Below, in pieces: positions 1 to 64,000 of a DNA stretch of 64,000 nucleotides; positions within the stretch are counted from its first letter, which is position 1, and every line of letters begins with the position of its first letter. The notes beneath the pieces were generated by a model. That model was not told the DNA's origin. It did no database searches and saw nothing but the letters and a program-made list of their open reading frames with translations. This DNA is from a virus (lineage: Duplodnaviria > Caudoviricetes): positions 1 to 64,000 of the IMG/VR virus record IMGVR_UViG_3300013383_000020; one strand, 5' to 3'. A program made the translations under genes and the position numbers.

Positions 1-234
1 AAAAGAAACCACTATAAATAGTTAATTTTTGTATCCCGAATGGTTGAACGTTTTCACATTTTGTCACTGTCCATGCCGAAGGGTGATCAGATAATGTACT
101 AACCAACAATCTCATATTTTTTGAATCTTCATCTGTATACCAAAATTTACTTGTAATATCATTCATAGGTAGCCAGATTTTATCCTGATTGTCAACATGT
201 GTGAACCTTAAATCTGTGTAAGTTCCAATCGTAT
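1..234 (-). CDS. Exon 2 (runs off window) of intron-split head-completion/neck protein
   Basis: Joining T1586 to 234 gives an open frame ...SVLRMQSS-Y-TIGTYTDLRFTHVDNQDKIWLP... with no stop to the window edge. Confidence 0.85.
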
Positions 235-1585
235 CAATATGTTACTTTATTGGTTCGTTAGTCCAATAAAGATAAAATTATAAAATTATGCTGCGGTATA
301 TTCGATGTATCTATCATATTTTCTTTGAAGATACAAATCTGCATCTTTATACATCCAATTCATAAGTTTAATGGCAGAAGTACCAGTAATACTTGCAACT
401 TTTGTTATTCCATTATGACAAGATGCATCATATATTCCGCAATAAATACCAAGTTCTTTTTCGACTATATCTTTTATTTTTTTACAAAAATTTTCTGTAG
501 AAGTAATTGTTAATGTAATACGTTTATTATTTTCGTTTTTTATATAACGATAAACACTTCCGTCACCATCATAATACCCACGCAGGAAGTGAGAATATAA
601 TTCTTCTGGTATATTGGGAAATTCTAAAACAAGACTTTTATTTCTTACAGCTCCCAACTTTTCTAAAGAACTACATAAATGTCTACTATTCATGTTTAAT
701 GTACACATATTGTTATATGAATAGTTCTTTTCGCTTTTTCGATTAGATTGATCTATTACTTTCAAGGGATTGTCGCTTTCAATTTCTTTACTAATATCTT
801 CTAATAATTTCTTATCACTTTCTTGCAAAGAAATACAAGCCGTTCCTTTTGGTGGGAAATTACATCCATCTGCGAAGAACAAACCTAATACATATGCTTT
901 GTTTGGTGTATCAATATTATCAAAATACTTTTCATTTAAATGATATTTTCTTTGACCGTTATTCACACGTTTAATTCCAAATTCATCTAATATATGACAA
1001 ATCTTATTATAGTTACATCCCATAATTTTACCTATTTTAGTAGTTGATAATTTTTCTTCTACATATAATCTAACAATTTCTTCTTTTTGTTGTTTTGTAA
1101 AAATTATTTCATTATAATTTGGTATTCCGTTTTTCATTGCTTATTCCTCCTAAAAAATTGCAATATAAAAAGACGGTAATCTACTTATTAGGAGTAAGTA
1201 GAAGTGGTTTGCAACCCACTGTCCCGTCTAATTAACTATTCTCTGTTTATAATTTTATTTTCTCTATGTCTCCATAGAAGTTCAGAGCACATCAACACCA
1301 TATCTATAATAGACTTAGGCGGTTTCCATTAACCCACTTGGGTACATGCTCGTTGAGCGTTATCCTATTCGGATTTTCGCTGCTGATTATTACTTATTAA
1401 CGACACTTAGCACATCAATATGATGCTTTTATTTCAGCATATGTCATCTAATTACTTTTTTCCGTCTTTCAACCACATTCACGCTTAATCTTATTTCATA
1501 TTTACGTTGTAGTGTAATTAGCCTTGTAAACTTCCAGCATAAGGAAACTTTCGACACACTGTTTCCAGTATGAAGCGCATAATCT
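235..1585 (-). ncRNA. Group I intron carrying a LAGLIDADG homing endonuclease
   Basis: Exon ends in U, intron ends in G (ATATTG|); core elements TATGCTGGAA (P), AATCAGCAG (Q), CAACGAGCA/GATGTGCTC (R/S, P7); removal restores the frame. Confidence 0.9.
286..1137 (-). CDS. LAGLIDADG homing endonuclease with N-terminal HTH (intron-encoded)
   Basis: Two LAGLIDADG-type motifs AYVLGLFFADGC and FLRGYYDGDGS; RBS AGGAGG. Confidence 0.9.
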   Translation of the reverse strand: MKNGIPNYNEIIFTKQQKEEIVRLYVEEKLSTTKIGKIMGCNYNKICHILDEFGIKRVNNGQRKYHLNEKYFDNIDTPNKAYVLGLFFADGCNFPPKGTACISLQESDKKLLEDISKEIESDNPLKVIDQSNRKSEKNYSYNNMCTLNMNSRHLCSSLEKLGAVRNKSLVLEFPNIPEELYSHFLRGYYDGDGSVYRYIKNENNKRITLTITSTENFCKKIKDIVEKELGIYCGIYDASCHNGITKVASITGTSAIKLMNWMYKDADLYLQRKYDRYIEYTAA

Positions 1586-2177
1586 ACGATGATTGCATTC
1601 TTAACACAGACCACATACGTCTTTTAATTCTTTGAGTTCCGTTTTTCTCAACCCACATTAATTCATAATTTGCAGGCAAGACGAGATACTTTGGAAACTG
1701 ATTCGCATTTTCTTTTCTACAAATTAGCCATTTATGATATACCCCTCTATCGTCAGGAATATCGCACCACATGCCAATCGGAAATTCGCTATTATACCTT
1801 GTATGAATTTTTTCAAAATAGAACAGTTCGTCTCCATCCTCAAACGATAATTTTTGGCTTGGCTTAAACTGTATATAATGCTCAACCTCATCCTTATCCA
1901 TTGATTGATAAGATTTGATAATGAACTTTATATCAATTGGTGTTTTATTTGTATTTTCATAAGTCATTCCGTCTTTTAATGAACGAGTAATTCCATATTC
2001 ATCAGTAAAGAAATCATCATGAAAATGGTCATAAATATAAGCGACTTTACTCTGAGGATCATTCCAAAATGTTTCCTCCATCGCCCAATCAGACTGCTCT
2101 TTATAAATCTGACCAATCGTTTTAGCTCCGTTGTTCTTGGCGTTTGCGACACGCCTAGCTGTTTGTAGACTCGGCAT
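1586..2177 (-). CDS. Exon 1 of head-completion/neck protein
   Basis: RBS GAGGAGGTG before ATG 2177; the apparent TAG at 1584-1586 straddles the 5' splice site; lies downstream of capsid genes. Confidence 0.8.
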
Positions 2178-2520
2178 CGCAATCCACCTCCTCAAACATT
2201 GCTTTTATATATCCGTGAGAATCTAAGATTGCTCTACGGAATTTTTTATAACTAAAATGGTCACTCTTAGCATTATCTAATGCTGCTTGTAATTCAGACA
2301 TAAGTGTAACCATAAGTCCGTTATCATTAAATAAGGTTTTTGTGCCACCTAATTTAAACATAACATTTTCAAAGAAGACGAGAAATGCTTCATCATCTTC
2401 AAATATTTTCTCTTCAATTGTATTGTCTTTATAGAGCAGTAGTTTGTGAATGTCATTATGCATTGCACGAACTGCTTCATTGATTTGCTTGTCTGTGAAG
2501 TCGCCGTATATGTATTGCAT
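2155..2520 (-). CDS. Phage hypothetical protein (head-tail region)
   Basis: 121-aa ORF tightly coupled to neighbouring genes. Confidence 0.7.
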   Translation of the reverse strand: MQYIYGDFTDKQINEAVRAMHNDIHKLLLYKDNTIEEKIFEDDEAFLVFFENVMFKLGGTKTLFNDNGLMVTLMSELQAALDNAKSDHFSYKKFRRAILDSHGYIKAMFEEVDCDAESTNS

Positions 2521-2523
2521 AGG

Positions 2524-2656
2524 CTAGGACTCCGAGTTGATATAAGAATTGTACATATATCCGTAATCACGAATACGCTTATTCAATTCAGTTTTCATGG
2601 AATCAAGACGAGATATCATATTTTTGTGGTTGTTTAGCAGGGATTTTTCTTCCTTA
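2524..2656 (-). CDS. Exon 2 of IStron-split putative head-tail connector protein
   Basis: 323-nt exon 1 + 133-nt exon 2 = 152 codons, reading ...SVMIGG-KEEKSLLNNHKNMISRL...NSES*. Confidence 0.8.
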
Positions 2657-2830
2657 CCGTTGTATAAATTTTATTAATATAAAATTCAAACTCGTATATT
2701 GTCACCTTTATACTTACTTCTTCATAACATTCGATTTTGCCGTAGCTACTTTCGTTTATAATAATGCTCCAAAGTCTTAAATTCCCGTACAACGAACGGT
2801 ACATATTAAATTGTTTCGATTTAGTGAAAC
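2657..2830 (-). ncRNA. Putative omegaRNA (TnpB guide scaffold) at the IStron right end
   Basis: ~170-nt structured non-coding stretch between the tnpB stop and the element end (TACCGTTCGTTGTACGGGAATTT...CAACGG), the position where TnpB reRNAs are encoded. Confidence 0.7.
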
Positions 2831-3966
2831 TAATTTAATGAATATTTTGATAAATTTATTGCCGCATTCAAATCTCTATCAATTACATTCCCACATTCAC
2901 ATTTGTAAATACGGTCTGACAGTTTAAGTTTATTATTCTTTTTCCCACAAACACAACAAAGTTTTGAACTTGGATACCATTTATTTGCTTTTACTAATTC
3001 AATTCCATATTTATCACATTTATATGCAATTTGATTTATAAATTCAAATAAATTTTGTGATTTTATTTGTTTAGCCAAGTATTTGTTCTTTGTCATTTCA
3101 GTTATTATTAAATCTTCTATAACAATCCTTTTTGGCAACTTTTTAACCAAGTCAGATGTTAGATGATGAATATAATTAAACCTAATATTTGTCAATTTCC
3201 TGTTTAATAGTTTGATTTCTTTATTTAGCTTCAATATATTTTTTGTATCAACATATTTATTTAAAGCAAGTTTGTTGGCTTCGTATTTTCTTGCAAGCTG
3301 CTTTTGCTTTCTTTTGATTCTTTTATTTATCTTTTTTACTTTTTGCGTCTTATTAATGCTATGATAAACAGAACCGTCTGAAACAACAGCCAACTCTTTA
3401 ACACCAACGTCTACACCGATACTCTCATTTGAATGTTCAAATTCTTGATTCTCGATTTCATATCCAAATGATAAATACCAATATTTTCCATCAAAAGAAC
3501 ATACTGGATTAATATATGTATTGAGCTTTGGTATTTTTCTATCCGAATGATAAACTACTTCACCAATTTTGCACATTTGAACCTTACCATTTTTGAAATA
3601 AAGTCTATCATACCGAACATAAAAACTCTGTTTGCTATGCTTTTTTGATTTGAATTTTGGGAATTTTGTAATCTTATTAAAATAATTATTAATCGCAATA
3701 TCTAAATTCGTAAAAGCCATAGCGGTAACATCACTCGAAACTTCCTTTATCCAGTCGAACTGTTTTTTATATTGATTAAATTCCTTTTTTAAACGATACT
3801 TATTATAAGTCTCATTATCTTTTTTAATCTGAATAAAACGTTCCAAACCCCAATTATACGCAAATCGTTTTGCACCACAAGATTTAATAAAAAGTTCTTC
3901 TTGTTCTTTTGTGGGTTTCAATCTAATTTTCATATGTTGTATCAAAATATTTTCCTCCTTTCTCAA
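2830..3966 (-). CDS. tnpB: RNA-guided endonuclease TnpB
   Basis: N-terminal KIRLKPTKEQ/RFAYNW, RuvC-I GVDVG, RuvC-II IVIEDL, zinc finger CCVC..CECG, RuvC-III DRDLNAAIN; true start probably TTG 3945 or ATG 3933 after AGGAGG. Confidence 0.95.
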   Translation of the reverse strand: MRKEENILIQHMKIRLKPTKEQEELFIKSCGAKRFAYNWGLERFIQIKKDNETYNKYRLKKEFNQYKKQFDWIKEVSSDVTAMAFTNLDIAINNYFNKITKFPKFKSKKHSKQSFYVRYDRLYFKNGKVQMCKIGEVVYHSDRKIPKLNTYINPVCSFDGKYWYLSFGYEIENQEFEHSNESIGVDVGVKELAVVSDGSVYHSINKTQKVKKINKRIKRKQKQLARKYEANKLALNKYVDTKNILKLNKEIKLLNRKLTNIRFNYIHHLTSDLVKKLPKRIVIEDLIITEMTKNKYLAKQIKSQNLFEFINQIAYKCDKYGIELVKANKWYPSSKLCCVCGKKNNKLKLSDRIYKCECGNVIDRDLNAAINLSKYSLN

Positions 3967-4422
3967 AAAAGATTTCTAAATACTTATTCTCTTTTTGATA
4001 AGGAAGTTTTATGAATTTTATATTATTTATACGATTTCACATTGTTCGTTACACAATGCAGTTCTCATTATATGAACTTCTTTATGTTTCCATAAAGTGA
4101 AGACTATATCATCATCCATTTGGATGTCCCCCATTTCCACTTAACATTTAAAGTGTACGATAATAAGTATCTAGTCGTTGAACTTTACCTTTCGGTCTTA
4201 GCTGCTGATTGTCCGTTATAATGCGTTTAGGATTTAACCATGCGCTATCTATTCAATTTTTTCTACTTTCGTAACATTCACGTTTATACCATTTAAGATA
4301 TTGCGTTGTAGTTTGAATAGTTTTGGGAGTTTCCAGCAATTAAAGGGATTTTCCATGCTTATTACTAAACATGGGTGGCAGTCAATTGTTTTCTAGCAAA
4401 TGCTATTTGTAACAATTCGTCA

Positions 4423-4745
4423 CCACCTATCATTACTGATGTGTGAAGAATAGAATCAACCTGTGGCTGTAACCACTCAATCGTCATTCCAAGTACAAGA
4501 ATTCCTGCGACAAAATCCATATCAGAGGTTTCGTCTACTGAATTGTTCAGTTCAAAATTTATCTGTTGAATTTCATCATCGAGTGTGAGAGAAGAGAATA
4601 GTCTACGCACTCTTGGATTGGAGATTACGTTGTGTAATCGCTCTGTATATATTTCAAGCAAATCTGACTCATCAAGAGAGAGTTCTTTCATGTCTGAAAT
4701 TCGTCCTCTTGTTCGTGAAAAAATTGTTTCGTATGGAAGCGTCAT
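4423..4745 (-). CDS. Exon 1 of putative head-tail connector protein
   Basis: RBS AAGGAGG; frame runs to MIGG at the IStron left end; sits two genes after the major capsid. Confidence 0.8.
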
Positions 4746-4763
4746 TGTTTGATGCCTCCTTTA

Positions 4764-5309
4764 CTATAAAATAGAAGATAAGTCTGTACCGCAAACCTCG
4801 TCAATTACTTTGATTTTCTGCAATGAATCAAAAGTTCCTGCTTCCATCTCTGTAGCAACTTCTGCACTAACGGCTCTCTGTAAACCATTTGGAAGAGTAG
4901 GGAATACACGCTTGAAATCGTTAAGATTCATATCAATAAGCGTTTCTACATCTTCTGAATAAATCTTTTCGTAAAGTGCCTTTACATCTTTCCACTTAGA
5001 ATCTTCTAATAATTCTTCATCTTCGATTACAAATAATGTCTCGAAAATAAATGGAGACTTCTTAGCTCTTAATCCAAGTAAATCCTGATATTCAACCTCT
5101 GTAATATCACCATAATCTTCCCATGTATAAACTTCTCCACTTTTCTTTCCGACATAAATAAGTTCTCCCTTGGTCATGGAACGACATGGAATTAAGTCAT
5201 CAGATTTGTATTCCTTTACTTTTATTGGTTCAACAGTTTTTGTCGTTGCTTTTTCAGTAGCAGCCTTTACAGTCTTTTCCTCTGTATTAGTCTTTTTTGT
5301 ATATGCCAT
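4764..5309 (-). CDS. Phage protein downstream of major capsid (SPbeta YonA-like position)
   Basis: ATG 5309 after AAAGGA; Lys/Thr-rich N-terminus; synteny. Confidence 0.65.
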   Translation of the reverse strand: MAYTKKTNTEEKTVKAATEKATTKTVEPIKVKEYKSDDLIPCRSMTKGELIYVGKKSGEVYTWEDYGDITEVEYQDLLGLRAKKSPFIFETLFVIEDEELLEDSKWKDVKALYEKIYSEDVETLIDMNLNDFKRVFPTLPNGLQRAVSAEVATEMEAGTFDSLQKIKVIDEVCGTDLSSIL

Positions 5310-5378
5310 TTCCTTTAATCTCCTTACATTAAAATAGGAGAGTGCATAATACACTCTCCGTAAAATCTACACAGAATA

Positions 5379-6458
5379 CTAGGCAATGTTCTTGTAGAAA
5401 CCGAACTTTCTCTGAAGTACAGTTGCTACACCCATCTTCTGCTGGTACTCGTATTCGATTGTCTTATCCATATTTGTATTACCATCAGATACTTCCTTAA
5501 CCTGTGCCTCGCCCTCATCATAAATCTTGATGAATTTGTTGTCTGCAACAGGCATAACAAGAAGAACATCGTTTGCAACTAACTTCTTAGAAGTATCATT
5601 TGGAGCAAAGCTCTGAGGAATCTCTACCAGACGAATTCCTTCCCAAATACCAAGACGACCAGTTGTGTGTCTTTCCTCTTTCATAGAATCTGAAATCCAC
5701 TGTGTATCAGCAAGGGCATTAAGCTTAGAAAGTGCAGTCTTAGTACCCATAATTACAGCCTCAACACCATTTGCTGTCTGTACGTCTTCAACAAGAGTGA
5801 TAAGAGTATCCTTGTTTAATGTACCTGTCTTTGTGAACTGATTTGTAGGAAGAACTTTGTCGCCAGCAGCCATAACAGCGGCATAAACCATATCATTTAC
5901 TTTCTTGTCGAAAGCTTCATAAATCTTATTGATGAATCCAGCCCAGTCTACCTTACCTGCCATAAACAGCTCGTACTCTGCATAAATTTTCACGCCATAG
6001 TAGCTTGTCTTAACAGAGAATGTGCTACCAGCACCAAGTCTCTGACGGAAGAGATTGTGGTGGTTTCCACTTAACTCAGATACAGTTAATACAGTCTCAT
6101 CAGGAACATAGAACTCATTTGTATCACCTGTGTTCATAGACTTAATTTCTACAAACTCGTTGAAGAATGGATTATCTCCCCAACCAGAAACAAGTAAATT
6201 CTCAACTGTCTCTTCAATAACCTCGAAGACATCTACCTTATGTCTACGAATTGCCTTATGTAAATCCTTGCGAGAGCATCCCTCGTCTACACCAAGAATC
6301 TCGAACATAACTTCACGAATCTTGGCGTCTGCATCTTCCTTAGATACATCTTTCTGCTTTCCGCAAGCAGTATCAATCATTAACTGAGAAAACTCAGCAT
6401 AATCCTTATCAGCAAACACTTCTCTAGTATCAGCGTTACTAAATGTTAATTTCTTCAT
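5379..6458 (-). CDS. Major capsid protein
   Basis: 359 aa, strongly biased codon usage, follows portal-protease-decoration genes, hairpin terminator downstream (5337-5359). Confidence 0.8.
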   Translation of the reverse strand: MKKLTFSNADTREVFADKDYAEFSQLMIDTACGKQKDVSKEDADAKIREVMFEILGVDEGCSRKDLHKAIRRHKVDVFEVIEETVENLLVSGWGDNPFFNEFVEIKSMNTGDTNEFYVPDETVLTVSELSGNHHNLFRQRLGAGSTFSVKTSYYGVKIYAEYELFMAGKVDWAGFINKIYEAFDKKVNDMVYAAVMAAGDKVLPTNQFTKTGTLNKDTLITLVEDVQTANGVEAVIMGTKTALSKLNALADTQWISDSMKEERHTTGRLGIWEGIRLVEIPQSFAPNDTSKKLVANDVLLVMPVADNKFIKIYDEGEAQVKEVSDGNTNMDKTIEYEYQQKMGVATVLQRKFGFYKNIA

Positions 6459-6479
6459 TATTCTTTATCCTCCTTTCGA

Positions 6480-6950
6480 TTACTCGCCAACTTTTACTTT
6501 CTTGTCAGCTACAGAAACTGTCTTGTCTACCTCTGGTGTTCCATCGAAACCTTCAGCAGAAAGTGTAAATACATCCCCTACGTAAAGCTCGTACACTCTG
6601 AGAACATCTCCTTTAGCATTGAAGAAATTAGACTCTTCCTGCATTTTTGTTGTGTACTCCTCATAAATAAGAGGTACGGAAAGAACTAATCCTTCACCGT
6701 CACCAATAGCAGTAACTTCTACTCTGAATCCACCATTGGCTGCTTTTTCAATAATCTTTCCTGCGAAAGTAACAGCGGTATCTTCCTCGTAAACCTCTGG
6801 TCTGAGGTACGCCCCTTTTTTAACAATAGTTCCGTTATCAATATCTGCTTTTGCTTCGATATTCCAGATATTTCCAATCTGAGTAGCCTTGAGCTTTGTA
6901 GACTCGCAAACTGCATGTTTTGTACTAAAATTCAAAAAACTTGTAGCCAT
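6480..6950 (-). CDS. Putative capsid decoration/stabilising protein
   Basis: 156 aa beta-rich ORF between scaffold and capsid genes. Confidence 0.6.
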   Translation of the reverse strand: MATSFLNFSTKHAVCESTKLKATQIGNIWNIEAKADIDNGTIVKKGAYLRPEVYEEDTAVTFAGKIIEKAANGGFRVEVTAIGDGEGLVLSVPLIYEEYTTKMQEESNFFNAKGDVLRVYELYVGDVFTLSAEGFDGTPEVDKTVSVADKKVKVGE

Positions 6951-7029
6951 TTTAATTTCCTCCTTAATATTTTTTGCAATAAAAAAGAACGTCTTATGAC
7001 GCTCTTGAAAGTGTGTTTATATTCTGTTT

Positions 7030-8352
7030 TTACTTAAATAATGTTGAGTAAGCCTTTGTCTTACCTGTGTCTTTCTTCATACTAAATCTAATCTTTGAAG
7101 TAGATTTCTTATTAGAATCATTCATAGAAAATGTTCCAACAGAAGATACATAGTCAGCGAAAATAACCTTTGCCTCTTTTTCAAGATCAGCAAGAGAATA
7201 GTCATCCATATTTTTCTTTAACTCAGCAAAAGCCTCATTTTCTGCTAATACAGAGTATTTTTCATCAGATAACATAGTCTCACGTTCTGCATGAATTTTC
7301 TCAAACTCAACATCGTCATGATATTTCTGTAACTCGTTAAATTCCTCATTTGTGTGAGAATGTGAATTTTTATACTCTTCGTACTCAGCTTTTAAAGAAT
7401 CAAGTTCTGACATCTCTACAGTCTCTTCAACGGTTTCTTCTACGGAAGCTTCAACAACTGTCTCGTCCTCCTGGACTTCTTCATTTTCAGATTCAGTATT
7501 TGTGTCTTCATTTACTTCTGCGTCAGGAGTTTCCTCAGTTGTATTCTCAACAACTTCCTCTGTGGACTCTTCATTTACTTCCTCAACAGTTTCAATTACT
7601 TCTTCTTTTTCGTTTTCCACAACTTCGTCCTCCTTTCCATCAGTGTTGTCTTTATTAAAATAAAAGGCTAATTCATTTTTGAGTTCACCCATTACTTTTG
7701 AAAATTCTTCCTTTTCAAGTGAATACTGAACAGGAATTACTTTTGACTCTACAAAACATGGTTCTGTATGCTCTGGACTTGTTTTGTCATCTGCCTTGCC
7801 TAAAAGACAAAGAGCAGAATATGTAAAATCTGTTAATTCTGTATAATTGCTATCTTCCTCATAAGGACGAAATTCTGACACATTGATTTCCATGCTCTGA
7901 TTAAAATAAAAATCATCAGAATAAATAGCTTCCATTAACTCAGGATATCTACCAGTCCAAAGAACAACTTCGGCAGTAAGATACTCTGTTTCGATTTCAT
8001 CTTCATATTCCTTTACAGTTTCAAAGTCAAACGAATCTGCTTTTACAACGCCATAAGGGACACAAGCACTTTTTAGATTCCAGTCATCATCAATATAGTA
8101 ATCATGACCACCCATGTACTTTTCACCAGTTGGATTTCCGTCTTCATCTAATTTGTCGATTAAATGACCAACAACAGGTGCGTATGATAGGGTAGGTAAA
8201 CATCTCTGAATATTTTCTTTACTCATATAAGAAAAATTTCTATTCTTCCCAATACCCTGCACATAACACTTACATAAGGTAAATTCATCATTGATTTTTT
8301 CGATAGGCGTAACTTTTGCCTTAAATTTTAGCGAAGTATGCTTTTTATCCAT
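7030..8352 (-). CDS. Prohead protease/scaffold protein
   Basis: N-terminal NRNFS, VVGH, QSMEI, ALCLLG..PCF motifs plus acidic coiled-coil C-terminus; between portal and capsid. Confidence 0.75.
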   Translation of the reverse strand: MDKKHTSLKFKAKVTPIEKINDEFTLCKCYVQGIGKNRNFSYMSKENIQRCLPTLSYAPVVGHLIDKLDEDGNPTGEKYMGGHDYYIDDDWNLKSACVPYGVVKADSFDFETVKEYEDEIETEYLTAEVVLWTGRYPELMEAIYSDDFYFNQSMEINVSEFRPYEEDSNYTELTDFTYSALCLLGKADDKTSPEHTEPCFVESKVIPVQYSLEKEEFSKVMGELKNELAFYFNKDNTDGKEDEVVENEKEEVIETVEEVNEESTEEVVENTTEETPDAEVNEDTNTESENEEVQEDETVVEASVEETVEETVEMSELDSLKAEYEEYKNSHSHTNEEFNELQKYHDDVEFEKIHAERETMLSDEKYSVLAENEAFAELKKNMDDYSLADLEKEAKVIFADYVSSVGTFSMNDSNKKSTSKIRFSMKKDTGKTKAYSTLFK

Positions 8353-8405
8353 GTTTCCTCCTTTCTGAATTTTTGCAAAAATAAAAGTTGCCCCAAAGAG
8401 GACAA

Positions 8406-8591
8406 CTAGAATGTAAGCATATTGCTATACTTGATTTTGTTTATATCAACACCTTCTGAAAATTTTAATGTTGTATTATTCAGAAATGTGTAGATGTTTT
8501 TATTACCTGTTTTCATTTCCTTGAAACCAGATTTGCGTAAAGCAGAAGCGGTGTCTTCGTCTGTTGTACAAATTAACTTTTTATCATTCAT
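8406..8591 (-). CDS. Small phage hypothetical protein
   Basis: 61 aa with AAAGGA RBS, followed by a hairpin. Confidence 0.65.
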   Translation of the reverse strand: MNDKKLICTTDEDTASALRKSGFKEMKTGNKNIYTFLNNTTLKFSEGVDINKIKYSNMLTF

Positions 8592-8602
8592 CCTTTTGCT
8601 CC

Positions 8603-10144
8603 TTATCCGTTACTCTGATCTCTCTTATCCTGCGAAGCCTCTCCATCATCTGTAATAGAATCAGCTCCTCCAATATCCTTAGTTTGACCGCCACCTTGAT
8701 TGTCAGAAGACGACTGGGTATGACTCGACTGAAGTGGAACGAAAGAAGAAGTAATATCCAATGTATCATGCAATAAGAAATTCATACTCAATGTTTCCAA
8801 TTCATTGAATCCATTTAAGTTGTTAATAACCAATGCATTTGGGATACCATACTGTGCTTCTTCAAGCAGTTCTTTCTTCAATGTACTCTTTGTGTATGGG
8901 GATGTTTCTAACATTTTAACCTTTGCTGGATTAGAAACTTGATAAGATAAAAATCTATTTAGATAAGCTTGTGTCTGAGGAAGAAGAGAAGATGTCGCAT
9001 ATTTCTCATCGAATTTAATCGCTCCTTGCCAAGCCGTAGTTCCTGAAATAGAACTTGAGTTGAGTAGCTGTGCGCCACCAGAGGTGTTAAATACTGTCTT
9101 TGTAGCATTTTCAATTTTATTAACATCTGTTGCTTGGTCATCACCGAATGTAAGTACATCTAATGGAATAGGTGTAATAGCAGCAGCTATATAATCAGGT
9201 AATGAATCAACGAATTTGTTATAATATTCTATAGCGGTATCTGGATCTACTAAAAATTGGTCTACGCCATCTTGGTCATTCGATAATGGGATAGTAGCAG
9301 TAACCAATTTATATATATTCGCTTCATCTGCGACAGCTTGAATATCTTCAAGGTCTGCAAGGTTAATAAGAGAATTAAATAAATTCATATATGGTGGAAG
9401 TGGAATTTCATAATCGTCTATGTTTACCTTGAAACATACACAGTATTCGTCTGGCATCTGTTGCCAACGATTTTCTGTTGAATTACTTTGATATTGACGA
9501 TACATAGAGGTGAGTGGTTCACCAATCCATTCAACCATATCTTCATGTCTTGAATAATACGACATATCCATAACATAAGATAAGTCACCTGTCATATAAG
9601 CACCATTTACTTTTGCATAGTCTGGATCAACAGGTAATATAAAATATCCTGTATCGTCATAGAAAGCCATTCCAAAGAATACATCTTCTCGCCATGCGAT
9701 TATATAGGCTTTGAGAAATTCAAGTGCTAAATTCATATTATTTAATACAGAGAGTGTATCATAATAACTTTTAAGCACCTTTGATTTATCTCCACCTTTG
9801 TTAATGTCGATGATTGGTATTACTGCACGAGCGTTTGTATCAATCATAGTGGCATTAAACCAAACCAACCTTCTGTAAACACTACTTCTATAATAAAGAT
9901 ACCTGCTCAGATTTCGTAAGTTTTTATACTGAGCTGGTGGATTCTTCATATATGTACGAAGTTTTGTTTTATCAAAAGTTGAATAAGTTCTTGTTGTAGA
10001 TTTTGTTGGATCTACCAACTGCTTTAAGGCATTCTGTGCCTTTGCAAAATTCGATATGTTTTTTTCGTTTTTCTCATACCACTCTTTAATTTCTGCGGCA
10101 GTACGAGTAGGTGTGCTTGACACCTTATTTTTTGTTTGCGCCAT
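8603..10144 (-). CDS. Portal protein
   Basis: ~513 aa directly after terminase; LRNLSRYLY motif, acidic low-complexity tail. Confidence 0.8.
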   Translation of the reverse strand: MAQTKNKVSSTPTRTAAEIKEWYEKNEKNISNFAKAQNALKQLVDPTKSTTRTYSTFDKTKLRTYMKNPPAQYKNLRNLSRYLYYRSSVYRRLVWFNATMIDTNARAVIPIIDINKGGDKSKVLKSYYDTLSVLNNMNLALEFLKAYIIAWREDVFFGMAFYDDTGYFILPVDPDYAKVNGAYMTGDLSYVMDMSYYSRHEDMVEWIGEPLTSMYRQYQSNSTENRWQQMPDEYCVCFKVNIDDYEIPLPPYMNLFNSLINLADLEDIQAVADEANIYKLVTATIPLSNDQDGVDQFLVDPDTAIEYYNKFVDSLPDYIAAAITPIPLDVLTFGDDQATDVNKIENATKTVFNTSGGAQLLNSSSISGTTAWQGAIKFDEKYATSSLLPQTQAYLNRFLSYQVSNPAKVKMLETSPYTKSTLKKELLEEAQYGIPNALVINNLNGFNELETLSMNFLLHDTLDITSSFVPLQSSHTQSSSDNQGGGQTKDIGGADSITDDGEASQDKRDQSNG

Positions 10145-10165
10145 ATTTGATAGCACACCTCCTTT

Positions 10166-11923
10166 TTAATTGTATAGGCTAAATCGTTTTGATTGACGGA
10201 TTGGAAGTTTGTTGATGAGATTGTTTGTATTTGTTGGTCGTTTCTTCTTGTAAGATAATTGCTGACAGATATGGTACGAGTAGAGAAGGGATGACACCCT
10301 GTCCTTTCGCATACCAGGTCTTTCCTTAACCTTGATATTTCCATTTTTGTTTTCGTGTTCAAGTTTTGCTAATTCTTCAATTAACATAGAAGTTTGCAGA
10401 TATGGAAGTCTATACATTGCTTGTTCTTGAGCTGGCATTTTATTAAAACCTTTGATATGCTTCTTAATGAATTCCTCTGCATTATTTTCATTGATAAGTA
10501 AATTTATGTTTCCATTCATAAATGCTGAACGTAATGCTAAATACATATCGTTATTTGTACTAGCATTCGCTTTAATAACCCATAGAGCTTTTTGTGCATT
10601 TCTAACTTTACATCTAGCTTCAATATCAGAATTATTACAACATGAAATTGCAGGATAAGTTTGATTATACATAGGATCAAATCTATCAGTTAAACAATAA
10701 TCCACGATAGCTTGTCCAACACCTGCACCATCTATACAAAGTTGAGTACACTTATATTGATAGAAAAATCTCATAACCAATAATCCTAAATCATCAACAG
10801 TTAATCCTTCTTTTGTTTCCAAATATGGAACATTACATATAAAATCTCCATTATCAGTAGGTAAGCAAGATAAAATAGTGAGAGCAGAAGCATCATTTGC
10901 ATGTCTTCTTGAAGCCATAAGAGCAACGTCCACACCCAAAATTCTTTCTTCGCCTTTTGCTAAATCTGGAACTTTTATATTTTTATTTCGATATTCTTCT
11001 AATGGATAAAATGATTCATTTAATCTACGTCTTGCAGTTAAAGCACTATAACTAAACAATGCGTCATCTCCACAACCATAGAATAAACATTCCATTTCCA
11101 TCATCCAACTTATATCACTAAAAGTACTTTCACTTACTTCGTCCATTACTTGTTCTTTTGAAAGTAGACCTTCTTTGATTGAAACTTCATAGGGCAATCC
11201 CACTATCCAATATTTTTTTGTATCATCTAAGAAAGCAGCGGTATAGGCTTGTGCTTGCTCGTATAATTCCGAATCTTGAAAGAAACAAGAAGTCATATAT
11301 ATTTCCTTATTTCTTTCAGCAGGATAATCTTTATATTCTGGTTTATCCATAAACTTCGGATGTCTTGGGGCTGTTAAAAACTTACGAAGTACAGTTTGTA
11401 TAATACTTCTTTCAACCATTCTTGATTCATCAACAATCAGAACATTTGCTCTAGCACCTCTTCCAGAGTCTGATGCTGTTACGACTCGAATCCATGAATG
11501 GTTTTTAAAATAAATTGCTGCTTCATTTTGTCCTATATTACATCTTTCTATTTCTGTCGCAAGAATAGGATAGTTTTTCATAAAGTCATCTTGGATCTTA
11601 AGAAGGACTTCATTGCCCTGTTTTCTGGTATAACTACAAACGACTATCTTGCTATTCGGATAGCAGACTGCACGAAAACAGCAGTAGAGTGCAGTAAGCC
11701 AGCTCTTTCCTTGACCTCTTGCTGCACAATATAAAGCAAAATTATAATAATTAAACGCAAACATCAAAATTTTTTGAAATAGCTTTAAATTTACTCCAAG
11801 ATATTCTTTTGCCCACCTATGGGGATTGGAGCGGAAGTAGGCAGCTTTTTTGGCAATCATCTTCATAAATTTTTGTTGTTTGTCTTCTTTAATTTGATTG
11901 TCTGTTTTTTTGGTCGAAGGCAT
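10166..11923 (-). CDS. terL: Terminase large subunit
   Basis: Walker A ARGQGKS, Walker B LIVDE, nuclease GVDVA and RKDRVSS; ATG 11923 after GGAGGT. Confidence 0.92.
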   Translation of the reverse strand: MPSTKKTDNQIKEDKQQKFMKMIAKKAAYFRSNPHRWAKEYLGVNLKLFQKILMFAFNYYNFALYCAARGQGKSWLTALYCCFRAVCYPNSKIVVCSYTRKQGNEVLLKIQDDFMKNYPILATEIERCNIGQNEAAIYFKNHSWIRVVTASDSGRGARANVLIVDESRMVERSIIQTVLRKFLTAPRHPKFMDKPEYKDYPAERNKEIYMTSCFFQDSELYEQAQAYTAAFLDDTKKYWIVGLPYEVSIKEGLLSKEQVMDEVSESTFSDISWMMEMECLFYGCGDDALFSYSALTARRRLNESFYPLEEYRNKNIKVPDLAKGEERILGVDVALMASRRHANDASALTILSCLPTDNGDFICNVPYLETKEGLTVDDLGLLVMRFFYQYKCTQLCIDGAGVGQAIVDYCLTDRFDPMYNQTYPAISCCNNSDIEARCKVRNAQKALWVIKANASTNNDMYLALRSAFMNGNINLLINENNAEEFIKKHIKGFNKMPAQEQAMYRLPYLQTSMLIEELAKLEHENKNGNIKVKERPGMRKDRVSSLLYSYHICQQLSYKKKRPTNTNNLINKLPIRQSKRFSLYN

Positions 11924-11924
11924 T

Positions 11925-12965
11925 TTATTCAACCTCCTTACCAAAAAGGGCATCATATATATCTGAAGATTCACTATCTTCATCATATGTTGGCTTTGTT
12001 ACTGTGTATTGAGCCATATAATCATCGTATTCTTTTGAATATGCATTTTTTAATCCCATCATTTTTGCTAAATGACCTTTAAAAAACACATTGATATATT
12101 TTTTGATTCCATCAACATCTTCAAATTCAGGATCTGGTTCAATACTATCCTCAGTTTCCCATTTCTCAATTAATTGACCAAACGTAAGCATGTCGGAAGA
12201 TGAGTTTGAAACATTTTGGCGTGGTTGCAAGTTTGATGCTGCCATAGCGTCATTGAGTGACCTAACTAATTTATCCGTGTCTTTTCCAGCCATACGAGCC
12301 TTATAAATATCTAGTAATATCAAACAAATTTGTACTAAATATGTTTCCTGTGGTTTTGTATCAATTTGAACCCTTGACTTCCAATCATCATATTGGTCTT
12401 GTAAGTATAACAAATCTTCATTTGGCATATTTCCAAAAAGTCGAACAATTTCTTTTCGTGGTTTTTTATTTGTAGAAACAGTTTCTCCAGTTTCTTCGTC
12501 CAAAAATACAGAATCAGCAAACTTTAAATTTTTCCAATTTGGTAATGACTTGTACATTACAATAAATTGTTGAACAGCAGTGCTTCGGATCTTTTCACCT
12601 GTTTGTTCAGATAAAGATTGCATTTGATCTGTATAGACCTTTTCATCAAAATACCAATTTAACCTTCTAAACGTTTCAATTGTTTTACTTTTATTATCTG
12701 TACGAATACCAGTTTTTTTGTCAAAATCAGAACATTCATTTAATATGCATTCCTTGCAAGCATAATGTTCAATACCATCTGGACTTGTTGATGATGCGTA
12801 GAATGTTGCTGCGCTTTTCCATTGTCCACAATGACTACAATATATTAGCTCATTGTTCATAATACGCTGATAGAAACTTGCAAGCTTTTTGTATTCATTA
12901 CGCAAATTCACAACTGTAATTTTCTTCAATTCAGCATCTGAAATTGGCTCTAAAACCTTAGCCAT
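11925..12965 (-). CDS. Zinc-finger protein upstream of terL, candidate terminase small subunit
   Basis: CSHC/CKEC motifs; coupled to terL. Confidence 0.55.
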   Translation of the reverse strand: MAKVLEPISDAELKKITVVNLRNEYKKLASFYQRIMNNELIYCSHCGQWKSAATFYASSTSPDGIEHYACKECILNECSDFDKKTGIRTDNKSKTIETFRRLNWYFDEKVYTDQMQSLSEQTGEKIRSTAVQQFIVMYKSLPNWKNLKFADSVFLDEETGETVSTNKKPRKEIVRLFGNMPNEDLLYLQDQYDDWKSRVQIDTKPQETYLVQICLILLDIYKARMAGKDTDKLVRSLNDAMAASNLQPRQNVSNSSSDMLTFGQLIEKWETEDSIEPDPEFEDVDGIKKYINVFFKGHLAKMMGLKNAYSKEYDDYMAQYTVTKPTYDEDSESSDIYDALFGKEVE

Positions 12966-13009
12966 TGTTTCACCTTCTTTCCTTTTATTCCAACAAAAAA
13001 GAGAAGTCA

Positions 13010-14041
13010 CTAAGCAGTTTTAGTAACTTCTCCTAAATTATTTTCATTATATTTCCAAATATAGCCTTTATATGTATCACATTTATATTCATTTCTACAA
13101 ACCTTATTGATTGAGTAAATATTATTTCCATCATCTTGTAATTCTTTAGCAGACCATGTTTTAATAAAATTCATATCTTTATCGAATTGGTCTATATAAT
13201 ATAAACCACAACACTTTCTACAATGATGTAAATATTCACTTGTAAGATTGAATTCTTTATCATATTTATAAATCCATATATAATTACCATATATATTTCT
13301 TTCGTGCCTGCAACATCTTTTTATTCCTAAAATATTTTCATCACTATTTCTCAATTCTTCTTGTGACCATTCTTTTATTAAATTTCCAAACAAATCATAT
13401 TGTAGAATTGGTATATCAAAATATCTATTATGTTCAAACATATATTGTTCTACGTCAAAATTTTCTATATTGTCATATTCATCTTTATAAAACCAGATAT
13501 AACCACCTGCTTGATAACATACATGTCTACAACACTGTAAGATTGTTCTCGCACGAATATTATCAAATGTTCTCTGAACATGAGTAGCACTTCTCCATAT
13601 TTTTATAAGATTTCCATTAAAATCAATTTGTACAACTTTATCTGGATTCTTTACTTTGGACATATAATCTTTTTGCTCTTGCGTTAGTGATATGCCACGA
13701 CTTGAGCAATCACCACCAGTAGAAAGATTATAACCATTCTTAGGATTGGTTGAATCATATTTATCTATCCAATAAATCTCTCTATCGTTTAATTCATCTT
13801 GTGTGCATTCTTCCAATACAGAAAAATCGAAATTATCTTCTCCATATTTGTTCCATGCACCCTGTAAATGTCTGTTATAATGGTTATCTCTGTTTAATTC
13901 GCAACGGTGATTCCACCATCTGGTGCGAATGTCAATGCTTTGTCCAATATACACCTTATTGTTTATTTTGTTTGTGATAATATAAATACCACTTACACCT
14001 TCTGGTAATCCAGTTTCTTTTTTATTCTGTAAAGTTCCCAT
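13010..14041 (-). CDS. GIY-YIG homing endonuclease with NUMOD1-like repeats
   Basis: SGIYIITN..VYIGQS, GYN motif, three repeats Q.D..G..IK.W.S...C....Y.GYIW. Confidence 0.9.
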   Translation of the reverse strand: MGTLQNKKETGLPEGVSGIYIITNKINNKVYIGQSIDIRTRWWNHRCELNRDNHYNRHLQGAWNKYGEDNFDFSVLEECTQDELNDREIYWIDKYDSTNPKNGYNLSTGGDCSSRGISLTQEQKDYMSKVKNPDKVVQIDFNGNLIKIWRSATHVQRTFDNIRARTILQCCRHVCYQAGGYIWFYKDEYDNIENFDVEQYMFEHNRYFDIPILQYDLFGNLIKEWSQEELRNSDENILGIKRCCRHERNIYGNYIWIYKYDKEFNLTSEYLHHCRKCCGLYYIDQFDKDMNFIKTWSAKELQDDGNNIYSINKVCRNEYKCDTYKGYIWKYNENNLGEVTKTA

Positions 14042-14314
14042 TTCATCATTTCTCCAATCCCTCCATATCAACAACAATAGAAGAGAAGAGTGACTGGATA
14101 TGGAGTACAGTCATTCACGAAGATGATCAGTCCTCGTTATTCTTCTCTTAATTCCAACCACCTGCAATCGAAACAGTAACAATCCTCTCATAGTTAGCTA
14201 TATATTTATTCTCTTTTTAAATTTCATCACAACACAAAAAGAAGCCATCTCTTGCGAAATGACTTCTCAAATTTCCAATATTAAATTTCCAATGAAAGTG
14301 CAATTTATTTAGAA

Positions 14315-14398
14315 CGCCGTGTTAGGGATTTGAACCCCAAAGACTTTTACATCCAGACTGTTTTCAAGACAGCACCCTCGACCAATCGGACACACGGC
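14315..14398 (-). tRNA. tRNA-Ser(TGA)
   Basis: Acceptor GCCGTGT/ACACGGC, anticodon loop CTTGAAA, long variable arm, T loop TTCAAAT. Confidence 0.88.
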
Positions 14399-14403
14399 AT
14401 GAG

Positions 14404-14491
14404 CGTAGTATATAGGACTTGAACCTATGCACCGAATAAACGATGACCTCTGATTAGCAATCAGGTGCAATACCAACTCTGCCAATACTAC
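14404..14491 (-). tRNA. tRNA-Ser(GCT)
   Basis: Acceptor GTAGTAT/ATACTAC, anticodon loop TTGCTAA, long variable arm, T arm ATAGG-TTCAAGT-CCTAT. Confidence 0.85.
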
Positions 14492-14592
14492 ATAACAAAA
14501 GAGCCACCTCACATGAAATGACTCTTTCTTCCCTTTTCCCACAACAAAAGCCACCTTACACTTTCACATGAGATGACTTCTCATATTAAATA

Positions 14593-15489
14593 TCAATCAG
14601 TTGTCTTTGTGTATTCAACAAAGATATATCCATTCGTATCTGTTCTATCATTCAGCGTCATCACTGTGACTTTTGTTGCATTTGCAAAAATACTAATACT
14701 CACATCTTCTGTAGACGATTTCCATAAATAAGGTAATGGTAGAAAGTCACCACTTGCCTTCTTTGCAACACCACTAATATTTGTAATAAATTCAATATTG
14801 CTAATACCGTGAGGAATATCTTTTATGCTCGTATTGGGAAGAGTACCTAAATTTACAACTTTTCTATAAACAGGTTTACCATCAATCCAAACTTTATCCG
14901 TTACAACTTCATCCGTACTGTAAATATCTTTGGGTGTATCTGCATACTTATCACTAACTTTTAAAGCCTTGATAATATAATTTACACCTAACTGTTTACC
15001 GTGAGTACATCCACTACCACCTGTTCCAACTAAGAAACTTGGTTCGTTCCCAGAGGCTTCTGTTGATATAATCATTCCCACATGTTTTTCACGACTCGCA
15101 CTGTTTGTTTTGATTATCAGTGGGAAATTTTTATTATTATCTGCATATACTAAAGTATTTACATTATCATCTTTAAACTGACCTAATGTATGTACATCAT
15201 GATTTGTAATACTCTGCGTTGTGTTTTGCCCAATGCCGACTGGAACAGTTTCTCTTAAATCTGGTAACTTAAACTTGCTTGTATCAGCAGTTGTACCATA
15301 AGTATCACCAATCACTCCATATAAATCCGCATAAAGAGTCTTTGATACCTCTGAACCATCACACACTAAGAAACCAACAGGAGGGGTAGTAGAAGCATAA
15401 GATAAGATTGTACCAACGGGTACTGAATATACTGAATTATCTACGTCACACGCATAGGCTAATTTTTTAGTTCCTTGATATATTGCCAT
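14593..15489 (-). CDS. Phage tail-collar-domain fibre protein
   Basis: VPVGTILSYAS..PPVGFLVCDGS..YADLYGVIG..F.LPDLR collar motif; C-terminal WIDGKPVYRKV domain. Confidence 0.85.
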   Translation of the reverse strand: MAIYQGTKKLAYACDVDNSVYSVPVGTILSYASTTPPVGFLVCDGSEVSKTLYADLYGVIGDTYGTTADTSKFKLPDLRETVPVGIGQNTTQSITNHDVHTLGQFKDDNVNTLVYADNNKNFPLIIKTNSASREKHVGMIISTEASGNEPSFLVGTGGSGCTHGKQLGVNYIIKALKVSDKYADTPKDIYSTDEVVTDKVWIDGKPVYRKVVNLGTLPNTSIKDIPHGISNIEFITNISGVAKKASGDFLPLPYLWKSSTEDVSISIFANATKVTVMTLNDRTDTNGYIFVEYTKTTD

Positions 15490-15507
15490 CTATTTCTCAC
15501 TCCTTCC

Positions 15508-17307
15508 TTAAATTGTTCCCTGTATCATAAAGTGCATTTCATTCTGGACATCACTACCGTAGTTTTGGTCATAAGCCCATTGTGTTACAGTATTCTTTGT
15601 TGTCTTTTCAGTGCCAGCAGGAGTACCATATGTGATTTTAATAGTTGGTAATTCCTTAAATGGAAGAGGGTAGTTAATTGCTATAGTTTTTCCATCTGTA
15701 CTTGCACGTTGAATTGCAAAAATAGTCATAGTATTACCATAGATTGTAAAATACATTGTACAATGCTTTTCGCCTTCCGATTCTTCAATATAAGTTTTTC
15801 CTTCATCAGAAACATACATTGCTTTATTATCTATATACTCACTTATTTTCTTAGCAGACCATGTTTTATTCGTAGCATCTGTCGCACTATCATCAATCAA
15901 AGCGCCTGCAATAGTATCTTCCTCATCAGTCACAACATAGGTAGTATCTACATCTTTCTCAGCCAGAGCATCATATTCTGCTTTAGTACCATGCCATAAA
16001 TTACCGCTTGCAATCTGTTCACCATTATAAAGAACAGTGCCATCATCTGACTCTGTAAACTTATCAATTACAGCCTTATTGGTATGACTATGCTTGTCTG
16101 CAACAGCTTCGTCCCAATCGGTAACTTTCTCAGTGGTAATACCGTCAAGAACAGTCTTATTTGTAAAAATAGGAATTTCTGTATCTTCTGGTAAAGCACC
16201 AACTTCCGCTGCTGTGTAACTTGGCTTTGTGCTTGCTTTAGCCCAAGCAGGAACAGTCGGATCAGTCTCTGTATATTCTGTCAAATAATTTGCATCATTC
16301 GTAAAGGCACTGATTAAAGTTGGAACTGTTGGCAGTTCTGTCTTATCTGCTTTATCAGCCAACTTTGCATTTACTTCTGTTTTCTTATAGTAATCGGATA
16401 AATCTACCTGAGTAGAACCTAATTCAGCAAAAGCACCATTGATATACATATACTGCATATAGGCAGAAGTGTCGTCTTGCTTAATCAGATAGATTACACT
16501 TGTATCAATATCTTCTGTTGGAAGTTCATCGACAATCTGTGAAGTAAGTTTCTGAATACTTGAGATAAGACCATTTACTTCGGTCTTTGTATATGTATCA
16601 GCCTTGTTGTAATAATGAACAAGGTTATCTACTGTATTCTTAATATAATTCTCATCATTATTTAATTCAGAGACATTGACAGGAACAGTAGGAATAGCGT
16701 CTGCATTTGCTTTTGCAATAAGTGCAGTATCTACTTCGTCCTTTGTGTAGTAATTTTCTACATCAAGAGCAGAGCCGTCTTTTACTACGAAAGATTTTAC
16801 ACCGTCTTTATCTGTAAAAGATACCGTATGTCTTCCTGTAGCTTCGGTAATTGTAACAGTAGGAGAGAAGCCGTCTGTTCCTTTTAGATTTTCAAGCTGT
16901 TCCTCGGTGAAATCATCGTAAGTAAATGCTTCTCCATCCATTACATTGAATGAATTTGAACCGTTCTCATTTGTGACGGTTACTTTGTGACCACCTGTAA
17001 TGTCGGTGATTGAGATAGTGGGAGAGTAGCCGTCATCGCCTTTTTCGCCATCAAAATAATCAACTCCCTTAACAGGTGTCTTACCTGCTACACCTGGCGT
17101 ACCTTGTTTACCGTCAACGCCATTCATAACATCAAGAGTAGAAGTCTGTTTTGTGCCACTTGTGCCAGTCCATTCAAATATAACTCTATGACCACCATCA
17201 ATCTCAGTGATTGATTTGATAGCAGCAGGAGCACCCTTGACTGCTCCAAGAGAATCGGCAGTTTCTCCAACATAATTCTTGGCAGCGGCTAATGTAATAA
17301 GATCCAT
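15508..17307 (-). CDS. Fibre-like virion protein with short collagen-like repeats
   Basis: GxY triplets, repeated DGYSPT..T.I.GGH.V, YYTKxEVD and VSELxND motifs typical of phage fibres. Confidence 0.7.
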   Translation of the reverse strand: MDLITLAAAKNYVGETADSLGAVKGAPAAIKSITEIDGGHRVIFEWTGTSGTKQTSTLDVMNGVDGKQGTPGVAGKTPVKGVDYFDGEKGDDGYSPTISITDITGGHKVTVTNENGSNSFNVMDGEAFTYDDFTEEQLENLKGTDGFSPTVTITEATGRHTVSFTDKDGVKSFVVKDGSALDVENYYTKDEVDTALIAKANADAIPTVPVNVSELNNDENYIKNTVDNLVHYYNKADTYTKTEVNGLISSIQKLTSQIVDELPTEDIDTSVIYLIKQDDTSAYMQYMYINGAFAELGSTQVDLSDYYKKTEVNAKLADKADKTELPTVPTLISAFTNDANYLTEYTETDPTVPAWAKASTKPSYTAAEVGALPEDTEIPIFTNKTVLDGITTEKVTDWDEAVADKHSHTNKAVIDKFTESDDGTVLYNGEQIASGNLWHGTKAEYDALAEKDVDTTYVVTDEEDTIAGALIDDSATDATNKTWSAKKISEYIDNKAMYVSDEGKTYIEESEGEKHCTMYFTIYGNTMTIFAIQRASTDGKTIAINYPLPFKELPTIKITYGTPAGTEKTTKNTVTQWAYDQNYGSDVQNEMHFMIQGTI

Positions 17308-17310
17308 GTT

Positions 17311-17502
17311 TTACACCTCCCACCACTTTTGATTTTCTTCGTCATAAATATATGATTTCTTACTATCCATTTCGTAATATGTTGAAGCGTTTCCAACGAA
17401 AACATCTTCAAATTTACCAATAGGCTTTTCATCTGTTGAAAGTCCATATAATTCAAGCCATACACGATTTGGTTTATCTGCATACTTGTTAATTGTAATC
17501 AT
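17311..17502 (-). CDS. Small fibre-associated protein
   Basis: AGGAGG RBS; GLSTDEKP...YDEENQKW motif. Confidence 0.65.
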   Translation of the reverse strand: MITINKYADKPNRVWLELYGLSTDEKPIGKFEDVFVGNASTYYEMDSKKSYIYDEENQKWWEV

Positions 17503-17613
17503 TTTTTCATTCCTCCTTAATATTTTTATAGTCGCCCACATGAGCTAACACGCAGACGACCTTATATAAAAGGAAGTCTGTCTTAATTTTTTGCATAAAA
17601 ATAAGACCTACGA

Positions 17614-18492
17614 TTATGCGGTCTTTTCTAATAATTCATTAGTTCTAAATTTTACTTGATGCATTTTAGTCAACATATTCTTTCGTTCTGTAAATCCCAT
17701 ATCCATCAAAAGTAACACTTGATTCTGTTCTTCTAAGAACAGCAATTCTTCATTATGTTCTTTCTTCAAATAATCACGAATTAGGTCATTAGCTGCAACT
17801 CCATATTCAGATTTTAATTGCTGAGAAGTTTTACCAGAAACAATAACATTTAACATGTCTGCTTCAACTGCATATTCTGAACGACTTGCATGATGTCCCC
17901 ATATGCGGTAACACCAAGCGTCAACTTCCGATGACATTTTCTTGTATTCAACTTTCTCAGGATCACGAGTAGCAAGCCATTCTTTATTTTTAATAACAAT
18001 ATCTTTTAAAATTCTAAAATATCTTCTGTACATACGAGATATTTCCTTTGTTACTTTGTTCGTTCTTGGCAAAGCACCAATATACATCGCAATATCTTCC
18101 GCTGTGTCTAATTTTAACATGCAAGATTTGGATATTCCCTTTGCTGATAACTGCGATTGGTTTAAACCAACTGCTTCATTTTCAGCAAATTTTTCGTAAT
18201 CAATTAAATGAGTACGAGGGTTATTTTCCCATTTCTTTACAGTACAATAGAATATTTGGTAAGAATCTTCGCGTACATTTTCGGAATTGAAAATATTAGA
18301 CCTTATCCAATTTGAGAATTTGTCTTTTGAACCAATCTGATTCCATAAATCAATTGCATTCACACTATATTCAGCAATATTATCATTATCAAATAATACA
18401 GGTAATTCTTTTTGACATTTTAATATTAACTGTATGTCCTCCTCTTTACATTCTAGTCTTTCCAATTCTTTTCTACTAAATTTTTGAACCAT
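17614..18492 (-). CDS. AntA/AntB-like antirepressor-domain protein
   Basis: VNAIDLWNQIGSKDKFSNWI, LDTAEDIAM and RRYF motifs. Confidence 0.7.
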   Translation of the reverse strand: MVQKFSRKELERLECKEEDIQLILKCQKELPVLFDNDNIAEYSVNAIDLWNQIGSKDKFSNWIRSNIFNSENVREDSYQIFYCTVKKWENNPRTHLIDYEKFAENEAVGLNQSQLSAKGISKSCMLKLDTAEDIAMYIGALPRTNKVTKEISRMYRRYFRILKDIVIKNKEWLATRDPEKVEYKKMSSEVDAWCYRIWGHHASRSEYAVEADMLNVIVSGKTSQQLKSEYGVAANDLIRDYLKKEHNEELLFLEEQNQVLLLMDMGFTERKNMLTKMHQVKFRTNELLEKTA

Positions 18493-18867
18493 TTTTCAGT
18501 TCCTCCTTATTTTATTTTTTGTTTTTGCGCAACAAAAAAGTTATGCGCTTATTGCTAGATTCCTATCTTTTTGCCTTGACAATTAGTGGGGTATAAGGAG
18601 CTACCTCATACCCACTCATTGCTTTTGTATGCGCAAAAAGGTGGTTAGGATTCCACCAATAAGGACATAACTTTCGTCCTAATTTGTATTCAATTGTTAA
18701 TATATTATTCTCTCAAAACCCAATGAAAGCCAAAATTCATGAGTCATTGATAAAAGCGAGAGAGTGGTGATGAGCCACCCACATCTTATACTCACGTGCA
18801 CACAAATATAAAACTTTAGCCATCAGGGTTTCTCGCATAGTAGGGTGGAAGAGTACCACCCATTATA

Positions 18868-19779
18868 TTAAGGGGTCACAGAAGCGAATAATGCGTCAAT
18901 CTCATCATTAGTAATTGCAGTAAATGTATCCGACTCTAAAGCATCAACACGGGTTTTTAAACTATCAACACCTGCTTGTGCGTCTGTACCAGCCTTTTTT
19001 GCGTCTGCAATAGCCTTGGTAGTTGCACCACCAGTACCAAGAGAAGCTTTATTAGCAGCCACATCAGTCTTTAAATCTGTTAAATCTGATTCCTGAATTG
19101 CAGTATCGGCTTTACCTAAAGAAGTCTGAACTTCTTTAGAAAGTTTAGTCTTTGTAACATTACCGTCCGCAATTTTAGCAGTTACAACCGCATTAGCAGC
19201 TAATTCTGTGGCGGTTACAGAACCAGCAACAATAGTAGCAGAAATTTCTCTTGTAGAAGAATCAATTGCAAGCTGAATCTGTGTAGCACTAGCCTTTGCT
19301 GTATAAATATCTACCAGTGTACCAATATTAATATACACCTTATCATTTGTTGCATTAGCAAGTGTTAATACTAAATAAGTACCTTTAGATTGACCAGCAG
19401 GATCTTTTTCAACCGTACCACTAGATACAACCATATCTTTTGGAATATCAATTACACCAAGTCTTGCATTACCCTGTGTGAATGTGTAAGATTTTGCATA
19501 TCCTTCGGTAGTAGTCTCTGTAGAAATCTTAACAACAGAGCCTGTACCACCTGCTTCGATAGATGCCGCAACTTCATTTAAAGCAACAACTAAATTTTCT
19601 TTATTGGTTGTTGGTAAATCGTCAAGTGTGCCAATTTTACTTTCTACAGATTCTTTTGCTTCCTGAATTGCTTCCTTTGCACTGGCAAGGGTAGCAGCAT
19701 CGTCAGTAACGATTTTAGCTTTAATTTGTTTGTCGTATTCTTTTAATCCAGTAAGATCTAAATATGTAGCTTTTGCCAT
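18868..19779 (-). CDS. Putative virion fibre protein
   Basis: YLDLTGL N-terminus, IDIPKDMVV, xVTxxKIA repeats, ITNDEIDALF C-terminus. Confidence 0.65.
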   Translation of the reverse strand: MAKATYLDLTGLKEYDKQIKAKIVTDDAATLASAKEAIQEAKESVESKIGTLDDLPTTNKENLVVALNEVAASIEAGGTGSVVKISTETTTEGYAKSYTFTQGNARLGVIDIPKDMVVSSGTVEKDPAGQSKGTYLVLTLANATNDKVYINIGTLVDIYTAKASATQIQLAIDSSTREISATIVAGSVTATELAANAVVTAKIADGNVTKTKLSKEVQTSLGKADTAIQESDLTDLKTDVAANKASLGTGGATTKAIADAKKAGTDAQAGVDSLKTRVDALESDTFTAITNDEIDALFASVTP

Positions 19780-19798
19780 TTTTTTATTTCCTTTCTTT

Positions 19799-20056
19799 TT
19801 ATGTGAATAAATTGTTTATTTCTTCAATGGGTATAGTTGGCATAGATTCCTTATTTATTTCTTCTATTTTTGTATTTACCTCTTCAAATCTATCATCTAC
19901 ACTACCATTAATTTCTGTAATTTTTGTTTCAATTGACTCGTTTAATTCTTTTTTTATATCGTTATCATTCTGAATTAACTCATCTTTAATTTTTTTGTCA
20001 TTTTTAAGAAGCATTACGGTAAGCTCAGATACCTTGTCGTCTGTTACAATTTTCAT
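19799..20056 (-). CDS. Small coiled-coil protein
   Basis: 85 aa; C-terminus IPIEEINNLF echoes the neighbouring gene. Confidence 0.6.
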   Translation of the reverse strand: MKIVTDDKVSELTVMLLKNDKKIKDELIQNDNDIKKELNESIETKITEINGSVDDRFEEVNTKIEEINKESMPTIPIEEINNLFT

Positions 20057-20370
20057 CAGCCACCGTCCTTTCCAAACACATCATTGTAAGCTTTTTCGTA
20101 AATATTTATAATATCTTCTGATGTGGTTATCTGATATTGTGAATCTTTATCAACTTTAACTGTTACATCATATGTAATGTCAACCACAACACGTAAATTT
20201 TCGTGACCAACCTTTTTATCCAATTCTTCCATTACTTTATTTAGTTCTTCTACATCTGTTGTTGAAAACTCCACCTCTTGAGAGGGGTCATCAGTGACTT
20301 TGTAAAATTCATAAAAAACTTTTTTGAATGTAGAAGTATATTTAATGAGAATTTTATATTTCAACTCCAC
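20056..20370 (-). CDS. Phage hypothetical protein
   Basis: GGGAGG RBS and GTG start. Confidence 0.6.
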   Translation of the reverse strand: MELKYKILIKYTSTFKKVFYEFYKVTDDPSQEVEFSTTDVEELNKVMEELDKKVGHENLRVVVDITYDVTVKVDKDSQYQITTSEDIINIYEKAYNDVFGKDGG

Positions 20371-20419
20371 ATGTCCTCCCTTCTTATATTTTTATTTTCC
20401 TTTTACTCATTTGTTGAAA

Positions 20420-20494
20420 TTGCGGAAGAAGGATTCGAACCTCCGATTTTCAGCTCATGAGGCTGATGAGATGACCAGACTTCTCTATTCCGCT
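20420..20494 (-). tRNA. tRNA-Met(CAT), initiator-like
   Basis: Anticodon arm TCAGC-CTCATGA-GCTGA, 1:72 mismatch, T loop TTCGAAT. Confidence 0.85.
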
Positions 20495-21585
20495 ATGATA
20501 ATAGGAGAGTAATAACCTCTCCTTATTATGTAGAATGATAAGATCTACTGCCGGGCGATTATCAGCCGACCGACAAAAGAGAATGTTGAAAATTCTCTGA
20601 AATGTAATATTATCCAGTAGCTACGCCACATCGGAATCGAACCGAAATCTTCTCCTATATGAGACGCATGTTCCAATCATGCTGATGACCTGGATAATGT
20701 GTTATTCTCTCATTCCTAACTCGTGTGTCTTACACGTCAAATGCATGATATGTATATGAGAGTAACCGTTCCCTAATTCACTCCCATCTCTAAAAATCAG
20801 TAACGATGATATTAGGAGAAACATCGAAACTTGCAGAACTCAATGGGAAGTTCTCAATCTTTCCCTCAGAAAAAATAGGTCTTATAATGCTACATGAATA
20901 GCAAATGCCAAGATGTGTGTTTGATTGATTTTCTCATATTTCAATTGAAACCGTGACGCTGTATCAATCCAATAACGGTTCACTATATTGTGATTCTTAT
21001 TGACTAACAGGATTACTTTACGTTTGCTGCAATCAGACGTATATATTTAATTAAGTACTTCAATCCATAGGCTTCGCAAGTTTCTATGGGGAACAGTATA
21101 CTCTTTCATATCTCGCAAGATATTACTTACTGGTCGACACGTCTGTTGACAATTATATATTCTCTGTTTAAGAATGATTTGGTTAATCTCTTAGAATACT
21201 CTCTTTAACGTATCATCCACGAGATCAATACTTGCGACAATCTACTTTACCAAAAAGCTGATTATCTTCGCAGAGTTCCGATACCTTCTTATAAGCTCCT
21301 GGTATCACAAGGCATCAGATATGCAACTAAAACTCACTTCTGAATACATATCCTCTCCAACTTATTTCATACTCAAGGTTGATGCCCTATTTTGTGCTAT
21401 CTCCCATATAGAACGGTAGGCTTGGGTCTCCTTGTATTTTATTCTCTGTTCGAGAATGTTTTCTGTAAAACTCTACCAACGAATTGATAGAGCACCCCTA
21501 CTCTTGTAAAAGTGTAGGCAGCTTATATTCTGAATTGTCCAATTAAGGATTCGTTCTATATATTTATTCTCTGTTTTGGAATATT

Positions 21586-21615
21586 TTGACATGAATTGTC
21601 GTGATATGATATAAT
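21586..21615 (+). promoter_or_regulatory. SigmaA promoter of type I toxin mRNA
   Basis: TTGACA-18-TATAAT with TGn extension. Confidence 0.75.
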
Positions 21616-21724
21616 GGCAATAAGGCACTACTAAGTACGGTAGGCGGTTGTCCTCTCATGGGAGTACAAGCCCATTTCTACATAGAAACCTTTCGAGGAA
21701 TCTTGCGAAAGGAGGACATTCTTT

Positions 21725-21808
21725 ATGGTAAGTTTTTCAGATTTATTTACTTATACACTAGTTATAATTGCCATTATTACTCTTGTTAGTAATAGAAAAG
21801 AAAAATAG
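21725..21808 (+). CDS. 27-aa hydrophobic holin-like type I toxin peptide
   Basis: MVSFSDLFTYTLVIIAIITLVSNRKEK after AAAGGAGG; one transmembrane segment plus basic tail; opposite strand to surrounding genes. Confidence 0.75.
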   Translation: MVSFSDLFTYTLVIIAIITLVSNRKEK

Positions 21809-21944
21809 CCGCCCCGTCCTAGGAAAACGAGCGACTAGATTTCTTTAGTCTTTTTAGTATTTCGGACAACCGTTGCTGTTATACGGTAGTGTCTTTTTAT
21901 CTTTAATTCCTTTGTATTGTAACACATATTGAGAGAGGGTGCAA
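21800..21944 (-). ncRNA. Putative antisense antitoxin RNA and its promoter
   Basis: Minus-strand TTGCAC-17-TACAAT (21944-21916) converging on the toxin 3' UTR, which contains hairpins. Confidence 0.6.
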
Positions 21945-22031
21945 GTGGGAATTAGGTTGGTGTTAGACGAAGGCTTCATCGGCATCTTCAGTGTCCTCAC
22001 GAATGACATACATCTGAGTGGTTTCGGAAGA

Positions 22032-23066
22032 TTATTTGCTCTCAGATTCATTTTTCTCTTTTAAAGCATTAATTTTTTCCATAACTTCTGCCTTAGTTTT
22101 AGGCTTGCAATAAAAGGAACGAGTTGTTTCTGTCGATTTGTGATTGGCAAGCTCGGCTGCTAATGCTAAATCGCCAGTTTCTTCATAAACCAAATTTAGA
22201 CGGGATTTTCGTTGGCAATGCGGACGATAATCAGAAATTTGAATGATTTCACCATATTTTCTCATTCTGTCTCTGATAGCACTATCACCCATAGGTTTAT
22301 ATTTCCCTTTATATTTTGTAATCAACAACGAATCACATTCTAAATGGTCATAATCATTCTTACGCATCTCAAGCCACTCTTGGATGAGTTCTTTTGCAAC
22401 ACTCCCAAAAACAACCTGCGTATGGTAACCCTCTTTTTCCCTTATGTCAACGAACATATTATGTTCCAAGTCAAGCTTAGATAATTGTAGTTTTAACAAC
22501 GCACCAATTCTATTTGCGGAGTCAAAACTTACTTCAAATAAAATCTGGTCTTGAATTGAATACTTATCATTTTCAGATAACTCTCTGCGGATTGTTTGAA
22601 CTTGTTCTTCTGTAAGAAAATAAGAATTCAAAATATGTTCCTCATTAGCTTTCTTCATTCTATCAAGTTTCCCATCAAAAGGATGGTATTTAACAAAACC
22701 ACGTTTCATAGACCAAATATAGAATGAACTAACAGCAGAGATTTTCATGTTGATAATCTTTTTATGATTCAGAAGTGTTTCCTGACAGAACATAATATAG
22801 TTCTCCATAATATCAACGGCATTCTCCATAAACTCATCTGAATACAAATCTAAATCTCCATAATTTTCACCTAACCACATAAGAAAATGACGAAATAATC
22901 CTTCATATCTTTTATATGTAGTATCTTTAACGTCCTGATTTTTAATAATATTTGATTGGAGATATTTTTTATATTTTTTCAAGTTATCAGGATTTATAAA
23001 TTTTTCCTTATCTTTAGTAAAATATTTTACCCTTGTTACATGTGCCACTAAATCACTTCCTTTCAT
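22032..23066 (-). CDS. Tyrosine recombinase/integrase
   Basis: Catalytic R (SANRIG), HxxR (PHCQRK), H (ANHKS), Y (TTRSFY); likely start GTG 23048. Confidence 0.9.
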   Translation of the reverse strand: MKGSDLVAHVTRVKYFTKDKEKFINPDNLKKYKKYLQSNIIKNQDVKDTTYKRYEGLFRHFLMWLGENYGDLDLYSDEFMENAVDIMENYIMFCQETLLNHKKIINMKISAVSSFYIWSMKRGFVKYHPFDGKLDRMKKANEEHILNSYFLTEEQVQTIRRELSENDKYSIQDQILFEVSFDSANRIGALLKLQLSKLDLEHNMFVDIREKEGYHTQVVFGSVAKELIQEWLEMRKNDYDHLECDSLLITKYKGKYKPMGDSAIRDRMRKYGEIIQISDYRPHCQRKSRLNLVYEETGDLALAAELANHKSTETTRSFYCKPKTKAEVMEKINALKEKNESESK

Positions 23067-23092
23067 AACAAAAAGAAGTAGAATAGTGATAA

Positions 23093-24042
23093 CTAAGCTA
23101 CTTCTTTGATAAAATCTAATAAAATTGTTTCGGTATTTTTAAATTCCCAATATGGAATTTCTAATAATGGTATGTTATTATTTTTACAATATGTACGTTT
23201 AGTATTGTCACTAAGCTGATTCCTTTTAAATAGGTTATTAGCCCATTCAATGCCCTTACCTGCAAAGTCAATTGGTTCATAGTGCTGTATTCCTTGATAT
23301 TCACACAAACCAATGAGATTATTATTGTTAAATATTGCAAAGTCAAACGGTAATGGTAATTGCATCCTACAATCATCAAAACAATATTGCGTTTGATATT
23401 GAATATTATTTTTGTCTAAAATATTTTCAATATATTTTTCACCTTTTGAAGCAGAACAATGAGGACAACAGTTTCCATTTTTATGTTATTAAAATTGGAT
23501 TCCCATGATTTACCACAAATATCACACTTAAATAGGCTCAATTCTCTTATATTTCCACAATATTCAATACATTGAAATGTCTTATCGTTTTCTCTCAACC
23601 AATTATTTACTTCTTCTATATCTGAGATTTTCTTAACTCCTGCACATACTGGACATCCTTTTCCTGATTTAATATTACTTACTTTTCCATTCCATTCAAA
23701 TCCGTCAATCATACATCTAAATCTGGAATTACTACTTGCCGATTTACCATCGTAATAAATACATTTAATTTTACGATTATGTTTACTAAGCCAATTATTA
23801 ACTTCATCAATCCCGCTTATTTTAGTAGACCTACCACACATAGGACATCCAATTGACTTAGAATGAGTAAGTGCATCCAATGTTGATTCCCATTCATATT
23901 TATCTTTATTACAACGAAAAATGCTTTTTGCTTTAAAATTTCCACCATATTTAACACAAATTAAACCGTTAAGGTTCATTTGTTTTAAATATTCTGTACA
24001 TTCTTCTGCATTTTTAAATCTGTTATTTCTATTGTTTCCCAT
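23093..24042 (-). pseudogene. Frameshifted zinc-ribbon-repeat, restriction-endonuclease-like homing endonuclease
   Basis: Repeats ending in GCPxC; adding one A in the A-run at ~23480 joins 23416-24042 to ...CPHCSASKGE..LPFDF..EYQGIQHY..KR.YC..NNIPLLEIPYW. Confidence 0.8.
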
Positions 24043-24431
24043 AATTTTTACCTTTACCCTTTCACCTTACCCAATACCAATAAAAATAGAATGGGAGAGA
24101 GGGGTAAGGTAATAAACTCTACTCAAATCGGTTTGCAACTCCGATTTGTCCCATTCCATAAATCCCACAACCAGCTATGACACCAATCATGAGCGCATAT
24201 ATTTATTCTCTGTTTCCAATACAGAAACAGCAAAAATGGACAACCGAGGAATCGAACCCCGACTAAGAACCATCTCGCCCCATACAAAAAGAGTGTGCAG
24301 TTCACACCACACACTCTTACAAGACATATTTTTCTTTTTAACCCTTAAATTGACCTTAAAACGCCAAATATGTCACCAATAACATAAAATTAAATTATTA
24401 ACATAAAATATGTTACAATTAACAAATTATG

Positions 24432-25118
24432 TTAATATCTCCAAAGATCTACCAATAAAGGATGCAGATATCTATTTGTGTTATATGTAAAACGAGGCTT
24501 TACAACATCTGGAAAACTAAATAAATATTCCCAATAATTATCATCATTAAAATGTTCATTCCAATCTTCATCAAACTTTTTTACAGCTCGATCATACTCA
24601 TCCTTAGATACCTTTTTACCATTAATTTTGTAAGTCACTTTAGTATCTTCAATAGACTCGTCTTCATCGTAGTCATCACATTCATCCGTAACATCTTCAG
24701 AATCATCTAACTCAGCAATATTAAACTCGTTCATAATACAACTAGAATCTTTATTCTGCTTAATAAAAGCTGAATCCACATCACCGTGCACAAACACAAT
24801 ATCTGTATCATCTACATAAATATACTTACCATCATCGAATTTAGCTGCTTGTACCCATATGCTCATATCAGAATCAATAGTAAGCACAAAAGCATCGTTA
24901 TAACCATCCCAGTAAGGATGATTTAGGTCATTACAAGACACTAACTTATAATTTGTATTTTTAAGAAGAGAATTAAGAATCTCAATCATCGCATCATATT
25001 TAGCAACAACTAAAATCTTTGAATAATCCTTTTCTTTTTCGTAAATAAACAATTTTTCGTAAGTGTCATCTAAATACTCAATAAAATCATAAGTATCCTC
25101 AAAATTGAAAGTCTTCAA
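24432..25118 (-). CDS. Acidic phage hypothetical protein
   Basis: 228-aa ORF, GGTGGTG RBS and TTG start. Confidence 0.65.
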   Translation of the reverse strand: MKTFNFEDTYDFIEYLDDTYEKLFIYEKEKDYSKILVVAKYDAMIEILNSLLKNTNYKLVSCNDLNHPYWDGYNDAFVLTIDSDMSIWVQAAKFDDGKYIYVDDTDIVFVHGDVDSAFIKQNKDSSCIMNEFNIAELDDSEDVTDECDDYDEDESIEDTKVTYKINGKKVSKDEYDRAVKKFDEDWNEHFNDDNYWEYLFSFPDVVKPRFTYNTNRYLHPLLVDLWRY

Positions 25119-25137
25119 TATTTGTCACCACCTTAAT

Positions 25138-25455
25138 TTAAGCAAGTGTCTTTACCGACTTACTAATAGAGAACTTGATTTCGTCATGTTCAGGTACATA
25201 CCAAGCCTTACCACCTGCGAGTGCAGCAACACCAGACTTCTCTGCTACATGTTTTGCTGAAAAACTACCAACGCCAGGAAGAGGAATCTTTTCCGTCTTA
25301 TTATCTGTAAGATTATCAAATACACACTCTGCAAAAGCTCTAAGGATCGCTTCTGTTTCCTTCTTCGTAATCTTATACTTTGCTTCCTCCAAATCAGCGT
25401 TCATAATGTCTGTAGCTCTCTCTGAAACTTCCTTAATCATAAAATCCTTTGTCAT
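25138..25455 (-). CDS. HU/IHF-like DNA-binding protein (SPbeta YonN-like)
   Basis: MTK..IKEVS, ITKKETE, LPGVGSF, VP....IKF..SK.VK pattern. Confidence 0.85.
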   Translation of the reverse strand: MTKDFMIKEVSERATDIMNADLEEAKYKITKKETEAILRAFAECVFDNLTDNKTEKIPLPGVGSFSAKHVAEKSGVAALAGGKAWYVPEHDEIKFSISKSVKTLA

Positions 25456-25643
25456 TTTTTTAAACTCCTTTTCTTTCCTTAATATTTTTATACTATACCT
25501 TTTGGCAATATTTTATATTTTTGCCGAAATATAATAGAAGAGGGTAGCGGCTACGATGAGTCCATTCCCTCATATGTGGCTTCGTCAGCCAAATTAACCA
25601 TAGGTTGTTTCCATTTATTTAACGCCAGTCGGATTCTGGTCTG

Positions 25644-26882
25644 TTAATTTAAAATAAATTTATAAGTCTCTATATGTCCATACTTTTTATCATATCCGTA
25701 TATACAACAAGAAGGTTTTGCACCTTTCATAAGTTTTTCACTATATGGACAACTACCAATAAAACTTGGACATATAATTACTTCACAATCTGTATCCGAC
25801 ATTTCACCTACTGTGCCAATTTTGGCTGCATGGTAATGTGCTAAAAATACAGTAGTATAAAATGTTTTTTTATGATATGTAAGATCCTTTAATGCATTAT
25901 CAATATTGTTGATCGTATGACCATGCATTGCAATTGTCTTAAAATCAAAAATAGGGATTTCAATATATTCATATCCAAAGTTCATATGCGGAGTAATTCG
26001 AGGATTATTTGCCAATACATCTTTAATATAGTTGCAAATAATATATTCAACATCCTCAGATGCAATTTCACTTGCTTTTGTTCCAAGTGGACGTATCTGA
26101 GAATGATTAGATGTAGGGCAGTGATAATAGTCAATAAAACAATATTCAGATAAGTCATTCAAAAATCTTGCAATAGTTTTTGCAACAAATACAGTAGCTT
26201 CTACAACAGAAGATTCATTTAACTGTAAATCACTTAATCTGAGGATTCCTTGGATATCATCACCCATACATAGAATTTTTAAATTAGAGATGTTTTTATC
26301 TAAAACAAAATGCACAACATCATCGTAAAGTTTTTCAAATCTCTTTGTGACTTCTTCAAGAGAATACTTATTCGTTTCAGTTGTAAAATTTGCACCTGCA
26401 TGAATATCTGCAATAGATAAAATATATTCATTTTTCTGATTTAAAGTATCAACATATCTAAATTTTGGAACTTCATATAAAGATACTTCATTTGCCACAT
26501 TCTCATAGAATAATTCAAATCTACTCTGTTGTCTTACTTGACGTGAATACTCTGTTTTTGTGGCATATAATTTATTTCGTTCTTTCTGTAGTTCTCTTTT
26601 TTGAAACTGCAACTCTTTAAAATATGAATCGTCTTTATTATCAAAATTATCCAGACTATTTTTCCACTTATAATATTCTGACACAAAAGCAGAACCTATA
26701 AGTGGCGGTTGTGAACCTTTACGAATAGTATCAGGATTAAACTCAAGTCCATATCTAGTACAAATTTCTGACCAATCATCATCCGAAATATGTTGCACCT
26801 TATTAGAACAATCCTGTAAAAGTTGTTCATATTTCTCCTGATCTAATCCGTATTTTGCTAATTCTTCTTCAAAATTAAACAA
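25644..26882 (-). CDS. Metallophosphoesterase-fold protein (SPbeta YonJ-like)
   Basis: ADIHAG, MGDDIQG, SNHS, MHGH and AHYH motifs. Confidence 0.8.
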   Translation of the reverse strand: MFNFEEELAKYGLDQEKYEQLLQDCSNKVQHISDDDWSEICTRYGLEFNPDTIRKGSQPPLIGSAFVSEYYKWKNSLDNFDNKDDSYFKELQFQKRELQKERNKLYATKTEYSRQVRQQSRFELFYENVANEVSLYEVPKFRYVDTLNQKNEYILSIADIHAGANFTTETNKYSLEEVTKRFEKLYDDVVHFVLDKNISNLKILCMGDDIQGILRLSDLQLNESSVVEATVFVAKTIARFLNDLSEYCFIDYYHCPTSNHSQIRPLGTKASEIASEDVEYIICNYIKDVLANNPRITPHMNFGYEYIEIPIFDFKTIAMHGHTINNIDNALKDLTYHKKTFYTTVFLAHYHAAKIGTVGEMSDTDCEVIICPSFIGSCPYSEKLMKGAKPSCCIYGYDKKYGHIETYKFILN

Positions 26883-26897
26883 TCAGTCACCAACTCT

Positions 26898-27116
26898 CTA
26901 CTCTATTTCTGTAGGCTCATCAAGTTCTTCCTCGTCCTTAACCTTCACATTTATTTCGATAGGCGCACCATTAAAACCTGATAGGAGAGTAGATAACTTT
27001 TTCTCTTCTCCGTCTACATCAATCGTTAAATTGTCGCTATCTAAAATTCCTGCGACCTTCATTGCAGTCGTAACCGTCTTTTTATACGCAAAATTTGCCA
27101 ATTCCTTTTCCTCCAT
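26898..27116 (-). CDS. Small protein (SPbeta YonK-like)
   Basis: 72 aa immediately upstream of the YonJ-like gene; L..F.G..I.I.VK...E. Confidence 0.6.
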   Translation of the reverse strand: MEEKELANFAYKKTVTTAMKVAGILDSDNLTIDVDGEEKKLSTLLSGFNGAPIEINVKVKDEEELDEPTEIE

Positions 27117-27172
27117 AACATTAAAAATTCCTACCAGACTTATATCTACTAGGATTACAATAATTGTCTTTT

Positions 27173-27430
27173 TTACCTTTTTTGTTTTCGAGTATCCAAT
27201 ATTTCCTGAATTTTATTACGATACCTCTTATCATCACTTAATCTATACATGCTAATGAGAGTATAATTACGTGAATTTAATGGAATTTTATCATTACACA
27301 CATTATGAATTACTGTTTTTGCTAATTGTTTACTCTTCATATGCGTATGATAATCGCCATCAATATCAGTACGTGTCACTCGAAATGTTCCATCTTGAAT
27401 TCTTTCAATTTTGAAATCTTGTTCATTCAT
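27173..27430 (-). CDS. Conserved phage hypothetical protein
   Basis: HTH.KS..AK and L.S..RLS.D..Y motifs; an extra A near 27180 may truncate a KGKKDNY tail. Confidence 0.65.
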   Translation of the reverse strand: MNEQDFKIERIQDGTFRVTRTDIDGDYHTHMKSKQLAKTVIHNVCNDKIPLNSRNYTLISMYRLSDDKRYRNKIQEILDTRKQKR

Positions 27431-27533
27431 AGGCAGAACCTACTTATAATAACTTTTCAATTTCATTCTTAGAAATTTGTTTGATAATTTTCACATCCTT
27501 TGCCTTATTTCCTGCTGAACAGCAGAAGAGTAG

Positions 27534-27605
27534 CTGGCTAGATAGGACTTGAACCTACAACCTTTTCCTTAACGGGGAATTGCTCTACCATTGAGCTACT
27601 AACCA
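27534..27605 (-). tRNA. tRNA-Asn(GTT), atypical
   Basis: Cloverleaf with acceptor TGGTTAG/CTAGCCA; anticodon loop CCGTTAA has C at position 33. Confidence 0.75.
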
Positions 27606-27688
27606 AAATTAGAAAAATCCGATGATCATACAATCAGAAAGAAAGCACAACCATCGGCACATAGAAAGAGAGGTATTGAAATAATCGA

Positions 27689-28302
27689 AATAATGAATAT
27701 ATAATTATAGCAACTGCACCCCTTCGGGCTACTTCTAATAGACGCACTAATATTCAGTCAATACAAACACAAGTCTGAGCATACACACCGTCGTATATAT
27801 ACTTCTTGTGCTATGGGAAACACCCAACATAGTGCATACGGAATTGGTTATCCGCAAGCCTCGTCCATCATTCAGAATCGTTAATATCTTGTAATTTTAT
27901 ATGTACTTAGAATATACATCCTATTATGACTACCTTGGACTACTACTTCCTGCAACTCATCTTATTGTGCGAATTTCTTCACACTCACGGCAGAACTGAC
28001 TTATTTGGTATTCCCTTACTTACCTCCTATAAGTTACCAGCTCATAGGCATCAGGGTTCAGCATTACAGTGCAACTCTCTATTACGTCAGCGATGAGAAC
28101 AGAACCTTTTATTACGTTTATTATCAGTACACATGCTTGTCTTTAGTGGTTTCCACAGTATTCTAATATATCTCACGACATTTCGAAGCACACCATTATA
28201 AAGTATCCCATATAATAATATACCGACATCCACATGCTCTCAGCACGGTGATTAAACCGATCTTCACTGAGTTCCAATAACTATAATTATGTATTCATTA
28301 TT
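27689..28302 (-). ncRNA. Large structured ncRNA, ROOL-like (~610 nt)
   Basis: ORF-free; ends form a ~24-bp stem (AATAATGAATACATAATTATAGT / GCTATAATTATATATTCATTATT); many internal hairpins; adjacent to a phage tRNA; family call rests on size, context and recall. Confidence 0.65.
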
Positions 28303-28502
28303 CAATTGTATTTTTTGAAACATAGCCACATACAAAGCCTGTGGCTAGGCTATAAAAATATGTCAAAACATGTTCCCATATTTATATTCCGCATTGGATA
28401 CAAGCGGCATAGGTACTTGCGAAAATTCACTTCCCCTATCATTTATGGACTTAACTAACGATTAAAAAAACACGTATTTAAGCCATTTTTTGAACCTAAA
28501 TT

Positions 28503-31148
28503 TTAATCAGGGGGGGTCGAAAAATTATCTTTGAAGCAATTTAAGAAAGATTTTTTACTGACTTGATACAAGATTTTCATCAATAATGGTCTATTTTTTG
28601 ATGTTTTTGATTTAATTCTTGTTGTATTTTCAACTAATTTTGGCGTAATCTTAAAAGCACGATTTATAATCCACGACATTAATCCTGAATAATTTTTCGA
28701 AATATATGTCTTGCCAATATCATTAATTAAATCTTCAAAATCACTTCTTAACAATAAATGGTGAGAATAATCATAGATATTATCATTAGATTGCGCTTCG
28801 CACATACATAGTGAATAATTACTAATTAATTCTTCAACTTTTTTACATTGTTTTTTGTCTTTTTCAAGTGGATGGGAAATGAAAAATTCTGACATTGGAA
28901 GTGTAGAAGTCTTATCTCGATATTTAGAAATATTTAAACTGTAAAGGTAATTCATTGGACATGTAAGCCTAGCATTTATATTGCTTTTGTTTGTATTTTT
29001 CTTTAAGAGTTTCCAAAAAACAGGATATTTATTTTTTGCTATATTCATATTGTCCTTAATATTTTTTATCTCAACCGTAACATCTGTGTCAAATCTACGC
29101 TTACTACTATCTATAGCAACTTGTGCAAGTACAGATAAAATAGATACATAATCATCATATTTTGTCTCTTCTGGAAAAGAACTAGCATATGTCTGGGCAA
29201 TCTGGGCAAGATTACTTGATTCTCCGATATCTGTCTGACTTTTCGAAAGAAGATTATCAACTAAAGCATAAGCATCCATAGTATTGTTATAATGATTCGA
29301 TTCTTTTGGAATATTATTAACTATAGTCGGATAATTAATATAACATTGTCTTGCGTGTTCAACTATATCAATTTGGTTCGTTGTATAGCCAAAATCTGAG
29401 TCCATATCCATACCATTAGCTCTATCTTGAGCATCTGTTCCAATCATATTTATTGCAATTATGTTATTGCTAAAATTAAAATATCTTTCCAATTTATCAT
29501 CATAATGATTATGTAAATACAGCAAGTTGTTCTTACTGTTAAATGGACTTCTAAAGAACGCAAGATATTCATTATCATCAAATCTACTTGTATAACATTG
29601 GATTGTTCCGTCTTCGTGATAAAATGTGGTATCATCATCTACTGACTTATCATCACCAGTTGCAGCATATAATAACATTGCATAAGGAGATCCAACAACA
29701 GTCAAATTATCTGCATTCTGAATTATTTTTCCTGATTTCAAATTTAATACATAAGTTTCAATGATTTTCTTTTTTCTCTCTCGAAAATATGAACTTCGAT
29801 AAAATTCTTTATTATGTTCACACAATGCAATCAATACTTCAAAATCATTAGAAAAATTTGAATTCTTCTTTAAGTATTCAAGAAAGAAATCGTTATCTGT
29901 TTTTAATCTCTCTACATATTCAACGCTTTCTTTTACAACATTTTTCATTATTTCTTCATCAAGAGAATTAACCATTTGGTAACTCATTTTTTGTACATTG
30001 CCTAGTTTGCTTTCATGAGCTGTTTTTACTATGCCAAACTGACAATCATTTGCTTCTACCCAATCACACCAATATTCATAAGGGATTGAAAATTTATTCC
30101 ATTTTATTGCATTATCAGTTGTAATAAGTTCAATGTCTTTTACATAATGTTCATTTCCCCACATATCTTTAACAACAACAGAAGAGTAGTTGTCTCCAAA
30201 GTAATCTTTGAAAAACTGTTGTATATTTGTGTTGAAAGCAGCCATTTTTGTAAAATGGTGTCTTAATAATATATATCCATTACCCCATTCAGGAAAGATA
30301 CTGCTATCAATCAATGCTTGTCCATCAAATAACGTGTTTTTTAATTGATAATTATTAATATGTTTTGCAATACAATGTTTGTCTTTGTCTGTTTCGATAC
30401 TAATAATATTTGTCTTAAAAAATCTATCTACATCCTTCAATACTAAAATATTACGTGGGTTTATTCTAACTTTTCCAACAATACCACTCGATATAAGTGG
30501 AGCATAGGCACTAAGTTCTACGATTGGTGCATTCTGTTCAGGAATTTTAATACCCATGTGAAGAAAATTAATTGCTTTATCATACAGTTTATCAATAACG
30601 AACATACATGATCCTTTTTTTGCCTTGCCTGTGCTTCGGTAAAGCATTTTGTAATGTAATATTTCTCTTTTTTTTATTTCACCATTATGTTTTCTAAAAA
30701 TGTACTCGACATTAACGCCCTCGTTATAAAATTTTGTGCGCAATTCTTCTTTAGTTAATCCACGATATTTAAGTTTATTCTTTTTTGCTATTTCTAATAG
30801 TTCAGATATTTTATTGCATTTATTTCTAGCTCTTTGAACTGCATAAGAGTCTCTTTTTGACAATGCTATTATATATTCTTTTCTTGCACCTAAAGCAACT
30901 TTGTATAAATGATCAAGTTCCTGTCTATATGTGCGAGATCCATAATTAAATTCTAAGCAAATTATATCTCTTGTAGATTTATCTTTCCATGTAGATAATC
31001 CATTATTTTCTAAGTAGTCTTTAAATAAACTATTGACAAACATAGCATCTTTATATTCATAATGATCTCTAACACCAATATTATATTCAAATAATGTACT
31101 TGCTTCTATATTCTTAATTTTTAAACCATAATTACCTATTGCAAGCAC
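28503..31148 (-). CDS. YonO-like single-subunit DNA-dependent RNA polymerase (RdRP-like double-psi barrel)
   Basis: FDGQ, FRSPFNS and catalytic NGMDMDSD (DxDxD); 881 aa; upstream of the late operon as in SPbeta. Confidence 0.85.
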   Translation of the reverse strand: MLAIGNYGLKIKNIEASTLFEYNIGVRDHYEYKDAMFVNSLFKDYLENNGLSTWKDKSTRDIICLEFNYGSRTYRQELDHLYKVALGARKEYIIALSKRDSYAVQRARNKCNKISELLEIAKKNKLKYRGLTKEELRTKFYNEGVNVEYIFRKHNGEIKKREILHYKMLYRSTGKAKKGSCMFVIDKLYDKAINFLHMGIKIPEQNAPIVELSAYAPLISSGIVGKVRINPRNILVLKDVDRFFKTNIISIETDKDKHCIAKHINNYQLKNTLFDGQALIDSSIFPEWGNGYILLRHHFTKMAAFNTNIQQFFKDYFGDNYSSVVVKDMWGNEHYVKDIELITTDNAIKWNKFSIPYEYWCDWVEANDCQFGIVKTAHESKLGNVQKMSYQMVNSLDEEIMKNVVKESVEYVERLKTDNDFFLEYLKKNSNFSNDFEVLIALCEHNKEFYRSSYFRERKKKIIETYVLNLKSGKIIQNADNLTVVGSPYAMLLYAATGDDKSVDDDTTFYHEDGTIQCYTSRFDDNEYLAFFRSPFNSKNNLLYLHNHYDDKLERYFNFSNNIIAINMIGTDAQDRANGMDMDSDFGYTTNQIDIVEHARQCYINYPTIVNNIPKESNHYNNTMDAYALVDNLLSKSQTDIGESSNLAQIAQTYASSFPEETKYDDYVSILSVLAQVAIDSSKRRFDTDVTVEIKNIKDNMNIAKNKYPVFWKLLKKNTNKSNINARLTCPMNYLYSLNISKYRDKTSTLPMSEFFISHPLEKDKKQCKKVEELISNYSLCMCEAQSNDNIYDYSHHLLLRSDFEDLINDIGKTYISKNYSGLMSWIINRAFKITPKLVENTTRIKSKTSKNRPLLMKILYQVSKKSFLNCFKDNFSTPPD

Positions 31149-31150
31149 CT

Positions 31151-31465
31151 CTATTCTCTCGTAAGTAATTCATATAAATCTTCAGTAGTTTGAAGCACTA
31201 TTTCGTTATGATTTTCATCAAAAATAGTTCCTTCCTTCCATTTTTTACCAAAATCAAGTTCAAAACAGAAATAACTAATCCATTCGTTCTTGTCTTTTTC
31301 ACCCATAAATGTATGTAATAAGTCAATCACAGTAGCAGTACAATCTGGTTGAAAAATATATCCATCAACACCACTTTTCCTAAAATAATTATTTAAACCT
31401 TCTTGATATCTCCATGTGTTACACACGGATTCAATTGCATTAACAAAACTTTCCTTACTAATCAT
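31151..31465 (-). CDS. Phage hypothetical protein
   Basis: 104 aa; WISYFCFELDFG and EDLYELL motifs. Confidence 0.7.
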   Translation of the reverse strand: MISKESFVNAIESVCNTWRYQEGLNNYFRKSGVDGYIFQPDCTATVIDLLHTFMGEKDKNEWISYFCFELDFGKKWKEGTIFDENHNEIVLQTTEDLYELLTRE

Positions 31466-31488
31466 TCAATAACTCCTTTATAATTTTA

Positions 31489-31914
31489 TTACGAAACTTC
31501 CCTTCGTATATTTTCATATGCGAACCCATCATTCGTCGTGTAATAAATATGTCTTATTCCGAGATCCTTAATTGCAGCCATACAACTAGGGCATGGGCGA
31601 GACATTCCATATTCCTGATCACAACGGCTTCTATATACATATAATTTGACCTTGGAAAAATTTATATCCAGATGTCGGATAGAATTAAGACAATTAATTT
31701 CCGCATGAAGTTTTGCAACGAAGCATCCTATATTATTATTCTCTCTGTATTGATTATAATATTGCTGAATTGGATGCGTTTTGTTAGTGTTATAACCAAC
31801 CGCAATTACATGACCTTGATATACTGCAATGCATCCAATATGAGTCTTGTGAAAATCAGAGCAAGTTGATACATTCTTTGCTTTTGCAAAGTAATATTCA
31901 TCAGTTCTCGTCAT
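31489..31914 (-). CDS. Cytidine/dCMP deaminase-fold protein
   Basis: HAE...PCPSC zinc-binding motif, IAVGYN. Confidence 0.85.
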   Translation of the reverse strand: MTRTDEYYFAKAKNVSTCSDFHKTHIGCIAVYQGHVIAVGYNTNKTHPIQQYYNQYRENNNIGCFVAKLHAEINCLNSIRHLDINFSKVKLYVYRSRCDQEYGMSRPCPSCMAAIKDLGIRHIYYTTNDGFAYENIRREVS

Positions 31915-32263
31915 AGTATTCCACCATTGCACGATTGCTTTCGACAGCATCATTGCCCATATCAAAACAATCATAAGTATACTGATAAAGATTCATATAT
32001 TTATCTAATCGTCCATTGTTATACAGTTTTTCAACCATCTTACAAACATCAGTCTTAATAGTCTTCTTTGTACTCTCAATATACTGTGTTCCGATTTCCT
32101 GCATATCAATCTTAAATCTGTCATCGATCGTATCCCAATGCAACCACATTGATACCTTATATTGATCTAATTCCTGTTCATGAATATATGTACATACAAC
32201 ATCATATTTGCTATTTGGTAGTGGAATAGTAATAGTGTAACCTTCATTCTTATAATTAAGCAT
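31901..32263 (-). CDS. Phage hypothetical protein
   Basis: 120-aa ORF overlapping its neighbours. Confidence 0.65.
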   Translation of the reverse strand: MLNYKNEGYTITIPLPNSKYDVVCTYIHEQELDQYKVSMWLHWDTIDDRFKIDMQEIGTQYIESTKKTIKTDVCKMVEKLYNNGRLDKYMNLYQYTYDCFDMGNDAVESNRAMVEYYDEN

Positions 32264-32456
32264 TCTTCATTCTCCTTTCTCTTGCCTCTGTATTTTCTTT
32301 ACATCTTGCGTCAAATTTCCAATCTGAGATAACATTTTCAACAATGTGACCGTTTGCGTGATCTGTGTCTAAATCGTATTCGGTAATATATCCTCCATAT
32401 GTGTTATGGTTTGTTTTTGTAATATTCTGCATAATATAATTCATGTAATTGTTCAT
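32256..32456 (-). CDS. Phage hypothetical protein
   Basis: AAGGAG RBS, 66 aa. Confidence 0.55.
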   Translation of the reverse strand: MNNYMNYIMQNITKTNHNTYGGYITEYDLDTDHANGHIVENVISDWKFDARCKENTEARERRMKNA

Positions 32457-32560
32457 ATAGTAATTTTTGTTCTCCTTTTTGTTTGTTAAAATTTTTATTC
32501 ATAATTTTCAGCTCCTTTGAGTGCTGCGTTGATGGATACATATGTATATTCTCTTTTTTT

Positions 32561-32785
32561 CTATGATTTATTACCATTTTTTATTTCTCCAAATGAGTTA
32601 ACATTATAGACTTCTAGCATCTTAGCTATAGCCCATTCAATTTCTTGTTCATAGCCTTCTTTATTAAGAACATATATATTTGGAACATTTTGTGGTGGCT
32701 TTTTTGGATCTGGCTGAACGCTGCCAACCTCTTTCTTAATTAAAAGTGGTTCTTTATCACCAATAGAAGAGGTGAGATACTGAAT
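32561..32785 (-). pseudogene. Orphan 3' fragment of a paralogue of the 33813-34622 protein
   Basis: Start-less frame IQYLTSSIG..LLIKK..PQNVPNIYVL..EIEWAIAKMLEVY resembles LIYIRR..PTRNVYAL..IELERIY. Confidence 0.55.
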
Positions 32786-32788
32786 ATG

Positions 32789-33811
32789 TTAAAAATTTGA
32801 AAATTGTCTAAAACACTCCCCTTTGTTTTTATACACATATGTCAAATAACCATTATTTTGTAATTCTGTAACACGTTTTCTGAATTCTTCAATATTTATA
32901 ATTCCATGTTTATTCTGAGAATGAAATTGATAAAAATGCTCCATATTAATTTTTTCTCCAATCTGCAAATAATATTTTTGTGGTTCTTTCCAATATTCTT
33001 CAACTGGAATATATTTTGGGCTTATAAATATTTGCTCAACATCAAATGTTTCTGTACCAACTCGATTTACTGAATATTTTGGAGATTGTTTTGGAAGTGT
33101 AAAGGATGGTTTGTCTAAACAACGACAGTCAGAATTGTATTTTGGATCATATTGTGCAATATAATATAATTCATATATATTTGTATCAGCTTGTGTTTTC
33201 ATCGGATATAACTCTATTTTTGAAAAGTTACCATTTGTTCTTTCTCTCGCAGACTCACAAGCACGATCAAGAAGATGAAGATTACTTTTACCAATATAAA
33301 CGAGCTGACCATTATCATCATAGATAAAATAACATCCAAAATTTTCTTCTTTAGAAATTGTTGGTTTATCATAAAATGTAATATTCCATCTTGCCATTTT
33401 ATAAGTACCTTCCAATATCTTAAAATGATGTGGATAATAAATATCATCTTGTTTAGGCTTTTGAAGTAAATACTGCGAATTATATGATATACTCAATCCA
33501 AATGATTCAAACACCTCATCAAAAGAAATAATTGATGGATTATTTGTAAATTTTGCAATATTTTCATTGCCTTTATTAGAGATAGAAGATAAATCTTGAT
33601 ATTTCCCATTTTGTGATAATGTAATCCAATTATAATAATTGTTTGATAAATCAAGAATATTTTTTGTATCTTTTGGAAGATTCTCTATGTATGTAAATAT
33701 TTTTGATAAGTCTTTAATACTATCAATACAATCTTCAGAAATATCAATATTATTATTCTTAAATATTTTTAATAGATAATTGGCTAAATGCCTTCCACTT
33801 GTAAAATGCAT
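32789..33811 (-). CDS. Protein with a GIY-YIG nuclease domain
   Basis: GCYFIYD...LVYIGKS..L.DR...ELYYI...PKYN. Confidence 0.75.
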   Translation of the reverse strand: MHFTSGRHLANYLLKIFKNNNIDISEDCIDSIKDLSKIFTYIENLPKDTKNILDLSNNYYNWITLSQNGKYQDLSSISNKGNENIAKFTNNPSIISFDEVFESFGLSISYNSQYLLQKPKQDDIYYPHHFKILEGTYKMARWNITFYDKPTISKEENFGCYFIYDDNGQLVYIGKSNLHLLDRACESARERTNGNFSKIELYPMKTQADTNIYELYYIAQYDPKYNSDCRCLDKPSFTLPKQSPKYSVNRVGTETFDVEQIFISPKYIPVEEYWKEPQKYYLQIGEKINMEHFYQFHSQNKHGIINIEEFRKRVTELQNNGYLTYVYKNKGECFRQFSNF

Positions 33812-33812
33812 T

Positions 33813-34622
33813 TTATTCTCCTTTCATTTTTGTTAGATATCTTATTTCGCCAGGTACATCCTTCTTGTTATATATTCTCTTTCCATATATTCTTTCTAAC
33901 TCGATTAGAACAGCATCACCTTCTAATTCACTTGGATCAAGAGCATATACATTTCTCGTGGGAACAAATATACCTTCTTCTTTCTTATTCTCCACAAACA
34001 TATCTCTTCTTATATAAATCAATTTACAAGATTCTAATATAGATAAACCATTTTCCACAGTTGGAATAGAAGTATCTAATCCTTTTGCAATTTGTGATTT
34101 GGATGGAAATGAGATTTTAGCAGGCGCAATATCTCCTGGGTAGTCCATAATATATTGCTTTATATAGAGATAAATCCCAAAAAGAATTGATTTATTAATC
34201 TTAGATGATATAGAACAGATTTTTTCATATTCAGAAATGGTTATCTGTACAAAATTATCTTCTGTAAAAAAGATATTATTTTCATTAGATAGCTGTAAGT
34301 AAAATAAATCATTTGGCTTAACTACAAATATATCTACATTACAACTTGCATATCCTTTATTAATAATTTCTGTTTTAATGATTTCTCGAAAATCAGAATA
34401 TATGGATTTATTATTTGTTTTTATAGAATATCCAATTTCCTGTAACAAATCATTAAGTGTGAGAGTAACTTGTCCAAAAGTTTGTACATGCTTTCTTAGA
34501 TACAATATGATGAGATAGTATTTTAAACCTGAAATGCCTTTGTGATTTTTGATTTCTTTTTTTGAAAATCCAACTGATGTTATTTTTTTATCTTTTTCGG
34601 ATAGATAAATATAGTTGTCGAT
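33813..34622 (-). CDS. Putative winged-helix replication initiator-like protein
   Basis: SFPSKSQIAKGLDTSIPTV..L..L...LI winged-helix motif and NVY; frame extends upstream to ATC 34622 behind GAAAGGAG; near iterons. Confidence 0.55.
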   Translation of the reverse strand: MDNYIYLSEKDKKITSVGFSKKEIKNHKGISGLKYYLIILYLRKHVQTFGQVTLTLNDLLQEIGYSIKTNNKSIYSDFREIIKTEIINKGYASCNVDIFVVKPNDLFYLQLSNENNIFFTEDNFVQITISEYEKICSISSKINKSILFGIYLYIKQYIMDYPGDIAPAKISFPSKSQIAKGLDTSIPTVENGLSILESCKLIYIRRDMFVENKKEEGIFVPTRNVYALDPSELEGDAVLIELERIYGKRIYNKKDVPGEIRYLTKMKGE

Positions 34623-34647
34623 TTTTAATCGCTCCTTTCATAAAAAA

Positions 34648-35361
34648 TTATTCCCAAAACTTTATTCTCTGTTGTATATTAATTGTTTTCTTGTTTGTAA
34701 TTCTTTTTATAGTATTATCATTGCTATGAAGAGCTTCTGGTGAATAACCTGTAGTATAAAGTCTAATGTTTTTACCAAGTGAATAGAAAATAGATTCGTT
34801 ATTTTTATATTCAATTCGTGTGCCAATAACCTTTTTATCTTTTGAATTAGTGGTATAAGAAATTTCACCTTTTAATTCAGGGAAAAATTGTTTTAAAAAT
34901 AATAGATACTCTAATAATGGAGTAATTCCATTTGTAAGTGTTGTGCCAATAATTCCACTTTTAATATCTTTTAACAAAGTATCATTAAATACAATATAAT
35001 TTGATTGCTGTAAAATTTCTTCAATTCTGTTTACGCTTATATTAAGTCCATATGTATTTTCTTTTTCGAGTTTTGATGGTGTCATATTATATCCACACCC
35101 GTAAGCGTGAAATTTTTTAATATAAAAATCTTCAACAATCAGTAGCAAGTTTAAATCATTTATTGTTTCCAATATCTCAAACGAAAAATTTTCTTTTCCA
35201 TATCTATTAAAATCTTCTTGCAAATACTGTGAGTGATGGATGTTCTTTTCTAAATCTGAAAAATGTTTCTTTATTCGGGCTTCAATATTACGACTTTGAC
35301 CAATATAACATTTATCATTGATTAAATTTGTTATTTTATAAATTCCTTGTGTTTTCTGCAT
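34648..35361 (-). CDS. GIY-YIG endonuclease
   Basis: GIYKITN..CYIGQS.NI..R..H, GYN. Confidence 0.88.
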   Translation of the reverse strand: MQKTQGIYKITNLINDKCYIGQSRNIEARIKKHFSDLEKNIHHSQYLQEDFNRYGKENFSFEILETINDLNLLLIVEDFYIKKFHAYGCGYNMTPSKLEKENTYGLNISVNRIEEILQQSNYIVFNDTLLKDIKSGIIGTTLTNGITPLLEYLLFLKQFFPELKGEISYTTNSKDKKVIGTRIEYKNNESIFYSLGKNIRLYTTGYSPEALHSNDNTIKRITNKKTINIQQRIKFWE

Positions 35362-35396
35362 TGTATTCTCCTTTATTATTTTACTAAAAAATTCTA

Positions 35397-35490
35397 TGTG
35401 AAAATTTTCCCATTAATTTAACCTGCCCCCATTAAGTTTGTGTGAAAATTTTCCCAAAGGGATACTTAATTCTGTGTGAAAATTTTCCCA
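35397..35490. repeat. Three 16-bp direct repeats (iteron-like) next to an AT-rich tract
   Basis: TGTGAAAATTTTCCCA at 35397, 35441 and 35475. Confidence 0.85.
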
Positions 35491-35688
35491 AAAAGTTGGT
35501 ATATAGTATAAAAGCATAATTAATAATATAAAAAAGCATAAATATATAAAAAAGAATAAAAACTTCGTAAATGGTCTAGCGACCATTTACTCCGTAAAAA
35601 ATCTTATTAACATTTATTGGTTGGATTTAGGTACATGATGCTCTGATTTGAATTTGAATTTGAGTACATGTGAGATATACCTATTTTA

Positions 35689-36066
35689 TTATTCTCCATC
35701 TGAATTATCATTCTCTTCCAAATTAATATATTTCCCAAACATATCCTTTACAAAGAATACCGGCATCTTATCATTGTATTTTTCATATAATTCTGTTCCA
35801 GTCATAACAGAATAGAGTATTCTTCTACTATATAACTCTGATCTTACATAGTCTTTTACAATACTATCTTTTAATTTCTCACCTATCTTTCCACAAATAG
35901 TACAATAACTGCATAAATGTGTTTGAATACGATTCTTACCTGCAAATGATATAGGATATTGAATTAAACATTCTTTATACTGATGTTTGTGTTTTGCTTT
36001 ACGGTTACTTTTCGAAATGTTGCTTTCTGTTGATTTTTTATATTTTGGAATTTCTTGCTCATTCAT
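35689..36066 (-). CDS. Phage hypothetical protein (Cys/His motifs)
   Basis: KHKHQY.EC and YCTICGKI. Confidence 0.7.
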   Translation of the reverse strand: MNEQEIPKYKKSTESNISKSNRKAKHKHQYKECLIQYPISFAGKNRIQTHLCSYCTICGKIGEKLKDSIVKDYVRSELYSRRILYSVMTGTELYEKYNDKMPVFFVKDMFGKYINLEENDNSDGE

Positions 36067-36255
36067 ATATTAATTCTCCTTTTTATTTCTGATATGGTCT
36101 GTATACAGTTTTTTCATACCCCTATCTTTCGGTTAAATTTGAGTTTTGGAGAGTAAATTTTAATTGTAATGCATAATGTGATAATTTATATGCCTGTGAT
36201 ATTAAAGTGGCTAATTTTTCTCTCAGCGTTAATTTAAATTAAAAGATGAGATATA

Positions 36256-37056
36256 CTATGATGCTTCATCAAATATTGTTGATATTTTAATATTGGTACT
36301 GTATGTATCTGACAAATTGTATTTATTGAGTAAATTATTTACTACAGATTCGAAAAGTTTGCGTAGTGTGAGATTATGTTCTATTACATCTAATGTATAA
36401 GCGGATTCAAGTTTATTATTATAACAGTAGTCATCTATTTCCTGATTGAGGTCTATATCAGGATATGTATTTTGTAATTCTCTGTATAAATTCTTATATA
36501 ATTCTGTGTTAGATATTTGAAAATAGTCTGTTAATAATTGATATTTTGGATACATTTTGGTTGACCAATAAGACCATTTCTTTTTAGGAAGTTTTGATTG
36601 AACTGATTGAACATCTTTTAATGAATTTTCCAGTCTATCTAATCGCTCATTTGTAGATTTTTGAATTTCAAGCATAGTATCAGAGATAGTTTTCATAGTA
36701 AATATTAGAGAATTTATTGTATTTCCTTCCTCTAATTCGTGGAATCTTGTAACATATCTTGCTGTAAATTCTGTGCCTTTAATACCTGTAAGTTTGTTTG
36801 CTATAAATTCGCATCCTTTGTGAGTAACATTGTAACAAGGTCTGATTTCACCTTTACTGTCTATATAAGTGCTATCAATAAAGAAATCAACGGGTGCAAT
36901 TTTGCACTGGTTAGATTTTTCGTTATTAATCTTATCAATCTGATTAAGATATCTGCGAATGTCTCTTAAAAGAAATCTGTGTTCTTTATTTATCATTTGA
37001 GCGACTTCCATAGATGTAATTGTTTCTGTGTTTGTTGTAATAATTGTGTTGTTCAT
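36256..37056 (-). CDS. Rha-family phage regulatory protein
   Basis: ITSMEVA.MI.K.H..LLRDI, FF..STY.D..G..RPCY.VT.KGCEFIANKLTG.KG..FTA.YV.RF. Confidence 0.9.
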   Translation of the reverse strand: MNNTIITTNTETITSMEVAQMINKEHRFLLRDIRRYLNQIDKINNEKSNQCKIAPVDFFIDSTYIDSKGEIRPCYNVTHKGCEFIANKLTGIKGTEFTARYVTRFHELEEGNTINSLIFTMKTISDTMLEIQKSTNERLDRLENSLKDVQSVQSKLPKKKWSYWSTKMYPKYQLLTDYFQISNTELYKNLYRELQNTYPDIDLNQEIDDYCYNNKLESAYTLDVIEHNLTLRKLFESVVNNLLNKYNLSDTYSTNIKISTIFDEAS

Positions 37057-37644
37057 TTGTAAATCCTCCTTAAGTTATTTTTATAAGTTTCTGGTTATAT
37101 ATTCTCTGTTTGATTTTATTTTTGACATAAAAATAAGACAGTGTGATTACTGCCTTGCTGATTTTATGTGTAGTTTTATGGTAGCCCCTATATTAGGGTT
37201 ATATTCACTCTGAGAGAGAAATAAGAGAGTTTTATGTTTAGGCAAGGAATTTTATCATTGGATGTATTTTGAGGTGAATTTGGGTCGATTTCGTGAGATT
37301 TAAGCTAGAGATTGGGGTATGAGATAGGCTGTGTGGAGAGATTAGTATGGATAACATAATTTGTAATTTTTGCTGGAAAAATGCTTATCGGTAAAAGTGC
37401 CTATAAATAAGGATAATTTTGGGATTATGAGTGGGTTTTTGGTGAGATTGGAGTTTGGTTTTTGGGCTGTGAAGTGGGTGAAATGCTTGATTTTAGTGGG
37501 TTTTGACGATATGGGGTACGATATGAGATTTAGACGGTGAAATTTGGAATTTTGCTTGATTTTAGTGGGATTTCTGATGATTAGAAGAGGTAGAATTTTA
37601 GAGTTGGTGTATAGATGAAGCTGCTATAGCCGGAATTAAAAAAT

Positions 37645-37789
37645 AGAATATTCGTTCTGGTTTTTGCAGCCCCCTATATTTAGAAAACCACGGTATTTCT
37701 ACATTTTTCCGTAGGATTTCAGATAGAACAAACGTTCGATAAAATCAAATCTGGACTATCAGAGCAGAACACACTCGAACGTATGTTTG
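37645..37789. promoter_or_regulatory. Cluster of LexA/DinR (SOS) boxes in the divergent control region
   Basis: AGAACAAACGTTCG (37725), CGAACGTATGTTTG (37776), AGAATATTCGTTCT (37645) match Gram-positive CGAAC-N4-GTTCG. Confidence 0.7.
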
Positions 37790-38048
37790 TATTCTATCTG
37801 ATATGATCCGTTATCGTATTTTTTAAAAAATATTAAAACAACTACTTGACAACTATTAAAAAGTAGTTATAATGTAGCTATAAACAAAAACAAGTAACCA
37901 CATAAGGAGGTAGCAGCGCACACAAAAAACAATAAAATAAATAATTTTCAAAAAAATAAAATAAGTAGTTGACAACTACTAAAAACTATGCTAACATATG
38001 AACCATAGAAACAACCAAACAAAAACAACCAATCAGGAGGACAAAACA

Positions 38049-38427
38049 ATGTTAAAAAATTCAAAATTAGAAAACCTTTTCAAATTATCATCAAAAATAA
38101 CCGTCATAGTACCAGCTACAAAAAATATCAATGAGGAGATCGACAACACTCCATATGTTGACCGTGTAGCATCCCTTTTATCTGATCTTTTCGGAGGTGC
38201 AACCGCAACAACAACACTCGGTTACCGCAACAACAACACTCGGTTACTGGAAAAGCCCTACAATGGGATTAATCAAAGAAAAAAGTACAACAGTATTCGT
38301 ATATTGCAACCAATACGATCTGGAAGCTGGAGTTGATCAAGTAATTGATTTATGTACACAGCTTAAAGAAGAACTCACACAGGACGCTATAGCATTAGAG
38401 ATCAACGGCGAAATGTATTTTATCTAA
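38049..38427 (+). pseudogene. First early gene, disrupted by a 22-bp tandem duplication
   Basis: ACCGCAACAACAACACTCGGTT twice (38202-38245); removing one copy gives a 118-aa ORF ..FGGAT....GYW.. Confidence 0.8.
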
Positions 38428-38575
38428 TAAAAAATATCTGGACTGATACGGCAGCGGGTAGGGTTCAACGCCCTACACCAGATTTTCTAAACTATAAAAA
38501 GTTTAGTAAAAACTATTGACACACTACATAAAAAGTAGTAACATGATAGTATCATTTAAGGAAGGAGTGATCAAT

Positions 38576-38761
38576 ATAGCAGACAAAAAACAACTAAATA
38601 CACCTATAACAGCGGACTTGCTGGATCAGTTTAGGGATGCTTGTAATGATTACAACCTTAAAATGAATGCTGTAATTGAGGCTCTTTTATCTGATTTTGT
38701 CAATGGTGATTATGATATTATTATCAACCGTAAGGATGGTATAAAGATCACCAGAAAATAA
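38576..38761 (+). CDS. Ribbon-helix-helix repressor
   Basis: KQLNTPI..DLLDQFR.AC....LKMN.VIE.LL..FV; RBS GGAGTGA precedes ATA 38576. Confidence 0.7.
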   Translation: MADKKQLNTPITADLLDQFRDACNDYNLKMNAVIEALLSDFVNGDYDIIINRKDGIKITRK

Positions 38762-38994
38762 TTACTATTAAAAACTATAAAAAAATAGTAAAAACTATTG
38801 ACAAGTAATAGCAGCTATGTTATAGTATCATTACAGGGTAACAAAAAACCCTGTACACCTTAAAAGATAATACAGGGTTAGAAAGATATACAATGTATAC
38901 CTATCCTCAACAAATAGATTATACATCATCTTTCTATAAGCTGTCAAGTCTGGCAGTAAAAAATCCCTTATTATATAAAGTTTTACACAGTCTT

Positions 38995-39290
38995 TGAGGG
39001 CTACCCGTTTATTAGGCATTAAGTGAATATACCAGCTTAGATCTTTTAAGTTGTGAGGGCTACCTAATAAAAAGGTTATAAGTGAATAAACAAGACTATA
39101 GCGGATCAAGGCTCTAAACCGCTGAATAATTAAAAATGAGATATCCACCTGAACCTTGACAAACAAATATAAGTAGTAAGTAAGAAGTATTCTTTGAGGG
39201 CTACCGGCTACAATTTTGAGGGCTACCAGTTTACCCATCACAGGGTATAGGGTTATAAGTTGCATAACAAATTGTTAGGGTAATAAGTGA
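38995..39290 (+). repeat. Four TGAGGGCTACC repeats with matching TAAGTGA-type motifs in a non-coding leader
   Basis: Copies at 38995, 39054, 39195, 39217; TAAGTGA/TAAGTTG at 39020, 39079, 39256, 39284. Confidence 0.8.
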
Positions 39291-39572
39291 TCTAACAGGA
39301 AGAAAATGAACACAAAAGTATTTCATACAGACAGGCTTCCAAATAGGAAGTACAGTTATAAGCATAAAATAACTTTATCAAAATAATGCTTGCGGATGTA
39401 CACGCAACCCAGCTTTCACGGCTAACAGAACCGCTGGTTTCCTGTTTTAAGGATGTAAAAAAGTAATGTACATTGCACTATGATAGATAGCTCTATAGAG
39501 TAGGTGCATAGTAAAAAATAACTCTTACATAAAAGACGGAATAACAAAAGTATATTTCAGGAGGTGGCAGCC

Positions 39573-39683
39573 ATGCCATACAACGAAATAAAAGAATCTG
39601 AAAACGGTTTCGGTTTTTACTTTGACGAGTGCGAAATCGAATTTGTTTCAGATTCTGAATACTTTGAATCCCTTGAGGATTAA
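39573..39683 (+). CDS. 36-aa acidic small protein
   Basis: AGGAGGTG RBS; MPYNEIKESENGFGFYFDECEIEFVSDSEYFESLED. Confidence 0.6.
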   Translation: MPYNEIKESENGFGFYFDECEIEFVSDSEYFESLED

Positions 39684-39849
39684 ACAATTATAACATAGGT
39701 AATAAATAAAAGCAAGGACAGAACGCAATCAATAATAGATCTGGCTTGCTTATTTTATTGCTTATAAGATGCCTATAATTTGTAGGCTCTATGAATTGTA
39801 GGCATAAATAAGCAATAAAAAGAGAATAAAAAGAAAGAAGGTTGATGAC

Positions 39850-39957
39850 ATGAAAAAGGTAATAATCAAGTTAAACGGAGTTTACATCGGATCTACAGAG
39901 ATGACAAAAGACGAGATCAGATCCGCTGAATATGCTGGATTTATAATTTTAGCATAA
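39850..39957 (+). CDS. 35-aa small protein
   Basis: GAAGGTTG RBS; MKKVIIKLNGVYIGSTEMT... Confidence 0.5.
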   Translation: MKKVIIKLNGVYIGSTEMTKDEIRSAEYAGFIILA

Positions 39958-39975
39958 GCAAAGGAGGCAGCAAAA

Positions 39976-40284
39976 ATGGCATATAACAGTTATAACAATT
40001 CAAGCAACGCAACGATTGAATTATATACCCTTGAGGATGCAAGGGAGATCTTAAAAAAAGAAGCAAGACAGAAACGACTTGCAAAGCAGAGAAGAGAAGC
40101 AAGGATCAAAGCTAAACGCAAAGCAAAATTTCTTTACTATCTCAAACAAAAAGCGTTAGGAGCTGGATTGATCGGGTTATCAATTTTAACCCCGATTATT
40201 TTAGACGGAGATGCAACCGCAAGTTTGTTTCTATTTCCTTTAGGAGTTTATACTCTTTTTACAAGAGAGAAGGTGTTATATTGA
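39976..40284 (+). CDS. Early membrane protein
   Basis: AAGGAGG RBS; basic helix plus two C-terminal hydrophobic segments. Confidence 0.7.
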   Translation: MAYNSYNNSSNATIELYTLEDAREILKKEARQKRLAKQRREARIKAKRKAKFLYYLKQKALGAGLIGLSILTPIILDGDATASLFLFPLGVYTLFTREKVLY

Positions 40285-40422
40285 TTTTAATAGCAGAATT
40301 GCACAACAGGAAAAGGCTAATACTTACATATAACGCAGAAAAAGAAGCAGATCAAGCTGGAATGTCGGTTGATGAATTTATCAAAGAGATTTTGAAAATC
40401 AATCCGCAATTTTCCAGAGTGT

Positions 40423-40695
40423 ATGCAAAATAACAATAAATTCGCACTTCCTTGGATTGGAGGCAAGAGAAAAATGAGTAAAAGCAATTATGAAAAATAT
40501 GCTGAAATAAAACAGCAGGAATTATTACATAAAGAAAGGAGTCTGCAACAGGCAATTAGTTGTCTACGGGATAGACGAAAGTTCGCATCATTACAATGTA
40601 TTGACAGTGCAATAGATTTTGTTGCCGACTTATACGATTTATCTATTGATGAAGTGAAACGAGCAATGGATGGAGAAGAATATTGGTGTATATAA
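40423..40695 (+). CDS. Hypothetical protein
   Basis: ORF; likely start ATG 40474 after GGAGG. Confidence 0.55.
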   Translation: MQNNNKFALPWIGGKRKMSKSNYEKYAEIKQQELLHKERSLQQAISCLRDRRKFASLQCIDSAIDFVADLYDLSIDEVKRAMDGEEYWCI

Positions 40696-40816
40696 AACTA
40701 AGATTTCTTGGGAAGAATGGAGGTTGATTTAATGTTAAATGCAAAGGACTCACAGATTAAACTTGAAAAATATTATGCAGATTGTGTAAAATTTTGGATA
40801 AGACAAAACGGAATTA

Positions 40817-41419
40817 ATGAAAGAGAGGTTGATTAGTATGATGAAATACGAAATAGAAGAACCAAAAGGATTTGGTAGTACATGGGTAAATGTAATAGGC
40901 AAAAATGCAAAACAGGAAACAATGGTAATTGAAATTGTGCATTGCGAAAATCCAGGTGGAAACAATTCACTCCCTTATCTGTGGCACAAAAAAGGCTGGA
41001 CAGATAAGGTAATGGAAACTTATATTGGTTGTCATACTTATGTACATGATTCAGAAAATGGCTGTTATGGTGGATACAATGTAACAGAAAAATTTGATGG
41101 AAAGCGAAATGTGATTAACTTTGATTGGCTACTTGAGGACACAGAGGAAAACAGAAAGAAAATTATTGAAGAATGTATTAGATTATTTGAATCTGCTACA
41201 AGTAAAAGTGCAACAGAAAAGAAACTTGAACATGTAATGGAAGTGGCAAAGGAGAGAGGTCTTGAAGTTGTATTTGAATTGCCTGAAGGTTGGAAAAAGA
41301 ATCCGCTTATGACAGATCCTTGGGGAGCTGTAACCATTGACAATGGAAAGCCAGTTTTCATTAAAGTTGGAGATAGGCATAAGAAAAATCCAGAGTATAA
41401 GAGAATGTTATTAATTTAG
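40817..41419 (+). CDS. Hypothetical protein
   Basis: 200-aa ORF with GAGGT RBS. Confidence 0.7.
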   Translation: MKERLISMMKYEIEEPKGFGSTWVNVIGKNAKQETMVIEIVHCENPGGNNSLPYLWHKKGWTDKVMETYIGCHTYVHDSENGCYGGYNVTEKFDGKRNVINFDWLLEDTEENRKKIIEECIRLFESATSKSATEKKLEHVMEVAKERGLEVVFELPEGWKKNPLMTDPWGAVTIDNGKPVFIKVGDRHKKNPEYKRMLLI

Positions 41420-41427
41420 GAAGGAGC

Positions 41428-41958
41428 GTGATGAATATGTTGCCACAGATTCAGTATGACAAAGCATTACTTGGCAAAATGAAAAGCAATTACTTTAATG
41501 CAAAGGCATTATATGAAACCATTAAGGCAAATGCAGAAGAGATTCAGAGAAAAGTTCTTGCAGAGAATGAGTTCTACGAGACAGAAGATGTTGCGGAGAT
41601 GATGGAAAAGAGAGGTGGAACTGGTAAGCCAGAACGGATTCTTGATCCTGATTTAACATATATGATGGATTTAGATAATGAGTTGCCACGATTCATTGAT
41701 TTGTGCTATCCAGAATATGTGAAAGCAGGTATTGCAGATCCAAGAGGTAAAGATTATATACCAGAAGCAAATGCAAAAGATTTGATGTATGAAGCAGAAA
41801 AGCAGCTTGTAGAGTATGGAATTGATATTATTCCTGACGAATTTGGAGAAAAGGAAACTCTTAGAAAGGCAGTACAGATGATTAAGTACAGAGATAAAGT
41901 GCTTGATTTGGTATTGAGATTAGAAAGTACGGAGGTTGAAAATTATGCAGATTATTAG
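41428..41958 (+). CDS. Hypothetical protein
   Basis: 176-aa ORF with AAGGAG RBS. Confidence 0.7.
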   Translation: MMNMLPQIQYDKALLGKMKSNYFNAKALYETIKANAEEIQRKVLAENEFYETEDVAEMMEKRGGTGKPERILDPDLTYMMDLDNELPRFIDLCYPEYVKAGIADPRGKDYIPEANAKDLMYEAEKQLVEYGIDIIPDEFGEKETLRKAVQMIKYRDKVLDLVLRLESTEVENYADY

Positions 41959-42277
41959 AAAAGGAACTACACCAAACGGAACAGATATTCAAATTGAAGA
42001 TTGGAGCGAAGACTATTCTTGTTATAACAAAAATGCAACTATTGGATTTTATCCAATGGCATTAGAAAGTATTTATAGAGAAGATCATCCAGATTAGACA
42101 CCATATCCAAAGAGAGGTGAAACATTCAGAGCTTCATTCGATTTTGAGACAGAAGCGGATGCATTAGAAGCATTTGTATTATTAGAAAATGGTTGTAAAT
42201 GTTTTATGGACTACATAGACCATTTTGCAACCAACGTTATACCAAAAGTAAATTTTATAAAAGCAATTGGCAATTGA
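41945..42277 (+). pseudogene. Hypothetical gene with an internal amber stop
   Basis: GGAGG RBS, ATG 41945, in-frame TAG at 42095-42097, frame continues 59 codons to TGA 42277. Confidence 0.7.
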
Positions 42278-42310
42278 AATTGTAATTTATAGTGAAATTT
42301 TAGAAAGGTA

Positions 42311-42631
42311 ATGGTGAATAGTATGAAAAAAATTATTAACGGAAAGATGTATAACACAGAAACAGCAAAGGAAATTGCTACATGGAGTAATTCATATAAT
42401 TATGGTGATTTTAACTATTGCGAAGAAACACTTTACAAAAAGAAAACGGGTGAATATTTCCTGTATGGTGAAGGTGGAGCATTAAGTAAATATGCAAGAT
42501 CGTGTGGAAGTAACGGAAGTTGTGGCGGCACTGAATTTATTCCATTCAGCGAAAATGAAGCAAAGGAATGGATGGAAAACAATGCAGATGCAGATGATTA
42601 TATTGCAGAATTCGGAGAAGTTGAAGAATAA
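42311..42631 (+). CDS. Conserved phage/ICE hypothetical protein
   Basis: KKIINGK.Y.TETA, ETLY.K.TGEYFL.GEGG..S.Y motifs. Confidence 0.75.
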   Translation: MVNSMKKIINGKMYNTETAKEIATWSNSYNYGDFNYCEETLYKKKTGEYFLYGEGGALSKYARSCGSNGSCGGTEFIPFSENEAKEWMENNADADDYIAEFGEVEE

Positions 42632-42735
42632 TACAGAGAATAATAAGGCAGACGCAAACAAATGTGTCTGTCTTATTTATTAGAAGGAGAATGCGAAATG
42701 AGAGAGTGCATATATGTATAGGAAGGATAGATATT

Positions 42736-42909
42736 ATGAAAAGAAAAACATATAACAATGTATTAAAAGCTGCAAAGCTGATTCAAAAGAAAGGATATGA
42801 ACAGAAAGAAGCGTTGGAAATTGCAGTACAGAAATTTGATGAGTTAGAACAAATGCACAATGGAATGTCCGTTGAGTGGCTGATTAGTAAGATGTCTGTA
42901 AAAAAATAA
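42736..42909 (+). CDS. Small hypothetical protein
   Basis: AGGA RBS, MKRKTYNN.. Confidence 0.55.
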   Translation: MKRKTYNNVLKAAKLIQKKGYEQKEALEIAVQKFDELEQMHNGMSVEWLISKMSVKK

Positions 42910-43199
42910 AACCAAAGGAAAGAACTGTTTCAACGGAGAATATTATAACGGATAGAAAAGCAGAGATTATATATCCCTGCTTTTTCTATAAATACATAGT
43001 AGGAGGTGTCAGTATGATTAGACCATATCCGAAGTATGGTTACTGGTATATTCCTGGATGCAATATTCAGTTTGAATCTGATGATGCAGCAATGGAATAT
43101 ATTAGGGAATACTACTAACAACAAGGGATATCAGTGCTAGCTGGTATCCCAAACTCCTATATGGATTATAACACAAAAGTAAGGAAAGAGGTCAATAAA

Positions 43200-43370
43200 A
43201 TGGCAAAATTTAATGTTAGATATTATGAGTGTTATGAAGGATATTATGAAGTGGAGGCAAATAGTAGAGAAGAAGCAGAAAAAATAATAATTGAAGATAT
43301 TTGCGAAGGTAGAGAAAACGCACCAGATCAGTGTTATGATAGTGGTGTAGAAGCTACGGAAATGGAGTGA
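43200..43370 (+). CDS. Small acidic hypothetical protein
   Basis: GAGGT RBS; VEANSREEA motif. Confidence 0.6.
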   Translation: MAKFNVRYYECYEGYYEVEANSREEAEKIIIEDICEGRENAPDQCYDSGVEATEME

Positions 43371-43376
43371 TAAATT

Positions 43377-43592
43377 ATGTACAAAACATATTATAGAGTT
43401 GAAATGGTAAATGGAAGCGGTAGTTTCCCAGATAAATACAATACATACGAAGCAGCATATGATGCAATGTGCAAGAATTATGTAAGAGAAATTAATGAAG
43501 GATACAAACCAACATTATATAAAATTGTAAGATATAGCCATTCAGAATTTGATGGTCGTAAAAATACAATGATTCAGCCGTGTTGGAGTTAG
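43377..43592 (+). CDS. Hypothetical protein
   Basis: GGAGTGA RBS, 71 aa. Confidence 0.6.
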   Translation: MYKTYYRVEMVNGSGSFPDKYNTYEAAYDAMCKNYVREINEGYKPTLYKIVRYSHSEFDGRKNTMIQPCWS

Positions 43593-43604
43593 GAGAGTGA
43601 TTAT

Positions 43605-43970
43605 ATGGTAACAGAAAACGGAATGGTTATGATGACATTAGGCGAATATCATAGCTTAAATGTAACAAAGAATAAGGTAAAAGAGATTGAAAAGTCAAAC
43701 GAGATGTTACGCAAGGCAATGATACAGTTGACTGGTAAAGGCAATACAACAGATATTAAAGTTTCTCGTTCAGATTTTGTTAAAATGCACGACATGGCAG
43801 TAAACGAAATGTTTGAAACTAATAGCAATGAGAATGATGTTTATGGACATGATATTACAGTACATTGGCATGGAATGTATTGTAGTTGTTCAGATGGAGC
43901 GACACCGAATAATTACATAATTCCTGCAATAATGGATTGTGATGAAGAATTAGATTGGGAGGAGGAATAA
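43605..43970 (+). CDS. Hypothetical protein
   Basis: 121-aa ORF with RBS. Confidence 0.65.
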   Translation: MVTENGMVMMTLGEYHSLNVTKNKVKEIEKSNEMLRKAMIQLTGKGNTTDIKVSRSDFVKMHDMAVNEMFETNSNENDVYGHDITVHWHGMYCSCSDGATPNNYIIPAIMDCDEELDWEEE

Positions 43971-44257
43971 TGCAAATGAGAGAATTTATAGTCAGATGGA
44001 CAGCAGATGGATATTGCGTAGACTTTTACCATATGGTAGTTGCTGAGTCTTTAGATAAGGCAAAAGAATTATGGAATGAATATGTAAATACACATAAAGA
44101 TATTCAGTATTCTTGGAAGAAGGTAAGCAATGCAGTTAAATATCATCATGGTGGATATATTACATGGAAAGATAATGGAGAAAGTAACAAGGCTGAAGGT
44201 TGTTACGAAATGGAAAATGTGAATACCTATGAAGGTAGCGATCATTTAAGAGATTAA
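43970..44257 (+). CDS. Hypothetical protein
   Basis: GGAGGAGG RBS, coupled TAATG start. Confidence 0.6.
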   Translation: MQMREFIVRWTADGYCVDFYHMVVAESLDKAKELWNEYVNTHKDIQYSWKKVSNAVKYHHGGYITWKDNGESNKAEGCYEMENVNTYEGSDHLRD

Positions 44258-44330
44258 AGGTAGTCCAAAATCGAAAGAGATTGGATAGAGGTTGAGGTTC
44301 ACAGCCAGTTACTTGTGGTAGCGAATGGAA
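44256..44330 (+). ncRNA. Repeated small structured RNA motif, copy 1
   Basis: Near-identical to 49048-49125; covarying copy at 63413-63472. Confidence 0.6.
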
Positions 44331-44378
44331 ATAAAAAGCCAATGAATCGATGATTTACTGTGGAAAGGAGTAATAGAA

Positions 44379-44852
44379 ATGCATGAAGATTTTGAACCAT
44401 TAGACGAATATAATGGCAATATTATTAGAATTGACCGTCTTATTGAATTTCTTCCAACTGAACATTGGTCATGGGATGATACTAGGGAAATAAATTTAGA
44501 TGATATTTCAGTTGCTATTCATAAAGCAATTTCAGAAGTGTCTGAGCCATATGGAGATACATGGAAACATCCTGTACTAGAACAGAAATCAAGAGATTGG
44601 CATATAGGAAGAATTATTTATTTTATCAATCATCCAAAGGAGATTAGAGATATTGAGATTGATAATGAATGCGACAATGGGTTTATTCTTCCACAGCCTT
44701 TCATTGTAGATGGCTGGCACAGATACGCAGCGGCAAGATGGTTATATGACCAAGGTAAACTGACAGAAATTCATTGTAGATATGGTGGCAGAATGGACAT
44801 ACTTGAATATTTACAGGGAAAGACAGATAGTTTTGACAGTGAACCTGTATGA
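44379..44852 (+). CDS. ParB/sulfiredoxin-like domain protein
   Basis: IVDGWHRYAA motif. Confidence 0.6.
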   Translation: MHEDFEPLDEYNGNIIRIDRLIEFLPTEHWSWDDTREINLDDISVAIHKAISEVSEPYGDTWKHPVLEQKSRDWHIGRIIYFINHPKEIRDIEIDNECDNGFILPQPFIVDGWHRYAAARWLYDQGKLTEIHCRYGGRMDILEYLQGKTDSFDSEPV

Positions 44853-45606
44853 CATAATATAAAGAAACGGAAAATTCAAAGAAATATTCGCAAAAGTCAA
44901 CTTTGCGAATATTTCTTTGAAATAATATTACACGTGTCAAGAGAATAAATAAGAGGTTGATTAATTCGATCTCTTATTTTGATGGAAAGGAGATTGATAA
45001 AAATGCGATATGTAATAAGGAATAGACATGCTGGGAATTTCATTGATGAATATGATGATAAAAATAAGGCAATTTATACGTTGGATTTATTTGAAGCACA
45101 GGATTTAATTGATGGAATTTATGAACCACACTTTTATGAAGTATATGACACTGTAAATGAAGAATCAATTTACGAAGGGAGATATCCTAATGCCAATATT
45201 TGATTTGTCCGGTTGGAATGTGAAAACATGGAAATATAATTCACGGAATGTTGAAGAACAGCTACATAAAAAGAATGCTTGGATTGCAAAGAATTACAAA
45301 CGGTATCAAATTGAGGAAATATATGTAGATGGAGCATGGGCAATACAGTACAGAAGGAGGGAAAAAAATGGAATATGTGAGTTGTGTTGTGGATGAACTT
45401 GGAACACCAATGTATCGAGTGTCGTACTTGGAACAACGAGGATGTTTAGATGAAGTATTAGATAACCATCCTGAATGGAGAGTTATATGTTTGCTGTTTG
45501 GAGAGGAGTGATTGTATGTATATAGCTCAAATGCCAAAAGTTATAACAAAGAAATAGTAGAGAATATATAAATATGGTATAATTAAACTGAAGGAGGTTG
45601 ATTTAG

Positions 45607-45822
45607 ATGGGAGTTTTAATTTTAATAATTATTGTAATTGTTCTTATAAGTTTAATTTTGAGTGATCCAGGAACAAGTAGTTCAACAACTACAACAAAAT
45701 ATACACCACAACGTAAGTTCGGTGATGGAGCAAGTATGTATGATTTTAAGGATTATGTAAATACAAAAGCAGACAAACACTTGAAAGAAATGGAAGCGAA
45801 GAGAGAAAATAAATTTAGATAG
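45607..45822 (+). CDS. Small membrane-anchored protein
   Basis: AGGAGG RBS; N-terminal hydrophobic helix. Confidence 0.65.
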   Translation: MGVLILIIIVIVLISLILSDPGTSSSTTTTKYTPQRKFGDGASMYDFKDYVNTKADKHLKEMEAKRENKFR

Positions 45823-45830
45823 AATAGAAA

Positions 45831-46496
45831 GTGAGGTCGATGATTATGTTAGGAGCATTATTATATGGAGCAATGTCAGCAGTGTGTGGACTTGGTAGAG
45901 CTGTTGATAACGAAAAAACTAAAATAAATACTACACATGTGAACGAAAAGGGACAAACAGTGTATTATGATAGAAACTGTTGTTGCTATATAAATAACGA
46001 AAAGGTGTACAACTGGACAGAAATTGATAAATATGGTCGTACACATCGACTAACAATCGGTATGAATAGTGGTCGTGTTTATAATGATACGTGGGATAAA
46101 ATAACCACAGAAGATGATTGTAAAACAAAAGAGTCATACGAGGATGCAGTTAGAAGAGGTTGGTTAGCTTATACAGATTATAGCGACTACAGATTTGCTT
46201 GCAATTCTGGTGTAACAAAAGAAATTAGTACAGGAAAAGTGATAAATTGTCTCGATGAAGTGTATAATCTTACAACAAGAAAAAAAGAGTATAGAAAATG
46301 GTATGTTACAGAAGCTGCATTAAAGGAACATGGGAAATATGCATATAAGAATACTGCAAAAGGTGATTACGGAATTGTAATTACGAAAGAAGAATATTGG
46401 AAACTTGGGGGTAAATGTGCATTTAATATGGCTCATACTCCAACAGATCGGATTGTATGGGAAAAATTATATGGAATAGGAGGCACACATGAATAA
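45831..46496 (+). CDS. Hypothetical protein with N-terminal hydrophobic segment
   Basis: 221-aa ORF. Confidence 0.65.
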   Translation: MRSMIMLGALLYGAMSAVCGLGRAVDNEKTKINTTHVNEKGQTVYYDRNCCCYINNEKVYNWTEIDKYGRTHRLTIGMNSGRVYNDTWDKITTEDDCKTKESYEDAVRRGWLAYTDYSDYRFACNSGVTKEISTGKVINCLDEVYNLTTRKKEYRKWYVTEAALKEHGKYAYKNTAKGDYGIVITKEEYWKLGGKCAFNMAHTPTDRIVWEKLYGIGGTHE

Positions 46497-46736
46497 AGAA
46501 CGCAGACGTAGTATTAATAACATCAAGGCAAACATAGCAAGATTAAAGAAGGAATTGCAGATTTATCATCAGAATTATCTATTGTATTAGACCAGGAGCA
46601 GGACACATTTGATAATATGCCAGAAGGATTACAAAGCAGCTACAGAGGAATGTGTTCTGAAGATGCTATTGATTCTATGGAAGAGGCAAGCGAAAAACTT
46701 GACGAAGTGATTGAGTTGTTAAATGATATTGTGTAG
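46489..46736 (+). pseudogene. Frameshifted coiled-coil protein gene
   Basis: MNKERRRSI.. frame and ..EQDTFDNMPEGLQSS.RG.. frame differ by one missing base near 46555-46560. Confidence 0.7.
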
Positions 46737-46776
46737 AATGGAAACATAAGAAGTAATAGTTTCTTTGGAAGATTCA

Positions 46777-46822
46777 ATCAATATATTGTGGTTGTGAGAT
46801 GCATAAAACACAATATATAGTA
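46777..46822. promoter_or_regulatory. Tandem NrdR-box-like sites
   Basis: ATCAATATATTGTG and CACAATATATAGTA, 32 bp apart. Confidence 0.55.
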
Positions 46823-46949
46823 TAAGGCAAACGCAAACCGCTAGTAGTAAAACACTGGCGGTTATTTTTTAACTAATAAGTGTTGAAAATGTGTTGACAT
46901 ATTCAATAATAAGTGATACGATATAGGAAATCAAAGGAGGTGCATTTGG

Positions 46950-47120
46950 TTGAGAACAAAATTTAACACTTCCATTGATTCAGAGATCCTACAGAAATTC
47001 AAAAACAAATGCAAAGAAGATAAATTGCCAGTAAGTGTTGTACTTGAGCGATTTATGAAAGGTTATATTGAAGACAAATTTGTTCTTGGAATGATGTGGT
47101 CTGATAATAATGGAAAATAA
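46950..47120 (+). CDS. Ribbon-helix-helix protein (paralogue of 38576-38761)
   Basis: TTGACA promoter, AAGGAGG RBS, MRTKFNTSIDSEILQKFKNKC....PVSVVLERFM. Confidence 0.7.
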   Translation: MRTKFNTSIDSEILQKFKNKCKEDKLPVSVVLERFMKGYIEDKFVLGMMWSDNNGK

Positions 47121-47393
47121 AAAGAGCAGGTTCTCCACCGTCCAAAGCGAAAACCTACTCTTAGAACAACTTGAACCTAAGTCCTAGTCATTACATATTA
47201 TATCGTATTTTCTGGACTTATTCAAGTCACATTTTCCAAACAAAAATTGCGTACCTTGAAAACTGAATAACAGATTGGCTATCTGTAAAAGCCGTCGTGA
47301 TGGAGTTGGAATACTCTCGATAGTCTGCGAGCAAAATGGAGAATAAACATTAGAAGGCTATCAACAAATTTATATAAGAAAGGAAGATACGAT

Positions 47394-48104
47394 ATGAAAG
47401 AAGTATTAGAAACAAGAAATGAGATTGAAATTTTTAACAATGAGAATTTCGGACAGATTAGAACTATTGTAATTGATGGAAATCCTTGGTTCGTAGCAAA
47501 AGATGTTTGCGACATTCTTGGAACAACAAATCCAACAATGGCAATGGATGGGTTAGAGGATTTTGAACGGGCTAAGTTTAACTTAGGTCGTCAGGGTGAA
47601 GCAAATATCATAAGTGAAAGTGGATTTTATACACTTGTACTTAGAAGTAGAAAGCCAATTGCAAAGCCATTTAGAATTTGGGTAACGTCAGAGGTTCTTC
47701 CATCAATCAGAAAGACGGGCAGTTATGTTGCAACTCAATCTAATAAAGTAGAAACAATGCTTGAAGATATGGGCTGCAATATGAAAGTTGTGTATGCTCA
47801 GATTAACAATATGGAAAATATGTTGGGCGAGCAGACAGAAAAATTAAATCAGGTAGTAGATAATATGACTCTTACTACAAGACAGCAACAGAGAATTTAC
47901 AAAGCAGCGAAAGATAGAATCAATCAGTTGCTTGGTGGTGCTCATTCAAAAGAATACAAGGCAAATTCAAAAAGCTATTTTATAAATCTTTGGAATGGAT
48001 TGAAGAGTGAGTTCGGGTGTGGCAGTTCTTATAAGGATCTGAATCCTATTTACTTTGATGACGCAATGAATTTCATTCAGAATTGGATTTACATAGAAGA
48101 TTAA
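47394..48104 (+). CDS. BRO-N phage antirepressor
   Basis: F.NE.FG.IRT...DG.PWFVAKDVC.IL, ISESG.Y.LV.RSRKP.AK.FR.WVT.EVLPSIRKTG.Y. Confidence 0.92.
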   Translation: MKEVLETRNEIEIFNNENFGQIRTIVIDGNPWFVAKDVCDILGTTNPTMAMDGLEDFERAKFNLGRQGEANIISESGFYTLVLRSRKPIAKPFRIWVTSEVLPSIRKTGSYVATQSNKVETMLEDMGCNMKVVYAQINNMENMLGEQTEKLNQVVDNMTLTTRQQQRIYKAAKDRINQLLGGAHSKEYKANSKSYFINLWNGLKSEFGCGSSYKDLNPIYFDDAMNFIQNWIYIED

Positions 48105-48124
48105 AATATAGAAAGGATTAATAA

Positions 48125-48970
48125 ATGGATTATATAGATATAAACAAACTTACAGAAGAAGAAAAAGTGAAGGCATTAAGAAATTTTTCGGAGCTAATGA
48201 CACAATATGAAACAATGAGAAAGAATATTTCGGATATTGTATATGAATTAAAAAATAGATATGAGACTGAAGGAGAAACTGAAAAATTATGTACAGACAT
48301 TCTTAGTCAATATATTAAAAATTATGGGAAGAAACATAACTATGTGTACTTCTTTAGGAATAAATACAATAATTTAGTAAAAATAGGCTGTACGACAGAT
48401 ATTGTAAAACGCTATGGAGATATTAAATCAATATGTAAAAATTATATTGGAATGGAAGATGCATTGCGAATAGAAGGAGCAATAGATACTTCTTTTATCA
48501 AGCCGGAAAAGGTGGAAAAATATTTACATGAAAAATATAAGAAGTATCGTAAATTTGGTGAATGGTTTGAGTTTCCAGATGATGTATGGAAAGAACTTTA
48601 CTATCTTTTTATAGAAGGTGATAATTTTGCAGAAATGATAAATGATAAAGATGTCGAGAAATTGGATATCCCAAATAAAATACATAACATTATGTATGTT
48701 GGCTCTCCTGCGGACAATGAATTTATCAAGCTATTATCAAATAATACAAAGACAAAAGAAATTGAAAGAGAATTAGTGGAAATGTATATTGATAAACTTA
48801 CTAATATGTTATCTGGAATTCATTTCAAGGTAAAATTCTTTAATGAGGATGAGCCATTTTATAGATTATTGTACATGGATTTTATGGATAAATTCGTAGA
48901 AGAAAAATTTGATTTGTCAATTTATACGTTTGAGCATATGAAAAATTATTATATGAATCAAACTGAATAA
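48125..48970 (+). CDS. T5orf172/GIY-YIG family protein
   Basis: YVYF.....LVKIG.T..I.KR, E..LH....YR..GEWF. Confidence 0.85.
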   Translation: MDYIDINKLTEEEKVKALRNFSELMTQYETMRKNISDIVYELKNRYETEGETEKLCTDILSQYIKNYGKKHNYVYFFRNKYNNLVKIGCTTDIVKRYGDIKSICKNYIGMEDALRIEGAIDTSFIKPEKVEKYLHEKYKKYRKFGEWFEFPDDVWKELYYLFIEGDNFAEMINDKDVEKLDIPNKIHNIMYVGSPADNEFIKLLSNNTKTKEIERELVEMYIDKLTNMLSGIHFKVKFFNEDEPFYRLLYMDFMDKFVEEKFDLSIYTFEHMKNYYMNQTE

Positions 48971-49047
48971 ATAATAATCTGAGTGCTGATATGAAGCATT
49001 CGACTTGTTCTATACTTCTCAAGTCAAAAGAAGTAGTGTATAATAAT

Positions 49048-49125
49048 AAAGGTAATCCAAAATCGAAAGAGATTGGATAGAGGTTGGGGGTTTACAGCCA
49101 GTTACTTATGGTAGCAAATGGAAAA
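49048..49125 (+). ncRNA. Repeated small structured RNA motif, copy 2
   Basis: Directly after TATAAT (49039); TCCAA/TTGGA and GGTTG/CAGCC stems. Confidence 0.6.
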
Positions 49126-49227
49126 TAATTTCCAATGAATCCAAGTTTTCTTATTAAAGCAGAGAAAATATAGAAATAAGTATTAGAAGCAGAAATCAAC
49201 TGCTTCTTTTTTATTACAGAAAATGAG

Positions 49228-49527
49228 GTGATGAATATGTGCAGATATAAAAATGGAAATCCAAAAAGAACTTCTCAGTTTTTGTGCTTACATTGTATGA
49301 AAATAAACCAATTATCAGGAATACAGAGAGGAGGACACCAAAGGGAGAAATATCATATAAAAGATCTTTTATGTATTAATAAGGAATGCAAGAATCTTCC
49401 TTATACAAAAAATTTAGAGATCAGATGGTGTGATACATACGAAGAAGTGTATGAAAAGGCAATACAAATAAGAAGGCATTATTATTCAGACAAAATAGAG
49501 AATAATACAAATAGAAAGGTGTGTTGA
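49228..49527 (+). CDS. Zinc-ribbon hypothetical protein
   Basis: F.CLHC..QRE..HIKDL.C...C. Confidence 0.65.
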   Translation: MMNMCRYKNGNPKRTSQFLCLHCMKINQLSGIQRGGHQREKYHIKDLLCINKECKNLPYTKNLEIRWCDTYEEVYEKAIQIRRHYYSDKIENNTNRKVC

Positions 49528-49805
49528 TAGATATGGAATATGAAATAACTAATATTGGAAGCTCAGAAATTAAAGATATTCACCATATTGGAATTAATTA
49601 TGATGGCAACTATTACAGTGTAATTTTTGGCAAATATATTAATGGTGGATTCTTTAGTATTCCAAACTGGAATTGTGGTGGTGAACTGGCGAACTTTAGC
49701 GATGTGTTTTGGAATACCGAATCTATTTATAGAGCGTTAAAGAGAAAGAAAACAGCAAGAGTAATAGCACAAGCTATAGCTGACTATATGAAGGAGTGTG
49801 ATTGA
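49521..49805 (+). CDS. Hypothetical protein
   Basis: Y.VIFG.YINGGF.SIPNW motif. Confidence 0.65.
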   Translation: MLIDMEYEITNIGSSEIKDIHHIGINYDGNYYSVIFGKYINGGFFSIPNWNCGGELANFSDVFWNTESIYRALKRKKTARVIAQAIADYMKECD

Positions 49806-49806
49806 T

Positions 49807-50838
49807 ATGGCACAGACAAGAGACTACGCAACAAAGAAAAAGGGTAAAACTAAGGGTTATCCATTTTGGAATATGGAAGATATTAAGGGAATGATTGATT
49901 ATTTTCGGAACAATCAATTATGGAATGATTATTTGAAATTTATGTTGTTATTTTTATTTGGGAGAAGAGTAGGAGACACATTAGATATGGTGTGGTCTGA
50001 TATTTTTTATCCAAATGGAACAATAAAGGATGAGATTAGAACAATTGAGGAACAAAAGACTGGGAAATACAATATCATATATATTTCACCATATGCAAAG
50101 CAGGTTATTAAAGAATATCTACAGATAACAGGCATCAATCCATTATATGATTTAAATGACTATATTTTTCCATATGAGTTGAAGTATGAATGGAGAAAAA
50201 TGGAGAACGATGATTTTTTTCATGAAACAGAATCTACAAATTATTCTGATAATGAAGCATTAGAAATGATTAACAGGTTTGTAGAGTTATACAACAAAGA
50301 TTATAGCGAAGATAGAATTAAAAAGATTTTAAATGAGTGGAGAAAGCATCAAAAAGAATTTAAAACTTTAGGAGAATATATATATAAAGAAGTAATTTTT
50401 AAAGATATTTCAAAATGGCAAATTGGAGCATTTGATAAAATTTTTAAAAAAGCAGTGGAATTTAACAAAATTCAATACAAGGTGACGATTCACAGTATAA
50501 GGCGTTCCTTTGGATATTATAGTAAAGTAATTCATCCACATGATATGTTATGTTTGGAAACTTTACAGAATATTTTTGGACACAGTGACACACAAACAAC
50601 TATGCATTATATTGGTTTATCTGAAGAAAGAGAAAGAATGTATTATACCGATATTGGAGATTTTTTAAATGGTGTATCAAATGGGAATTATGATCTAAAG
50701 AAGAATAGCCCCGTAATAACAATAAAAGAACAAGACTTAAGAAAGATTTTATTAAAAGCCATTAAACTAAACTCTAATGATGCAGCGATATCTTTAAATC
50801 AAATATTAGACGAAATTGATGAGGTGAAATTAGAATGA
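49807..50838 (+). CDS. Tyrosine recombinase/integrase
   Basis: GRRVGD, EQKTGK, HSIRRSFG, FGHS....T..YIG: complete R-K-H-R-H-Y set. Confidence 0.92.
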   Translation: MAQTRDYATKKKGKTKGYPFWNMEDIKGMIDYFRNNQLWNDYLKFMLLFLFGRRVGDTLDMVWSDIFYPNGTIKDEIRTIEEQKTGKYNIIYISPYAKQVIKEYLQITGINPLYDLNDYIFPYELKYEWRKMENDDFFHETESTNYSDNEALEMINRFVELYNKDYSEDRIKKILNEWRKHQKEFKTLGEYIYKEVIFKDISKWQIGAFDKIFKKAVEFNKIQYKVTIHSIRRSFGYYSKVIHPHDMLCLETLQNIFGHSDTQTTMHYIGLSEERERMYYTDIGDFLNGVSNGNYDLKKNSPVITIKEQDLRKILLKAIKLNSNDAAISLNQILDEIDEVKLE

Positions 50839-50870
50839 AACAAATGAGATGAGAGTAATATAAATATGTA

Positions 50871-50900
50871 AGGACGACACAGATTATTTCGTGTCGTCCT
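50871..50900. terminator. Hairpin between convergent integrase and XRE genes
   Basis: AGGACGACAC-N10-GTGTCGTCCT. Confidence 0.65.
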
Positions 50901-51096
50901 TGGTATCAAAAATGAGTATATCATTAGGGGTGCAATTTAAAACATGACATAGACTTTCTAGGGTGTCAAAATAAATTCGTTCAACATTGCCCGTATATAA
51001 ATTACAAGCTGCTTGATAACCGATTTTTAATTCCTTCGACAATTGATTTCGATTCATACCTTTTGAATCAACCAAAGGTTTGATATTTAATTTCAT
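50884..51096 (-). CDS. XRE/Cro-C1 HTH transcriptional regulator
   Basis: NQLSKELKI.Y......Y.G....I.FDTLE.LC.VL.CTPNDIL. Confidence 0.88.
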   Translation of the reverse strand: MKLNIKPLVDSKGMNRNQLSKELKIGYQAACNLYTGNVERIYFDTLESLCHVLNCTPNDILIFDTKDDTK

Positions 51097-51258
51097 GCGT
51101 ATACCTCCTTAACAATATGTAGTTTAGCATATAATCTTAACAAAATAAATATGTTTTCAACATTATATGCTTGACAATATAATGTTAATAGTGTATAGTA
51201 TGAAATATCAAAGGTAATCCACGAGTACATAAATACAAAAGAGAGGAGGAACGTACAT

Positions 51259-51642
51259 ATGGATTTACAGAGATACGATGTTATAAAAGCAAAAATCAAA
51301 TATCAAGGCGAAGGATCAGTCCAGACTAAAGAACGTCCATATGTTATTGTGTCAAATCCGATAGGAATTAAACATGCAACTATAATCACAGTGATGCCTT
51401 TGACTTCTAAAATAAAGAAAATGAATATGCCTGTTCATGGTTGCATTAATGCAGACGATGATAATGGTTTAACAGAGTATTCTATGGTGCTCGGAGAACA
51501 AATTATAACAATATCCAAGGACGAAGTTATTGAAAGACTTGGAAATGTTACTGATCGCAATGAACGAAAACTTATAGATAAGGTTTGTTTCAATGGTTTG
51601 TTTTTTGGAACTGAATATAGATTAGAGGGGGCGAGAGTGTAA
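51259..51642 (+). CDS. PemK/MazF-family protein
   Basis: GSVQ..ERP.VIVSN..G......ITV.PLTSK.KK...P.H, EQI.TISK. Confidence 0.88.
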   Translation: MDLQRYDVIKAKIKYQGEGSVQTKERPYVIVSNPIGIKHATIITVMPLTSKIKKMNMPVHGCINADDDNGLTEYSMVLGEQIITISKDEVIERLGNVTDRNERKLIDKVCFNGLFFGTEYRLEGARV

Positions 51643-51896
51643 TGTATGTGAGTAAAGAAAAGGCGAAACAAATAATTGATGAAACTCCTGGTATGATATG
51701 GGTTGATTCTTTTAATGGAATAACTTTTATTCATACAAGACCAAGACAAATAACTGTTGATGAGGGAAAGAGAATAATTAATAAGGCAAGCACAGTTGAT
51801 TATTTCGATAATGATTTTTTTGGCTTGCTTTCATTAGAGGGAGTACAGGAATATATGATTCATAACATAAAGTTCCCTCACCATATGTCCGAATAA
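51642..51896 (+). CDS. Hypothetical protein
   Basis: Coupled TAATG to the mazF-like gene. Confidence 0.6.
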   Translation: MYVSKEKAKQIIDETPGMIWVDSFNGITFIHTRPRQITVDEGKRIINKASTVDYFDNDFFGLLSLEGVQEYMIHNIKFPHHMSE

Positions 51897-51937
51897 TTGG
51901 ACATATCGTGAGGTATAATAAAAGAAACTAGCAAAAC

Positions 51938-51992
51938 AGAACGGGTGTTCGGTGTTTCTGTTGACAAATACAACCATATGTTCTATTATAAT
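51938..51992 (+). promoter_or_regulatory. SOS box plus sigmaA promoter upstream of tRNA cluster
   Basis: AGAACGGGTGTTCG (51938); TTGACA-17-TATTAT (51961). Confidence 0.65.
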
Positions 51993-52208
51993 TATTGTCA
52001 GCAACAAAATAGAGCCAAGCGATTCAAACGCTGCGCCAACAGCTTTCTACTTGACTCTACTAAAACCAAACAATACAACGAATAATCGTTGTAAAGAAGC
52101 AGAAAATCCGCTTGGTACTATTTTACATAGATTTTCTTTAAAAGTCAAGTTTCTGAGCATTTCTGCTATTAAGTCCATTTTTGCAATTAAATATGGAGAA
52201 TAAAGTAT

Positions 52209-52280
52209 TGGGCATTTGCCAAGTGGTAAGGCGCTGAATTTTGATTTCAGTATTCGTAGGTTCGAATCCTACATGCTCAG
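52209..52280 (+). tRNA. tRNA-Gln(TTG)
   Basis: Acceptor TGGGCAT/ATGCTCA, anticodon arm CTGAA-TTTTGAT-TTCAG. Confidence 0.88.
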
Positions 52281-52548
52281 TTTGTTTTGGCAAAACTTCA
52301 TAAGGTGGAATCTTATGAATGAGCAATAAGGAGATGTAAAACAACTTTTATGAATATTCCCATCGCCTTATTTCATTGATAATTGCGCGCAAATCAATGA
52401 CAGAACATAATTTGTGATAGGTATCTTTAGCATAAGACTTAAAAGCGGAGTGTAACAGCACACAAATAAACAAAACAGGGAGTCGCGCCATCACATTTTT
52501 TACATTTTACATTTTACTTTTACGTCTTCGAGGCTTACTCGGAGACCC

Positions 52549-52622
52549 GGATCATTAGTTCAGTTGGTTAGAACGCTCGGCTCATAACCGAGAAGTCACA
52601 GGTTCGAGTCCTGTATGATCCA
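52549..52622 (+). tRNA. tRNA with CAT anticodon (probably Ile2, else elongator Met)
   Basis: Acceptor GGATCAT/ATGATCC, anticodon arm CTCGG-CTCATAA-CCGAG. Confidence 0.88.
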
Positions 52623-53262
52623 TTACAAAACAATAAGGAAGGAGATGTTTTTATTGGCAGAGTATGTCATAACAGACGGAACTCGTTGGATTATGAGAGA
52701 TCGGAACAAGAAATATGTTCCAACTTCTTGTGAAGCATTAGCTGATAAGTTTTCAAATAAATCAGCAAATAGTGTTTACAACAATCAATTACCAAAGGCA
52801 TTGAAATCGGTCTTTCATATCGAGAAAGTAGATGACACACCAGATGGTATAAAGCAGATCACACAGAAGGGAGTGGAAGAGAATACAGAAAAAGTTATGA
52901 TTTCTGAGAATATTCAGAAATGGCTTAATAAAATTTCTGATCTGAATGGATTGGTAGCAGATGCCCTACATAGAAAGAGTGAGCTTACAAATCAGCTTAG
53001 TTCGGTGGACAAAGAGATATGCGATATCTTGCATTATATTGAGTTCTGCAATTTAAATGCAGCACAAGGATATAAAGCGTACAAAATGTTAAAGGAGAGG
53101 AGAATAAAAAGAAGAAGCATTAAAAATGAATTACAGGTTTTGGACATTATCTTAAGCAAAAAGATTTCCGAAACGGTGACAGATGAGATCCAAAAAGCTA
53201 TTGCTGGAATGGATCGACGTACATATGAACCACGAGTTTTGAATGAGTTATTCGATTTTTAA
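52615..53262 (+). CDS. Conserved phage coiled-coil protein
   Basis: DILHYIEF..LNAAQGYKAY...RR.IKNE, Y.PR.L.ELF; true start probably 52645 or 52654. Confidence 0.7.
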   Translation: MIHYKTIRKEMFLLAEYVITDGTRWIMRDRNKKYVPTSCEALADKFSNKSANSVYNNQLPKALKSVFHIEKVDDTPDGIKQITQKGVEENTEKVMISENIQKWLNKISDLNGLVADALHRKSELTNQLSSVDKEICDILHYIEFCNLNAAQGYKAYKMLKERRIKRRSIKNELQVLDIILSKKISETVTDEIQKAIAGMDRRTYEPRVLNELFDF

Positions 53263-53278
53263 TGGAGGTATTTGAATT

Positions 53279-53455
53279 ATGGTGTTATGCAATAATTGTC
53301 GTATTGTTATGATTCCTATAATGTCATTTTCACAAGATGGAAATAAGAAATATTGTAGATGTCCTCGTTGTTATGCTGAGACAAAGAAGCAGCGTTTGGA
53401 TAAGAATGAATTATCTTTCGGAGAATATTTACATAAGGCAGTTAAACGCAAATAA
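53279..53455 (+). CDS. Small zinc-ribbon protein
   Basis: GGAGGT RBS; CNNC...CPRC. Confidence 0.6.
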   Translation: MVLCNNCRIVMIPIMSFSQDGNKKYCRCPRCYAETKKQRLDKNELSFGEYLHKAVKRK

Positions 53456-53476
53456 AAGATGAGGCAGGTGTATTGA

Positions 53477-55675
53477 ATGAAAAAAGAGATATTACGTGAA
53501 AAATTGCAAAATCTTTCATCTGAGCAATTAGGATTGATCAATACATATTGTGAAAACGATATGTCAAAGTTAAAAAAGATCAGTTATAACGCATTTTTTA
53601 GGTACGGCATTCCATCATATGAACATGATGAACTGTACGATGATGCGATGAACGTTTTGATGGAGAGTGTCGTGACATTTGATTCATCTCAAGGTGCAAA
53701 TTTTAATACCTATCTGACTAACAATATTAAAAAGTCAACTATAGATTGGTATAGGGACAATTATCAACGAGGTAAAAGAAGAAATTTATTAACTGATAAA
53801 AAGGGAAGAATATTAAAATTTGATGATGACGGAAATATAACAGATGAAAAAAATGGAAAACCAGTTATTATTCCAAATAGCTCATTTGATGCACCTGCTG
53901 ACGATGATAATAGTTTGGCTGACAAACTTGCGTCAGATTTTGACATTGAACACGAAAGTGAATTTGATTTTGAAATAGATCAAAAAGTGGAAGACTTTTT
54001 GAATACATTACCTAAAGTACAAAAAAATATTTTACTTTTATTAATGCAGCATGAAAGTAAAACAGATATTAAACGGCAGTTAGGTATCTCTGATAGAGAA
54101 TATAATAGTGCGATTAAGTCAATTAATATGAATAAAGGACTTTCCGCATTCTCAAAGAACAAAAATGATGGAAATTATGAAGTGGAGGTAAAGGATATGG
54201 CAGACAGAATTATTGAAATTGGTGAATCAGAAAACTACAGAATGGACAAGTATAGCATGTATGCATTATTACAGGATAAGAAAAACGGAGATATGAACTG
54301 TAATTACATTTTGCAGCGTGAACCTTTTCAGTGGAGCACAGAAGAGGCTAATAGATATTTTTGCCGTATTCTTAGTAATCTTCCAATTCCTGAGATTATC
54401 ATTTGTGAGCAGAAGAAGAAAGGATTGACAATTTCTCATTTGATTGATGGATTACAAAGACTTTCCTATGCTGAAGCTTTCAAAGAAAATCGTATCAAAA
54501 TTGGTTCAGCAGGAGCAGAAAGACATTTAATCCAGTATAGAGATTATGTTTTAGACGAAAATGGTAATCGTATATTGGATGAAGACGGACTTCCTGAATA
54601 TGAAATGAAAGTGTTCGATGTGATTGGAAAGTATTATAAGGATTTACCAGATGAACTGAAAAAGAGATTCAATAATTTTAATATTAATGTAACCAAGTTC
54701 TTTGATTGTACAGACGAACAGATTGCAGATCATATTCGTGATTATAATAATCACGCAAGTATGAATAAGGAACAGAGTGGCTTGCTTAATGTATCTGCTG
54801 ACATTGCCGTACAGATTAAGAAGATTTCACAGAAAAATTCTTTCTTCAAGAATTGTGGTAAGTTTACAGGTAATAATTCAATCAAGGGAAAATGTGAAAG
54901 AGTTGTTGTTGAATCACTTATGTTGTTGTTTTTCCGTGAATCATGGAGAGCAAACCTGGATTCAATTTATAAGTTTGTTAATGAGAATGCATCAGAACAG
55001 CAGTTTATGAAGCTTAATTCACAGTTCAACAGACTGGAATTAGCATTAGGCGATAATAATAAAAAATTATCAGAGGTATTATTTACTCCAACTACGATGC
55101 CAATGTGGATTACAGTGTTTGATAAATTTACTACATATAATATGGAAGATTCTCGTTTTGTTGACTTTTTAAATGCTTACAATACAGAACTCAAGGATAA
55201 AGATATCAATGGTGTATCAATGGCAGACTTTAAAGATCAGCAAACAAAGAAAAAGACAACTATTACAGGTAAGATTGATTTACTTGTACAACTTATGAAC
55301 GAATTTTTACATATCGAACAGACAACGGAGAATAAGGAAGTAGAAGATAGCACCACAGTAGCTTCTGAAAAGGATTTCGTACATAGTGTAATTGAGGCAG
55401 ATATCACAGACGAAGATATGGAGGATTATAAGGATTATATTGAAGATACAGTAAGAATGTCGTCACCATTATATCATCAGGCATATCCAGCTTTGTTAGC
55501 AATGGCTGCATATGTGTATAGCTGTGATAAAGATGATGAATTTAATCAGTTTATTGATGGATATGCTAATAATACATATGAGTTTACAACAGATCAGAAT
55601 GTTAATTACAATCAGATGAAACATGCCTTTCAGGAGTGGCTCGACAAAAATAAATCAAAGGAGGTAGCTGCATAA
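53477..55675 (+). CDS. Sigma70-like domain fused to DUF262 (ParB-like/GmrSD-N) domain
   Basis: Region-2-like L.ESV.TFD...GANF.TYL...IK and an HTH at N-terminus; LQR..FQW, LPIP.I, LIDGLQRL downstream. Confidence 0.75.
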   Translation: MKKEILREKLQNLSSEQLGLINTYCENDMSKLKKISYNAFFRYGIPSYEHDELYDDAMNVLMESVVTFDSSQGANFNTYLTNNIKKSTIDWYRDNYQRGKRRNLLTDKKGRILKFDDDGNITDEKNGKPVIIPNSSFDAPADDDNSLADKLASDFDIEHESEFDFEIDQKVEDFLNTLPKVQKNILLLLMQHESKTDIKRQLGISDREYNSAIKSINMNKGLSAFSKNKNDGNYEVEVKDMADRIIEIGESENYRMDKYSMYALLQDKKNGDMNCNYILQREPFQWSTEEANRYFCRILSNLPIPEIIICEQKKKGLTISHLIDGLQRLSYAEAFKENRIKIGSAGAERHLIQYRDYVLDENGNRILDEDGLPEYEMKVFDVIGKYYKDLPDELKKRFNNFNINVTKFFDCTDEQIADHIRDYNNHASMNKEQSGLLNVSADIAVQIKKISQKNSFFKNCGKFTGNNSIKGKCERVVVESLMLLFFRESWRANLDSIYKFVNENASEQQFMKLNSQFNRLELALGDNNKKLSEVLFTPTTMPMWITVFDKFTTYNMEDSRFVDFLNAYNTELKDKDINGVSMADFKDQQTKKKTTITGKIDLLVQLMNEFLHIEQTTENKEVEDSTTVASEKDFVHSVIEADITDEDMEDYKDYIEDTVRMSSPLYHQAYPALLAMAAYVYSCDKDDEFNQFIDGYANNTYEFTTDQNVNYNQMKHAFQEWLDKNKSKEVAA

Positions 55676-55877
55676 TGCCGGATATCAGCATGTGCTTTGG
55701 CAAGGATTGTGACAGAAGGGAGCATTGTTATCGATACAAGGCGAAACCCAATCAGGTTCAAACATATAGTGATTTGGAACAGGATTGTAAGATGCACCAT
55801 TATCGTAACCAATGATTGAAGAAAATCGAGTCCATGTAGATAATATAAGTAATATGTTGGCGAGGTGTTGAACATAG

Positions 55878-56072
55878 ATGACAAGATTAATTCCATATCA
55901 AGGTTATGTTGTTCCACAGGAATTCGTCATGACATGTAATAAGTGTTACGAACGTAATATATATCTAGTTCAAGATACAATTATGGATACAGAAACAAGC
56001 AAAAGATATATAAAATGTAACAATTGCAATTCTAAGATATATGTAAATTTACGAAGTATATGTATTTGTTAA
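55878..56072 (+). CDS. Small zinc-ribbon protein
   Basis: CNKC...CNNC, GAGGTG RBS. Confidence 0.55.
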   Translation: MTRLIPYQGYVVPQEFVMTCNKCYERNIYLVQDTIMDTETSKRYIKCNNCNSKIYVNLRSICIC

Positions 56073-56538
56073 TAAAAATAACAGGAATTATATTTCGTGA
56101 AATTATCTATCTTCTATACATAGTCAGTTCTGACATTCTAATATCTTGTATCTTATAACTCGATATATAATTCCTGATTATATAGATAGCGTATAAATGA
56201 AAGGCGGTGAGAATATGGGTATTGGATGTAGACCAATTGGTAAGTTTAAAAGTGAGATGGTCAAGATCGAAAATCAGATTTCCAAGGAAAAGGCAGCACA
56301 TGTTGTAAAGAAGAACAATAAGAATAAGAAGGGAGAATAATATTTATGGAGAAGAAAACAGTTACATATCAGTTGCACACAAGAAAGTTGGATCGTGAGG
56401 TCGCACATAACAAGATGAAGAAGGCTGGTGTGATTCAGCTAAATAAGGACAAAGGAAAGGGTAGTTTCTTCGCTAATCATTGGCGTGAGTATGTGTAAGA
56501 ATTGTGATGAACTTATTGTATTGTAAGTTCATCTGTAA

Positions 56539-56610
56539 TGGGCTATCGCCAAGCGGTAAGGCACAGGACTTTGACTCCTGCATTCGTTGGTTCGAATCCA
56601 ACTAGCCCAG
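56539..56610 (+). tRNA. tRNA-Gln(TTG)
   Basis: Canonical TGGGCTA/TAGCCCA acceptor, loop CTTTGAC. Confidence 0.95.
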
Positions 56611-56614
56611 TTAT

Positions 56615-56687
56615 GTGCCATTAGCTCAGTTGGTAGAGCACTCGACTTTTAATCGAGTTGTCACGAGTTCGAGTCTCGTATGGCACA
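56615..56687 (+). tRNA. tRNA-Lys(TTT)
   Basis: Acceptor GTGCCAT/ATGGCAC, loop CTTTTAA. Confidence 0.93.
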
Positions 56688-56715
56688 TTAAAAAATTAAA
56701 AAGGAGTATAAAGCT

Positions 56716-57093
56716 ATGAGAACAATAGACAACAAATTTGAAATTGGAGAAGAATGTTATACCTATGCAAGAGAGAATTTAGCCATTATTTGTCCTGTAT
56801 GTAAAGGAACTAAGAAGATTCTCTACAACAGATACGAAATTCCATGCAAACAGTGTAATGTATCTGGAAAGATTATAGGTAAACAGACTGTAGTTGCACC
56901 ACATAAGGTTAAGATTAGAAGAATTATTGCTAGTATTTGGAACGATGTGACGACAATTAAATACAAAGTTGATTCTGTTGGAGAATATATCAATGTGAGA
57001 AACAGAGGAGAAACTTCTTTATTTAAGACATTAGAAGAGTGTGAACAAAAATGTAAAGAAATTAATCAGGGCGAGAGTAGTGCTGCATTTTAG
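56716..57093 (+). CDS. Hypothetical protein with DnaJ-like CxxCxG motifs
   Basis: CPVCKG..CKQC..SG. Confidence 0.7.
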   Translation: MRTIDNKFEIGEECYTYARENLAIICPVCKGTKKILYNRYEIPCKQCNVSGKIIGKQTVVAPHKVKIRRIIASIWNDVTTIKYKVDSVGEYINVRNRGETSLFKTLEECEQKCKEINQGESSAAF

Positions 57094-57131
57094 TAGGAAA
57101 ATTCTCTTTCTTTAGATTGTGAGGTGAAAAT

Positions 57132-57407
57132 ATGACACAAGAAGAATTAGTAAATAGATTGAGAAAAGTTGGTATAAACGGACAATGGGTTAATCCAGAC
57201 AAATATGGTTTCAGTAGAACTTATGAGTTTGTAATAAATGAGCAAATCATTCAAATTGAATGGTACACTAATTATTCTACTATTATGATTGGCAATGCAC
57301 ATTTTTGGTTCGATAGTATAGTATTACATAGTGGTTATCCTATGCAGGGAGAATGGATTGAATTTTCTTTTAGAGGGGAACATCCATTACATATAAAAGT
57401 TAAGTAA
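57132..57407 (+). CDS. Hypothetical protein (flanked by boundary palindromes)
   Basis: GAGGTG RBS, 91 aa. Confidence 0.65.
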   Translation: MTQEELVNRLRKVGINGQWVNPDKYGFSRTYEFVINEQIIQIEWYTNYSTIMIGNAHFWFDSIVLHSGYPMQGEWIEFSFRGEHPLHIKVK

Positions 57408-57448
57408 CAAGAATGTTCGATTTCTTGGGAAAATGAAAGGAGAAAATT

Positions 57449-58216
57449 ATGAGACACGCAAACGATGCGGAAGTAATGAAAATTGATGACAAGTTGGTTG
57501 GGTTCGATTTAGGTGCAGATTACTGTGCAGAACACGAATGGGGAATTAATGGTATCATAAGAGAATTCCAAGTGAACACAGATAAAATTGGAATTGAAAA
57601 AAGAATGGTTACAGTTGTCCCTAAGTTATTGATATATAAGGATATTACATACAGAAAGATGAAATGTCATCTACTTGCTTTAGTACCATGTTGGTATTTT
57701 GATGAAGATATTAAAATTACGAAAGATAACTTAGATAGTTGGGAGCTTTATGATTATTATCTCGAAAAAAATGGAATTACAACTGCGTGGGATGAAAAAA
57801 GTTTTGCCATTCTTGTAACTGACAAATACGAAAATGAATTAAAAGAATTGTATAATGCATTCTTAAATCTCGATGTTGCTGTTGGAATTGCACCATCAGA
57901 AGTATTCAAGAATGGTGGATTAAAATTCTATATCAAATCAAGACTTCCAAAAGAAACAATTGAAAAAATAAAAGCCGATGACTTAGACTATATTGCATTA
58001 CAGAAAGCAGCAGAGAAAACCAAAATTAAGAAAATTTTAGAGAAAGCTGGGAAGAAATATTTTGCACTATCTCCTCGTTGGAAAGACGAAAATAAAAAAG
58101 AAGTAATCTTTTGGCTAAATCCTTATTATCAGGCTATTGATAATTGTGGTTGGTTTACAGTTGATGATTTGAAAGACTGGGCAAAAGGCAAGGGTAAAAT
58201 ACCGATGAAAAAGTAG
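57449..58216 (+). CDS. Conserved phage hypothetical protein
   Basis: LGADYCAEHEWGI and FWLNP....N.GWFTV. Confidence 0.7.
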   Translation: MRHANDAEVMKIDDKLVGFDLGADYCAEHEWGINGIIREFQVNTDKIGIEKRMVTVVPKLLIYKDITYRKMKCHLLALVPCWYFDEDIKITKDNLDSWELYDYYLEKNGITTAWDEKSFAILVTDKYENELKELYNAFLNLDVAVGIAPSEVFKNGGLKFYIKSRLPKETIEKIKADDLDYIALQKAAEKTKIKKILEKAGKKYFALSPRWKDENKKEVIFWLNPYYQAIDNCGWFTVDDLKDWAKGKGKIPMKK

Positions 58217-58287
58217 CAAGATTATGATATCACATTAAAGAAAGATGAGCTGCTGTTTTTGGACATGATAACGAATGGAGAATAACT

Positions 58288-58539
58288 ATGTATAAAACAG
58301 GAGATATTTACAGAATTATTCAAGATGCATTAGATGCAAATCAGATATATTGCGCAGATTCTAAACTTGGTGATGGATCTGAAGACACTTATGAGACAGA
58401 TACGGAATTTGTTTCTGGCAATGATGCTCATTTGATTGCAACCGTTCATCACCAACATTTTGATTATAACCGTCCTTGTCGAGAAAATGAATATATAGAA
58501 ACAACAAAATTTAGAATTAAAGTTGAAATGATAGAGTGA
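58288..58539 (+). CDS. Hypothetical protein
   Basis: GGAG RBS, 83 aa. Confidence 0.6.
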   Translation: MYKTGDIYRIIQDALDANQIYCADSKLGDGSEDTYETDTEFVSGNDAHLIATVHHQHFDYNRPCRENEYIETTKFRIKVEMIE

Positions 58540-58548
58540 GGTGAAACT

Positions 58549-64000: not shown

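What the first reader, a model, noticed from the sequence alone, without database searches (positions are those of the whole stretch)
1144..24160. Shared three-way-junction leader with an anti-RBS loop precedes three unrelated homing endonucleases
Seen (minus strand): a closing stem, a hairpin with a T-loop-like loop, and a second hairpin containing the complement of that gene's own RBS region, followed by a U-rich tract. LAGLIDADG (1144-1232): AGACGG/CCGTCT, GTGG-GTTGCAAA-CCAC, CTCCTAA vs TTAGGAG. GIY-YIG (14050-14150): AAGAGAAGA/TCTTCTCTT, CGAGGA-CTGATCA-TCTTCG, CTCCATATC vs GATATGGAG. Zinc-repeat nuclease (24043-24160): GAATGGGA/TCCCATTC, ATCGG-AGTTGCAAA-CCGAT, ACCTTACCC vs GGGTAAGGT. Anti-RBS and target covary across the three. 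Inference: a portable cis/trans antisense module analogous to P1 C4 or P4 CI RNA that silences toxic nucleases and travels with them.
Basis: partly seen in the sequence, partly recalled or inferred. Interest (0 to 1): 0.72.

Follow-up and report, generated by a model that had tools for sequence, protein, structure and literature searches.

The report
Folded leader RNA of phage nuclease genes
Three selfish DNA-cutting-enzyme genes of this uncultured 108-kb phage each start with a small three-armed RNA fold in which one loop pairs with the gene's own ribosome-binding region and another loop is self-complementary. It most likely keeps nuclease production low, and two of the three copies belong to a widespread, functionally unstudied RNA family related to the Rfam motif int-alpA.

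Summary
All three minus-strand leaders have a closing stem, two hairpins and a U-run, and the second hairpin's loop (L3) complements the Shine-Dalgarno (SD) region.

- **Family membership:** A covariance model (CM) built only from other phages scores site 3 at 38.9 bits and site 2 at 27.5 bits. Site 1, the LAGLIDADG leader, scores 11.8 bits and is only a look-alike, though it is strongly conserved.
- **Structure support:** In 36 distinct relatives 92% of pair cells are paired, against 58.5% when shuffled. 19 of 21 pairs show compensatory changes.
- **Loop-target pairing:** Each L3 loop matches its own downstream sequence (0 of 5000 permutations). It usually matches two tandem boxes, the second at the SD position.
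- **"T-loop":** This loop is really a 6-nt palindrome (UUGCAA, UGAUCA, UCAUGA, UCGCGA or UAGCUA), which suggests kissing dimers.
- **Mobility:** Relatives lack whole promoter-leader-nuclease cassettes at sites 2 and 3. Site 1 lies inside a group I intron.
- **Known relatives:** The window copies hit nothing in Rfam. GC-rich relatives hit int-alpA (RF02996) at 26-38.5 bits.

The most likely function is translation limitation by an SD pseudoknot, possibly with attenuation and dimerisation. There is no homology to C4 or CI. This scan has already found the family on other DNA.

The parts
14081..14149 (-). Site 2 three-way junction: P1 14141-14149/14081-14089; P2 14131-14137/14117-14123; P3 14108-14113/14091-14096
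   Evidence: The independent CM R3 gives 27.5 bits, E 2e-5. The orthologue L107 keeps P2 and P3 through three compensatory pair changes.
14124..14129 (-). Site 2 P2-loop palindrome UGAUCA
   Evidence: This is one of five palindromic hexamers seen at this position in the family.
14097..14107 (-). Site 2 L3 loop UACUCCAUAUC (the anti-SD loop)
   Evidence: It has a 9-nt perfect complement to 14061-14069. The duplex energy is -14.1 kcal/mol.
14052..14069 (-). Site 2 twin targets: T1 GAUAUGGAG 14061-14069 and T2 UUGGAG 14052-14057. T2 is the SD for the AUG at 14041.
   Evidence: The GIY-YIG reading frame starts at 14041.
13035..14297 (-). Site 2 mobile cassette: terminator-like hairpin, promoter motif 14207-14214, a ~45-nt upstream element, the leader, and the GIY-YIG ORF 13010-14041. 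Boundaries are approximate.
   Evidence: The related phage record G007 has about 40 nt here, between the same tRNA-Ser and the same downstream gene.
24086..24159 (-). Site 3 three-way junction: P1 24149-24159/24086-24096; P2 24141-24148/24124-24131; P3 24117-24120/24098-24101
   Evidence: CM R3 gives 38.9 bits, E 6e-9.
24133..24138 (-). Site 3 P2-loop palindrome UUGCAA
   Evidence: The orthologue L014 has a different P2 arm with UCAUGA on the same P1/P3 backbone.
24102..24116 (-). Site 3 L3 loop, containing ACCUUACCC
   Evidence: It has a 9-nt complement to T1, with a duplex energy of -17.9 kcal/mol. In L014 the loop is UCACCUAC and both targets change to GUAGGUGA / GUAGG.
24050..24072 (-). 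Site 3 twin targets: T1 GGGUAAGGU 24064-24072 and T2 GGGUAAAGGU 24050-24059. T2 is the SD, 7 nt before the AUG at 24042.
23107..24279 (-). Site 3 cassette: promoter motif 24204-24211, the leader, and the zinc-repeat nuclease gene. In this phage the gene is split into 23416-24042 and 23093-23365. Boundaries are approximate.
   Evidence: Record G001 has 214 bp where the window has 1172 bp. The gene split is shown against the 316-aa L014 protein.
1171..1229 (-). Site 1 three-way junction (look-alike or divergent member): P1 1224-1229/1171-1176; P2 1216-1220/1203-1207 with palindrome UUGCAA 1209-1214; P3 1195-1202/1180-1187 with L3 CUCCUAA 1188-1194
   Evidence: CM scores are only 15.2 bits (R2, on the orthologue L001) and 11.8 bits (R3). 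Across orthologues the leader is 96-98% identical while the ORF is 82-93% identical.
1147..1163 (-). Site 1 single target UUAGGAG (SD, 1147-1153) and a second UUGCAA in the linker (1158-1163)
   Evidence: The duplex energy is -9.9 kcal/mol.
233..1603 (-). Group I intron carrying site 1 and the LAGLIDADG ORF (286-1137). The promoter motif 1237-1244 sits 7 nt before P1. Boundaries are approximate.
   Evidence: The core at 1245-1600 aligns at 75% mean column identity with the Rfam-scored intron at 4080-4378. The flanking exons are 9 nt apart in record G016.

Best explanation
Each nuclease gene is transcribed with a structured 5' leader made of a closing helix P1 and two hairpins, P2 and P3.

Proposed mechanism:
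- The P3 loop (L3) base-pairs, as a pseudoknot, with one or two short boxes that lie between the U-run and the start codon. The box nearest the start codon is the Shine-Dalgarno sequence.
- This pairing hides or constrains the ribosome-binding site and keeps translation of the nuclease low.
- P1 followed directly by a U-run probably also terminates part of the transcripts, so it acts as an attenuator.
- The P2 loop always carries a 6-nt palindrome. This most simply means that two leaders (or a terminated leader and a full-length mRNA) kiss loop to loop.
- The leader belongs to a self-contained promoter-leader-ORF cassette that moves between phage loci and is shared by unrelated nuclease ORFs.

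What is shown: the structure, the loop-target covariation, the palindromes, and the cassette presence/absence.

What is inferred: repression, termination and dimerisation.

In family terms, sites 2 and 3 belong to a long-P2 branch of the Rfam int-alpA motif. Site 1 is an architectural look-alike inside a group I intron.
For: Family membership:
- CM R3 was built from 39 IMG/VR matches in A7, none from the window. In the window it finds site 3 (38.9 bits) and site 2 (27.5 bits) as the only significant hits.

Helix covariation (alignment A7):
- 92.0% of cells are paired, against 58.5% when shuffled and 39-55% with slid partners.
- 19 of 21 pairs show changes on both sides.
- The covariation score is 0.863 against 0.223, with 0 of 500 shuffles as high.

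L3-target pairing:
- The longest complement between a leader's P3 region and its own downstream 70 nt averages 6.77 nt. Against other leaders' downstream sequence it averages 5.09 nt (0 of 5000 permutations as high).
- Orthologues show direct compensatory changes. The window has ACCUUACCC with GGGUAAGGU; L014 has UCACCUAC with GUAGGUGA and GUAGG.
- Two or more boxes occur in 21 of 35 non-redundant leaders, against 14% of mismatched pairs.

Energetics:
- The three-way junction alone is -19.7 to -21.4 kcal/mol, and the L3:T1 duplex adds -9.9 to -17.9.
- Their sum is lower than the nested MFE of -25.5 to -29.8 kcal/mol.

Palindromes and flanking signals:
- UCAUGA, UUGCAA, UGAUCA, UCGCGA and UAGCUA occur at the same loop position.
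- A U-run follows P1.
- A -10-like box lies 3-12 nt before P1 in 19 of 48 leaders, against 15% background.

Cassette behaviour:
- Empty sites exist in related phages.
- The same leader heads GIY-YIG, HNH, DUF4379 and other ORFs, with homology ending at the AUG.

Precedent: RBS masking is the established way T-even phages hold homing endonucleases down (PMC2988022).
Against: - No expression data exist. No RNA run holds this phage.
- The upstream box T1 is often the better match. L3 could therefore sit on T1 and leave the SD free, which would make the leader permissive or even activating.
- In a few relatives the boxes are not SD-like (L180 CAACUGC, L195 GGGUGCA).
- Five other nuclease-like genes in this genome lack the leader: three with GIY-YIG hits and two with HNH_3 hits, one of those below the curated cut-off.
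- The U-run statistic is biased, because the retrieval pattern required TTTT.
- Site 1 is not supported by the CM.
- Branched terminators are unusual.
Confidence: 0.6

Rival explanations
1. The leader is a trans-acting antisense sRNA of the C4/CI type. Most transcripts stop at the U-run after P1 and release a ~70-nt three-armed RNA. This RNA docks on full-length mRNAs through the palindromic P2 loop and closes the second box with its own L3.
For: - A promoter box lies immediately before P1 in many relatives.
- P1 is followed directly by a U-run.
- There are two boxes but only one loop per molecule.
- The P2 loop is palindromic.
- Rfam files the related int-alpA motif as an sRNA gene.
Against: - No transcript ends are known.
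- Site 2 has a poor U-run (CUAUUGUUGUU).
- Covariation cannot separate cis from trans action.
- No C4-type Rfam family is hit at E<=10.
Confidence: 0.22
2. The leader is a riboswitch or a protein-binding leader. The junction would bind a metabolite or a phage or host protein, and binding would decide whether L3 is free to mask the SD.
For: The leader has a three-way junction with conserved junction residues (J1/2 'UA/A', J2/3 'GAA/AU', and 'UAC' at the 5' side of L3). It is also placed in a 5' UTR.
Against: - There are few invariant junction nucleotides.
- The downstream genes (nucleases, DUF1376) share no metabolic theme.
- The P2 and L3 sequences vary freely.
Confidence: 0.08
3. The signal acts at the DNA level. 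The palindrome and inverted repeats would be an operator, a homing or recombination site, or simply an insulating terminator, and the loop-RBS match would be incidental.
For: - The palindromic hexamers resemble protein or restriction sites.
- The leader marks the 5' breakpoint of exchanged cassettes.
Against: - The stems covary with no sequence conservation, which is typical of RNA and not of an operator.
- The palindrome has asymmetric flanks (AAG...G).
- L3-target specificity is significant.
- Strand-specific G-U pairs are tolerated.
Confidence: 0.05

Closest known systems
Rfam RF02996, int-alpA RNA motif (candidate sRNA from Weinberg et al. 2017, NAR 45:10811; no function assigned in any paper I could search)
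   Same: - It has the same order of parts: P1, a short junction, P2, 'GAAAA', P3 with a CCUU-type loop, P1', a U-run, then an AGGG box.
- GC-rich members of the family retrieved here hit it at 26.3-38.5 bits, against a gathering score of 35.8.
   Different: - The window's three leaders do not hit it at E<=10.
- P2 here is a long arm with an 8-10-nt palindromic loop instead of 4 bp plus about 5 nt.
- The host genes here are homing endonucleases rather than int/alpA.
- The twin boxes and the loop-box covariation are shown here. I could not find them described for int-alpA, but the paper's supplement was not readable.
RBS-sequestering hairpins of T-even homing-endonuclease genes (I-TevI, I-TevII, I-TevIII, segB; mobE of Aeh1)
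   Same: They serve the same kind of gene and follow the same logic: the SD is hidden in RNA structure to keep a selfish nuclease low, and the cassette or intron has its own promoter (PMC2988022).
   Different: - Those are simple local hairpins, and a late promoter inside the hairpin relieves them.
- Here the SD pairs with a remote loop of a conserved three-way junction that lies wholly downstream of the promoter.
- The leader here is a conserved family shared by unrelated ORFs.
P1/P7 C4 antisense RNA and P4 CI RNA
   Same: They are small structured RNAs encoded in the leader of the operon they control. Their loops are complementary to sites at a downstream RBS, and there is more than one target site.
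   Different: - There is no sequence or CM similarity.
- C4 uses two loops (a', b') for two sites, whereas here one loop serves two tandem boxes.
- C4 and CI are released by processing (from my own knowledge), while here a U-run follows the closing stem.
HIV-1 dimerisation initiation site (SL1) kissing loop
   Same: Both have a 6-nt palindrome, flanked by unpaired purines, in a 9-10-nt hairpin loop. Different palindromes are found in different lineages.
   Different: The context is a retroviral genome. Dimerisation of the phage leader has not been tested.

Membership tests
Rfam RF02996 int-alpA | Covariance-model score at or above the gathering threshold (35.8 bits) | tested here: not met
   Window positions 1-30000 were scanned at E<=10 and gave no int-alpA hit. 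Relatives L190, L125, L183, L126, L119, L158 and L117 score 38.5 to 26.3 bits; only L190 passes the threshold.
Rfam RF02996 int-alpA | Architecture: P1 enclosing P2 and P3, then a U-run, then a box complementary to the P3 loop | tested here: met
   for the window copies. The model consensus and structure line are shown.
   With R3, site 3 scores 38.9 bits (E 6e-9) and site 2 scores 27.5 bits (E 2e-5).
   R3 gives 11.8 bits, E 1.1. R2 gives 15.2 bits on the orthologue L001, no better than the noise hits. Site 1 shares only the architecture, the UUGCAA loop and the L3:SD match.
C4 antisense RNA (RF01695 and related c4 motifs) | CM match; two loops a'/b' pairing with the a2/b2 sites | tested here: not met
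   No hit at E<=10 in the window or in relatives. Only one antisense loop is present.
T-even type RBS-masking hairpin | The SD lies inside a local hairpin, with a promoter inside the hairpin that produces an unmasked transcript | tested here: not met
   The promoter motif lies upstream of the whole fold (1237-1244, 14207-14214, 24204-24211). The SD pairs with a loop 40-60 nt away.
Intrinsic terminator | A stable stem immediately followed by a U-run | tested here: inconclusive
   The U-run is good at site 1 (U5) and at site 3 (11-bp P1, then UUUUAUU), and poor at site 2. The stem closes a branched structure. No transcript ends are available.
Kissing-loop dimer (DIS-like) | A self-complementary hexamer in the loop, kept palindromic while its sequence changes | tested here: met
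   Five different palindromes occur at the same loop position. One exception is imperfect: CGAUCA in L016. Physical dimerisation cannot be tested with these tools.

The most novel reading that the evidence does not exclude
The leader is a protein-free, self-sensing riboregulator. Transcripts that stop at the U-run accumulate as ~70-nt three-armed RNAs. These dock on nascent or full-length leaders through the palindromic P2 kissing loop and bring in a second anti-SD loop, so that both tandem boxes are closed. Nuclease synthesis then falls as leader RNA concentration rises, and different palindromes would give separate regulatory channels within one phage.
Probability: 0.15. Interest if true: 0.85.

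Novelty: new variant of a known kind. Interest (0 to 1): 0.62.

Why it matters
- **Biological need:** Homing endonucleases must be kept at a very low level or they damage their own phage. Only simple, phage-specific hairpins were known to do this.
- **What is new here:** This is a conserved, portable RNA module used by at least five nuclease families, and by DUF1376 genes, across many uncultured phages.
- **Link to an orphan motif:** It gives the orphan Rfam motif int-alpA a testable function, namely pairing of its loop with the ribosome-binding region.
- **Possible dimerisation:** The covarying palindromic loop would be a rare case of regulated mRNA-leader dimerisation in a bacterial virus.
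- **Practical uses:** The model helps to annotate mobile nuclease cassettes. The loop-box pairs are a natural set of orthogonal translation dampers.

Tried and rejected
- **Rfam hits for the window copies:** None at gathering or at E<=10, and none for the AT-rich relatives.
- **T-loop reading of GUUGCAAA:** Rejected. The loop varies as a palindrome, not as UUCRANY.
- **Cultured relatives:** megablast of 24.5 kb against INPHARED gave only short hits to the intron, TnpB and RAGATH parts. blastn of a GC-rich leader gave nothing usable.
- **Expression data:** No RNA holder is listed for this phage.
- **MAFFT alignment of the three leaders (A1, A2):** It was structurally wrong. I used CM-guided alignments instead.
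- **Raw complement length to the RBS:** On its own it is not remarkable. 15 of 165 genes have an exact complement of 8 nt or more within 150 nt upstream. The signal comes from its position in L3 together with the fold.
- **The structural descriptor alone:** It is not specific (7 real hits against 6-13 in shuffles). It becomes specific only with the loop-target requirement.
- **Literature:** Searches found no description of this leader. The supplement of the int-alpA paper is not held.
- **A second 50-record CM sweep:** It mostly re-found known copies.

Full report
**What is in the window.** The window is the first 64 kb of a 108.5-kb, 32.6% G+C virus record with no close relative among deposited phages. 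Each has:
- a closing helix P1;
- a hairpin P2;
- a hairpin P3 whose loop (L3) complements the region just before the start codon;
- a U-rich stretch after P1.

The genes behind them are a LAGLIDADG_3 protein (286-1137), a GIY-YIG protein (13010-14041) and a DUF4379 zinc treble-clef protein (23416-24042). Each leader is preceded by the motif AGAGAATA. This motif lies before very many genes, and always on the coding strand of its region, so it is probably this phage's own promoter element.

**Is it more than chance?**
- An exact complement to the RBS region somewhere upstream is common in this AT-rich genome, and the bare fold descriptor is not specific.
- The fold plus a 7-nt or longer complement of the P3 loop downstream occurs at exactly these three places, plus one AT-rich artefact. 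Shuffled genomes give 0.32 on average.

**Relatives.**
- Protein-anchored searches of IMG/VR gave orthologous and paralogous leaders.
- A first covariance model (R1, then R2) found more in whole phage records.
- A scan for the commonest P2 loop (GAAGUCAUGAGC ... UUUU) gave 80 loci, of which 36 carry a significant match at the pattern site.
- On that alignment of 36 distinct sequences, 92.0% of pair cells are standard pairs, against 58.5% after shuffling and 39-55% with slid partners. 19 of 21 pairs change on both sides, and the covariation score is 0.863 against 0.223.
- Model R3 was built from that alignment, which contains nothing from the window. It scores site 3 at 38.9 bits (E 6e-9) and site 2 at 27.5 bits (E 2e-5). 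These are the only significant hits in the window.
- Site 1 scores 11.8 bits (E about 1), and R2 gave 15.2 bits on its orthologue L001. Its membership is therefore not shown.
- Site 1 shares the plan, the UUGCAA loop of site 3 and a 7-nt L3:SD match. Its leader is 96-98% identical among orthologues whose ORFs are 82-93% identical, so it is under selection.

**The loop and its targets.**
- L3 matches its own downstream sequence much better than that of other leaders. The mean longest complement is 6.77 nt against 5.09 nt, and 0 of 5000 permutations are as high.
- Orthologues show the compensation directly. Site 3 has ACCUUACCC with GGGUAAGGU. L014, whose protein is 94% identical, has UCACCUAC with GUAGGUGA.
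- L107, the orthologue of site 2, keeps P2 and P3 through three double changes.
21 of 35 non-redundant leaders have two or more separate boxes complementary to the same loop segment, against 14% of mismatched pairs.
- The distal box (T1) lies about 10-15 nt after the U-run. The proximal box (T2) sits at Shine-Dalgarno distance from the AUG.
- Sites 2 and 3 have both boxes (14061-14069 and 14052-14057; 24064-24072 and 24050-24059). Site 1 has one box.
- In L014 both boxes changed together with the loop.

**The other loop.** The 'T-loop-like' loop is a 6-nt palindrome. It is UUGCAA at sites 1 and 3 and UGAUCA at site 2. Relatives have UCAUGA, UCGCGA or UAGCUA, usually with unpaired purines on the 5' side.
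- The inner four bases of a hexamer cannot pair within one hairpin loop, so the simplest reading is loop-loop pairing between two molecules, as at the HIV-1 DIS.
- P2 arms are exchanged as units on otherwise identical leaders (L016 against L017; site 3 against L014).
- I noted this in the notebook before reading the earlier notes of this scan, which say the same.

**Mobility.**
- At site 2, the related record G007 has about 40 nt between the same tRNA-Ser and the same downstream gene. The window has about 1.26 kb there: a terminator-like hairpin, the promoter motif, a ~45-nt element, the leader and the GIY-YIG ORF.
- At site 3, G001 has 214 bp in place of 1172 bp.
- Nearly identical leaders head GIY-YIG, HNH, DUF4379 and other ORFs, and homology stops at the AUG.
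- Of 39 downstream ORFs, 9 are GIY-YIG, 7 DUF4379, 6 carry NUMOD1, 3 HNH_repeat, 3 HNH-type and 1 LAGLIDADG. However, 5 are DUF1376, which is not a nuclease family.
- Site 1 is different. It lies inside a ~1.37-kb insertion whose core aligns at 75% mean column identity with the Rfam-scored group I intron at 4080-4378. Its flanks are 9 nt apart in G016, so this LAGLIDADG gene is intron-encoded.
- Five other nuclease-like genes in this genome have no such leader: three with GIY-YIG hits and two with HNH_3 hits, one of those below the curated cut-off.

**Known families.**
- No Rfam 15 family is hit by the window copies at E<=10 or by AT-rich relatives.
Seven hit RF02996 int-alpA at 26.3-38.5 bits, against a gathering score of 35.8.
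- The int-alpA consensus has the same order of parts, including the U-run and a final AGGG box complementary to its CCUU loop.
- The family here is therefore a long-P2 branch of int-alpA, a motif for which I found no assigned function.

**Mechanism (inferred).**
- The junction alone is worth -19.7 to -21.4 kcal/mol, and the L3:T1 duplex adds a further -9.9 to -17.9. Together these are lower than the best nested fold, so a pseudoknotted leader is plausible.
- Masking or crowding of the SD would limit translation, as T-even phages do with simpler hairpins (PMC2988022).
- P1 plus the U-run, often with a -10 box just upstream of P1 (19 of 48 leaders against 15% background), looks like an attenuator. 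It could release a small RNA.
- One loop for two boxes, together with a kissing loop, fits a model in which a second leader supplies the second loop. This is speculation.
- The U-run count is biased by the search pattern, although 9 of about 10 lineages found without the pattern also have it.
- No RNA data exist for this phage.

**Verdict.**
- The structure is real.
- Two of the three copies are firm family members.
- The module is portable.
- Repression is likely but untested.
- The C4/CI analogy is only functional.

The same family has been reported by this scan in several other genomes.

Noticed in passing
window 2714-4378 (-): An IStron-like arrangement: a group I intron (4080-4378, 76.5 bits), then a promoter motif, a TnpB gene (2830-3966: OrfB_IS605 plus the Cas12f1-like TNB domain), and a RAGATH-18 RNA (2714-2775, 60.1 bits), presumably its guide RNA. 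The intron core is a paralogue of the one that carries the LAGLIDADG gene.
   Followed up: partly
window 27699-28295 (-): A full-length ROOL RNA (285.9 bits) lies next to tRNA-Asn (27533-27605).
   Followed up: no
window 20500-21850 (-): About 1.3 kb without ORFs of 60 aa or more, containing three copies of the promoter motif (21572, 21447, 21165). It may encode unknown structured RNAs.
   Followed up: no
window 23093-24042 (-): The zinc-repeat nuclease gene is split here. Residues 1-188 of the 316-aa L014 homologue lie in ORF 23416-24042, and residues 227-316 lie in ORF 23093-23365. The gene behind leader 3 is probably broken in this phage.
   Followed up: yes
window 35400-35500 (-): Three direct repeats of GGGAAAATTTTCACA(C/T)A lie upstream of another GIY-YIG gene (34648-35361) that has no three-way-junction leader.
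   Followed up: no
window 24239-24262 (-): A sequence resembling a tRNA 3' half (GGGGTTCGATTCCTCGGTTGTCCA) that ARAGORN did not call. It lies near the integrase gene 22032-23066 and may be an attachment site.
   Followed up: no
window 14150-14200 and 24160-24200 (-): A conserved element of about 45 nt lies between the promoter motif and P1. It recurs in many related records and appears to form a hairpin with a UGUCAUAG-type loop.
   Followed up: no
window 13993-14049 (-): A short out-of-frame ORF (MMKWELYRIKKKLDYQKV) starts at the AUGs just after T2 and overlaps the GIY-YIG start. The orthologue L107 has a similar overlapping pair of AUGs.
   Followed up: no
whole contig (G000), both strands: AGAGAATA occurs 43 times on the plus strand beyond 39 kb and 15 times on the minus strand before 37.2 kb. 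This matches gene orientation, and the motif is typically 20-40 nt before a start codon, so it is probably the phage's own promoter element.
   Followed up: partly
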